DNA of 64,000 nucleotides, taken from Ostrea edulis. Taxonomy: Eukaryota. The stretch is taken from NCBI RefSeq assembly GCF_947568905.1, contig NC_079165.1, forward strand, positions 93,558,001 through 93,622,000. Direction: 5' to 3'. Made by a program: the position numbers and the translations under genes. Positions 1-64,000 of this stretch are shown in pieces (the stretch's first letter is position 1; each line of letters starts with the position of its first letter). Below the pieces are notes generated by a model. It ran no database searches and was not told the origin of the DNA. It was given only the letters and a program-made list of their open reading frames with translations.

Positions 1-1201
1 GAGCCTTAATGGTCCTATGAGGATCAGACAATATCTTAGAAGTGGTGTGTGTTAATGGTGCAAAGTGAGCATCTTTAAAATTCAGAGAAATGAAAGTCCT
101 TTCAGTAAAAAACGATGTTAAATTATTCTGATTCTGGTCATAACCAATAGCCTTTGTGCCATGTTTCTAGTACTAGTATTTTATTAGTAACATATAATTA
201 TATAGTGTATTCAGAAAAGATTCAGAATCAAATCATAACATCTTATATATTGACCTTCGTTCTTGTATGATCATGACACATTTATATATTGTACGATCAT
301 AAGCAACCTAATCTTGCTAATGAAGTATGAGCTACACTCCAGCTCTTGTGCTTGATATTCAGGCAAGACATTTACAACATTTACAACATGATCCTTATAG
401 CCCTGCCCTGAAACCTGATTGCCTAACCAATGTACCACAGTGTTGATGCACACCTCCACTTCAATGTAACTAGGAGCATGAGCTTCGTTTCAAAGCAGAA
501 GATATAAACATTTAAAACATTTTCACAGTACAATCTACATGTAATATAGCCCTGTTATTGGGCCTCAGAACCTCTTAACTTTATTTAAAGCCACGAATTT
601 CACAATTTTAGTAAAGATTTTCATGCTCAGTATGACTATACAGTACACACCAAATTTTTAAACCAGATGCCCAGGACTCAGAAGTCAGATTTTTAAAATA
701 AAGTGAATCACCATAACACTATGATATGCTCTTCATATGTTTATTCATTATAAACAGATAAAAAAAAAGTGCATGACACAAAATCATGTCAAACTGGTGC
801 AAAGATTGCATCAATAACTTTGTTTTTTTGTCTGAGGTAAAATCAAGATTATTCCTAATTGTAATGTGTTGTGTGTATTATACTGCATATTGCAACTGAC
901 TTGTCAATATATATACCTCTTGAATTGTTAAAAAGAATACAGAAATATTCCAAAACTTATTTTCATTTTATTACATATGCATGTATACACATAATTTCTT
1001 TCACATGGTATATATTACTTATTTTGGGTTACAAGTACAAATAGATTATACTCATTAACCAATCTTTAAATTGGACACATCTGATGTAATTTAGCTCTTA
1101 TCAAAATGATCTTTAAATCTCTAGATGAACTCTGAAACACCATGGCTAACTTTCAAGTAACCCGAGATTCCTCTGACTCTTACACCCCCCCTTGAGGATC
1201 T

Positions 1202-1338
1202 TTTACTCATATGGAGATGTTAACTAATTTCAAGTGAGGGGCTCCAATATTTAGGCCTATGCTGAGCACTTATGGCCTTTGAGCAGGAGGGGTCTTTATC
1301 CTGCCACACCTGTTGTGACACGGGGCCTAAGTTTTTGC
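1202..1338 (-). mobile_element. SINE family B fragment (bivalve SINE body)
   Basis: Reverse complement matches the SINE copy at 10492-10756 (ttaggcctatgct...gcctttgagcag...gccacacctg..gtgaca). Confidence 0.75.
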
Positions 1339-1349
1339 AGCATCATCAT

Positions 1350-1490
1350 CAGTTTACTCTCAGAAGGTCGGTGGTCTCTTCCCAGGTACATTGTATCTGG
1401 GTTCTCTCTTCCCCCAATAAAAACTGGGCGCCACCAGATAACTGAAAAATTGTTGAGTGTGGCAGAATTAAAACATCAATCAATCAATCA
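1350..1490 (+). mobile_element. 3' half of tRNA-derived SINE family A
   Basis: Near-identical to 30021-30159 (ggtcggtggtctcttcccaggtacattgtatctggg...ttgttgagtgtggc) with a (caat)n tail. Confidence 0.85.
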
Positions 1491-1869
1491 TATTCTAACC
1501 TGGATACCAATGGGACTGTTCTGTGGTGTACTGCTTTTTAAGTCTTTGCAAATGTTGTACATGTAGTACAATACAGCATATATTTCTATCATTAATGTTA
1601 GAAACAAAATAATTATTCATATCAATTGTTATGTAGCTACATTTTATGAAAAAAATGTGTATTTCCAGAATTGAGCAAGGTTAATGCATTACTCTCTAAA
1701 TATATATGTAGGGATTACCTCCCTTAAAACATTGGGTCGTTTTATTTTTAATACCATTCTTAAAGTTTTAATTTGGTTTTAAGCTACAATTTACATTTCT
1801 ATACAAATGCACAAACTGACTATTACGTTTGTTGATTCTTAGGACTCATATCTACATGAGCCCAAAAAA

Positions 1870-2233
1870 GGTTATGCCATAGAGGCCATGTCATCTTATT
1901 TATAGACCACATTGACCTTGATTAAGGGCATCACACTTTTTTCTTAAGATGCATTAACTGACTAAGTTTGATGATTCTAGACCAAATAATTGTCCAGGTA
2001 TGAGTCGGCCAAGATTTGCCATATTTGGCCATATTGTCTTAATCAAAGGTCACAAAGACCTAACTTTAAAGTGCAACCCACCCTCTACCCAAGATGTATC
2101 AGCTGAAAAAGTTCAATGATTCTAGCTGGTCTCATAGTATCTAAGTTACTAACCAGACATGAAGTAGGACAGACAGGATCGCCATTGATACCATAAACGT
2201 TCTTGCATCTAAATTTAAGACAGGCGTATAAAA
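1870..2233 (+). mobile_element. Degraded Helentron-type non-autonomous element
   Basis: tgaccttga/aagtttgatgattctag repeat motifs and a gacaggcgtataaaa 3' end, like the end of 56757-57193. Confidence 0.4.
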
Positions 2234-4938
2234 CAACAACATTGTACTAATCAGTTTTGGAGATTTTAGTCCTTGGCATCCTTAATGGTCCCATATAGGG
2301 CATTTTTAAAGCATCAAAGACTTGAAGTCCTAAGACTGGAATATGCCAGTAAATGTTGTAATTCGACATTTGGATATCTTTCATTATTCTAATCACAGTA
2401 CATCAGAAATTGTGTGATTTCCTAATTTTTCCTAAGTTTAGATATATACATTATAATGTATGAGTGGCTGGTGAGTCTAAATATGATATACTGATTTAAA
2501 TATCCATGCACCAACAGAAATTTCTTGCCTATACTCTGCATGTATATTTATAATATCACCATCACACAACAAAATCACAATGATCAAGTCTATTCCACTT
2601 TGATTCACGGCACCACATGGGATTGTCATTTATTGATCCTTTACAAAAAGGAAAAACATATGCCACTGTAAATGGAAAACAGTCCTTTAGGCAAATTCAC
2701 TGACATTAAGAGAACATTTCCATTCAAAAATAAGAATTTTTCTCCTTTAAAGAATGGATTTCATCATAAATTGTCAGTGCAACAACTTTTGTAGGGCACA
2801 GTAGTGGTGAAGAATTGGGAAAATTAGTTCTCTGGTCTTTGGATTTTACAATTGTTTACTTACACCTTAATTGCTTCAGCTGCTAAATTAACTATCTGTC
2901 CATACCAGAGGATGAAGATGATGATATAACAAAGGATTTTAACTAATATAAGAAAGATAACTTCTGAGCATAACAGTGCATTTATTTTCTGACTGTCAAT
3001 ATCTAGCTTTAATACTGTCAATGTTTTCATTAACTACACAATTATCATAAAAGTTTTTGAGATCATTTAGATGTTTCTTGATCATCATCAGTAATGAAAA
3101 AATTGTAAATGATGACTGAAATAATTCAACCAACTGACTTCAGATCACATAAATATCATGATCCATCATTTTTTCATACAATTGTATGTAACTACAAGGC
3201 AGTTGCCAATAATTCAAGCAAAGTCTGCAAACCCAAATAAGAGTTATCAAATTCTTAGGTAATTGTAATGAATTAAAAAAAGAATTGATTGGATGAAATT
3301 AAAAACCCGAAAATTTCATCAAAATTGTCAAAGGTCACTGCTTTCTTGTTATTGGATGAAAGACACAAAGTCACAAGAAAGTAGTACGTAACATCGTGTA
3401 CTTAAAGTAAAATATGCAGTTCAATTTGGATCAGGTTAATGTTATTGTATGTTCTTCATCAGATTTTACTTGTAAAATTAAAATCATCTTCAAAATCTAG
3501 ATTTAACGAAAAAATACAAAATTATCTAGCACTGAAATTGTTATAGTGTTGTGTACATTGAACTTGTAATATTTTGCCAATCACAGGACTCAAACATTGA
3601 AATTTCCAGATACTTGAAAAACCTTCTGTGGTACCATGGTAGACAAGTATATGTGTATGTAAAAACAACAGATCACATAATGCCTGAACTACAAAGCTAA
3701 TGATCTAAGCTGAAGTAGTGAAGTGTAAATCGTATTCAGCACACTGAAGCCTTCCTATATTGATTTTATCCTAAGAAGCTGTCTTTACTACAGAACAAAG
3801 AATCTCTATGTGGTAACTCCTCTGTAAATATGCCAAGTACAGAGATAGACTATCACCAAAGAAGTGCCATAAATTATTGAAATCCCCCACAAACATCAGC
3901 ATCTTCTTTCACACTACCATTAAAATACAATACTACATGCTATCTACACCTCCCATCAAATGGAAATGTGCTTTATTTTGTTGATGATGCTGATCAATAC
4001 CATACTGACTTTTGTTGAGGTTGATATACAGAGTTTAATCAATCCAATAAACATAATATTAATGATGGAGGTGAAGCAAAGGTCAATAATTCCTTGTATT
4101 ACCCAAAACAAAAGCCCAGAATTCTTTTTATCATGTGGGGGACATTTACATTCCAAATTTCCAGACATACCCTGGTAATGATTTCAAGAAAACCTCACTA
4201 CATTTTAACTTTGTAAAGTTCTGCATGACATCACAATTCAAATAACAAAATGCTATAAACACAAGTTGTGCATTTTTTCTGCAATTTTTGCAACCTTCAT
4301 TTCCCATTTAACAAACCCAAAAAATATATAGGCTAGTCCATGTAAGGTAGGGATTACAAGCTTTAATTCATACAGTGCATACCTATAGCTTAGCAGCTAG
4401 GCTTGCCACTATGATCTTGACCACAACCCTGATTATAGGGATTTCTCCACATAAATTTCCTTGGTTACAGCCAATGAAATATCAGCAGTTTAACCAGTCA
4501 TATGATACTGTCCAGCATCACATTTTCCAAATTCAGTTCCATTTGATTTTTAAACATGGTGTCTCTAAAATATTCTAAGAAAGTATTATTTCAAAAATCA
4601 GAATACTGAATACTACTGGCGTTTATTGATTCAGTAATTACCATTTACTTGTGTGTCTCCCCCAACACACATTATTGATCTGAAGTGATCAAATGATTGA
4701 GTGACATTGCTCCCCTGACCAGTTACATCACTTGTGTAAAACCATTGGGACCCCATGCACCCTGCCCAGAGGTCATGGTTTGAAAAACTTGAATGTACAC
4801 TAAGAAAGGATGGGTTTTTTTAAAATCTAATTTTACATATATGTAATTATTATGTCCATGTAGCTCTAATTCAGAAGATTTAAGCTTAAAAATCAATGCT
4901 AAAATAAAAGTTTATTCCTCATCAAACTGACTGATATA

Positions 4939-5841
4939 TTAAGGTGGGTCCTTAGTCCTGGATTTTTCGGGTTTAGGTAGCATTTTTTTGTTTGGAATCA
5001 ATAAATTAACATTCAGAGATATGAGAAAAGGCAAAACAGTTAAGGATTTCCATACTAATTTTCATTGCATACACCACTAAAGTCATGTACCCCGATGTAG
5101 ATTTTTATGAAATTCATTGGAAACAGTTATTTGTTGTAATTTTAATATAAAAACAACAAAATATTTTTTGAATTGCATTTATTTATCGGGAAACATGTCA
5201 ATAACTAAAACACATGTCATTTTCAACATGTTCATCAAGTTTTACAATAATAAGTGCAGAATTATTGAATTAGCGTTATTCTCGAAAATGTTAAAAAACA
5301 AACAAATGTGGACGCATTTTCCTTATAGCATGGTTTACATATCATTTTTTCTGTTTATATTAGTAAAGTTACATCTGTTATAGTTATTTATGGGAAAAAA
5401 TCCATACCTTTCCTTAATAATTTCAAATCTATAGCTTCCAGAATATGTATACCCCCATAAAAAAAATGAAGTCTGGCACCATACAGCTGAGCTATTTAAA
5501 AATTACTCGGGATTAACATTTTATGTAATTTCATGAAAAGACACAGATAATGATTCCTTATCACGTTGGTAAAATGTTTGTCAAAAATAAAGGAAATCTA
5601 TCGCATTATGGACTTGATAAATAATCTAGTAAAAACAGAGTTATTGTCCTTGGATTCAATATTTTGAAACATATCATTGACTATTCAAATATAACTAAGA
5701 CTTTAAAAATATATTATGGCTAACAAGATTTTTTACAATAACTATATATTGAAAAAGATTCCAACAAAATTTATGTTCCTGACATTAAATCATTGACTTT
5801 GCAAAATCCTATGACGTCACAGGAGTGTGGAACTACGTTAA
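4939..5841. mobile_element. Non-autonomous DNA transposon with TTAA flanks (Kolobok-like)
   Basis: TTAA at 4939-4942 and 5838-5841 with imperfect TIRs just inside (ggtgggtcc / ggaactacg); AT-rich interior. Confidence 0.45.
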
Positions 5842-6759
5842 GCTCCCGTATTATGTTTTTTCACTCCCTTTTTCTTATGAAATATTGAATATCATAATTT
5901 TTTTCCCCAGATGTATATCACTGCATCTATTGCATGGTTTCATGTAGACGGGTTATCTTTATTATTAATAAAGAAAAAATAATGTAAACTGTAACATCTG
6001 CTAGGAAAAAATGATTTTGCCTACTTAACTTATGTAGAGCATGGAGAGGTCATCAACAAAAATCTTTTTGAAAGGTGTCATGATGATTTTTTTTATTTAC
6101 TCCTTTTAGTTGCTATATCAGAATCCATTAATCAAACTGATCAGCTGTAAAGGATTTCCAAACTCTGAGGACCTATTTACCTTCATTTAGTATGGTTGAG
6201 GTGGAAGTTGTGCATGTCACGTACATTTGAAAAAAAAAAAAAAATGCTATATTTTACGAAATATAAACAATTAATGTACAACTTGTATGAAATATAGGTG
6301 TATATTTTTTAGTCCCATGAAACCAGTTGCCATAGTTGCAGTGAATCACATATTGCCTTTATCAACTGATGACTCAATGATTATGGAAGAAACACCAGTC
6401 ACTCTGTTTTGCCATTGTGTGCACTCACCCGACACTTGATGCTTTTTAAAGTCCCTACGATGACTCAGCCTCAGTTCTAGATTAGCCCAGTAACTGTGCA
6501 AACTTCAGCAAAAATCCACATAATCTGAAGCATGATGTATAACTTTTCATAGAATTGAATCAACTCCTATTTCTGTAAAATCAAACTTTTCATTCTATGT
6601 GGATTATGGACAGATTGACAAGCTTAAATCAAGACAGCTAATAGCAAGAGAACTAACTTTAAGTCAGCTAACTTAAAGTCCGAGCTTATAAGACAGAATC
6701 CACTATCATAATAATGGCCAACTTAATAAAAATTCCTTTTAACCTAGTGGTTAGTGCAT

Positions 6760-7350
6760 TTGCTTCGCATTCTGGTTTGCCTGGCTCTTGATCAACTTAG
6801 GATGTTTAATCAGTAGATATGATTCAAGCGAGATTCGTCAAGGCTGGATATTTGGACTGAAATCCCTTCTTTGGAATATCCAACCATGACGAATCTCACT
6901 GAGACTATGGTAGATACCGTTCCTTCGCCAAACACACTGCATTAGAAATATAATCTAAGGGTCTGTCAGCTATGACCTTAAAAATGAAAGTCCAATGTCA
7001 CGGTATGTGTTGGTACAATCAAAAACCATTTCTACTTCGGCCCTGAGGGCTACGCATTGGTCAGAATTTTTAGCACTTATCTCTACTTCTGCCCCTGAGG
7101 GCCACGCATTGGTCAGAATTTGTAGCAATTATCTCTACTTCGGCCCCTGAGTGCCACGCATTGGTCAGAATTTGTAGCACTTATCTCTACTTCGGCCCCC
7201 GAGTGCCACACATTGGTCAGAATTTGTAGTACTTATCTCTACTTCGGCCTCTGAGTGCCACGCATTGGTCAGAATTTGTAGCACTCCAAGTAAAAGCTGG
7301 TGACGTCTCTACATGAGGGGAAAAAATTTTGAATGGGATATAAAACAACA
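6760..7350 (+). mobile_element. SINE-like element with internal tandem amplification
   Basis: Body shares atgacctta..tgtcacgg..ggtgacgtct..atgag..aaaatt..taaaacaa motifs with other SINE copies in the window. Confidence 0.55.
7031..7285 (+). repeat. 52-bp tandem repeat, 5 copies
   Basis: tctacttc recurs at 7031, 7082, 7134, 7186, 7238. Confidence 0.95.
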
Positions 7351-8945
7351 TGTACATGTATACAAACATAACTTTTCACGGAATTCAATCAACTCTCATT
7401 TCAGTATAATCTGACAAATGTTTCATTCCATATGGGCATATACTGCTCTGTGAGTCTGATCTATAAATTAGAACTCTACATCATAATAATGACCAACTTT
7501 CCTTTTGCAGCACAAATGCATGAAAAATATATTCATTGGTAGCTTAATTGGATTAAGGCACAAGGCTCTTCTAACCTATCATCATGAGTATGAGTCCCAC
7601 AGAGCTTTATAAAGAAATTCAATTTCCTTTCACTGCAATTTCCCCCCTAAATATGAGTATTAAGATAAATTTCAAAATTTCGAATTATCATAGATATCTT
7701 ATACTTTTCATCCATAACATTTTTCTTAAGGGTGCAAAGTGTTTTATATTTCCTTAACAAAACCTGTGTGACTGACATGTAATATGACCCCCTCTTGTCA
7801 TTTCACAATCCAACACAATCTCCATCCCTTCAAATAATGGACTTTGTTATAAATTCAAAGTGCTAAGTGTTAAATTGTCATGTATATGCTCTTCAAAATT
7901 GTCAATACCAAATTTAGGTCAGACTGTCTTTAGGTCATCATAACATATATTTCATTAACAAATGAATCCCTCGTAGACTAAAATACCATATTCATGAATT
8001 GGCACCTGACCTGAAAATCTCATTCTTAAACATGAAACATGGATTAGAGACTGAGCAAAGCATATTCCAAGTGTGATAAAGAATGCGGATAAGTAGGATC
8101 ATTATCATCAGATAGGCGGACCACCTGCATTTGAAATTATCCTCCTCAAAGAAATTTCCCTGATCTGATTATAAGGAAAGATAAGATGGAATATGAGGAA
8201 TCATCATACAGTGAAACCTACAAAGGTAATTGTCTTATTATGATGATGCAAATACCACTGATTTGCTAACAAGAATATCTCCAAACATATCCACCATACC
8301 ATGGTGTCAGAAAATTGATGAGTGTAAACATTTATACATGGAATGTCATATGGACTTTTGGTACACATCCAACACTATATACGACATGCATATATACACA
8401 TGTAAAACATATGTATCAGACATATTCAAAACAATGACAGTTTCAAAATGTTACACTACTTCATCTGCATAATCAATGTTTAATCAATTTGGCATGGGAA
8501 TGTTCATGTAAATTCTTGTACAAAGAATCACAGCCAAAGCAAATCAATACTATATAAACAAGAATGAACACATATTCCATGTATACACTAGTACAAGTAA
8601 TACCATATCATACAACAGTGTAAGATATCAGACTAAGAGACCATTACATGCAAGTTGAACATGACAACTATGATAAAGTTACAGTATCAATTTATGAAAA
8701 TTAAAATAATAATATATACAGAGAAATTTACATAATTGCCAAGAACAACATTACGCAAGTCTTCTTTAAAACTTCCACTGCGCAATTTAGCCACTTCAGA
8801 AATCTATGTCGGGTTTCTGTAATATTTTTGCACCATTTCAAATTGGTCCAGTGTCATAGGAGGGCAATGATTGAAGAACTAATTTATATATATAATATAA
8901 TATATATATATATATAAAGCACTAAATAATCACAACTTAGGTACT

Positions 8946-9019
8946 GAAAATTTTCGCCCCAGCCCGGGGTCGAACCAGCGACACCCACCGCCTAGTAAGA
9001 CTGTCAAACCAGTGCGGAA
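8946..9019 (-). mobile_element. tRNA-related SINE head, truncated by assembly gap
   Basis: Reverse strand contains a B-box (ggttcgacccc); the A-box would fall in the N gap. Confidence 0.45.
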
Positions 9020-9179
9020 NNNNNNNNNNNNNNNNNNNNNNNNNNNNNNNNNNNNNNNNNNNNNNNNNNNNNNNNNNNNNNNNNNNNNNNNNNNNNNNNN
9101 NNNNNNNNNNNNNNNNNNNNNNNNNNNNNNNNNNNNNNNNNNNNNNNNNNNNNNNNNNNNNNNNNNNNNNNNNNNNNNN
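9020..9179. other. Assembly gap (160 N)
   Basis: Run of N. Confidence 1.
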
Positions 9180-10491
9180 TTAGCAATATACACATTAACT
9201 TTTTAAATATAACTTGAATGTTTAAGTACAACTTATTCTCAAGAGAATGATGGAAGCATGCTATTTATTCTTATCATCTTCATGACCTTGAACTTGAGTT
9301 ATATCCTTGTCTTCCCCATGCTAGGAATGTATTCATCAAAATTAATTACTGTAATACTGCATTATCTGATGTCATTTATATCTAGAAACAAAACTTTTAT
9401 AATGTTGAAGTGCCTTAGACTTTGTCAATGAAAATGAAAAAAGAAATTCTCTCCCAAGTTATCACCTCCCCATATTACAATCTGCTATAAATCTGCTCAC
9501 CCTCCACAAAGAAACAATGAGTAAATATGAAAAATATGTCCATGCATCTGTGATCCATGAAGATCTAACAATGCATATTTAATAGTTTTCCCCTCATCCA
9601 ACCATTTTGCATTCCTAAAATCCATTGACAGTTTATTACAGAAACATATGAATACATCAGGACTGTAGTTCATCATTTCATTATCTACTTGTGATTGTGT
9701 AATTCTCCTGTAGGCACACAGCTTCTTTCTGCTCAAATGCATTTGTACAAAAACATCACAATTACAACATCATGAACATCTGTAGTTGTGGAATATTGGG
9801 TTACAGATGTTGGGCTGTAGTTACTGGAGTCAACACATATCTAAATCTCTGGAAAATCAGCACCTAATCAGCAATACTGTGAGACACACCCTTCTAATTC
9901 CACTTTCCTAATTCTAATCAAAATGAGAATATCATATTGGCTATTAAAACACTTATAAAATGATAAAATCTCTGATTATATATCAAATATGTTATTTAAT
10001 CAAAGCTTAACCACCAGGTAGTAAATTTACACTATATAATACAGCATACACGTACAAATTTGCACATCTTTTGACTCCTATAAGTATGTTTAAGTTTTCA
10101 GGTCATCATTGTTATGTTCATGCATTTCATTTATCATGTTCCATGCAGATATATAGCGTATACTTGAAAAACTTCATATTAGTACGTACTGTAATGCATT
10201 ACATGTACTACATGACTATGCACACAGAAATCACAGAATGATTTTGTTCAACTTAGCTTTTGGCAGCATTTATATTTATGAACAATTTCAACCCTAGTGC
10301 GAATATCATTCAGCAAAATATGTAAGTCAATCGAAATATCAACATGATCAAAGTTCTTTATCAAATTACGAAATTGTCTATTTTAAGTTAAAGATTTGTT
10401 TACATTTCTTTTCAAAAATTCTTTTAAAAAGCATGAATGATATATAACAATCTTGATAGAGACATCTATTCTATAGTTCTACCAATCTCAT

Positions 10492-10756
10492 CCCATGGGA
10501 ATCCAGGTTAGACTATGTCCTAAGTAGCCCTTGCTCGTCGTAAGAGGTGACAAAATGGGATGGTCCTTCAGATGACACCGCAAAAACCAAGGTCACATGT
10601 CACAGCAGGTGTGGCACAACAAAATCCCTCCCTGCTCAAAGGCTGTAAGCGCTGAGCATAGGCCTAAATTTTACAGCCGTTCTGCCGGCAATGGCGACGA
10701 GACATAAGTGAAAATTTTTCGAGAGGGGCATTAAACAATATACAACCAACCAACCA
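10492..10756 (+). mobile_element. SINE family B (body with gtcgtaagaggtgac core, resembling MetaSINE-type central domain)
   Basis: Homologous to 1202-1338, 21419-21504 and 37222-37450; (caac)n tail. The superfamily name is from memory, not a search. Confidence 0.75.
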
Positions 10757-11142
10757 ATTTCAAATACATGTAGTTACTTTCAAAGACACTCTGTCATAAA
10801 ATGGTTAATTTATTTCAATGTATTCAATTAAAGTGCTGGTTAGAAATATAAAGGAATCTAAATGCATAAGCCAAATTAGCAAATGTAGTAATCTTTTATT
10901 TCCTGGCAATTCACCATCAGTTCAAACTTTCATTTGAAGGACCGATCTAGTCATTGCAAATGCAAAATTTGTCATGTCTCTGTCAGCACAGGGCCGAATG
11001 ACCATGCACACCATAATGGTTTCAAACACCGATTGTCAGACATTGCACCATATTGGATCTGTATCTGCATCATTTGAAAATTGTCAGTCATGATATAAAA
11101 AGAAGCAAGCCCACTGCGATATGGCTATACAAAGCAATACAA

Positions 11143-12050
11143 GAGGTCCATGGGCTACAATGCTCCCCTGAGTAACTTTGAACCTGCTGCTCTAGCTTCT
11201 TCAGAAGATTTATTTAAACATGCTTAAGAGTTTATATTCTATAATCCCATGACAAATTTTGACCTCATTATCATGAACCCAACCTACCCTGATGGGATTA
11301 TGATTTCACCAAACTTGAATCCAAACTACATGGGGATGCTTCAATATCAATGTGACTTACATGACCTTGCTTCAATATCAATGTGACTTACATGACCTTG
11401 CTGTTCTGCCGAAGATCACCCCTCTATATTCGTGTATCATGTAAAATTTCATCCTCAATTTTAGCGCCACCCTAACCATGCAAAGGTCCAAGAAAAAAAT
11501 TGAATTCGCACAAATTCGGAACATTCGCATACTGACATGACTATACAGCATGGCAATTCTATTCTTGAAAAGATTTTGTCAGATTTGCTATATATCCTAA
11601 TGCCCATTAAGCTTAATCCTTATTCAAATTTGATTGAATCTGCACTAAATTGGTGATTTGCTGTTCTAAATAAGATACTTAAAAGTTTTTTCCATATACT
11701 CTCTTGTAAAACTTTGATCCCTGTTTTGGCTCCACCCTATCCCTGGGGCCATGATTCAAACAAATCTGAATTTCCACTAAATGAGGATGCTTCAAATAAG
11801 TATCATCTTTTTTGGCCCAGTGGTTCTTGAGAAGATTTTAAATGACCCCGCCAAATTTTCACTATTTCTTAAAAGAAAGTGTGCTTTTTATTTGAATAAA
11901 ATTGAATCCCCTACATTAAAAGGACACTCTGTGGGAAGTTTGGTTGAAATTGGCCCATTTCTTTTGGAGAAAAAGTTGATACAGTTAAAAGTTTATAGAC
12001 GGACACTGGACAAAATGTGAAGAGAAAAGGTGAAATAAAAATCACTACAG
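11143..12050 (+). mobile_element. Helentron-type non-autonomous element with degraded satellite-like repeats
   Basis: 5' acaagagg.ccatgggc..caatgctc.cctgag head, internal aaactttgatccc/aaacttgaatc repeats, gacggac..tgtga..agaaaa tail, as in 58676-60080. Confidence 0.7.
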
Positions 12051-12591
12051 TACTTGTCTCTTTTGAAATTATACATTAATGTTCTTAAAATTTTCACTAT
12101 ACCTTCCATTCCTACAACAAAATGTTTTCCCCTTCATAATACAAAATGATATTTTCAATATTTCTGTCTATTACTATTTAAACACTATACCAATACTGGT
12201 GATGTGATGAGGTCTACTAATGCAGTGTTCAAGCCACCTGCCAAATGTAATGTCCTTAACCTTGAGGAGTAAACTCATTTTGAAAGGATATGGAAAGCTC
12301 TGATCCTTTGAAGTGTTTGTTACAAAACAGAAGAGAAAATTGCACCCACATTCTACAAACACCAATTTGATCAGCTTCATGCAATGTCTATCTCTTAACA
12401 AGATGAAAGATTTTCCTATCTTAACCAAACCTAAACTATCACCAGGAAAAATGTTCATGACATGCAGCCAGACGCATAACATACCAATCTTTTGCAAGAT
12501 ATTCCTTCAAGTGTTTCATTTTCAAGGCCCGATAAATTTTGCAACATTTATTTTCTATCTTTATTTTTAAACAAACCTATAACCTAGTTAC

Positions 12592-12965
12592 AAAAAGAGG
12601 CCCATGAGCCACAATGCTCACCTAAGTCATCTTGGTCCTGGTGTTCAGAAGATTTTTAAAATTTACATTATATTCTCTTTCTGTCCCATTCCCATGAATA
12701 ATTTTGACCCCATAATATGACCCCATCCTTGTCCCACTGGACCATGACTGAATTAAACTTTGATTCACACAACATTGAGCCCCATCAAAATCTGTTATTC
12801 CACAGTGTATGCCTATATGTACAACTTAAATCCCCTTTCATAGCCCCATCCTACCTCTAGGGGCCATGATTTGCATAGACTTGAAACTTCACTGTATCAG
12901 GAAGCTATCACATAAATTTCATTTTTTCTAGCCCAGTGGTTAAATGACCCCACCTTATTTTTTGC
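12592..12965 (+). mobile_element. Partial Helentron-type non-autonomous element
   Basis: aagaggcccatgagccacaatgctcacct head and degraded repeat units. Confidence 0.6.
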
Positions 12966-13070
12966 CTTTTCTTGATTACAGTGGAGCCTCTTTTAAAAGT
13001 TTAAATCTCCAGTAAAATCATCCAGACTGGATATCTGCAGAATTGCCTAGATTTCCACTACATCCATGTA

Positions 13071-13836
13071 CAGGGTTCCAACTTCGACTGAATACCTTAG
13101 GGGCCAAGTGGGCCCCTGAATAAGAAATTCTGTTAGCCCACATGAAATTTCAGTAGCCCACACATATCATGAAATTGAATAACATGGGTTGGGGTTTTTT
13201 TACAAGAAAAAAGAAACATCAGGTCAAATTGCAATTTATTAAAAAAATTAAAATATCAATATTTAAATTCTGTTTCCTTCTCCGTAATTCTTTCAAATAC
13301 CTCTCTCATTTCCACTCTCATTTCGTCAACCTAGCAACTTTATGATCTTCGCGGCGTCTGACTTTAACACACGTTTCTTCAGACTTTTTATGTTATTTCA
13401 AAATTTCTCAGCTTTATGATGCTGTCAAGTTTATAACTTGGGCAAGCTGTCACAACGACTGGACCTTTCGTGTCATGTTTTGTACACAAAGCACGTCATC
13501 CCCTTTTTGCCGTCGAGCCATATTCTCCCCTTCTTTCCACTTTGGTTAAAAGCAGACACTTTCTTTTCGTTTGAAGTAACCCTTGCGTTGTTCAACTTCT
13601 GGTTTAAATACATTTTGGAAGGTTTGATACCCCAGGAATCATGAATGTCTCGCCAAGTGGCAAAACCTCAACCGGAAATTGAACTTCAATTATAATAGGA
13701 CTCGGATCGGTTGGAAAGAAAAATGTTGATTGGACAGTTACGGTCGCCAATTGGGCGACGAGAACGAAAATTTTGGGTGCCCACAAGCAAAGTTTAGTCA
13801 CCAATGCGAGTGGGCGAGCGGTAATTTGGAACCCTG
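13071..13836 (-). mobile_element. hAT-like internally deleted DNA transposon
   Basis: TIR cagggttcca (13071-13080) / tggaaccctg (13827-13836). The interior retains CpGs and, on the - strand, a frameshifted relic (RIWL..GMTCFV..VVTACPSYKLDSIIK) resembling the TTF-type zinc finger of ZNF862-like hAT transposases. Confidence 0.6.
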
Positions 13837-16800
13837 CATGTATATATATCCTTTCATACTAATGACAATACAAGACGAATGCTTCAATATTATATCTATA
13901 ACTTTAATCATATAATACTACATAACACTTGTTCAAAGAAAAGAAACACTACTAAAACTTAGTTGGTGATATAGACAAGATTGTAACTTCAGAACGTGCA
14001 ATGACCAACATTAGATGTGTTTCTGTTAATATGGCCAAACTGATAATCGCCCAAGCTAATTTCTAATGACTAACCCACCCCTTCATTCAATGTTAAATCT
14101 GACATTAAATGCACATATAGGCTTATCATCCCCAGTGACATCACATTAGTGCATGTGTAAATTGGATTTACATTATTGATTGAATGTGTGATTTTATGAT
14201 GTCCTTAAATTATAGATTCGAACTAATATGAAATACTATATCATATGTAAAATACTGCACACAATACTTTAAATCCAATTTCTAAGCCACCTCCCTTAAA
14301 ATTTAACTGGACAAGGATAAAACTTGTCAATCATATAAGAGACAATAGCTCAGGTCCTGATTGACAGCTATAACCCAGAGAGTCACCTGGGTATCCCAGA
14401 CCAGAATGTGTTGATGGCAACAAGCTGACCTTGCAAAGTCATTATAGATATACAATGACCCTATACCACTTTCTCTAATCATGGTAGAAGCAATTACACT
14501 TCATTACCATCTTTTCTCACCACTTCCAACACCTTCAGCACTTCAGTATCTGATCCAATGTGTTACTGCCACACAATCAAATTTTTTCTTAATCATTTAT
14601 AGCAATGCTGATGATTCCCTCAAAAAAACTTCAGGAAAATATGTCCTACACAGAGGAACATAGAGGATTGGCGATTCTAGGATGCTGGTGATAATTGGTC
14701 ATGGCAGCAGGCTAGTGGTGTTTGCTTGTTTCATGCACATTTTTGTGTCTTCCTGGGGAGGACAAAGGGTTGTTTTTAATGTCTACCATCCTGTGAACAA
14801 GAAAGTGCTGTCGAAACCATCCCATCACTTTGGGCATTATCATTACTGATCTCTGTCAAGGAGGGCTGCCACAAACCCCTGTCCTTTGAGACATTGAAAA
14901 ACTGATAAGAAATCTTCTGTCTTGTCAACTTCAATTGAAATTAAACTAAGGGTGTATTCCCAAGAGGACTACTTTTACAACTTTAGATATTAACCAATAA
15001 CAATACTGGACAGTAAGAAGTGTGTTGGCAATTATGTCCAGACCAGACAGGGTTTGTTGGCTGTATAATATTGTATCTGGCAGCAAGACTACATTCTGGT
15101 GATCCTAAATTGTGTACAATCACACATCAGAAAGCTGTTCATGTTCTATAAATATTTATACATCATCTGTCTACAGCAACCTTGAGCTCCTTGTGTGAAT
15201 GCTGGAATAGTTTATCATACAATTTTTAAGCACCAATGAAATATTCATACCACACATTATCAATGTCTAACTGGACAAACAGGGCATTAGTTCACGAGCC
15301 ATTTTTGTGAGCATTCAGCAGTAATTGCAGTCTTTTGTGTCAATTTACAACTTCATAGCTTTAAATAAACAGAATGTGCAGTGTATCAGGAATTTCTATA
15401 ACAGTATTTTGACGAAGCTGATCTTTGCATCATGAAACAGATGGGTTTTTTACCTGCATATTCTCTTTGTCTTTTACTGTCTCAGAGAATTTATCAGAAT
15501 TACATAAATCTCTTTAGAAAGAAAGCATCAAATTGTACATGAATTGCCGAGATATCTAGTTCAACAGAAATCATTCACTATACCAAGCAATTTGATGAAC
15601 AGATTTCATAACTTGACATTTCAAACAATGATAGAAATTTTTCCTCTTCTAAATTTATTCATTAATGTGTACTAATAATGTGATACACATACAAATATTT
15701 GTAGCTTATGATACTCTGCACTAGTACACTGGGTAATCATAATTGTAGTAGTCAGTGCTTGAACATTTCACATTTCCCTGTAGGTTATCAGATGAGTTCT
15801 GATCATCATGGGAATTTTTCAGTGTCTGTAGCTGTCTGGGTTTTATTTCCATCCTCAGTACCAGATGTTCTGAATATGTTTGAGACACACTAATGACAAA
15901 GCTACCCATAAACCATGTCTCATCTTGGCTGATGACCCAGAACACACAAGGGTAAAGTTCACATCACACATCTGTCATACTGACAATCCATGTGCAATCA
16001 TAATTCATCATCTTTAAGGTGTAGTTTGGTATGCAGTCAAAAGGGTACATACAGTCTAATTATGATACAACTATGTTGTGAAATACTTACAAAATATTCA
16101 ACATACAACCATCTGAAAATGCTAATTATCTTACATTTTACTACAGTACCATTCTGTGTACATATTATGAATTATGAAATAAAGATCTAACCAGGACTTG
16201 ATTGCCTGAAGAGCTATGAGTCATTATGCTGTTGTTGCATTACTCTACAATACCATAATTCAATTCTCCATCACAAACTGTCCTGTCAAGGATATTGATT
16301 CTACAAGTATGAAATTTCCAGAATAATACAACAGGCGTGCACAGAGAGACCAAAATAAATTCACTGATATCCCACATCCTGAAATCTGCAAAAGGCTAAC
16401 GACACCAGGGGAAAACAGGCAGCTACAGAACCATTCTACTGATGACCAAATGAAATCACTGACATTAGATGTACCTAATAAAAATTGCTCAATATGTATC
16501 CTACAGAAGCATATATACAATTTCGTCTGGTACTACTTGCTTAATATTAGGTTCTTCAGCAAGAGGAAATAAAGGGTCTAAACTACATTTTCTTTTCTGA
16601 ACTACCATTGCTGTCTGTATACTGTATATATGCACTTATAGGTATCCATACATGTAATACTTTAAAAAATCAAGTTTTAGACTTTTACAGATTGCAATAA
16701 TTGTAACAAATCAATGCAAGGAACCCAGTTGCCAGAGCATTCAACATTCCCTGCCAAAGCATGCACTGCATCAGCGAGTTCACCCTTCAGTATCTCTGCC

Positions 16801-17819
16801 ATGTGAACAATGCTTTTTAACAATGTCTTATCTCACTGTGATAGCCATATTGAAAGCTTCAAGACAGCACCTGCATCTAATTACCTCCAGTGACAAATGA
16901 GAGAACACAACAGATAGGAAGCAGAACTTTGTGGTATTGAGTTCAACTTATAATTGCTATGATTAGAAATTATTGCTCATATGAATTTACGGCACTGATT
17001 TGTACTAGGATTATATGTACAAATGTTAACTTCAACACAAGCATCACTATTAGTTCTTACAGGCATATCTGTGCTAGTTGAAGTTTTTCATGACAAATTT
17101 TACTTCTGACATAGAGAACTTCAGATGGAATGTGGTATTTTACCGTATTTACATAAGAGAATACCTATAGATATAGTAACTACAGGCACCTTATAGAATA
17201 CATACACTTGGTACATTATACATGTACCAGTGAAACTGCTTGGCCAATTGGAATTTCTAATTACACATGAACTTTGAATGCATACTATTGCTACCTGACA
17301 AAATCTCACTTTATCAAGTTCCACTTGAGTTTCACAAGTGCATGAATATCGAATCAGCACTGTAGTAGGTACATGTAGTACACTCTATACATTTGTATTA
17401 AAGCAGACATACTTCAGCACCCACTATAAACCCACTTATACTAAGTAGTTCAAATCATTGTCATTTCCTCAAATTCTAAAGCCTTCATAAAAGAAAAAGT
17501 TGAACAGATTTGTAACTGGATACATGTGTAACTGCTTCATGTAGATCTTTTAAGCATGCCGTGCTACTGAAATAGGAAAATCCTTAGGACGTACGTACCT
17601 TTACATGTCTACAATATTTATATCACTAACTAAAAGTCTAATAACGCTATATTTGCCAAGAACTTCAGAAAAAATTGGTAAGCACTAAGAAAATCCCTTG
17701 GGTCTTAAGGATAATATTGTGTTCAGATGCAGAGGGGCCAGTTTCTCTGTACATCTTAGTATGGTAAATTTATCAAACATTTACAGGTCTTCCTAATATC
17801 CATATGGCTTTGGTAAAGT

Positions 17820-18474
17820 GTGACCGGTGTATAACAAATGTATGATTTTCAAAGTACATGTATAGCTGTACGCTGTTTAAATCATGATATGATTTTCTGA
17901 TAATAGAATGATTCTAGTTCAAAATTTTACACAAAAAAAGATAGCTATTTAGTAGAAAAACATAAAATTAGACCCAAATACCATGTTGGTTTTAAGTCAT
18001 ATTGGACGTAACAAGGAATTTAAAACTGCATTTTTTCATTTTATACGAAGGCTTTGCTTAAATAGATTTTTCTCTAACAGTTTACAAGATCTTTAATTAT
18101 AGTATATATGATTTTGTTAATTTATCATAAATTCATTAGCTTGTAAGTTTGAAAAATATTGAAATATGTCGGACAAACAGAGACATTTTAAAATTAGAAT
18201 TTGTTCAATTTGCATCATCCAAAGTCAATGAAGAAATCAAAATTATGTTGTTTATACCAGTATCTACAGCAGGTGTTCTTCAGCAAGAGGGAAAATGTGA
18301 CCATTTCAAACTGGTGCATATCCGAATTAATATTTTTCTATGATATTTCATGTTTAGTGTCAAAAACCTTGTCAGACTGTTATATTACCTGTAAAACCTT
18401 TTTACCTAGTTGCAATTCATAAAAATATAGGTATACAAACACAAATTTGATTTGGTGTTTTCAGACCATGTCAC
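17820..18474. mobile_element. Possible MITE with short tgtgac...gtcaca TIRs
   Basis: tgtgacc at 17820 and catgtcaca ending near 18474; AT-rich interior; no TSD resolved. Confidence 0.3.
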
Positions 18475-20333
18475 AATAATAATTTCTTTCTGAGACTGTT
18501 TCTTTCATCTCTTCATCACTCTGTTGATTGATTAGCCACTTGCAATGACACTCAAAATAATTTAAATTAGGGCAAAAAATTGCATTTTTGGGTTATATAT
18601 CCATTGAACAGCACAGCACAGCACTATACTGAATACTTAGCCATATGTCAGTATGATGTAATAACAATTAATAACTTCATTAATATTATATCTAAATCTA
18701 ACTCCATGAATAAAAAGACCTCAAGTTGGTTCCAAATAAGGAAATCTAAATGAAATACAAAAAACAGCACTTCGTGATCCATCTTAAAAATGAGGAAGAC
18801 ACATTATGTCAAGATTCCAATAGACACTCAACTAAGCATGCTATTGAAGTGTGTTCATATTGATCCAACAAAGCTGAATTCAGACATTTCTCTTGAGTAT
18901 TTGATATTTACTGGTTTTATATGTTTGGTAGAGAGAAATTTTGATGATGCAGCTAGAAAATAAATAGCTTGTGTCTGTTTGAAGTGACCTTAGTCTTTTT
19001 TATTTCATTTGTTTTTTTCTATAGACAAACTGTTAAGTTGTTCAGAAAGTATATGCCATAAGATGGGCAGAGCTAATGTCAGATGGCATTGGCATCACAA
19101 AACTTGTTCCAGGGTTGTGATCTAAATTTATACTGCAGCTATCATTTCAAAACCCCTGAAGTCCATTAATTTACAACTCCTTTTGATAATTGCAATAAAA
19201 AAAGAGAAAATTTAGACCAAACTGATAGACTGCCATCACAGTTAGATGAACAAAACCCTGACATTTAATGTCTCTAAATATTGGTGTGGTCAATAAAATG
19301 GATCACTTAAGACACAATGATCCCTGGCTTTGAAACACCATGTTAATTAGAAGCAGATGGTGAGGGCTTTTCACACCAATGTTCTTTATATAACCAACAA
19401 ATAAATCCTGTTTCTACACAAAATAAGACATCTATTTCAAGTAAATTATTGATAAGCCTGACCCTTGTTGAAAATTGATAACACTTAGAAATACCACTTG
19501 AACAATTTCCTCTCAAATTATGATCCACTTGAAGGTCCTATTTATAATACCTTATCATAAAGGCATTGCCCCCCCCCCCCCCCCCCCTTTAATTCACCTC
19601 TACCATTCTTCCAATATCAAGGGATAGTGTGTTAATATATTACCAAGTATAATATAGGCCTAACAATAATCTACTAGCTACTCTGCATTTACAGCATAGT
19701 CTGAATACTTAATTCATATTTTTGGATTGGAAAATCATTATTGATCACAGAATGTTGCAGAATAGATATATATCACTCTCTATAATCTTCTTGACTGATG
19801 TACATCTCCCTCTGACTTGTGGCATGTACTTAAACTGAATACTCTGTCAAAGCACCACTAGTAATGCTAAATCGTTTACTTTTCCCAGGCAATCTGAATT
19901 TCTAGGTAGAGCCTACACCTACATTGGGGTATAATAAAACAAAAACTGAATGACATGATAATGTATGTTTAAAGCCACCTCCTACTGGCTGTTGGCAATT
20001 TAAATATGCGGGTAAAACCGTCTGTAATTCTATATAATGTCAAGCGACTCCCTGAATATTGCACAAACAATAATAGTGAAATGTGTCACACGTTTGTAAT
20101 TTTTGGTTTAACTTCCTTCACTTAATGCTCTTGCTTTTTTATTCTTGTGATATCTTGGATTAACAAATGTGTTAATTACGCTGTTTTATCAGAGATAAGA
20201 AAATTAACATGCAGAGAAAGAGGGAAATTCAAAAGAACAACAGTGCAGTGCTAGGCGGCCATCACATTATAATATTATTAATCTAGTTCTAGACTATCGA
20301 TCACTTAAAATATATAATGATTTGGATACATAC

Positions 20334-20388
20334 CTATTTCGCCAATAAGCACTAATCCCAGTACCAACCATAATCCCCCGTAATTCAT
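20334..20388 (-). CDS. Putative first coding exon encoding a signal-peptide-like segment (MNYGGLWLVLGLVLIGEI)
   Basis: ATG at 20388, 18 hydrophobic-rich codons plus 1 nt, then a strong AG|GTATGT donor. It lies at the edge of a CpG-rich patch next to a 20-kb CpG-poor domain. Downstream exons are not securely resolved. Confidence 0.45.
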
Positions 20389-20640
20389 TACAGCACTTCG
20401 AATAATCATACCACGATAAAGGATATTTACAAAATACACAATCTAGCCGAGATCGCACTTCTGCTAGTCAAGCGCTCACAAGATTATGACCATGCCGATA
20501 GTAGTGCGCGCCACATCCGCGCACAAAAATAGTGCCGGTTAGAAATAGGAACCGACCGTTGCACTTTCTAACTATGATTTTTCGACGTGAAAAGCGAATC
20601 GTTGGAAATTAGTTAAGCTAATTTGAGCCTGACGATACGG
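20340..20640 (-). promoter_or_regulatory. CpG-rich putative promoter/TSS region
   Basis: Locally dense CpGs (gtgcgcgccacatccgcgcac, gccggttag, accgaccg) directly upstream of the candidate exon. Confidence 0.4.
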
Positions 20641-21418
20641 GTTATTGCCCTTATTAGCAACCTCATGTTATTATAAATTTTATGATACCAACAAGGTCAA
20701 GTACAGAAATTGTATTTTTTATATATTTTAAGCATATTTTTAAAAGCACTAATAAAACTAGCAACGACACAGGCAATAATAAATACATTTTCAGGACGAC
20801 CTCATTACAAAAGGTAATTATGTCTTTTAAACGATAATTTATTCAGGCCTGGTGACTCGCTTTCATGTTCTGTGCCACTGAATGTAATCCATATGTTCCG
20901 AAAATTAATGTTTTTCAGTGCTTTATATATAACAGTACTTTACCTGGTATCCACTTTTTAAGAGATCGGGTTACAGTATTGTTTGGAAGGTGGTGCTTTT
21001 TATGTTATTTTTAATCCACTGAATCATGTTGATCTACCTAGAGCGCTGCTGTTTTCTTCCTTACCCGGGCATTTTATTATCATGTATCAATCGATTTTAT
21101 TGGTTGAATCGAATTAAGTTTTGAATTTAGATTGTACCATTATGTGATTGTCCCTGATTGTTCGGATTCTTTCACGTAATTTTGTCATTCATTAAAGTAT
21201 CATATTTGTGGAGTGGTTAACTCGCTTTAATAATGTAAGCCTTTTTAGCACCCTGTCCTATGTCAATCAGCGAACAAGTAAGATGATCTGCACTGTCTCT
21301 GGACTACATGTTTATTTTACTGCGCTAAACGCGCTTTCATTATTAAAGATTTGAATGATATAACTAGGAATACATTAAAGACTTGAATGATAACTAGCAT
21401 TGAATATCATTGTATGAT

Positions 21419-21504
21419 CCCGTGGGGATATGGGTTAGAATAGGTCCTCCGTACCCCTTACATGTCGTAAGAGGCGACTAAATGGGGCGCGGTCCTTCGA
21501 ATGA
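21419..21504 (+). mobile_element. SINE family B fragment
   Basis: cccgtgggga..ggttagaataggtcctc.gtacccct..tgtcgtaagaggcgactaaatgggg. Confidence 0.8.
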
Positions 21505-21567
21505 TGTACGTGCAATTCTCACTCAAGTTGAAATTCTGTCGTATAGAAGCACATGAATATGAACAAT

Positions 21568-22740
21568 ATGAAAGGTGAAGATAACGAATAGTGATCAATC
21601 TCATAACTCCTATAAACAATACAAAATAGATAGTTGGGCAAACACGGACCCCTGGACATACCAAAGGTGGAAAATGGTGCGTAGGAGGAGTAAAGATCCC
21701 CTGTCGACCGGTCACACCCGCCGTGAGCCCTATATCTCGGTCAGGTAAACGGAGTTATCTGTAGTCAAAATCAATGGGCCAAGAATGGTCTAACAATCGG
21801 TATGAAGCACGTCAGACAGCATTTGACCCAATGATAGGTTGTATTGGCAAACTAGATCGTTTCAACGACTTTAAAACTGACCGTGCATACGCAGAACAAG
21901 TTCTTGCGTATCGAATCAGTTGAGAGATATAAATACAATATGCAGGTGATAATGGAATATTGTTGCATGAATATGGGAAGTTGACGATGGAGAGACTGTA
22001 ATCATCCCGTTTGTCATAGAGTTGAGTTGGTAGTTTGCCGTTAACATCTACTTTCAATAAGATATCCAAGTATGAAGCAGAAGTAGACGACTCTGTGGTG
22101 AAAGGTGAAGATAACGAACAAGTGATCAATCTCATAACTCCTACAAGCAATACAAAATAGATATATATAGTTGGGCAAACACGGACCCATGGACATACCT
22201 GGGATAGGATCAGGTGCTTAGGAGGAGTAAGCATCCCCTGTCAACTGGTCACACCCGCCGTGAGCCCTACATGTATATCCTGATCAGGTAAACGGAACGT
22301 CTTTTATTTCTAGTTCATATAGGGATATATCGAATCGACATATGAATGAAAGTTATTATTGTTAATAGACAAAACGTCGTCGATATATCTAAATGTTGCA
22401 TTGAAGGCCACAGCAAGATATTTTTTTCTTCTCGCGTAGAAGTTTTTGAATAAAATCTGCTTCATATCAATATAAAAACAGGTCGGCTAACAAAGGAGCA
22501 CAATTCGTGCCATGGGAATTTCTTCAGACTGTTGGAAGACCTGATCACCAAAGACCACGAAGATATTGTCAATGAGGAACTCTAGCATATTTTTTATTTC
22601 AACTTCAGAGTACTTGTGCGTGGAATCAGAGTGGTGTTTAACAAAATAATTTTTTGGATGACTGATCTTTCCGTTTTCCATTTTTTGCTGAAGAAGCAAC
22701 TGTGTATGGTGTCAAAAAATCTAGTCTTTAATTTATTATA
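21568..22740 (-). mobile_element. Penelope-like retroelement (Naiad type), 5'-truncated RT plus 3' UTR, with nested self-insertion
   Basis: Translations KNMLEFLIDNIFVVFGDQVFQQ..IPM and TTESSTSASYLDILL..QLYDKRDD..IVNFPY..SQLIRYAR; 3' end shared with 24868-25548 and 34599-36530. Confidence 0.88.
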
Positions 22741-23249
22741 TCAAAAATACACCCTCAAACCGTATTGTGTACAAATAATTTAAACCCATGATATTACAAT
22801 ATTATATTTCCCCCACTTTAATTAAAGATAAAATTCTCCTGAATTTACACGTCTAGTCGACGTCCAACACCGGCGTCGTTTATTTTCGTCAGTATTGTTC
22901 ATCTAAACTCTGGTCGCGATCTTTGAAAGAACTGGATCATCTTTTGTAATTCGCCGTAGTCTTTGTTGGTATTTGCACGTGCAATGTCTCTCAAGGTGGC
23001 CGTACTCCATTCATTTTCGGGTTTTTATCTTGGTAGCGCCAGGAAACCGTAAGGTGACTGTACTCCATTCATTTTCGGGTTTTTATTTTGGTAGCGCCAT
23101 ACTGTGTATGTAGTTCGTCTTTGGACAGGGGTGTTGTTTTCCTGGAGGATAGTTCAACTGTAACACATTTATCCCAGTCAATTGTCTTATCTTCGGGGGT
23201 TATTCATTTCCTGTTTGGGGGGTCACTTCAACTCCATTGGGGTCTTAGT

Positions 23250-24522
23250 TCTTGTCACGACCTCGTCTGTTGACCACTCTCTTGGTCTTAGTTCTTGTCA
23301 CGACCTCGTTTGTTGACCACTCTCTTGGGGCGGATGGGAAAAGAGGAAGACATCCTTTCTTTACAAATTCTGTTGCTTTCTTTTGGGCGTCAGTCTGTTT
23401 AATCTTCGTCTCTTTTTCAATGGACTTATCTTCTGTCTCTTCAGTCTTGGGTTCTTCTTCTTCAAGCTTGCCGCTCCCTTTCCTGGGTATCCCTGGTATT
23501 GGTGGACTCCTTATCTGCCTCTTCCTGGTTCGTCACCTTTTTCTTCGATTAGAATGATGCTTGATGTTGATGGACTACCAAGGTAAGTGATGTTCTTTTG
23601 GGAACATCACCAAGTCTTGGAACTTTTCTTTGCAATCAGTTGACATCTGCTTTCGAAATACATGTACGTTTGAAGAATCTTTCTTCAAACCCAAGTTAGG
23701 AAGCAATTGCCGGAATGTCGCTTCTACTTTCCACATGGTAAAACTGACCTCTGGTGGCTTACACATTGTTGAGATGGGTAGAAAGAGCATACGTCTGAGT
23801 AAGTTGTCCATAGTCTTCTTATTACTTAGAACTTCATTCATTACTGAGCTTTGCCCGGTACCCCTGTGTTCCATTCCCCAGCTCCAAGATGAAATACACA
23901 TTGTAGGCTCTATTAACCCTACATCCGATACTAAGATATACGAGGTCTAAACCTTCCATGACGCTAGGCCTGTTTGGACTGCATCCCTTCTTCTGTGGCT
24001 GAGATGGTCTTCGTATGTTCATGGTATACACCTCCCACACTTCTTCCCACTCCTCAATTGATCTAGATGGCTTCTTCCTCCTGGTTACAGCTAATTCTAT
24101 CTGGTGCCTCCTTCGATTCTGCTGGACTCGGGTTGATGGCGGTCTTGTACATCTCATGGTGACAGGGCATCTAAAACCCATTGTTTTCAGACAAGAAGTT
24201 CCTTGGCATTAACTCCAAGGGGACCTGTAGCGTTTTAAGATGTGATCCTTGAGGTCCACCATCCAGCTAAATACTTGTTCTGTGAAACAGCAAACACGGA
24301 GTACTGTTATAGCATCCTATGAGAGGAAGCTGCAAGGTGGTTCTTTAGCTCTCTCCTGTTCCTAAACACTTTATGGCATAATCTACATTCTAAGTCTCCG
24401 TCGGCAGGCCGCATAGATAGATCTGCAGATTCAAAACATCTAATATTAGTTGTAATCACTTTGCAATTAGCTTCAGAAATGACCATGTTTAAGAGAATTG
24501 TAAGAAAATGTACATCCTCCAT
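23250..24522 (-). pseudogene. Decayed ORF with C2H2 zinc finger and K/R/E-rich tail, probably the extra ORF of the Gypsy element
   Basis: CRLCHKVFRNRRELKNHLAASSH fits C-x2-C-x12-H-x5-H with F and L at the canonical positions. Frameshifts and stops follow. Same strand as pol, downstream of integrase. Confidence 0.55.
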
Positions 24523-24867
24523 CCATGTAGATAATCAAGTTATAAGCCACATCCTTCCATTCATATTTTACATACATGTAATGCTTTAACATATATGTTT
24601 CTGTCAATCGGTCGTGTCTAATTCTTTGTTATTCTTTGCAGGTTTTTTTTTTGGTTTTTTTTTTTTTTGTTTTTTTTTTTTTTTTGTGGAGCAAGAAAGG
24701 TTACCACTCAGATTGATCATCTGATTTTAAATAATTTCATTCCATTTGTCGGATAGAACTAATCAATATTGTGGATTTCCAAAATACAGACCGGTTCAGC
24801 TCCAGTCAACTGTTCATCTTCATAACCTGATCTTAATCTAGTCGACTGCTACATGATATTAATATTA

Positions 24868-25548
24868 GTACTGTTTATTTGATATATCCCTGTGAGCTCG
24901 AAATAAAGGACACCACAGAGTCGTCCACTTCTGTTTCATACTTAGATATTTTATTGAAAGTAGACATTAACGGCAAACTGACAACTGTATGACAAACGGG
25001 ATGATTTCAGCTTCTCCATCGTCAACTTCCCATATTTATGTAGCAACATTCCATTATCACCTGCATATGGTGTTTATATCAACTGATTCGATATGCAAGA
25101 GCTTGTTCTGCGTATAGTCAGTTTTTAAATCGAGGTAAGCTACTGACAAACAAGTTGATGGTACAGGGGGTTTCAACAGTCTCGATTGAAGTCAGCATTT
25201 CGCAAATTCTATGGTCGTTATAACGATCTAGTTCGTCAATACAACCTCGCATTGGGTCAAATGCTGTCTGACGTGTTTCATACCGATTGTTAAGACGTTC
25301 TTGGCGCACTGATTTTGACTGCGGATAACTCCGTTTACCTGATCAAAATATAGGGGTCATGGCGGGTGTGACCGGTCAACAGGGGATGCTTACTCCTCCT
25401 AGGCACCTGATCCCACCTCTGGTGTGTCCAGGGGTCCGTGTTTGCCCAACCGTCTATTTTGTATTGCTTATAGGAGTTATGAGATTGATCACTGTTCGTT
25501 ATCTTCACCTTGCATGATAAGTGAAGATAACGAACAGTGGTCAATCTT
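24868..25548 (+). mobile_element. Penelope-like (Naiad type) 3' fragment with inverted terminal duplication
   Basis: ELEIKDTTESSTS..YDKRDDFSFSIVNFP..FRKFYGRYNDLVRQY, then a stop and the 3' UTR; no C-terminal GIY-YIG domain. Confidence 0.9.
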
Positions 25549-26185
25549 ATTTAATCCTTCACAGCCCTGTGTTAACCGAGTCCACTGCTACATTTAACTA
25601 TTTACAGTCCAGTCCAGCCCTAATTAACTGCTATATGTATCCACCCAATGAGCAATAGCAGCAGTAATCAGTTTCCGTCTACACGTTCATATAAGGTGAT
25701 AACACCCTAGATACACCCCTCTCAGAAATGTGTCTGTCAATTAAAGAAAACATAAGGGAAATCCTCTATATACTCCAATGAATCCAAAACTATCTGGTGT
25801 GCATCATGGTGCGTTCTTCTTGACCGTATGAGGACAGTTCTTGCCATGATATGGCATCAGTTGGTCAAGGTGGTATGCCGTTGGAGATTGCTTCGAATTC
25901 ATAAACCTCTTCACAATGTATGCAAGTCGCCTAGCTTCTTAGTAACTACGTATGACCCTTTCCATTTCAAAGTCAATTTAGTACAAACACCAACTTTCCT
26001 GGACCCGTCATGCAACCAAAGAGGTTGTCCAACTTCCAAAGAGTGCTTTTTGGATCTCAAATCATAGTAATTGTTCTAATATTAAGAACTGTGCTGCAAG
26101 TGTTTTCTGGCATATTGATGAGCCTTAGATAAGTTGACTGTAAATCCGCAACATAGTAATCTATTTCAGGACACACATCAACTGC

Positions 26186-27499
26186 GGGTACCTGTAAAGT
26201 GCGAAACGAAACGAAATCTACCGAAACGAAACGAAATCTACCAAAACAAAACGAAACCTACCGAAACGAAACGAAACAGATTATATAACCGAATTCTTTT
26301 AATTATAACAAATAAAAACGGTATAATAGGCCCCTGTGAACGTTACCACATATAAATAAAATTCGCCTCCCCTTTGATGTAGGCTTTCGCCTTGACTGAT
26401 ACAAAGTTTTAAAAGTTGGAAGGGGGTTGATTAAGCACAAAGTACGTATCCGAAGTTGATTAAATACCACGTGTAATTAGTTTTGGTCCATAAATTTCAG
26501 AACGGAGGGTTACAATCTTCCAAGTCAGAGGTCTGGGGAAACGCACTAAACGAGGGTGGGATTGCCGGCGTTGGGTCCACCTTTGGGCGTAATACATGTT
26601 TCAGTATTTTTTGCTCTAAAGACAAATCTATATATACATGTGGATATTGTGTATTTGTGTGTAGTATATCAAACGGTGGATTCTGAGTATGTCCTCCCTT
26701 TATCTTTGTAATTTCTGCTTCCCTTGTTCATAAGCCTTTTGAGTTTACAAAATGCTCACATCCTCCTAATATTATTGCATTTCCGTTTTCCGTCCCGTTT
26801 TCAAGTTCACGTCTTAGCAAGAACCTAAATGTATAGAGTTATCTTTAAACTCATTACATACAGTGTATCAATAATAATTTTTAATAATATATGTATATAT
26901 ATCTTACCGAATTGCATTCATAAAATATGGTATACTATTTAATGTTTTTCCATTATTGAAAGCACTCGTACCTCAGCAGTTAGAGATAAAATAAGGGGTT
27001 AAGAGTTCTTCCTGCTTTCAACTTTCTCAGACACCAGCTTCTTTAAATAATGCATCTATACCCAAAGGCAGACCCAACGCCGGCGACCCCACCCCTCGTT
27101 TAGTGTGTTTCCCCATACCTCTGAAATTGCAACCCACCGTTCTGAAATTTATGGATGCGAAACTAACTGCACATGGTATTTAATCAACTTTGGATATGTA
27201 CTTTGTGCTTACTCACCCCCCCCCCCTTCCAACTTTTAAAACTTTGTATCAGTCAAGCCGAAAGCCTACATCAAAGGGGAGGCGAATTTCATTTATATGT
27301 GGTAACTTTAACAGGGGCCTAAGATACCATTTTTAATTATTATAATTAAAAGAGTTCAGTTATACAATCTGTTTCGTTTCGTTTCGGTAGGTTTCGTTTC
27401 GTTTCGGTGGGGTTCGTTTCGTTTCGGTAGATTTCGTTTCGTGTCGGTAGATTTCGTTTCGTTTCGTTTCGATTTCGTTTCGCACTTTACAGTTATCCC
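26186..27499. mobile_element. Mutator-like (MULE) non-autonomous element with about 400-bp TIRs
   Basis: 9-bp TSD atcaactgc at 26177-26185 and 27500-27508; GGG terminus; long TIRs with (cgaaa)n subrepeats. Confidence 0.85.
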
Positions 27500-28700
27500 A
27501 TCAACTGCTCCTTCCTTTCGACGAGATAGAACTGCTTCAATGTGCATCATTGTGTTTCGCCCCAAAATAATTTTGTTTGGTGTTTTGCCAGTGCTGGCAT
27601 GGACAGCTGCTCGTACGCCTTAAGAACTTGTGGAGAATATTTGTCCCAGTGTTTTTGCTGTAAGCACGCAAGTTAAGAGTTCAATTAAATCTTTCCACAT
27701 TTCCATTAGCCTGTTGATGTTGACTGCTTGTTATAGTTTTATTCATTTGCAGAAAATTGTAAAGATCCTGGAAAAACTCAAATGAGCGACCTTGATCAGA
27801 ATAAATTTGGGAGTGTCAATGCGAAGTGCCGAAACGTGAAATGAATTCATTTACAATTACTGTGGCATTGGTCTTTGGTTCTTGGTCTGGTGTTGTGTAC
27901 ACCTCTGTTCTCTTCGAAAAGCAAGAAAAAAGAACGAGCATGTTTCTATTGCCCTTCTCTGTGATAGGCAATGATCCGAGGACATCAATGACCACTCGTT
28001 TCAACGACTCTCCAACACGAACATACAAAGTGGAACTCTGTTTGCAGTGAAGGTTTTCTAGCAGCACATACATCACAGCGCTTGCAATACTCGTCAATGG
28101 CTGATTTCGTGGCTGGCTAATAAAAGTTTTGCTGAATTTGTATCCTCCAAGATGATCAGCTGATGGAAGGTCATGGAAGTTCCTTAACACTGATGACTGA
28201 ATTCTCTTTGGAACTATCAGTTGAAGACAACTTTTTCTCTCCACCTGCACTATAGAAGTTTCTGTAAAGGATTCCATTCTCTACCTGTAGTATATCCCAT
28301 TGCCTCCAAACTTGATGTACCATGAGGCACTCTGTCCCATGGTGGTCTATTCTCATGATCATCTAGAGTAGCTAGAAACAGATCTATATCTTGGTCATCT
28401 AATTGAGCTTGTCGTATTTGGCTCGACTGCCAACCATCTACAACGAAACCACTTGGGGTATTTAACTTGTGATTTTTCACTTCCACTGGTACATGTACAA
28501 ACTCTTACTCTGTTGGTATTTCATGTATCGTCATCATCGTCACTGGTACTTTCATTTCATTTTCCTGTCTTGAACAAGATTTACATGACCTTCTAGAGAG
28601 AGCGTCCACATTGTTGTGTTACGTCCTGGTCTATGAATAATTGTTAAATTCTATGTCCCTAATTCTTCCAACCATCTTGCTGTTTGTCCAGTTGGATTCT

Positions 28701-29170
28701 TTAAAGGGACTGATTCACGTTTTTCTAAAGAAATGGGTTTTTTTTTTTCATTTTTCATGTTAAAAATCAAAAATATTGCTCATTTAAATGTTGACAACCA
28801 AAATTTGGACCGTTTGAATGTAAGAATAAGAGCAATATTTTAGCTTTGATTCTGTGTAATGTAAACAAAGACTCGAGTCTTTTTATGTATACAAACAAAC
28901 CAGTGAAATGTTAATTTTGTAATTTAAAGCATCTTCATTTTGTACAATCACAAATTCTAACTTTTAAATGACACCTTTTAACTAAAGTATACTTGAGATG
29001 TGTAATATATAGTAAACTTGGATTAACATTCATTTACTTTTGAAACCCTGTAACACGCCTCAATCTATGTTTTCAAAACAAATAATAAAATCTCTATAAC
29101 GAGCTTCTGTCATGATGAATAACCTTTGTGAAACTTTCTAAACATATTAGACTAGATTTTGATCATTTAA
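28701..29170. mobile_element. Partial Kolobok-like MITE inserted in the Gypsy element
   Basis: TTAA followed by agggactgattcacg, then AT-rich non-Gypsy sequence; the matching other end was not found. Confidence 0.45.
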
Positions 29171-29191
29171 AGTGAAACACAAAATTTGTAG

Positions 29192-29373
29192 GATTGATCG
29201 ATTGATTGATGTTTTTCGCCACACTCAACAATTTTTCAGTTATCTGGTGGAGCCCAGTTTTTATTGGTGGAAGAGAGAACTCAGATACAATGTACCTGAG
29301 TCCAGGGAAGAGACCACCGACCTTCCTCATTGATTTTGAGAGCGATGCTCTAACCACTAGGACATGAAGGCCC
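29192..29373 (-). mobile_element. tRNA-derived SINE family A with internal deletion
   Basis: Reverse-complement match to the head and 3' half of 29908-30159. Confidence 0.85.
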
Positions 29374-29907
29374 AATTTGGAGGTAAATCTTGAATCGATA
29401 CTGCCGCATTATCAGTTCTAATATATACTTCCTGTCCATATAGATATGATGAAATGTTTTCAATGCTTGAATTACTGCAGGTAGTTCCTTCCTCGTTACA
29501 CAATAAGATTCCTCGTGATTGTTCATAGACTTGCTCATGTATGCTATTACGCGTTCCTTATCGTTTTGAACTTGAGAACGTACTGCCTGCCAACTGACGT
29601 GTGACTAGCATCTTTGTCTAGGATAAACGGCAAGCCAGGTGATGGATATGTTAAAATAGGGGTTAAAGTCAGAACTTCTTTGAGAGCTGTAAATGCCTTA
29701 TCTGCGACCTCGGTCCATACAGATTTGGTATTGTTTTTCGCAAAGCTTTCTTTTACAAATCGCCAATAATACGAACAAACACCAAAAAAAGCTGCAAACC
29801 TGTTTGGAGTTCCTTGGAATATGTTATTCCTGTACTGTCTTTCTTTCCTCTGGTTTCATTGGTATTCCATTCTCTGTCCTAAGAATCTTACTTCGTTTTG
29901 AAATTAA

Positions 29908-30159
29908 GGGGCCTCCGTGGCCGAGTGGTTAGAGCATCGTGCTCTAATTCACACGACCTCTCATCTCTGGTCGGCGCGGGTTCGAATCCTGCTCGCACCG
30001 GTAAGGGAGAAAGTTTCCCAGTTTACTTCCGTAAGGTCGGTGGTCTCTTCCCAGGTACATTGTATCTGGGCTCTCTCTTCCACCTATAAAAACTGGGCGT
30101 CACCAGATTACTGCAAAATTGTTGAGTGTGGCGGAAAATAGCAAAACAATCAATCAATC
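29908..30159 (+). mobile_element. Full-length tRNA-derived SINE family A
   Basis: Pol III A box tggccgagtgg (29918-29928), B box ggttcgaatcc (29979-29989), body, (caat)n tail. Confidence 0.9.
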
Positions 30160-32169
30160 GTTTTGAAATAAAACATACATGTATTTGGAAGGTTTGAGCT
30201 TTAAACAAGTCTCTCGTAATCGAATGAATATCTCATCCAGCCTTACAAGCCCTTGGGTAAGATTTGAACTTGTTGAAATTATATCATCCATATAAATAAA
30301 CAACTCCTCTCATTGAAATCCCTAAAGATGTTTTCAATTAGTCTTTCAAAGGTCGAAGGAGAATTTGCCAAGCCAAATGACATTACAGTAAATTGTAAAA
30401 GCCTAAACTTGTACATGTAGTGAAAGCTGTCTTCTAATTGTCCTCTGCAGACATACCAACATACCAGAATCCAGAATTTAAATCCATTGAGCTATACCAT
30501 TTCGACCCAGCAAGTGCGTCTAAATATGTATCTACCGTCGGCAATGGATATGCAGTCTTAACAGGTACTTCAAAGCCTACACAAAACCTAGCCGTCTTTC
30601 TTTGTTGCAAGTACTATATCTGAGGCCCAGGGGTTAGACAAAGGTTCGATTAGCCCTTTTTGTAACATTTTCTCGATTCCTTGTTTCTTTATATCTCGCT
30701 TTCCTATGGGAATCATCCTGGCGGGTTGTCTATTTGGCACAGCTCTACCCGTGTTAATTGTGTGTTTCACTCGGTCAGTTCGTCCTCTGTCATCTGATAT
30801 ACGTGAAAAGATGTTCTGATACTTAGTAAACAGGGAGATTAATGCAGTATTTTCCCGTGCTTCTAAATACGCCGAATCCTATCAAATGAACTCCCTATAA
30901 CTTTCACAAAGAGCAATGACCCCATTCTTTTGAAACATGACCTCTTGGTAGATGTAATTGATGATGTTTATTTAATCATTTTCAGCCCTCGTATTTATCA
31001 TTCCAGGCACTAGTTGGGTATAATCAGAAAAGTATGATTTCCCCTCAACATACACGAACTATGTAAGAAGTTCTGCTGATAGTATTTCTCTCGGAACCAA
31101 ATGTCCAGAAGGAGGAGGTAGAATGTCTCTTGTCTTGGTCAACAGCCGACTTTCTTTTCCATAGTATGGTTCGGGTTTTAAGAGTACATAAAGACTTGGT
31201 TGAGTAGGATGTCACAGTGCATGATGTCTGAGAATCGATGATCTCCTCGCTGCCGATAAGCGTGTCCAATTTCATGGTCCTCGTAAATGTCATATCTCGT
31301 CACCGATGTCCCTTCCCTCTACGATAATTGTGTCCCCTTGCCCCATTTCACTATTACGATTAACCCTATCTCTTTTATCATTAACAATTACTTCAGGGTC
31401 AGGAAAAGTAGCATCGACCAGTTTTGACCCCATAGAAGAACAAGAACGCATGTATATGACTATTTAAAAATATTTTCCTCCACCATACGTAAATTGTACA
31501 TTCCGCCATTACAATAAGTTGAAGGTAGTTTGATCACCTATGTTGCAAATAAATTACGTCATGTAAAATAAATGAAGTAAAATACAAGTTTCAAATATCT
31601 AAACAATCGGATAATGCTATTGTTCTTTATAAGATGGTATATCTATAGAAAAAAATAGCATGATGCATTCCTTCGTAAGCAAGATGGCAGGCGGCTAACT
31701 TTTAGTAGATCTAAGTAAGTTACGTGATTTACAGTCACAATACTAGTGCTTGATTTCACTTTTAGTTATAGATATGATTTACATCAACACATCTTCTTAG
31801 ACTGTAGCTTTACCGAATACCTCAAATAACACACAGTATGTGAAATATACATGTAGATGACTGTTTACATACAGTTGTCAACGATATCGAAAGTAGCAAT
31901 GAACGATTTGTATACTAAAGGTAAACAGAACATCAACATAGCTTATATTATCAAGACCAAAAACGATAACGAGATGCCATGTACACTACACGCCACTAAT
32001 GTACATGCACATAGGATCATCATACATGTATTAATGTGCAATTATTATTCAAGTTGAAATTCTGGTCTTGTTGATAAACATTATACATGTATCAAAATTC
32101 CCCAAAACCATATTGTGTACAATAGTTTAAACTCATTATATTACAATAACATAATTTCAGTGCTAAATA

Positions 32170-32290
32170 TAATCTAACGTATGACTTATCGGGCTCACAA
32201 CGCATGCGACCAGTCAATGGGGGATGTTTACTCCTCCTGGATACCTGATCCCACTTCTGATGTATCGAAGGGTCCACGTTTCGATCCCTT
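32170..32290 (+). mobile_element. Degraded Naiad 3' UTR fragment
   Basis: gggctcac...gaccagtcaa.gggg.atg.ttactcctcct..g.acctgatcccac.tctg matches 25350-25440. Confidence 0.65.
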
Positions 32291-32659
32291 CTCTTCATTT
32301 TGATTCTTTATAGGTAAACTTTTTCGTTTGACCTGAGGAAGGTACAGGACGTCCCGAAAGAGGATGTTGCACCGAAGCGGGAACTTTCCCTAATCGGAGC
32401 TCAGTGCCAGCACTCGTGACGTAGAACTGACCTTCATCCATATTTGTACTCTTATTGCGTATTTGTCATTTTAATACCCGTAGAATTCCCCAGTACTAAG
32501 GACAAGTCAAACACATTTTATGTGTAAATACATTATACATGTAGTCTAAGTATAATTTTTGAAATCGTAAAAATTCAATTGTTTTTTTTTTTCTTCTGAG
32601 TATCAGATACAATTGTATACGGTTACATGTTACGAGTATGGCAAGCCGTTTTACTATTT

Positions 32660-32790
32660 ATTCCAAACAGAGATATCTCTTTAACTAAGAGAGATATCTC
32701 TGTAAGTTAGAGAGATATCTTTTTACGCTAGAGAGATATCTCTTTAAACAAAAGAAATATCTCTTTGACTAAAAAAGATATCTCTTTAAA
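32660..32790. repeat. About 22-bp minisatellite (gagatatctct core), about 5 copies
   Basis: agagatatctct repeated at about 22-nt spacing. Confidence 0.85.
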
Positions 32791-32994
32791 CAAATATAAC
32801 TATATATTTTAAAATATTCTATACTACTGCAGTCTAAGAGCTCTTATACTCGTATGTATTATTTTCTACAATCATCTGTACATGACTGTGAACACAAAAC
32901 AAAATATGTGAAGTTTAATACGCATTAATAAAGTTCAATATAATTCGAAATACATGCACTTGGAAACTTTGATTCACCATAGCAATTTGCTATA

Positions 32995-33624
32995 CATAGG
33001 TTTATTTAATGATATGCATAATGACTTTCAGTTATGCAAAGCTTCCAGTCATCGTGGAGATTCGAGTTTGTTAAAAATCATGGCCCTCAGGGGTATGTTG
33101 GGGCCACAATAGGGGACCAAAGTTTTCATACAAATATATACGGAGAAAATCTTTAAAAATCTTCTTCTCAAGACCCACTGGGCCAGAGGAGTGGAGATTT
33201 ACCTGAAAGCTTTCATATAGAGTAGATTCAAATTTGTTCAGATCAAGGCCCCCGGGGTTAGGGTGGGGCTACAATATGGGCTCAAAGGATTTCATGCGAA
33301 TGTATAGGGAAACAAACTTGGCACGACGCATCCTTATGTTATGCAAGGTCATGACATATGATAATTAATGAATTTGTAGTCAAGTTTAATAATCAAATTT
33401 GATAATTAATGAATTTTTAGTCAAGTTTAATAATCAAATTTGATAATTAATGAATTTGTAGTCAAGTTTAATAATCAAATTAGATAATTAATGAATTTTT
33501 AGTAGTTACCTTTCAAAAAAAAATTCTGAACCAAGCTGCTTACATAATTATAGTTTTCCTCAAACTTGTAGATTGCCAGGAACTGCTGCTCATGTGAGCG
33601 ATGTGGCCCATTGGCCTCTTGTTA
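32995..33624 (-). mobile_element. Helentron-type non-autonomous element
   Basis: Ends in gtgagcgatgtggcccattggcctcttgtt, the reverse complement of the family head; internal repeat units. Confidence 0.7.
33360..33503 (+). repeat. 41-bp tandem repeat, about 3.5 copies
   Basis: ataattaatgaat at 33361, 33402, 33443, 33484. Confidence 0.95.
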
Positions 33625-33829
33625 GTTATATATCATAAAATCTCACTCGAGCCTTCAACTCATGCAAGTTACACGGTTAATGCATTTCATTACAGAAGTT
33701 AGAGAAGGTGGCAATTGGTAATGCTTAAATTGTAGCATATGGTTATCGAACCAAATACTTCCGCTCAGTTAGACACGAAATGCAGCGTCATCCTTTTCAC
33801 TTTTCAGACTTCTCTGATGATTGAATATT

Positions 33830-36800
33830 GGTTGATTAAATGACACAATTGATCAAGAGATAGACAACAATGTATACAAATCCATAGAACATACTAAAAA
33901 GGGCTCGTGACGGCCTTAAAGGCAATTTAGCTCACCTAAAAGTTCTTAACTTTACAATACATATGATTGTAATTGAGATTGATCAGAACTTAATCTCTGA
34001 AAAAGTCCACAGGAGTTTGAGGCACTGTAGGGACCCCTTGGACTATAATTTCCTGTCCTCTGTTTGGGGATGCCACCTGGGAGTGCCCGAGGGTGGGCAA
34101 CTTTTCACATCTCTCTAATTATTGAATATGAGGGATCAAATGAAACAAAACTGCTGATAAGGAAGATACGAACCAACAGAACCCTAGAAAAGGGATCACG
34201 TATTAAGTTCACCTAAAATACCCCAAATTTTACGTCACATAGGATGATACATGCAATGAAGGCTGATGACATTAACTTTATCTTTGAAGAGTCAACAAAA
34301 GGAATGCATGTGGATGTAAGGCAGGGGAACCCTGGGACTATCATTTCCTGCCCTCAGTTTGGGGCTGCAGGGTTATACCTGGGTCCTCCAGAGGGTGGGG
34401 CGACTTTTTAGACCTCTCTGATGATTAGGTATGGAGGATCAAATAAAAAGATCCAGATAAGGAGGTAGAGAACGATATAGTCAAAGATATAGAACACTAA
34501 AAAGGGGTCACATGGGCGTTTGATGGAAATTAGCTCAAATCAGAGTGCCTACTTTTACATCACATGGTAATGAAGGCTATTAACAACTTTATCTTTGATT
34601 GTAAACAAACTTTGCAGTGCCTAGATATAGACCATCTTATACGTAATCCACCAACGTGTTCTTGTTCTTCATCTTCTTTCAACTATAGTCCAGCTGAAAA
34701 TGTCATTACTGGTGAAGTTGATATAGTTGAAAATGAGGACCTCAAATCACTTATTCTAAAAGGTCCTAAATATAGAGAACCTCGGTCTTTTAGCTGGCGA
34801 CAGAACTTCATCTCTATTATGAATTCTGTCGAAGATTATGCCAGACGATTGGCTAAATATGAAAACGAAGAATTTGATACATTGTCAGAATGGGTTAAAA
34901 GCATAAGAGGAATATTAAAATCCCGCATTAGACATATTAAAACAAAAGTACGTACCATCTATCCTTCTGTGTTAGTACACCATAAGGGATAAAATAATTA
35001 GATAGGTTACATGAAAAATATGTGTTGATTCCAGCTGACAAAGCTTGTAACAACATGGTCTTTGTAAGGCTCATTATTACAACTGTATTTTAAACGAATT
35101 TGTCATTAATTCCACTTTTGGTAATCGTACCTATACTCCAACTGCCCTTTCAAAACAGGAAATTCTTCAAAACCATCCTTCCGTTTTAGACACATTTAAT
35201 ATCCCAGTCAATGGGTCGAATGAATATGAGCTACCGTACCTATACTGGAATCCTAAACTACATAAAAACCCTTACAAACAAAGACACATTGCTGGATCCA
35301 GTAAGTGCTCTACCAAGCCCCTATCTTTGCTCCTCACGAAAATATCAACAGCTGTGAAGGAGAAACTTCAAACTTACTGTGCGACTAAATGTGGATTCTA
35401 AAAAATTTTAAAGAACCTTTAGTAAACTGCTGATCACCAAAGACCACGAAAATATTGTCAATGAGGAACTCTAGCATATTTTTTATTTCAACTTCAGAGT
35501 ACTTTTGAATGAGAGTGGTGTTTAACAAACTAAGTTTTAGGATGACTGATCACTAGATATGAATATTGCCTTTTTCCATTTTTATTGAAGAAGCAACTGT
35601 CTATGATGTCAAAAAGTTTAGTCTTTAATTTATCGTGAGGAATGGTTGTGTATAGTGTTGAAAAGTCATAGGTTTTGATGTTATTGATTTGGGTAAAGTT
35701 TTGCGATTTCAGGTCTTCCAACAGTCTGTTGGAATCCCCATGGGCACGAATTGTGCTCCGTTGTTAGCTGATCTGTTTCTATATTCATATGAAGCAGAAT
35801 TTATTCAAAAACTTCTACGCGAGAAGAAAAAATCTCTTGCTGTGTCCTTCAATTCGACATTCGACAACGTTTTGTCTATCAACGATATAACTTTCATTCA
35901 TATGTTGATTCGATATATCTGTGAGCTCAAAATAAAAGACACCACAAAGTCGTCCACTTCTGCTTCATACTTAAACGTAGACATTAACGGCAAACTGACA
36001 ACTCAACTGTATATGACAAACGGGATGATTTCAGCTTCTCCATCGTCAACTTCCCATATTTATGTAGCAATATTCCCTTATCACCTGCATATGGTGTTTA
36101 TATCTCTCAACTGATTCGATACGCAAGAGCTTGTTCTGCGTATAGTCAGTTTTTAAATCGAGGCAACCTACTGACAAACAAGTTGATGGTACAGAGGTTA
36201 CAACAGTCTCGATTGAAGTTAGCATTTCTCAAATTCTACGGTCATTATAACGATCTAGTTCGTCAATACAACCTAGAATAGGGTTAAATGCTGTCTGATG
36301 AGTTTCATACCGATTGTCAGGCCGTTCTTGGCACACTGATTTTGACTACGGATAACTCCGTTTATCTGATCAGGATATAAGATGTGACCGGTCGACAGGG
36401 GATGCTTACTCTTCCTAGGCACCTGATCCCACCTCTGGTGTGTCCAGGGGTCCGTGTTTGCCAAACTATCTATTTTGTATTTCTTATAGGAGTTGTGAGA
36501 TTGGTCACTGTTCGTTATCTTCGCCTTTCACCATCAGTTTGGGGCCGTAGGGGTACCACCTGGGGTCTCTTGAGGGTGGGACCACTTTTCAGACCTCTCT
36601 AATGATTGAATATGGGGAGATAAAACAAAAAGATAGAAAGAGATAGGGAACCATGTAGTCAAAAACAGAGAATACTAAAAGGTGTTATATATAGCCCTTT
36701 AATGGCTATTGACTTCATCTGAAAGTTCGTAATTTTACATCACATAAGGTTATAAGGAAGTTTAATAACAACTTAATCTTTGGAGAGGAATATGGGTACA

Positions 36801-37215
36801 AGGTAGGGGACTCCATTTTCTGCCCTCAGTTTGGGGCTGTAGGGGTACCACCTGGAGGCTTTCCGAGGTAGGGGCCACTTTTCAAACATCTGATTTAATA
36901 TGGACTGATCAAATAACAAACCTCATAAAGGGATGGCGAACAACGTGGTCCAACATATAGAAGCCTATAGAGGGGCCTGTAAGGGCAGTTAAGCTCACCT
37001 GAGAGTTCGTAATTTTATATCACAGAGGGTCAAAAACAGGTTACAAACAACTTAATCTTTGAAAAGTCCACAAAAGGAGTATGCAATCAAGGTAGGGAAC
37101 TCCTAAGACTACAATTTTCCGTTCTCAGTTTGGGGCTGAAGGGGTACCACCTGGAGTCTGTCGAGGATGGGGCCACTTTTCAGAACTCTCTAAAGATCGA
37201 ATATGGGGCAATAAA
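33830..37215 (+). repeat. Diverged 290-300 bp tandem repeat array interrupted by a Naiad insertion
   Basis: The c(a/t)gtttgggg..ccacttttcag motif recurs near 34060 and 34355 before the insertion and near 36535, 36825 and 37125 after it. Confidence 0.75.
34599..36530 (+). mobile_element. Penelope-like retroelement, Naiad type (CxC linker, RT, 3' UTR), pseudogenised, with internal inversion
   Basis: PPTCSCSS..VITG..LKSLILKGPKYREP linker; RT motifs YDFSTLYTTIPH (inverted segment) and QQSVGIPMGTNCAPLLADLFLYSYE; RT ends without a C-terminal endonuclease. Confidence 0.88.
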
Positions 37216-37221
37216 ATGAAT

Positions 37222-37450
37222 GATTGATTTTGTGTATGTGTCTTGTTTAACGTCACGCTCGAAAAATTTTCACTCGCATGGAAATGTCACCAATACCGGT
37301 GAAGATCTTCATTAGGCCTACATGTACTTGTATGTTCGGCGCTTACGGCCTTTGAGCATTCTTTATCGTGCCACACCTACTGTTACATGGTGCACCCGTT
37401 TTTAAGGTCATCTCGAAGTACCTTTGACATTCACACCTGATCCCGAGCGT
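37222..37450 (-). mobile_element. SINE family B-related copy
   Basis: ttgtttaacgtc..ctcga.aa.ttttcact...ttaggccta...cggcgcttacggcctttgagca..gtgccacacct. Confidence 0.75.
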
Positions 37451-37507
37451 TTGGATAACGTCAATGATGGAGGGTTCCTTGACATTGTTATTCTTAGACA
37501 CCAGTAC

Positions 37508-37537
37508 CTGAATAAGCTTGTTCAAGTCGGTTGCCAT
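37508..37537 (-). CDS. Possible first coding exon (MATDLNKLIQ) of an unresolved gene
   Basis: ATG followed by G, 10 codons, CAG|GTACTG donor; unique CpG-containing sequence upstream (37550-37630). No downstream exon linked. Confidence 0.3.
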
Positions 37538-38563
37538 GTAGTCTATTGTTATAAAATTATCAAAAGCCGGCTGCCCGACAAGCTTGGCTGGCTTATACCA
37601 AAGCTGTATTGTTTAGTGCGCAAGAGGGTTGCATTCACAGAAGTGTACATATTATACTGAATGGGAGATCAACTCCCTTAACCCCTCCAATAATTAGTAA
37701 TACGTATGTGTTTTGCAATTAGGAACATTATCATTTGTCGAACTTGCCATCAGTCTACAAAGACATATGAATGTTCATGATATCGAATGGTGACAGATAG
37801 ATGTGCACATGAGAAAATATTAATGTGTACTAAATACCGGTATATCAATGTACCAGGCATGTAGAATCAGGGGACCGCCCCTTCTACTTTTACATGTAAA
37901 ATAACTGATTTTCACAGGTAAAGTAAGATATATTGGCGGATTGGCTCTCACCCTACTTTTTGGTGGTAGTAATGAATGGTAAAAATGCAAGCTTGAAAAT
38001 GAACTGATGAATAGAAGGATGAACGTTGCCCCCACCCCACCCCATCCAATTTTGGAATATGAAGATTTGACAAAAGAGAAGTTTTTTGTTTTTGCCTGTC
38101 AGGAATTTCTCACTTTGAAAAACGGTGCTATTTGTTTGCGTACGATTCTAATTCTCTTTAAAAAAAAATAAACAATAAATCAGCATCATCAACATCCATT
38201 TTGATTATCCAGGCCAAATTAATCCTTTTGCAAGGGCGAGACCTGGCTGTCCTGTCAAGGTCGAAGTTTGTTTTTCCATACTTGGCAATCCAGTGGATTG
38301 ATCCTATCCAATCCTGTTGACTCTTGTTTTACTATCTGATCCCATGTCAGCTTTGGTCTACCTGGAGCTCGATATCCAGTGATATTCAATGTACAAATCT
38401 GTGATATCCAGCCTAGCCATCTCAGCCTACATGTCTGGATAACATCAGTGATGTTTTTGAATGAAGTATGAAGTAAATTATCATTTTTTAATTGAATCGA
38501 AATATAAACTAAGCTGTGGTCACCATATAAATGCAGTAGTAGCCACCATATAAATTAAGCAGC

Positions 38564-39041
38564 GACTGCCAGTTAAATCTATAGCATGTAGTGACTGCCA
38601 GTTAAATCTACAGCATGTAGTGACTGCCAGTTAAATCTATAACATGTAGTGACTGCCAGTTAAATCTATAGCATGTAGTGACTGCCAGTTAAATCTATAG
38701 CATGTAGTGACTGCCAGTTAAATCTATAGCATGTAGCGACTGCCAGTTAAATCTATAGCATGTAGCGACTGCCAGTTAAATCTATAGCATGTAGCGACTG
38801 CCAGTTAAATCTATAGCATGTAGTGACTGCCAGATAAATCTATAGCATGTAGTGACTGCCAGTTAAATCTATAGCATGTAGTGACTGCCAGTTAAATCTA
38901 TAGCATGTAGTGACTGCCAGTTAAATCTATAGCATGTATTGACTGCCAGATAAATCTATAGCATGTAGTGACTGCCAGTTAAATCTATAGCATGTAGTGA
39001 CTGCCAGTTAAATCTATAGCATGTAGTGACTGCCAGATAAT
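38564..39041. repeat. 29-bp minisatellite, about 16.5 copies
   Basis: Unit gactgccagttaaatctatagcatgtagt, highly homogeneous. Confidence 0.98.
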
Positions 39042-39354
39042 AAGACGCGGCTACCAGTTAAATATCAAGCCCCTAACCTGGCACCTACCAGCTTCCGTAT
39101 GTACCAGAATTAAGGGAATGTCTAATAGAAATAATAGTAAGAAAAGAAGAGTAGCTAACAGAAGGTAATAGAGAAACCTAGAAGTACTTGTAAAGAAATG
39201 CCGTCTATATATACACATGCAAGTTAATTATTTTAACAAACTTACAGTAAGCAGGAAAAAGTGCATTTAATTTTTTTTAATTCAACTTGCATATGAATGC
39301 AGTAATTTAAACACACACAACATTCCTCATAACAGTATTCTTATTTTGAATTAG

Positions 39355-39421
<67 letters not shown>
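39355..39421. repeat. (CT)n microsatellite in the putative 3' UTR
   Basis: About 33 CT units with one interruption. Confidence 0.98.
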
Positions 39422-39425
<4 letters not shown>

Positions 39426-39481
39426 GAAATATATAACTGGTATTATTGTTTACAAAAGAAGTTTGATAACGATGACATTTA

Positions 39482-39652
39482 TCAGTCTGAGTCTGGATCT
39501 TGTCTGCCAAAGTGAGTTATCTCAAACTGGTCTAACTGTTTCAGTTGTTCCTCTGGTGTTTCTTCAATCAAGTCTGCCTCTGACTGACTCCTCATGAATG
39601 CTTCTTTCACTTTATTTTTCTTCAGACCTTTACCTTTGGATAATTCTTCTTT
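39482..39652 (-). CDS. Terminal coding exon of unidentified gene A (KEELSKGKG...RQDPDSD*)
   Basis: ttgactttatAG acceptor, phase 0, 56 codons plus TGA; in frame with the exon at 43000-43130. Confidence 0.8.
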   Translation of the reverse strand, partial: KEELSKGKGLKKNKVKEAFMRSQSEADLIEETPEEQLKQLDQFEITHFGRQDPDSD

Positions 39653-40545
39653 CTATAAAGTCAATTGAACAACAACACATGTTAAACGGCACTACTTATA
39701 CGACATAATGCACCTATTTGGTGAATAGTATATTATTCCTGAAACATTACAGTGTGTGCAAGTTTTCTGTTATATTGTTGTTTTGGTATGTGTGTTTAGC
39801 TCAAGTGAGCTTTTCTGATTGAAATTTGTTCGCTGCCTGTCCTCCTCATCATAAACTTTTCACAATTTTATCTCCTTCTCCAGAACCACTATGCTACATT
39901 GTAGTATCAGCTAACCTTGGTACAGAGAATCCTTGAGTGAAGGGGATTCAAGTTTATTCAAATGATGCGTCATCAACTTCCCTTCTAAAGAGACTATAGA
40001 GAGATAATAAAAAGGCAAAAACTAGGATGGGTCATTTAAAAATCTTCTCAAGAATGAATGGGCCAAGAAAGATGAAAGTTATGTGGAAGCTTTCTGAAGT
40101 ATGACGATTCATTTATAGTCTGTCAAAATCATGCCCAGGGGTCAGATGGGGCTACAATAAGGAATTAAAGTTTTACATAGGAATATTTAGGACAAATTAA
40201 TCTTTAAAAACAAAATTCTTCTTCTCAAGAACAGCAAGGACATAATTAGTAGTGATTGATGGGCAGTCGGGGGGAAAAAGTTAATCGATAAATCGGATTA
40301 ATCAGTTGCACCTTTACGATTGATTAATTGAAAAATAATCGTTCTCAGTCATTTCAAATTTATTGCATCAATATATTTTTCCTTTATTTTACCCAGAATT
40401 ATCTTAATTAGAATAAAATCATTAAATATTAGAACAATTAATAATCTCATACATGTACTTTCGATTTTGTTTTCCCGAGATAGGGACAGATCTCTTGACC
40501 TTTACCTTCGTCAACAATTTTCACGACAGGAATATTTGTATTATA

Positions 40546-41785
40546 AACAAGAGGCCCACAGGCCTTATTGGTCACCTAAGTACTAGTGAAAAAGTATCAC
40601 TACTCCCAAGGGCTTTGAAATCTAAAAAAAAAAATCCTGTTCTGAATTTAATATATCTAAGCTAAATTCTAATGTTCAGCAACATTATAAAACAAGATGT
40701 GTTCTTAAAACTTCAATGTCCTCAAAAGTGCATACATTGATGAAAGGCTTTATGAAATATAATAGGTGTATTAACATTAAAACATTAAAAAATATTACTA
40801 ATTTGGACTCATCCCAGAGTCAAAACCTGGGTTGTGAAATTCACCATTTTTTGTACATCCTTTTCTGCTATTCCTAAGTATGCATTTAGATTTTATACAG
40901 TATCAGCTAACTTACACATGCATAAACACTGTAAACTAAGTGTGGCCCCACCCTAGGGTCAGAACCCCTATCCTGGGGATCATGAAATTTACAATTTTAG
41001 TAGAGGCCTTACTGCTCCACATCACTAAGTATTTAGTTTTTCTTAAACATGTGCGGTTGTAGAGAAGAAGATTTTTGAAAATTGGTCAATTTTGGGCAGT
41101 TTTTGCCCCACCCCTAAGGCCCAAAGAATCCTAAAATTTACAAATTATGTCCCCCTTGTTCCAAAGATGCTTTGTACCAAATTTGAATGGTAGTTATCAA
41201 GAATTTAAAAATGTCTATTGTTTACACATTTAATAATTGACCATTTTGGACCCACCCTAATACCAAAACCCAAACCCCTGGGATCATCAAATTTTCAATT
41301 ATGGTAAAGGACTACCGGGGGTACCTGCTCTTTCTAAATATTCATTTAGTTACAATTCAGTATCAATAGCACTTAAGAAGATTTTATTTACGTGTTTTAC
41401 ACATAAACACTATATAGTAAGTTTGACCCCACCCTGGGGTCAGAACTCCTACCCTGGGGATCATGAAGTTTACAATTTTGATAGAGGCCTTCCTGCTCTA
41501 TATCACTATACATATTTTTTTTTTCACATTTTTTTTTTTTTTGTTCTTGAGAAGATTTTTGAAATTTGGTCAATTTTGGGCAGTTTTTGCCCCACCCCTA
41601 AGGCCCCAGGGGTGCATGAGTCCTGAAATTTACAATTTTTGTTCCTCTTGTCCCAAAGATGCTTCATTTCAAATTTGAAAGAATTGGAATGGTTAGTTAT
41701 CAAGAAATTAAAATTGTTCAATTGTTAACACACGATAAAGGACACACGATAAAGGACGATAACCAATTGCAATAGGTCACTTGAG
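40546..41785 (+). mobile_element. Helentron-type non-autonomous element with internal repeats, in an intron of gene A
   Basis: aaacaagaggcccacaggcc..ggtcacct head; aggtcacttgagtttactcaggtaacctaaaa 3' hairpin; repeated gaaatttacaatttt units. Confidence 0.8.
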
Positions 41786-42999
41786 TTTACTCAGGTAACC
41801 TAAAAATACACCGATGTGGGAGATTTTCAATTTTCAAAATGAAAATTGATTGTTCACATCGTTTCAATTATAGGGACCGACATCGAAAGTCGGCGATAAA
41901 CAGTACAACACCAATAATTACAGGCAAGCATCCTCTGGTAGTGTAGTTTCAAGTTTGTTTAAATCATGACCTCAGAGGTTAAGGTGGGATCAAAATAGAT
42001 TGATAAAGTTTTATAAATTTTATAAGGGGAGACTTTAAACTATAAAAACTTTTTTCTCAAGAGCAACAAAGCTGTAATGATTAGTCAGATTTCAATCCTA
42101 GCATTGTTAAGGATTTACATGAGTTTCAGATATTTGAATTTGACCCACTGGGGTAGGATGGGAGGACAATATGGTGTCAAAGTTTTACATATGAATACAT
42201 AGTGTGTAAAGTCTTTAAATATTCACCCCACGAACAATAAGGCTATAATCAGTTATGAAGATAAGCAATGCAGATTCCAGTTTATTCAAACCATGGCCCT
42301 GAAGGGTAGGGTGGGCCACAATAGGGGATACAATTTTTACATGGGAAACAATTTTTAATAAAAAAAACATTCTAAAGAACAGCAAGGCCACCGTTATTCA
42401 TTTTAATATTCAAGCATCCTTAGGTACTGCAAATTCAAATTCTTCAATCATAACCGGAAGAAGATGTTGGGAGTGGGGTGGGTGGGGAGTTAGGATGGAG
42501 CTTCATGCAATCAGGGATCAAAGTTTTACGTAAGAATGTATATGAGAAAATCTTTAAAACTCTTAATCATAAGAGTATCAGGACCAGAGTTAGTTAAGTT
42601 AGAATTAGTTAAGAGTAGTAATGATCATGCAAATCAATGTCCCAAGTGTAAGTTTGGACCACACAATAGATTCAAACTTTTATATGGAAATATATAGGGG
42701 CAGAATTTAAATGTCTTCTCAAGAACAACAGGGCAATGAATAGTATGCAATCATCCGTAGGTACACTGTAGTACAGATCCAAGTTTGTTTGAACCATTGT
42801 CTCAGTAGGAAGGTTGGAGCCACAACAAAGATCAAAATTATTTACATGGAAATATAAGATAAATTTCTTTTAGAAATCTTCTACACAACACTGGCCATTA
42901 TTAGTTATATTAATTAATATGCAAGCATTTCAATGTAGTGCAGTTACTTTATTGGGGTACATGCATGTACATAGGTACTGGTAAATAAATCAACTTTAC

Positions 43000-43130
43000 C
43001 ATCCGTCTTTCTTCTCTGTGCTTTTGAAGCAGTTGTATGTCTTGTTCCCGGGTTTGTGCATATTTCTGAATAAGCCTATATTCCTCTAATCTCTCCATTG
43101 TTTTAGCTTTGACCATGAATTCATTTAAAA
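43000..43130 (-). CDS. Internal coding exon of gene A (VLNEFMVKAK...HREERRM), coiled-coil-like
   Basis: tatttttcAG acceptor and ATG|GTAAAG donor; 131 nt, phase 1 to phase 0, open. Confidence 0.82.
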
Positions 43131-43521
43131 CTGAAAAATACAATTCATGTACTAAAGTATATTACAACAAGAGGGCTTAAAATCATTCACCGCTGAAAAC
43201 TGCCACAAAACCTATAGTGACTAATATTGGATTGGATGCAAACTACATGAATACAATGTACATTAGAAAATTTTGAAATATCTATTCAATTCCATTCTCA
43301 TACAGGCTAAATAGGAAAATATGTAAATAAGATTCCTCCTACTGTTTTGAACTTATAAAATTGAGAAATCATAGGAATAAATTACATTCCATATGGTAAA
43401 TTGTATTCATATTACCTATAAAAATATTTGATTTAGTTTTCATTTTCATCATTCTTGACAAAAGTTAATTTGTAGTAATTAGTATCGTTAACTCATATCT
43501 GTTTTGATTTGACAAGAAAGA

Positions 43522-46500
43522 AACAGTGTATGTATAATGACGCTGACACTGGGAGTCAGTAATCCAGGTAACAGTGTATGTATAATGATGCTGACACTGG
43601 GCATAATTAATCCAGGTAACAGTGTATGTATAATGATGCTGACACTGGGCATAATTAATCCAGATAACAGTGTATGTATAATGATGCTGACACTGGGAGT
43701 CAGTAATCCAGGTAACAGTGTATGTATAATGATGCTGACACTGGGAGTCAGTAATCCAGGTAACAGTGTATGTATAATGACGCTGACACTGGGAGTCAGT
43801 AATCCAGATAACAGTGTATGTATAATGATGCTGACACTGGGCGTAGTTAATCCAGGTAACAGTGTATGTATAATGATGCTGACACTGGGCATAATTAATC
43901 CAGGTAACAGTGTATGTATAATGATGCTGACACTGGGAGTCAGTAATCAAGGTAACAGTGTATGTATAATGACCCTGACACTGGGCATAGTTAATCCAGG
44001 TAAAAGTGTATGTATAATGATGCTGACACTGGGAGTCGGTAATCCAGGTAACAGTGTATGGATAATGACCCTGACACTGGGAGTCGGTAATCCAGGTAAC
44101 AGTGTATGGATAATGACCCTGAAACTGGGAGTCAGTAATTGAGGTAACAGTGTATGTATAATGATGCTGACACTGGGCGTAATTAATCCAGGTAACAGTG
44201 TATGTATAATGATGCTGACACTGGGAGTCGGTAATCCAGGTAACAGTGTGTGTATAATGATGCTGACACTGGGAGTCGGTAATCCAGGTAACAGTGTATG
44301 TATAATGATGCTGACACTGGGAGTCAGTAATCCAGATAACAGTGTATGTATAATGATGCTGACACTGGGAGTCGGTAATCCAGGTAACAGTGTATGTATA
44401 ATGATGCTGACACTGGGCGTAGTTAATCCAGGTAACAGTGTATGTATAATGATGCTGACACTGGGAGTCGGTAATCCAGGTAACAGTGTATGTATAATGA
44501 TGCTGACACTGGGCGTAGTTAATCCAGGTAACAGTGTATGTATAATGATGCTGACACTGGGCGTAGTTAATCCAGGTAACAGTATATGTATAATGATGCT
44601 GACACTGGGAGTCGGTAATCCAGGTAACAGTGTATGTATAATGATGCTGACACTGGGAGTCAGTAATCCAGGTAACAGTGTATGTATAATGATGCTGACA
44701 CTGGGCGTAGTTAATCCAGGTAACAGTGTATGTATAATGATGCTGACACTGGGAGTCGGTAATCCAGGTAACAGTGTATGTATAATGATGCTGACACTGG
44801 GCGTAGTTAATCCAGGTAACAGTGTATGTATAATGATGCTGACACTGGGCGTAGTTAATCCAGGTAACAGTATATGTATAATGATGCTGACACTGGGAGT
44901 CGGTAATCCAGGTAACAGTGTATGTATAATGATGCTGACACTGGGAGTCAGTAATCCAGGTAACAGTGTATGTATAATGACGCTGACACTGGGCGTAGTT
45001 AATCCAGGTAACAGTGTATGTATAAAGATGCTGACACTGGGAGTCAGTAATCCAGGTAACAGTGTATATATAATGATGCTGACACTGGGCGTAGTTAATC
45101 CAGGTAACAGTGTATGTATAAAGATGCTGACACTGGGAGTCAGTAATCCAGGTAACAGTGTATGTATAATGATGCTGACACTGGGAGTCAGTAATCCAGG
45201 TAACAGTGTATGTATAATGATGCTGACACTGGGAGTCAGTAATCCAGGTAACAGTGTATGTATAATGATGCTGACACTGGGAGTCAGTAATCCAGGTAAC
45301 AGTGTATGTATAATGATGCTGACACTGGGCATAATTAATCCAGGTAACAGTGTATGTATAATGATGCTGACACTGGGAGTCGGTAATCCAGGTAACAGTG
45401 TATGTATAATGATGCTGACACTGGGCGTAGTTAATCCAGGTAACAGTGTATGTATAATGATGCTGACACTGGGAGTCGGTAATCCAGGTAACAGTGTATG
45501 TATAATGATGCTGACACTGGGCGTAGTTAATCCAGGTAACAGTGTATGTATAATGATGCTGACACTGGGCATAGTTAATCCAGGTAACAGTATATGTATA
45601 ATGATGCTGACACTGGGAGTCGGTAATCCAGGTAACAGTGTATGTATAATGATGCTGACACTGGGAGTCAGTAATCCAGGTAACAGTGTATGTATAATGA
45701 TGCTGACACTGGGCGTAGTTAATCCAGGTAACAGTGTATGTATAATGATGCTGACACTGGGCGTAGTTAATCCAGGTAACAGTGTATGTATAATGATGCT
45801 GACACTGGGAGTCGGTAATCCAGGTAACAGTGTATGTATAATGATGCTGACACTGGGCGTAGTTAATCCAGGTAACAGTGTATGTATAATGATGCTGACA
45901 CTGGGCGTAGTTAATCCAGGTAACAGTATATGTATAATGATGCTGACACTGGGAGTCGGTAATCCAGGTAACAGTGTATGTATAATGATGCTGACACTGG
46001 GAGTCAGTAATCCAGGTAACAGTGTATGTATAATGACGCTGACACTGGGCGTAGTTAATCCAGGTAACAGTGTATGTATAAAGATGCTGACACTGGGAGT
46101 CAGTAATCCAGGTAACAGTGTATATATAATGATGCTGACACTGGGCGTAGTTAATCCAGGTAACAGTGTATGTATAAAGATGCTGACACTGGGAGTCAGT
46201 AATCCAGGTAACAGTGTATGTATAATGATGCTGACACTGGGAGTCAGTAATCCAGGTAACAGTGTATGTATAATGATGCTGACACTGGGAGTCAGTAATC
46301 CAGGTAACAGTGTATGTATAATGATGCTGACACTGGGAGTCAGTAATCCAGGTAACAGTGTATGTATAATGATGCTGACACTGGGCATAATTAATCCAGG
46401 TAACAGTGTATGTATAATGATGCTGACACTGGGAGTCAGTAATCCAGGTAACAGTGTATGTATAATGATGCTGACACTGGGCATAGTTAATCCAGGTAAC

Positions 46501-47219
46501 AGTGTACGGATAATGATGCTGACACTGGGAGTAAGTAATCCAGGTAACAGTGTACGGATAATGATGCTGACACTGGGAGTCGGTAATCCAGGTAACAGTG
46601 TATGTATAAAGATGCTGACACTGGGAGTCAGTAATCCAGGTAACAGTGTATGTATAATGACGCTGACACTGGGAGTCAGTAATCCAGGTAACAGTGTATG
46701 TATAATGATGCTGACACTGGGCGTAGTTAATCCAGGTAACAGTGTATGTATAATGATGCTGACACTGGGCGTAGTTAATCCAGGTAACAGTGTATGTATA
46801 ATGATGCTGACACTGGGAGTCCGTAATCCAGGTAACAGTGTATGTATAATGATGCTGACACTGGGCGTAGTTAATCCAGGTAACAGTGTACGGATAATGA
46901 TGCTGACACTGGGAGTAAGTAATCCAGGTAACAGTGTACGGATAATGATGCTGACACTGGGAGTAAGTAATCAAGGTAACAGTGTATGTATAATGATGCT
47001 GACACTGGGAGTAAGTAATCCAGGTAACAGTGTACGGATAATGATGCTGACACTGGGAGTAAGTAATCAAGGTAACAGTGTATGTATAATGATGCTGACA
47101 CTGGGAGTCAGTAATCCAGATAACAGTGTATGTATAATGATGCTGACACTGGGCGTAGTTAATCCAGGTAACAGTGTATGTATAATGATGCTGACACTGG
47201 GCATAATTAATCCAGGAAA
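43522..47219. repeat. 48-bp minisatellite, about 77 copies, intronic in gene A
   Basis: Unit ccaggtaacagtgtatgtataatgatgctgacactgggagtcagtaat with two main variants; it generates the 845-1264 aa ORFs. Confidence 0.99.
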
Positions 47220-47969
47220 CAATGCGAAACTCTGCCTTAGTGTGACAATCGTTAGTCAATGCAGATTACTCATTTTGCTATATGTTTGTCAAAGATGGAG
47301 TAAAATGCTAAACACACACACAAGTAACAAACCAACCCAATGAATATAATTTCTTGAATTGGTGAAAATAACAGGAATTCAAACAAAAAAGCTAATTCTT
47401 TCACAAAGGTAACATAAACTAATTCAAATACATAACAACCTTGGTGCATTAAAATATGATGAGATTTTATTTGACATAGGACCTTAGTAGAAGGATATAT
47501 ATAATGTCACTTAATTAGCACTCTTTTTAATCATATAAAATGAAAGAAAAAGTGAGCAAACTCACAAACGCCACACTCCAATATTGCTTGACAATTCACG
47601 AGAGAATTCGATGCATTGTAAGCTATGACATATGTAACGTAGTGCAGTAGGCTGTGACATCATAGTTAACAATGCATCAAATTCAAGGATCACAACCCCC
47701 TTGGCACGCAAAAGATCGTTTCCCTGATGTTCGAAAAAGAGTAGGTTCACTGGGGGCCATCAGGGAAACTCAAAAACTCACAACCAAACATCATTCAATT
47801 AGTTAACCGCCGTAAAATGGCTGAAATATTGCCAAAACGGCGTCAAACCCCAAGCAATTAATCAATCACTCATGTATGCCATCGTATTACATCCAAGATC
47901 TATGTCGAGTGTGCGAGACATTCGAAGAGTTATGATAATAGCATGCATGCGATCAGTTGAAAATCTTAA

Positions 47970-48310
47970 TTTTTAAAAAAATGAATTATTTTCTTTATGT
48001 AGAAAGAAAAGTTAGCAAGCACACATACCCCAAGTTCCAACATTGCTTGATAATGCCTTACATAATGAATGGTAATGCTATGCATTATTGCAAGAACAGG
48101 TCAGATGAGCTCGAAATTCTAAGTTCAAAAGGGGCATAACTCCCAGAAAAATTATCGAATCAGAATTTCCTGGGAATATGCACATCTTCACAGTGTGTCC
48201 TTATTAACTGCAAAGTTTCACGAAATTCTGTTGAGCAGTCTCAGAGGAGTTGCGCTGACAAGAAACGGACTTATGGACGGGTCAAAAACATACCCTCCGG
48301 GGAATAAAAA
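47970..48310 (+). mobile_element. Partial Helentron-type non-autonomous element
   Basis: aagttcaaaaggggcataactcc..aagtttca.gaaattctg..gagttgcgctgacaag..gacggac..aaaaacataccctccg. Confidence 0.6.
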
Positions 48311-48618
48311 GAAATTCCTTCTGAAGCCAGAAGGACAATCCCATTAAAAGGGATATCAAAACATTGGATTTACTTTCAATTTTCAGATTTGGAGTGAATG
48401 CTTTACTATGATATATTCATCTCCAAAGTAAGACAGTCAAGTAATCCCTGACTGTATTATTCTAAGCACGTGAAGTTTATCTGACAAAAAAAGACACATA
48501 CTCCACCAACATTTTTGATAATACATGTTTGTCATTTTGAAACAAAATTTACTGACAATAAGCCAATGATCCACAGAAAATCCTTCCTAATAAATGTATT
48601 AGAATTCAAACTATTTAC

Positions 48619-48657
48619 CTTTATCATCTGTTTCAGGAACTGCAGTCATTACCATGC
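48619..48657 (-). CDS. 39-nt internal coding exon of gene A (MVMTAVPETDDK)
   Basis: atttcaattttAG acceptor and AAG|GTAAAT donor; phase 1/1, in frame with the next exon. Confidence 0.7.
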
Positions 48658-49379
48658 CTAAAATTGAAATATTATTTTGAAAAATTTTCACCACTACTTT
48701 AATCAATGTCATTGTACTACTTTATATGACACATGAATTATTTTTGTATCCCAACTGGTACAGTATAGGACTCAGCTTGGTTTTACTCTAGACTCATTCC
48801 AGTTTTGGAACAATGAATGTTTAAAGTGTGGTAGCTAGTTAAGCTAATAACTTAACTTAAGCTAATAACTTTTTTTGACATTAAACATGATATCGATATG
48901 GGTTGAGTATCACTGCCCAAAAAGTATACTACGATTTACATTATAAAAATTTTGACTGTGTATTACAACATATATTGATATGTATCACCTTTGAATTCAT
49001 ACTATATAAACTATCATAGCAACTTGAACTGCAAGCTTAATCTTCAGTGTCATCTACTTGTAAAATAGTTGTAAATGAAATAATTAAAACACCAATTTAT
49101 TGAGCAAAAAGGCATGTCATATATAAAACAAGATTTAAAAAAAACAACAGTATATGCAATTGAAAAGATAATTAAAGCGATCAGATTAATATGAGAATTT
49201 TAAACACATCATTGTAAAAATACTATCAAAATAGCCACATTAATAGAAAAAAAACCTAGTTCATAATTATTCTATCATATGATACGATACACTGTTATCA
49301 TTTATTGTCATCTACCGGAATACTGGTATATCTAAACACTCATATAATATATCAGATCAAATGAAATGTTGGCTCCTTA

Positions 49380-49579
49380 NNNNNNNNNNNNNNNNNNNNN
49401 NNNNNNNNNNNNNNNNNNNNNNNNNNNNNNNNNNNNNNNNNNNNNNNNNNNNNNNNNNNNNNNNNNNNNNNNNNNNNNNNNNNNNNNNNNNNNNNNNNNN
49501 NNNNNNNNNNNNNNNNNNNNNNNNNNNNNNNNNNNNNNNNNNNNNNNNNNNNNNNNNNNNNNNNNNNNNNNNNNNNNNN
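49380..49579. other. Assembly gap (200 N)
   Basis: Run of N. Confidence 1.
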
Positions 49580-49920
49580 CCTTCTTTTCAGTTGATATGT
49601 GCATTATTATTATTGTTTTTCAATAGGATTTCTCACATATGACATATTGAAAGACTGTTCACGGTATTCCTTTACTTCACAGAAATATAACACTTTAAAG
49701 TTACCTAAAAGGTAGAAAAACACAATCAATACACAAAGTGGAAAATTTCGAACGCCATAAAGGGGGGGGGGGGGTATTGAACTGGAAAGGGGGGAAGGTG
49801 GGGAGAGACAACAAAGTCCCGTCCACAAGCAACTGTTTACCAAATTTGCCAGTAACGTGATGCATATTTGATGTCCTCAAATAACATAATATTTACATTC
49901 ACTGAGTCTTTTTCTCTTAC

Positions 49921-49989
49921 ATTTCTTTTGAAATTGCTTTCACCATGCAATAAATACATGGTTTGATCCTGTTTCCTAGAACCACCTGT
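49921..49989 (-). CDS. Candidate upstream exon of gene A (69 nt)
   Basis: gattttgcAG acceptor and GTAAGA donor; open only in phase 0 or 2, so it cannot join the 48657 exon directly. Confidence 0.35.
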
Positions 49990-50739
49990 CTGCAAAATCA
50001 TTGCCAAATATGGAGTGTCATCAAGGTCAAAGAGTGCATTGGCTGTTCCATTTAACGTAACAAATGGGTCAACCACTTGATATTTTAGATCTTAATTCTA
50101 GTTTATATTTCGAAATAATAGTGTACATAAGATATAAATAATAAAATGTCTTTATTTGTTGTTTCATCGGGTGAAATTTGCATTTTTTCTGCAATGCTAG
50201 CTACTTTCACCACCCGATGAAACAACAAAGAAAGACATTTTATTGTTGAATTAGCACGTTATTTGAAGAGGGCATGCAACAGTTCAATTGTTGCGCGCAT
50301 CAATTCAGCAGAATAATTAATGCTATCAATAATTCTGTTCATGCACGCAATAATTCAGTATTGGGTATATCATTAATTATTTGAATAGATCTTTAAATTT
50401 CATTGCATCTAATGAATTGGTGATATTTTGAAATAATAAAGATATATTCTATTATTTGAGTTTATGTTAATTTGGTGCTCCATAGATATACGCCTGCATT
50501 AGAGGCAAACGAATTTAGGTTACATGTGTCTTCGAGGGCAAAAATAATTTAAGAAGGAAGGAGTTTAGTGATGGGCTATATGGACCGTGGATATCGGCTT
50601 GGGTGGTGGTTAGAGCACCTGACTAGTATTACAGGGGGACTTTCTCCTTTCCTGTTATATCTAGTAAATAAGTGCATCTCGTTATTACAAAAGCTGGTTG
50701 GGCTTATTTTTTAAAAAGTAAACTAAAAAGTTAACTCTT

Positions 50740-51103
50740 TATGACGAGTTAGTTGTCTTGTTATAATGAGTTAGTTATCTCGTTATTACGAGTTAGTTAT
50801 CTCTTTATAATGAGTTAGTTATCTCGTTATTACGAGTTAGTTATCTCTTTATAATGAGTTAGTTATCTCGTTATTACGAGTTAGTTATCTCTTTATAATG
50901 AGTTAGTTATCTCGTTATTACGAGTTAGTTATCTCTTTATAATGAGTTAGTTATATCGTTATTACGAGTTAGTTATCTCTTTATAATGAGTTAGTTATAT
51001 CGTTATTACGAGTTAGTTATCTCTTTATAATGAGTTAGTTATATCGTTATTACGAGTTAGTTATCTCTTTATAATGAGTTAGTTATATCGTTATTACGAG
51101 TTA
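50740..51103 (+). repeat. 21/22-bp alternating tandem array (43-bp dimer), part of a larger repeat element extending to about 54220
   Basis: ctcgttattacgagttagttat and ctctttataatgagttagttat alternate; related units resume at 53250 and 54000-54190. Confidence 0.9.
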
Positions 51104-51106
51104 CAC

Positions 51107-53237
51107 TGGTATTAAACTGATGTACGTAACTGCAGTTACGTACTCCCAAGATGGCAGAAGAAGAAACATGAATTAGAATAGCGATGTTTTTGTCTTTTAG
51201 AAAGCAAAGTGAAATACACTTCACGAAAGAGGATGTCTATTTATATCAATAGTTCACAATTGTACCCAAAGTCTTCATGATACTGTCCCGAATTTGCCGC
51301 AATCGGTATTTGAAATACGTAGATTGATGTACGTAATTTTCACAATATGAAGTACGTAACTTTCCAATTTGCAGATAAAATATGTACGTAACTCAAAAGA
51401 TCTCCATTAAACTTTTATTCATTTGTTCATTCAAAAAGTCCGATAGAATGTCTTCATCAATAAAAATCACATATTAAATAATGCTACCAACATGCCATCA
51501 AATCAAACTTTCAATTCAAGCTCTTTTAAGAGGACTTAGGAACGTCCTTTCATATAGATCTACGATGTAGTACCTATAATGCTGTAAGTTAAAGAGCAAT
51601 CAATCAAAAAATGGATAAACTTCTTTCAAAGTACGCAACAAATATTCTTCAACGGTAACCAAACTCGTTAATTAATGTATGAGCAAGTACAGCATCTACC
51701 ATGTTTTTGTAACAAAAGGATAAGGGACCGGTCATTTAACTTGGATTTAATGGGGGAGGGGGTGTTCGCGACAGAATTTTTTCCGCACTCAGCGGGCGAC
51801 TATTTTTTTTTTTTTTTATCAATTTACCCTTTGGAACAATTTTTTTCCAGTTTAATTTTGCATTACTTTTATCTGGGACTACTATTACTGCAAAACCTTG
51901 CTTCAGATAAAAAAAATTCTATTTTTTCTGCGCCATTTTTTTTTTCGTCAGCAACAAAATTAAAAAACAAACCAAAAAACATAGCCCCTTTCCACAAGTT
52001 ACATGGTTGGTCCCCAGGCAGAATGAACAAAAAGTATTTTTACACACCGAAAATAACAGATAAATCAAATGAATGTAATAGCATGAGCGGTTTGTCCACT
52101 TTATCTTTTCTATGATTGATACTTTGTTAATATTGCTATTCTTTTTGCTTTCTTTGATTTCGACGTGTTACAACACTTATGTATATCATGAATATGCAGA
52201 CGAGAACGTGTGAAATGATATTAAAATGATACATTAATTGAAGGTAATTAATTGTATTCGGATAAAACAGACTCTGAAGCTCTGAAGATCACATGAAAAT
52301 TTTTCAGGGAAGTTAATTCCAGCAGAGTAAATGAGTCTACGTAGTATTGCAGCAAAAGAATACCAAACAAATCATGTTTGTCAACGTACCCTAAAGAAAT
52401 ACCTGGTAAACACATCCCCCAAATATCTATGCACATTTTTACACCCCCCCCCGCCCAAAAATAATAATAAAGAATTACTGAAAATCTACATAACCTGAAA
52501 AATATAAAACATCAAGATCTTCTAAGCTTGTGAAACATTCATACAAGTTGATGATAATGATGTAAATTTCTCCTTTAAATTTTTAACCCCTTCAAAATAC
52601 CAAGAACACCAATCTCAAAACATCCATTTTACCTACCCCCCCCCCCCTCCCCCGACAGAAATACTACGGTTTTGTTGGACCTCCAAAAGACATCAAAATT
52701 CAAAATTTGTCCTCCCAAGAATAGGCATAGTCTTTAAATGGTTCAAAATTTGGAGTAATACCACCCCCCCCCTTCTTTTCCCCCTGTGTGCAGCATCTGT
52801 TCAAATATCTCAAGAGGTTATAGAATGACGTTTTTCTTATATCGCTAATGGCATTCTTTCTCTGCCACAAAGTACATGTATGTGCATTACTTCTCTGCTT
52901 GTTTAGCTGCTTAGAAAGCAAGCTTTAGGATTTGTCGAACTACGAGTGAATTGCACAGTTACGTACATCATAAAGGAAAATTACGTACATCAACCAAAAA
53001 TACTTTAATGAGTTACGTACATCACGTGTGTTCTTACACAGGAGTTTAACTCGTCCATTCAGGAGAAACAGACGGATTTTACCATTCTGGACGATAAAGC
53101 GTAAAGAAATACACAAACTTGACTAATTAATATCACTGAATAGGATAAGATATAATCTAAATTGAAAAATTACTCGTTTCTTCTTCCGCCACCTTGGGAT
53201 GTACGTAACTGCAGTTACGTACATCAGTTTAATACCC
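51107..53237. mobile_element. Non-autonomous TIR DNA transposon (MULE-like) inserted in the 21/22-bp array
   Basis: About 65-bp TIRs (ggtattaaactgatgtacgtaactgcagttacgtac..) and inverted subterminal gatgtacgtaa motifs; TSD not resolved. Confidence 0.7.
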
Positions 53238-54843
53238 TAACCATAACCCTGGAGTTAGTTATCTCGTTATAACGACTTGACTTACTCTTGAGTTAGCTCG
53301 AGAAGTTGGATGTTGACTTGCCTAAATTCTTGACACGCATATTTTTTATGCGTGTCAAGAATTTTAGACAAGTCAACTTCCAACTTCTCCTCCAGCTGCC
53401 CCCCCCCCCCCATTCAATTAGAAAAACTCGATGCTATGTGCCAGAAAATGATAATATATGCCTGCTAGAGCTGCCTAGTACATGTATATCTCCGCGAATG
53501 ATTAATGCATGGTTTTTGATGACCTGACATTAGATGTATGTAGAGCATGCATCTAGCCTTGCCGATTTTTCGCTCGAATACCAATTGAATTATAAAAATG
53601 AAAATCCATTGTTGCACAATTCGACTAACTATGAAAACGATACATAATAATTACATTACTTCTGAACAAACTCAGTCTTTTTGTTGAATTAAAAAAAGAA
53701 CGTCGTCACATATTCAATGTTTGGAGTAATAAATATTTTTTCATCATCTTAACGATGACATAGTCTTACATGATATTCATCGTAAAATAATCCATCAGCC
53801 AGATATTTGATTTTCTCATATAATCACCACTCAGTGGGTGGTTTCCCCCACACTGGATATAAAAAATGATTCTATGACTTCATTTTGGGCGATTTGATTA
53901 ATTTGTAATCGTTATGTTGAGTTTGTGGAAAGATAATAAATGTCCTTTTGATCTAACAATTTCATAGATACGAACTTGTTATGATGAGGTAACTATACCA
54001 TTAAACTCTTTATAACGAAATAATTTTAAAAGTCGTTATAACAAGATGTAAAATAACTCGTTTTAACAAGGTATAACCTAACTCGTTATATATCGAGATC
54101 ATTAATAGCTCATTACATAACGAGATAATGAATTCGTTATAACGAGATACTAGCTCTTTATATAACGAGTTGGATTTTCTTTACTTGTTCAAAAACGAGC
54201 CTATCCGGCTTTCGTACGTTATGTCCATAAAAAATTGTTTCTATCTATAATGATAAGATATTTATATAATATCACTAGTACTTGATATACTTCATTAAAT
54301 ATGTTACTACAAATGCCACCTACAACATACTTCAAGATGAAGAATTAAAATAATCTCGAGGCATTCATTTTAATTATTCTTGCTAAAGTCCTCAAAATTG
54401 AAGGAAGCAGTCTGAAGGGAGTGGGGTTCAATCAATAATGTCAAAAAAAATCTTCGAACATTCCAGTATACTAATCTACTTCATTTGAAATCTTTATTCA
54501 GATACCATATTCGCTTTGATTACGAAATTACTGTTTGGCGGGAAATATTTGCTGTTCAAAGGACGATTAGCACATTTGTGTAGGTTGTTTGGAGTGTGAT
54601 CTAGACTAAAGGGCGATAGGAAATATGATCACGAATTACAAGCCTTAATATTCTATATAATCAACTAAACTTGTTCATAAATTTTAAATATTAAGGACTT
54701 AGATTTAAAAAAAGAAAAAAACCCGGAAACTTTTTTTCTTTATAGAAACCTTTGATCTATTAGACCCTATATTCTTTACATGTACTTGGGCAGTTTGAAA
54801 TAGTTCCGTAGTTTCTACACTCGAGATTAAATCCACGACTAAT

Positions 54844-56121
54844 ATGCCGCAGAACATTGCAGAATGGAATTCTTCTTTAATGGTGAAACTATCACCATCT
54901 ATCGTATTTCTAATTGTCTGCTTCTGTGTCGGTGTTGTAGGAAACTCCACCGTTTTAATTGCGTACCTACGGTCAGCTATTCCATTAAATGGACGTTTTT
55001 TCATCCCTGTTCTAGCCTCGGTGGACCTTTTGGCTGTATCTGTGTCCTCGTTATTCTGGATCCTATACTTGTGTACTGTCGTGGTCACGCATTCGGATCT
55101 GTGGTGCCAGATATTAAACTTTGGAATTCGCTGGATGGTGTTTGCTTCTGTCATGATCATGTTGGCCATTTCGCTTGACAGGTACCGGAAAACGTGCAAG
55201 ATCGGAGAGAAACAGATTACTCTGAGGGAAAAGAAAATGTCAATACTCGCCATTGTTATAATCTCAGCTCTGATAAATTCCCCTATGTTCGCCACTTCTG
55301 GCAGCGTACAAATTTCTAGAAAGTTTCAAAACTCAACAATTGAAGGGCTGACATGCGACTTTTCCAACAACAGATTTCCAGTTCTTGAAAAAATATACTG
55401 TTCCATTTTGTTAGTAGCAACAATTGGCACTTTTATCGTTTCTTCGGTACTCAATATTAGAATATTATACGTCATTACCGTTAAAGTCAAACTTCCACCG
55501 AAAACAACGAGAAATAGTCAGAAAAGGAACTCGAATAATGCAGCTCATTTGTCACATCTCAAAGAACCTTGTAATGAAGACGAGTCTACAGAAAATGTTC
55601 AAAATATGGAGAACAAAACCCCCCAACATGGAAATTTATCACATATCGAAAACCTTACACGTGAAAATACCGTTCACGATCCATTTCATTTCGCTACGAT
55701 AGCCGAAAGAAAGAACCGCTTAATGGAGTCATCTACAAATGGAATATCAATGATGAAAGTCGTAACTATGGGAGACCCAACTGTTGGAAAACAAATTCAT
55801 TGGGAAACACGTAGGCTAAAATCAGCAGAGAAAACGAGGAAGACTTCGTTGAGAACTGCTATAAGGAAGTCTCGACATTCTAGTCACGTGATGTTCTTCA
55901 CCATATTCCTGGTCTTCATCGTTTCGCACGTAGCCCAAGGAATAACAATGTTATATACTCGGTATGAAAAATACCAGTGGTTGCTGGACGACAACGACAT
56001 CAGGGTCAACATTTATATAGTACTGTTATCTTCCTCCCTTGTGAGCCATGCGCTTAATCCATATATCTATGGACTTTTTGATAAAAAACTTCGTCGATCT
56101 CTCATGAAACGTCCAAAGTAA
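54844..56121 (+). CDS. Intronless class-A (rhodopsin-like) GPCR, 425 aa, peptide-receptor-like orphan
   Basis: Seven hydrophobic segments; GN in TM1, LASVD in TM2, C3.25, SLDRY, ECL2 Cys, NPYIY in TM7, long ICL3; intact ATG to TAA. Confidence 0.92.
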   Translation: MPQNIAEWNSSLMVKLSPSIVFLIVCFCVGVVGNSTVLIAYLRSAIPLNGRFFIPVLASVDLLAVSVSSLFWILYLCTVVVTHSDLWCQILNFGIRWMVFASVMIMLAISLDRYRKTCKIGEKQITLREKKMSILAIVIISALINSPMFATSGSVQISRKFQNSTIEGLTCDFSNNRFPVLEKIYCSILLVATIGTFIVSSVLNIRILYVITVKVKLPPKTTRNSQKRNSNNAAHLSHLKEPCNEDESTENVQNMENKTPQHGNLSHIENLTRENTVHDPFHFATIAERKNRLMESSTNGISMMKVVTMGDPTVGKQIHWETRRLKSAEKTRKTSLRTAIRKSRHSSHVMFFTIFLVFIVSHVAQGITMLYTRYEKYQWLLDDNDIRVNIYIVLLSSSLVSHALNPYIYGLFDKKLRRSLMKRPK

Positions 56122-56756
56122 AAAGTGTGAAAAACGGATAACAAAGTCAATTTTCACTCATGATATAAAAAGTTGTAATTACCGGTTCAAAAACCGGTAT
56201 TAGGAGATAGAAAGTCGTTATTTGAGTAGGGAAGGTTTCTTTTTATTATTTTTTAATGTTTGTTGTGCTGATAGTATGCAACGGTGTGCAAATTGAATGA
56301 CGCGCACCTGTTCCGAGTCTAAAAGTTCTCCATCTTTAGGTAGCCATTTAGATATCAGTATAAATGATGAAAATAATTCTTGCTGGGGACTTTAATTGCA
56401 GAGTTTATAAATATAACGAACAGATTTAGTGCACAGAATTTTGTAGTATTATGTCAGAAACAAAACCCGATAAAGCAATTAAGCCTAACCTGGTGCGGCG
56501 GAAACAATTAATCTAAAAGTAGATTGGCTTAAATATAAAGGTTTGTTCTATGCCAGAATATTGCTATTTATTTGCATAAATCACCAAATGTAAAATAAGT
56601 GATCACAAGTTATTTGGACATCAAGGAAGATTGCTACACCAAAATTTCATTTAATGGCTTTCATATTATCATGCATATATGGAGTATGATAGTGATACAA
56701 GTTCGCAATTATCTTAATTAAAATGATTTTTGTGGGCTTATTTTGGAATAAAAATA

Positions 56757-57193
56757 TGGCACCGCCAAACCGGTACACGATACGCCCGCATACATTATTG
56801 ACCCAGGGATCTGAACAAGTGAGAAAGGGATTTCGTCGGAGTTGCAATAACAATGTATTTTGCAAATAAATCTAAGTCCAAGGGCTGTAACTCCTTCAAA
56901 AATAGCGGGACAGCATTCCCCTTGTAATATGCACATCTCCACATTATGATCTTTCTTTGTACCAAGTTTCATCAAAATCCCCCAAAATGATTTAGGAGGG
57001 GTTACAAAGACAAAGTATTTTGAATAGAAAAAATTAAGTTCAAGGGCCACAACTCCTTTAAAAAACATTGGACAGCATTCCCCTTGTAATATGCACAGCT
57101 CCACATTGTGATCTTTCTTTGTACCAAGTTTCAACAAAATCCCCCAAGGGTTTATGAGGAGTTACATTTTGTACATTTAATGCGGGCGTATAA
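56757..57193 (+). mobile_element. Helentron-type non-autonomous element with two about 165-bp repeats
   Basis: Subterminal inverted repeat atacgcccgca / tgcgggcgtat; duplicated gcattccccttgtaatatgcac unit. Confidence 0.7.
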
Positions 57194-57415
57194 AAAGGAT
57201 GTTTTGCTTCCAACTAAGATATTTTAAGTCCAAATTCCGATGTGATTTGATGCATGATATGGATATCTAATAAAACATGCCTGGAATACTCAGATGTTCA
57301 AATTTATAAAACAAAAATTATGAAAAGTAAAAATGTTAATAATGACCTCTGGCTCAGATGAGTTGAACATTTTGATAACCTGGTTCATGATTGGTTTTTA
57401 CCTCTAGGGAGACCC

Positions 57416-57439
57416 TAGCTGCAATAATGTAGCCCTCTC

Positions 57440-57470
<31 letters not shown>

Positions 57471-58253
57471 AGGGAGAGGGCTACAACTCCTTAGGATCTC
57501 CGTAATGGTGCAAATGCGGGAGTGATTCACTCCCGCAACATTTGTGCTCATTCTAAACATTTCCTGACTTTCTTTACGTAAATAAAATGATATTCTATGT
57601 TTCTTAGTCAATATTTAAATTTACAACCTGCAACTTTAGATTTGTGAGGCTCTATTCTACCTTTTTCAACAATTTCGATAAATTCCAATTTCTCGATTCA
57701 TATTTGTGCGCCATGTTTGATGTACTGAAGTTTCAACTTCCGGTTGTCAAGTCATTTGCATATGCCATATAAGGTAGTATTTACATCAATGGACAAGTAT
57801 GGAGGCGAAAGCTATTTCGTCGGTATTGAAAAGGTTTGAATTTACTATCAAGTTAAAAACCAAACAGCAGAGTGTAAATTCTTTCTGCAACAATATGATT
57901 TTCCTTTCTTTGTCGAAGTGGCTCGAGTAACTACAATTTCGCGCTGATTGTCAATGTTTAGGCTTTTCATTAGATCCACCTACGAGATCTCGCGATAACA
58001 AGCATGGCGGATCAGACGAAGAATTTTGCATGCTGTACATTATATTTAATGAAAAACACCTTTATTAGACATGCCCGAGCACAAAGTTGGTACTCCTTTT
58101 GGTGTAAACAACATTTGGGACTAATACACAGAGTTTATTATCGGTTATTCATAAAATTATTTTGCACCATTACGGAGATCCTATGGAATTGTAGCCCTGT
58201 CCCGAAAACGTCAGAATAAAAAAAAATTGGATAGGGCTACATTATTGCAGCTA
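57416..58253. mobile_element. Non-autonomous TIR element with TAG...CTA ends and 9-bp TSD (Academ- or MULE-like)
   Basis: TIR tagctgcaataatgtagccct..ggatctccgtaatggtgcaaa; TSD gggagaccc at 57407-57415 and 58254-58262. Confidence 0.8.
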
Positions 58254-58675
58254 GGGAGACCCCACATCATAATTGGCACCTATGACACCACAGCCTATTT
58301 GGCTACATCTCATTGTAGACTGCAACATTATAATTGATGGACACAATGTGATGTCCGTAATAAGACTCTCAAACCCGAGAAAATCCCAAGGTGTGATGTT
58401 ATTTTCTATTTTTTCCCCAATTTCTCCAACAAATCTCCATTATTTGATGGATGAAATATTTAGAATAAATTTAATGCATAGTTCTTTGGAGGTTTAAATA
58501 TTGGTGGTACCGTTTAAGTAAATATACATGTATGCTGATAAAATGCAATAAAATTAGTGCGAGGGTACAAAGTGAAATAGTTTAACATTGAGGCAAAGGT
58601 CATATCCCTATGACATATGAAGTTCACACATGTATCTTATTTGAAGAGTTTTGAAAAAAATATCATTGACATTTT

Positions 58676-59982
58676 AAACAAGAGGCCCATGGGCCACATT
58701 GCTCACCTGAGTCACCTTAGCCCATATCTGAAGACTTTCCATATATATTTGCATGTAAAACCTAATAGTCCCTATTATGGCCCAACAAACTTGAATCTGC
58801 ACTATATCAGAAAGTTTTCATGTAAAAATCAGCTTTTCTGGCTCAGTGGTTCTTGAGAAGATTTTTAAAGATTTTTCCTATATATTTGTATGTAAAACTT
58901 TGATCCCCTATTGTGACCCCATCCAACCCCCGGGGCCCATGCTTTGAACAAACTTGAATCTGCATTATATCAGGAAGCTTTCATGTAAATCTCAGCTTTT
59001 CTGGCTTAGTGGTTCTTGAGAAGAAGATTTTTAAAGTTTTTCCCTATATATTTGTGTGCAAAACTTTGATCCCCCTTGGGGCCCCATCCTATCCCTGGGG
59101 GCCATGATTTGAACAAACTTGAATCTGCACTATGTCAGAAAGTTTTCATGTAAAAATCAGCTTTTCTGACTCAGTGGTTCTTGAGAAGAAGATTTTTAAA
59201 GATTTTTTCTATATATTTGTATGTAAAACTCTGATCCCCTATTGTGGCCCCATCCAACTCCCCGGGGCCCATGATTTGAACAAACTTGAATCTGCATTAT
59301 GTCAGGAAGCTTTCATGTAAATCTCAGCTTTTCTGGCTTAGTGGTTCTTGAGAAGAAGATTTTTAAAGTTTTTCCCTATATATTTGTGTGTAAAACTTTG
59401 ATCCCCCCTTGGGGCCCCATCTTATCCCCGGGGGCCATGATTTGAACAAACTTGAATCTGCACTATGTCAGAAAGTTTTCATGTAAAAATCAGCTTTTCT
59501 GGCTCAGTGGTTCTTGAGAAGATTTTTCCTATATATTTGTATGTAAAACTTTGATCCCCTATTGTGGCCCCATCCAACCCCAGGGGCCCATGATTTGAAC
59601 AAACTTGAATCTGCATTATGTCAGGAAGCTTTCATGTAAATCTCAGCTTTTCTGGCTTAGTGGTTCTTGAAAAGAAGATTTTTAAAGTTTTTCCCTATAT
59701 ATTTGTATGTAAAACTTTGATCCCCCCTTGTGGCCCCATCCTACCACCGGGGGCCATGATTTGAACAAACTTGAATCTGCAATATGTCAGGAAGCTTTCA
59801 GGTAAATTTCAGCTCTTCTGACCCAGTGGTTCTTGAGAAGAAGATTTTTAAATGACCCCACCCTATTTTTGCAATTATCTCCTCTTTGAAAGGGACATGG
59901 CCCTTCATTTGAACAAACTTGAAAGCCCTTCACCCAAAGATGCTTTTGGCCATGTTTGGTTGAAATTGGCTTGGTGGTTCAT

Positions 59983-60013
<31 letters not shown>

Positions 60014-60080
60014 AACAGACGGACGCTGGACAAAATGTGATCAGAAAAGCTCAGTTGAGCCTTCGGCTCAGGTGAGCTAA
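58676..60080 (+). mobile_element. Helentron non-autonomous element carrying about 166-bp satellite units (Cg170-like)
   Basis: Head aacaagaggcccatgggccacattgctcacctgag; aaact units at 58895, 59061, 59226, 59393, 59546, 59712; 3' hairpin gctcagttgagccttcggctcaggtgagctaa. Confidence 0.9.
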
Positions 60081-60495
60081 CAAGAGGCCCAGGGGCCTTA
60101 AAGGTCACCTGAGTATCATGTAACAACCTTCCAATGTTTGAATTAGGTTTGTGATTTAAATATAAAAATCTTACTTTTGGATGGAAGAAACATTGAATAG
60201 CTATGTGGTCAGCCCCGCCTTTACACCAGAACCCCTGACCCAGGGGCCATAAATTTCAGTTTTGAAAGAAGCATCCTTGATCATCATTATCATACTATTA
60301 GTTTGTGTACTTAATACCCAGCAGCAGAGGAGAAGATTTTCAAAGAAATAAAATGCATTTTCACTATATGATCAATAGGGCCCCACCCTAATACCAGAAC
60401 CCCTGACCCAGGGGCCATGAATTTCACAATTTTGAAAGAGGCATCCTTGCTCATCATAACCATGCTATTGGTTTGTCTACTTAATACCCAAGGAC

Positions 60496-60545
<50 letters not shown>

Positions 60546-61851
60546 GAGCCCCACCCTAGCACCAGAACTCCTGATCCAGGGGCCATGAATTTCACAATTT
60601 TTAACAAGAGGTACTGTGAGCAATGCTCACTAAGAATACCCCCCGCTTAACCCAATCTCCCAAAGGGTGTTGGTAATAGGTATAAACTACCTCTTTTCTA
60701 AGTGTTGCTACTTCGATGTCCAGTGCGCATGACCTTTGACCTTTTGACCCCAAAATCGATAGGGAACATCTTCATCCCATGGGTAGTCCATATGTATGAT
60801 ATGGTGACTGTAGGTGGAAAGGATAACGCTTTAGAGCCTGGAAACCATATTGCTACTTCAATGTCCAGTGCGCTTGACCTTTGACCTTTTGACCCCAAAA
60901 TCGATAGGGAACATCTTCATCCCATGGGTAGTCCATATGTATGATATGGTGACTGTAGGTGGAAAGGATAATGCTTTAGAGCCCGGAAACCATATTGCTA
61001 CTTCAATGTCCAGTGCGCTTGACCTTTGACCTTTTGACCCCAAAATCGATAGGGAACATCTTCATCCCATGGGTAGTCCATATGTATGATATGGTGACGG
61101 TAGGTGGAAAGGATAACACTTTAGAGCCCGGAAACCATATTGCTACTTCGATGTCCAGTGTGCTTGACCTTTGACCTTTCGACCCCAAAATCGATAGGGA
61201 ACATCTTCATCCCATGGGTAGTCCATATATATGATATGGTGATGGTAGGTGGAAAGGATAATGCTTTAGAGCCCGGAAACCATTGCGTCTACAGAGAGAC
61301 GAACGGACGGACAGCCCGATTCCAGTATACCCCCCCCACAATTTGTTGTGGGGGTTATAAAGAGGCATCCTTGCTCATCATTACCATGCTATTAATTTGT
61401 CTACTTAATACCCAGAGACAGAGAAGAAGATTTTCAAAGAATTTCTACATTTTCACTATATGACCAATAGAGCCCCACCCTAACACAAGAACCCCTGCCC
61501 CAGGGGGCCATGAATTTCACAATTTTGGTAGAGGGCTCAACGCTCATTATAATTATGCCCACAGTTTGGCTTCTTGATGTCCAGGAGTAAAGAAGAAGAT
61601 TTTTTAAAATTACACTCATTTTGATGGTTTTTGCCCCACCCCTCAGGCCCCAGGGGGGCAGGGACCACGAATTTCACAATTTTTGTTCCCCTCCACCCAC
61701 AGATGCTATATGCCAAAATTGGTTGAAATTGGTTCAGGGGTTTCAGAGAAGAAGCTGAAAATGTTCAAATGTTAACGCATGACGCACGTCGCACGACGAA
61801 CGACAAAAACAGATAGCAATAGGTCACCTGAATGAATTCAGGTGACCTAAA
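60079..61851 (+). mobile_element. Second Helentron-type element abutting the first, containing a nested third element
   Basis: Head aacaagaggcccaggggccttaaaggtcacctgag; end ataggtcacctgaatgaattcaggtgacctaaaa. Confidence 0.85.
60603..61360 (+). mobile_element. Nested Helentron-type element with four 145-bp repeats
   Basis: Head aacaagaggtactgtgagcaatgctcac; ttgctacttc at 60705, 60850, 60995, 61140; 3' cccccccacaa..ttgtggggg hairpin. Confidence 0.85.
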
Positions 61852-62962
61852 AATATATAAATCAGATAAATTTGTGAAAATAACGTTTTAGTAAATTTTC
61901 ATGTAACATTGATTATATTTTGTCCACATCACAAAAATCTGAAAAGATACAGAAAAAATATTGATTGCAGTGGTATAACTAGGTTTGAAATATTTGTAAG
62001 CAGGTGGTCTGGGGGGCGGTAGCCCCCCAGAAGCTGAGAACATTTTTCGCAATATGTAATAAAAATTTAACGAAAATATTTGTAAGCACGTACTTACAAT
62101 GTAGCTATGCCACTAGATTGAGTATCCATTCCAAATAGTTTGAATTTTTAAAAGAACTTAACTTCAGATAAAGTCCAACAGGACTGATGTAATGTTAATC
62201 TTCATGGGAAGCAACACTGTCATACCTACATGTGTAAATCTCTCTGCAATGACATGTATATATGGAGGGTCAGTTGCTGACAAAAAGGATCAATTTTATT
62301 AGTCACAAAAAGAGCCTGCAATAATTTGCTACCAATTACATCCTAAGTATTCTTCCTACTTCATCAGTTGTTTTACATCAATTGATTTAATCATAATTAT
62401 CAATCAGATTAATTCTAAAAATGAAATTGAAAGCTTGCCCAAAAGATCTGGCCATATCACTGAGTATTCTTGTCCCAAGAAAACCTTTCTGGAAAAAATA
62501 CAGCTAACAGCAAAATATAACGATAAAAGAGCACCATTCATACAGCACATGTACAAATAACAACAGAATACAAGCTTCTCGTATCTAACTATAAAGCATC
62601 CCAGTCAATCTCCTTGAAATCTGCATTTAATTTTCATGATTACGTCTTATATGATATTAATGATAAATGATTATTGATAGATTATCCCCCCCACCCCCCT
62701 CTCTGATTGATGTGTTGTAAATCATCATGATTCAAAGAAAAAATAAAACATCCAATAAAATATTTTTATCATTGTATAAGTGAACCTAAAACAAAGTAAG
62801 CTGCAAAACTGCAGCTTTCTGGGGATAAATGGAAAACAAAAACTATTTATACAGCACATGCACAAGTAACAAGAGAATGCAAGCTTCTCATATTCAAAAG
62901 TTCCCAACTTTTGAAACAACTTAATAAATAGTTTCGTGTTGAATACCCTGCTGTTTCAACAC

Positions 62963-63500
62963 AAAGAGGCCCATGAGCCACAATGCTCACCTGAGTCGAA
63001 CTGCTGCTACTGTTCATCAGAAGATTTAAAAACAAGATTTTTTACCCTCATTATTCCCTCAAAAATTTTTGAACCCATATCATGACCCCCAACTAAGCCA
63101 AATGGGGTCATGACTTAAAACTCAACTTGAATCCATACAACATATGGATGCCCTATATTCATGTATCATGTAAAATTGTTATCCCTGATTCTAGCCCCAT
63201 CCAAACTCCATAAATTTTCAAATTTCCCCCCCATACATTTCATGTAAAACTTGAATTTATATTATGACCCAAACCTACCACCAATTGATTTTAACAAACT
63301 TGCACCACCTGAGGATGCTTGCATATCAATATGACTTATCATGACCCTGTTGTTCTTGAGAAGATTTTAAAATATTTTCCCCTACATATTTCAAAATATT
63401 GAGCAGACAATATCTTCCTATGTCCTGAGTGGATTGACCATGTGACCTAAAATTCAATAGGTGTCATCTACTCCTTATGCTGTACCAGTGTATCAAGTTT
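62963..63500 (+). mobile_element. Degraded Helentron-type element
   Basis: aagaggcccatgagccacaatgctcacctgag head and degraded units. Confidence 0.55.
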
Positions 63501-63668
63501 GGTGTCCAATATATCCAGAAATGCTGTAGTAAACAAAGATAAGATCACTCTGACAGTAATTGCTGCAATGTTCCCCAAGAGAGTTACAGTTCAGTAGCTA
63601 CCCTCCTCAACAAAACCACCACTTGCACAATTGAACATAAGATTACCAGTAACAATAGAACATTGCTA

Positions 63669-63887
63669 TCATGTATCTGATCCTTTCTCATATCTATTTT
63701 GCATCAGTTTAATGAGCAGAAATGCCTTGAACAAAATTTTGCGATCATCTTGCTTTAAAAAATTGTAATGTTTACTGAAGTACAGAATAGGTCTATTCAT
63801 TTCCTTTAATTTCACATTGCCAGCACTATTTCCGAACTGAATTTTCTCCATACTTGATTTTTCCACTTGAAGAAAAGTCATCTGTAC
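63669..63887 (-). CDS. Possible exon of a gene extending beyond the window
   Basis: Strong aatttcttttcAG acceptor at 63888; phase 0 is open to 63669, and phase 1 gives a short terminal GTDDFSSSGKIKYGENSVRK*. The frame cannot be determined. Confidence 0.3.
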   Translation of the reverse strand, partial: VQMTFLQVEKSSMEKIQFGNSAGNVKLKEMNRPILYFSKHYNFLKQDDRKILFKAFLLIKLMQNRYEKGSDT

Positions 63888-64000
63888 CTGAAAAGAAATT
63901 TTAAAAGAGAGTTTCAAAATAAAAGATAAATACTGATGAATGAACAGAATTGAGAACTTATGAAATCATATATACATGTAAATGTCTTTAGGATACATAT

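What the first reader, a model, noticed from the sequence alone, without database searches (positions are those of the whole stretch)
536..63971. TACATGTA palindrome about 10-fold over-represented, consistent with a large record of Tc1/mariner excision footprints
Seen: I counted at least 26 exact TACATGTA sites by eye (e.g. 536, 1558, 7353, 10200, 10765, 16649, 17370, 17855, 22268, 30412, 37319). A rough composition-based expectation is about 2-3 in 64 kb. At three sites inside recognisable repeats the motif is a net CATGTA insertion after a pre-existing TA (next three findings). Established: Tc1/Tc3-type elements duplicate TA, have CA...TG termini, and can leave TA-CA-TG-TA when the staggered ends are filled in on excision. 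Inference: a very active TA-targeting family has left footprints genome-wide, acting as a 6-nt frame-preserving mutagen. I cannot say whether this has already been described for this species.
Basis: partly seen in the sequence, partly recalled or inferred. Interest (0 to 1): 0.8.

Follow-up and report, generated by a model that had tools for sequence, protein, structure and literature searches.

The report
Oyster TACATGTA transposon-excision scars
One eight-letter palindrome, TACATGTA, is six to twelve times too common in this stretch of oyster DNA because six letters (CATG plus a second TA) have repeatedly been added at plain TA sites, most likely the scar a cut-and-paste jumping gene leaves when it departs.

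Summary
TACATGTA occurs 27 times. Dinucleotide shuffles expect 2.2 and order-3 Markov simulation expects about 4. Of 51 ACATGT cores, 27 carry exactly T..A flanks, and every other flank pair occurs 0-4 times. The 27 sites have unrelated flanks and are not part of any repeat consensus.

Where sister repeat copies exist, they read plain TA. Site 22268 is a clean +6 insertion. Site 37319 is +12, two 6-letter units. Site 32084 is a weak third case.

The transposon-scar reading is the best explanation, with four corrections:
- It is not the classical Tc1 scar. The +4 forms TACATA/TATGTA and the Sleeping Beauty +5 forms are not enriched. The nearest precedent is the 6-bp Minos footprint.
- No source element or transposase is in the window.
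- Eight sites checked in 4-12 other individuals are all fixed, so "very active" is not shown.
- The compound form TACATGCATGTA is fixed at 42958. It also segregates against TACATGTA in a second oyster-like population dataset. This hints at 4-letter self-complementary CATG overhangs, or simple CATG duplication.

The scan found this before on other DNA of this genome (s1-306964 and three first-reader notes). I found no published description.

The parts
536..543 (.). TACATGTA site
   Evidence: unique flanks
1558..1565 (.). TACATGTA site
   Evidence: lies 68 nt beyond a SINE copy, not inside it
7353..7360 (.). TACATGTA site
10200..10207 (.). TACATGTA site
10765..10772 (.). TACATGTA site
   Evidence: next to a repeat copy, but sister copies do not reach this position
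16649..16656 (.). TACATGTA site
17219..17226 (.). TACATGTA site
17370..17377 (.). TACATGTA site
17855..17862 (.). TACATGTA site
22268..22275 (.). TACATGTA site shown to be a +6 insertion at TA
   Evidence: Three sister copies (21590+, 25493-, 36509-) read GAGCCC-TATATC where this copy reads GAGCCC-TACATG-TATATC (A1). The query collapsed to TA aligns without gaps to two of them.
23659..23666 (.). TACATGTA site
24573..24580 (.). TACATGTA site
28490..28497 (.). TACATGTA site, fixed in 4 individuals
   Evidence: single-copy contigs 28262-28735/28807 bridge it, and the gaps reported lie elsewhere (28736, poly-T)
30176..30183 (.). TACATGTA site, fixed in 4 individuals
   Evidence: 16 nt after a SINE tail
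30412..30419 (.). TACATGTA site, fixed in 4 individuals
31848..31855 (.). TACATGTA site, fixed in 4 individuals
   Evidence: contigs 31675-31905, 0 gaps
32023..32030 (.). TACATGTA site, fixed in 4 individuals
   Evidence: only 1-nt indels at 32031/32033 beside it
32084..32091 (.). TACATGTA site, weak case of +6 at TA
   Evidence: Collapsing to TA raises the alignment score to the copy at 22739 from 30 to 36, but this ties with another 6-nt deletion position. Fixed in 4 individuals.
32536..32543 (.). TACATGTA site
   Evidence: lies in a multi-copy stretch, and no 6-nt omission is listed at 10% share or more, so its state in other copies is unresolved
37319..37332 (.). TACATGTA plus a second unit (TA-CATGTA-CTTGTA), a +12 insertion at TA
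   Evidence: Two sister copies (10660-, 1258+) read AGGCC-TATGC where this copy reads AGGCC-TACATGTACTTG-TATGT.
37891..37898 (.). TACATGTA site
40450..40457 (.). TACATGTA site
42958..42969 (.). Compound form TACATGCATGTA (two CATG units between two TAs)
   Evidence: 1 observed vs 0.03 expected. The same form segregates against TACATGTA in L145/L150.
52873..52880 (.). TACATGTA site
53479..53486 (.). TACATGTA site, fixed in 12 individuals
   Evidence: L001-L012
54777..54784 (.). TACATGTA site 60 nt upstream of the GPCR ORF, fixed in 12 individuals
   Evidence: The 80%-identical relative L013 reads TGAATATA at the aligned position, with the same length (weak alignment).
58525..58532 (.). TACATGTA site
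63973..63980 (.). TACATGTA site

Best explanation
The TACATGTA sites are excision scars of one or more TA-targeting cut-and-paste DNA transposons (Tc1/mariner/pogo superfamily, or another TA-duplicating family) whose ends read CA...TG, possibly CATG...CATG.

Proposed steps:
- Insertion duplicates the target TA.
- On excision the transposase leaves the element's terminal letters as 3' overhangs on both flanks.
- End-joining then seals TA-CA and TG-TA into TA-CATG-TA, a net gain of six letters.

The product is unusually uniform. I infer either that both 2-letter overhangs are always kept, or, more economically, that the cut is staggered by 4 letters as in Minos. The two CATG overhangs would then be self-complementary and ligate like restriction-enzyme sticky ends. 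Occasional joining without annealing would give TACATGCATGTA.

Shown here: the specific enrichment, the TA..TA frame, insertion polarity at 2 sites (perhaps 3), and fixation in the sampled individuals.

Inferred: the transposon origin, the stagger length and the identity of the element.

The scars look moderately old. They are fixed in the population. They have little excess of one-mismatch derivatives (implied decay about 0.06 per site, not significantly above 0). At 22268 and 37319 they are absent from sister repeat copies that are 80-90% identical.
For: - Enrichment: 27 sites vs 2-4 expected.
- Flank specificity: 27 of 51 ACATGT carry T..A flanks, other flank pairs occur 0-4 times. Only a TA-preceded CATGTA is enriched (54 vs 15.6).
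- Flanks are unrelated, and no motif is shared between sister repeat copies.
- Insertion at a pre-existing TA: +6 at 22268 against three sister copies, and +12 as two 6-letter units at 37319 against two sister copies. A weak third case is at 32084.
- The sites are real in independent Illumina-based contigs of 4-12 individuals from several studies.
- TACATGCATGTA is fixed at 42958 (1 vs 0.03 expected) and polymorphic against TACATGTA in a second population dataset (2 of 19 contigs).
- Literature: Tc1/mariner excision leaves 3' overhangs and footprints equal to the first or last 2-4 nt of the element between two TAs (PMC6943129). Minos leaves a characteristic 6-bp footprint (PMC3386967).
- The collapsed sites show a weak A/T-rich context (A/T 77% vs 66% at +2/+3, p about 0.015 uncorrected).
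Against: - The window holds no element with TA|CA..TG|TA ends, no shared sequence after TA|CATG, and no transposase ORF.
- Only 2 firm cases and 1 weak case out of 27 could be polarised.
- The canonical products of the best-studied relatives are not enriched: Tc1 +4 (71 vs 70.3) and Sleeping Beauty +5 (12 vs 11.9).
- No presence/absence polymorphism at 8 sites bridged by single-copy contigs in other individuals, so no sign of ongoing activity.
- At 54777 a distant relative has an 8-letter stretch of the same length (TGAATATA) rather than a 6-letter gap, though that alignment is weak.
- Between repeat copies in the window, 6-letter gaps as a class are not in excess.
- There is no significant clustering that would indicate local hopping.
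Confidence: 0.6

Rival explanations
1. A mutational process that is specific to TA sites but is not a transposon. For example, a host nuclease or repair pathway repeatedly adds CATG(TA), and short-unit tandem duplication then produces the CATG-CATG and CATGTA-CTTGTA forms.
For: No source element or transposase is in the window. The CATG unit number varies within a population, and a 6-letter unit is doubled at 37319, as slippage would produce. The product is far more uniform than the transposon footprints catalogued genome-wide in rice (PMC4423477).
Against: I know of no process that adds one fixed tetranucleotide at TA. TA + element-end letters + TA is exactly the transposon footprint architecture (PMC6943129). 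At 22268 there is no local template for CATG.
Confidence: 0.15
2. TACATGTA is a functional palindrome, such as a transcription-factor or other protein-binding site, kept frequent by selection.
For: TACATGTA is a known binding site of a MYB-related factor in Phytophthora (PMC11134190). All sites checked are fixed within the species. The exact word shows little decay.
Against: The sites are spread at random over TA positions, with no positional bias. They arise by 6-letter insertion, not by substitution. The one site next to a gene start (54777) is not conserved in the 80%-identical relative. A density of about 0.4 per kb in repeat-rich intergenic DNA is implausible for a regulatory site.
Confidence: 0.07
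3. The excess is a composition or context artefact: CpG decay producing CA/TG, TACA/TGTA microsatellite-like sequence, a repeat consensus, or an assembly artefact.
For: Order-5 and order-6 Markov models nearly absorb the excess (ratios 1.5 and 1.06). TACA/TGTA-rich tandem arrays are present in the window.
Against: High-order models in 64 kb are circular, because their 7-mer counts consist of the 8-mer itself. The flank table (27 of 51) and the order-3 simulations (maximum 11 of 200) exclude a composition effect. Flanks are unrelated and no site lies in the satellite. Independent short-read contigs reproduce the sites.
Confidence: 0.02

Closest known systems
Minos (Tc1-like, Drosophila hydei) 6-bp excision footprint
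   Same: Both are a net +6 scar at a TA target: the duplicated TA plus four letters from the element's end. PMC3386967 calls it a 'characteristic six bp footprint'. The 4 terminal nt + TA composition is from my memory of Arca et al. 1997, which I could not read.
   Different: For Minos the four letters come from either end and are not palindromic, so there are two products. Here a single palindromic product (CATG) dominates, the element is unknown, and the scars number about 0.4 per kb of genome rather than appearing as laboratory events.
Tc1 / Tc3 of Caenorhabditis elegans
   Same: TA target duplication, CA...TG termini, and 3' overhangs left on the donor (PMC6943129).
   Different: The canonical Tc1 scar is +4 (TATGTA or TACATA, 78% of somatic events; PMC12632400). 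Those words are not enriched here (71 vs 70.3).
Sleeping Beauty / Frog Prince / ZB canonical footprints
   Same: A uniform, NHEJ-made scar of TA + terminal letters + TA (PMC6943129, PMC7913693).
   Different: The Sleeping Beauty scar is 7 bp in total (TACAGTA/TACTGTA, +5). ZB leaves 0-3 bp. Neither form is enriched here (12 vs 11.9).
Genome-wide DNA-transposon excision footprints in rice (Roffler and Wicker 2015, PMC4423477)
   Same: Excision scars recognised at genome scale by comparison of related sequences, with Mariner/Stowaway elements at TA.
   Different: In rice there are a few hundred events with heterogeneous, often complex footprints. Here there is one fixed word at very high density that distorts the 8-mer spectrum.

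Membership tests
Tc1/mariner-superfamily excision footprint | The scar sits at a TA target and is framed by two TAs, where the ancestral state was a single TA | tested here: met
   Sister copies read a single TA at 22268 and at 37319. 27 of 51 ACATGT carry T..A flanks. Only 2-3 of the 27 sites could be polarised.
Tc1/mariner-superfamily excision footprint | The inserted letters equal the first/last 2-4 nt of an identifiable element (PMC6943129) | tested here: inconclusive
   No TA|CA..TG|TA inverted-repeat element and no shared sequence after TA|CATG in the window.
Tc1/mariner-superfamily excision footprint | A DDE/D transposase of the superfamily is present | tested here: inconclusive
   18 ORFs of 85 aa or more were scanned against Pfam. 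Only a 7tm_1 GPCR was found. One window cannot show absence from the genome.
Tc1/mariner-superfamily excision footprint | Allelic or orthologous series: empty TA / element-filled / scar | tested here: not met
   Eight sites bridged by single-copy contigs are fixed as scars in 4-12 individuals; a ninth, 32536, lies in multi-copy sequence and is unresolved. No filled or empty allele was seen. The sample is small, and contigs drop rare variants.
Classical Tc1 (+4) footprint | TATGTA/TACATA is the predominant product (PMC12632400) | tested here: not met
   TACATA/TATGTA 71 observed vs 70.3 expected.
Sleeping Beauty-type (+5) footprint | TACAGTA/TACTGTA (PMC6943129) | tested here: not met
   12 observed vs 11.9 expected.
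Minos-type 6-bp footprint | Net +6 = TA + four terminal letters | tested here: met
   The length and frame fit. TACATGCATGTA is what two unannealed 4-nt overhangs would give. The stagger itself is not testable from sequence.
Transcription-factor binding palindrome (e.g. PsMyb37 site TACATGTA in Phytophthora) | Positional bias near genes and conservation at orthologous positions | tested here: not met
   Placement over TA sites is random. The site upstream of the GPCR is not conserved in L013.

The most novel reading that the evidence does not exclude
Oysters harbour, or harboured, a TA-specific cut-and-paste family whose ends are the self-complementary tetranucleotide CATG, and whose transposase cuts with a 4-letter stagger. 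Every excision would then leave restriction-enzyme-like sticky ends that religate almost deterministically to TACATGTA. This would leave a genome-wide, countable fossil record of hundreds of thousands of excisions: about 0.4 per kb here, seen on several chromosomes and in a second oyster-like population. Such a record would let historical transposition flux be measured directly from a single genome.
Probability: 0.25. Interest if true: 0.75.

Novelty: new variant of a known kind. Interest (0 to 1): 0.55.

Why it matters
Excision scars of DNA transposons are usually rare and heterogeneous, and they can only be seen by comparing genomes. Here a single scar word is frequent enough to be the most over-represented dispersed 8-mer: about 0.5% of all TA dinucleotides in the window carry it.

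If this is confirmed genome-wide, it has three consequences:
- It gives a direct count of past excisions, something copy numbers cannot give.
- It implies a very uniform repair outcome, which constrains how the element cuts and how oyster germ cells join breaks.
- It identifies a recurrent +6 (or +10, +12) in-frame mutation class in a highly polymorphic aquaculture species.

It also warns annotators that this palindrome is not necessarily a regulatory motif.

Tried and rejected
- High-order Markov test. Rejected as circular in a 64-kb window.
- Search for TA-flanked inverted-repeat elements and for shared sequence after TA|CATG. None found. The excess of non-palindromic TACATG comes mainly from two tandem arrays.
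- The very abundant repeat at 29.1-30.2 kb as a possible source. It is a tRNA-derived SINE, so it is not a candidate.
- Pfam scan of 18 ORFs for a transposase. None found.
- Metagenome scan with a SINE 17-mer, meant to collect many repeat copies from a related oyster.
- Cross-species polarity at 54777 using L013. The alignment is too weak to decide.
- Target-site context and clustering. Weak or not significant.
- An apparent 290-nt presence/absence block in L134-L153. It is a contig-end artefact.
- CpG decay, local template duplication and hairpin P-nucleotide models. Rejected because the ancestral state is a bare TA with no local CATG template.
- Literature searches for a prior description. 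Nothing relevant to oysters was found. The primary Minos paper is not held.


Full report
**Observation**

TACATGTA occurs 27 times in the window. Dinucleotide-preserving shuffles expect 2.17 (maximum 7).

The most frequent 8-mers in the window come from a single 48-nt satellite at about 43.4-47.3 kb. No motif site lies in it. After masking it, order-2 and order-3 Markov expectations are 2.5 and 4.2. Order-3 simulations give 3.9-4.3, with a maximum of 11 in 200 runs.

This is circular in 64 kb, because 54 of the 72 TACATGT counts come from the palindrome itself.

The decisive table is conditional. Of 51 ACATGT cores, 27 are T-ACATGT-A, and the other 15 flank pairs occur 0-4 times each. Among CATGTA hexamers, only those preceded by TA are enriched (54 vs 15.6). 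The flanks of the 27 sites are unrelated.

The assembly gaps lie more than 800 bases from any site and are irrelevant to the finding. I did not fill them.

**Polarity**

All-against-all comparison of the window puts only one motif inside a well-aligned repeat. It is not shared by any sister copy, and no motif is shared between sister copies anywhere in the window.

- **Site 22268.** This copy reads GAGCCC-TACATG-TATATC. Three sister copies read GAGCCC-TATATC. The query collapsed to TA aligns without a gap.
- **Site 37319.** Two sister copies read AGGCC-TATGC. This copy reads AGGCC-TACATGTACTTG-TATGT, which is TA followed by CATGTA and CTTGTA, two 6-letter units.
- **Site 32084.** Collapsing improves the alignment, but this ties with another deletion position, so it is weak.

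As a control, 6-letter gaps as a class are not in excess between repeat copies. One of nine independent 6-letter events is TACATG.

**Population data**

Public runs labelled 'oyster metagenome' or a coded organism hold 71-82% of the words of a 4.2-kb stretch. An earlier scan note calls the genome a flat oyster, which I did not test.

- Contigs of four individuals from four studies bridge sites 28490, 30176, 30412, 31848, 32023 and 32084. None omits six letters.
- Twelve further contigs around the intronless GPCR gene all keep sites 53479 and 54777. Their five indels are of other kinds.

So the scars checked are fixed, and current activity is not shown.

One-mismatch derivatives are barely in excess (70 vs 58.5 +/- 7.5). 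This implies a mean decay of about 0.06 per site, not significantly above zero. The scars therefore look older than the population's common ancestry. The two polarised scars are absent from sister repeat copies that are 80-90% identical.

A JGI metagenome contig, 80% identical across the GPCR, reads TGAATATA at the aligned position of 54777 with no length difference. That non-coding alignment is too weak to weigh.

**Source element**

None is in the window:
- There is no inverted-repeat element with TA|CA..TG|TA ends.
- There is no shared sequence downstream of TA|CATG. The excess of non-palindromic TACATG comes from the 29-nt and ~165-nt tandem arrays.
- There is no transposase among the 18 ORFs scanned.
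- The hugely abundant repeat next to site 30176 is a tRNA-derived SINE.

**Which known scar does it match?**

- Tc1/mariner elements leave 3' overhangs, and NHEJ footprints equal the first or last 2-4 nt of the element between two TAs. Sleeping Beauty gives TACAGTA/TACTGTA (PMC6943129).
- Tc1 itself gives TATGTA/TACATA in 78% of somatic events (PMC12632400).
- Here those words are at expectation (71 vs 70.3; 12 vs 11.9).
- Minos leaves a characteristic 6-bp footprint (PMC3386967).

So the architecture is that of the superfamily, but the product is not the canonical Tc1 or Sleeping Beauty one. The length matches Minos.

**A new clue**

The window contains TACATGCATGTA at 42958 (1 observed vs 0.03 expected). 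There is no internal TA, so two successive TA-targeted events cannot make it.

Contigs of a related GPCR locus come from a different population study (GC 33%; none of the runs that hold the window's gene). They carry TACATGTA about 250 nt after the gene in 17 contigs, and TACATGCATGTA at the same place in two. One of these contigs holds a second TACATGTA, making 2 of 5 ACATGT in 3.9 kb.

Two conclusions follow. The phenomenon is not confined to this window or, apparently, to this species. And the unit between the TAs behaves as CATG.

Two readings fit:
- Self-complementary 4-letter CATG overhangs that normally anneal (+6) and sometimes join unannealed (+10).
- Ordinary tandem duplication of CATG after the scar formed.

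I cannot separate these here.

**Other tests**

- After collapse to TA, the sites show depletion of A at +1 and A/T of 77% vs 66% at +2/+3 (p about 0.015, uncorrected). This is in the direction of Tc1/mariner target preference but weak.
- The sites are not significantly clustered.

**Prior knowledge**

Full-text searches found no description of this motif or of mass excision scars in oysters.

The nearest published analogue is the rice genome comparison. It found a few hundred events with heterogeneous footprints (PMC4423477).

Within this scan, the same over-representation was noted by first readers on four other pieces or windows of this genome. One follow-up (s1-306964) reached the same reading. 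These are unchecked notes and I do not count them as independent evidence.

**Verdict**

Transposon excision scars at TA are the best explanation (about 0.6). They are of a +6 type that differs from classical Tc1. The source is unidentified, current activity is not shown here, and only 2-3 events are polarised in this window.

If the density holds (extrapolation), there would be a few hundred thousand such scars per gigabase.

Noticed in passing
window 43378-47300: A 48-nt satellite of about 80 copies (~3.9 kb, copies 90-95% alike). It produces artefactual ORFs of up to 1264 aa on both strands and accounts for the window's most frequent 8-mers.
   Followed up: partly
window 38561-39040: A 29-nt tandem array (unit GCAGTCACTACATGCTATAGATTTAACTG, about 17 copies, 96% alike). 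It inflates counts of TACATGCTA and related words.
   Followed up: partly
window 58784-59852; related copies at 11663-12029, 33038-33319, 39799-40232: A ~165-nt tandem array with dispersed single or partial copies elsewhere in the window. It recalls the satellite-like arrays carried by Helentrons in the Pacific oyster (PMC7492417). I did not test this.
   Followed up: no
window 1350-1490 (+), 29192-29325 (-), 29909-30160 (+): Copies of a tRNA-derived SINE (tRNA-like head GGGCCTCCGTGGCCGAGTGGTTAGAGCATCG, (CAAT)n tail). The summed contig depth in the reads is 10^5-10^6, so this is one of the most abundant families in the genome.
   Followed up: partly
window 54844-56121 (+): An intronless 425-aa rhodopsin-family GPCR ORF (Pfam 7tm_1, E 2e-17). 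It is 100% conserved in 10 individuals, with two variant alleles. The closest other proteins are 69% and 46% identical.
   Followed up: partly
window 26202-26587 and 27061-27446: An inverted repeat with ~390-nt arms, 87% identical, about 470 nt apart. It carries the CGAAACGA-rich words that top the 8-mer z-score list. Its nature is unknown.
   Followed up: no
window 21568-22736, 24872-25522, 35430-36538: A repeat family of more than 1 kb, present in at least three copies. Two of them are in inverted orientation around 22.7-24.9 kb. It contains a 140-aa ORF (21812-22234, -) with no Pfam match. Another scan note calls 22860-31450 a Gypsy element, which I did not test.
   Followed up: no
window 32667-32790: A dense nest of palindromes built from AGAGATATCTCT units. 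Reads show length variants here (skips of 175-198 nt with replacement letters).
   Followed up: no
window 56181: A 12-nt presence/absence polymorphism (ACCGGTTCAAAA next to ACCGGT) that separates 7 of 12 haplotype contigs from the reference.
   Followed up: no
window: 21086, 11443, 63172, 60122, 63675, 24850, 53767: TACATGATA (= TATCATGTA) occurs 7 times in unrelated contexts against about 1.6 expected. It may be a minor scar variant with one extra letter.
   Followed up: no
window 50729-51103 and 60705-61283: Two further tandem arrays, with periods of about 44 and about 145 nt and copies 92-97% alike.
   Followed up: no
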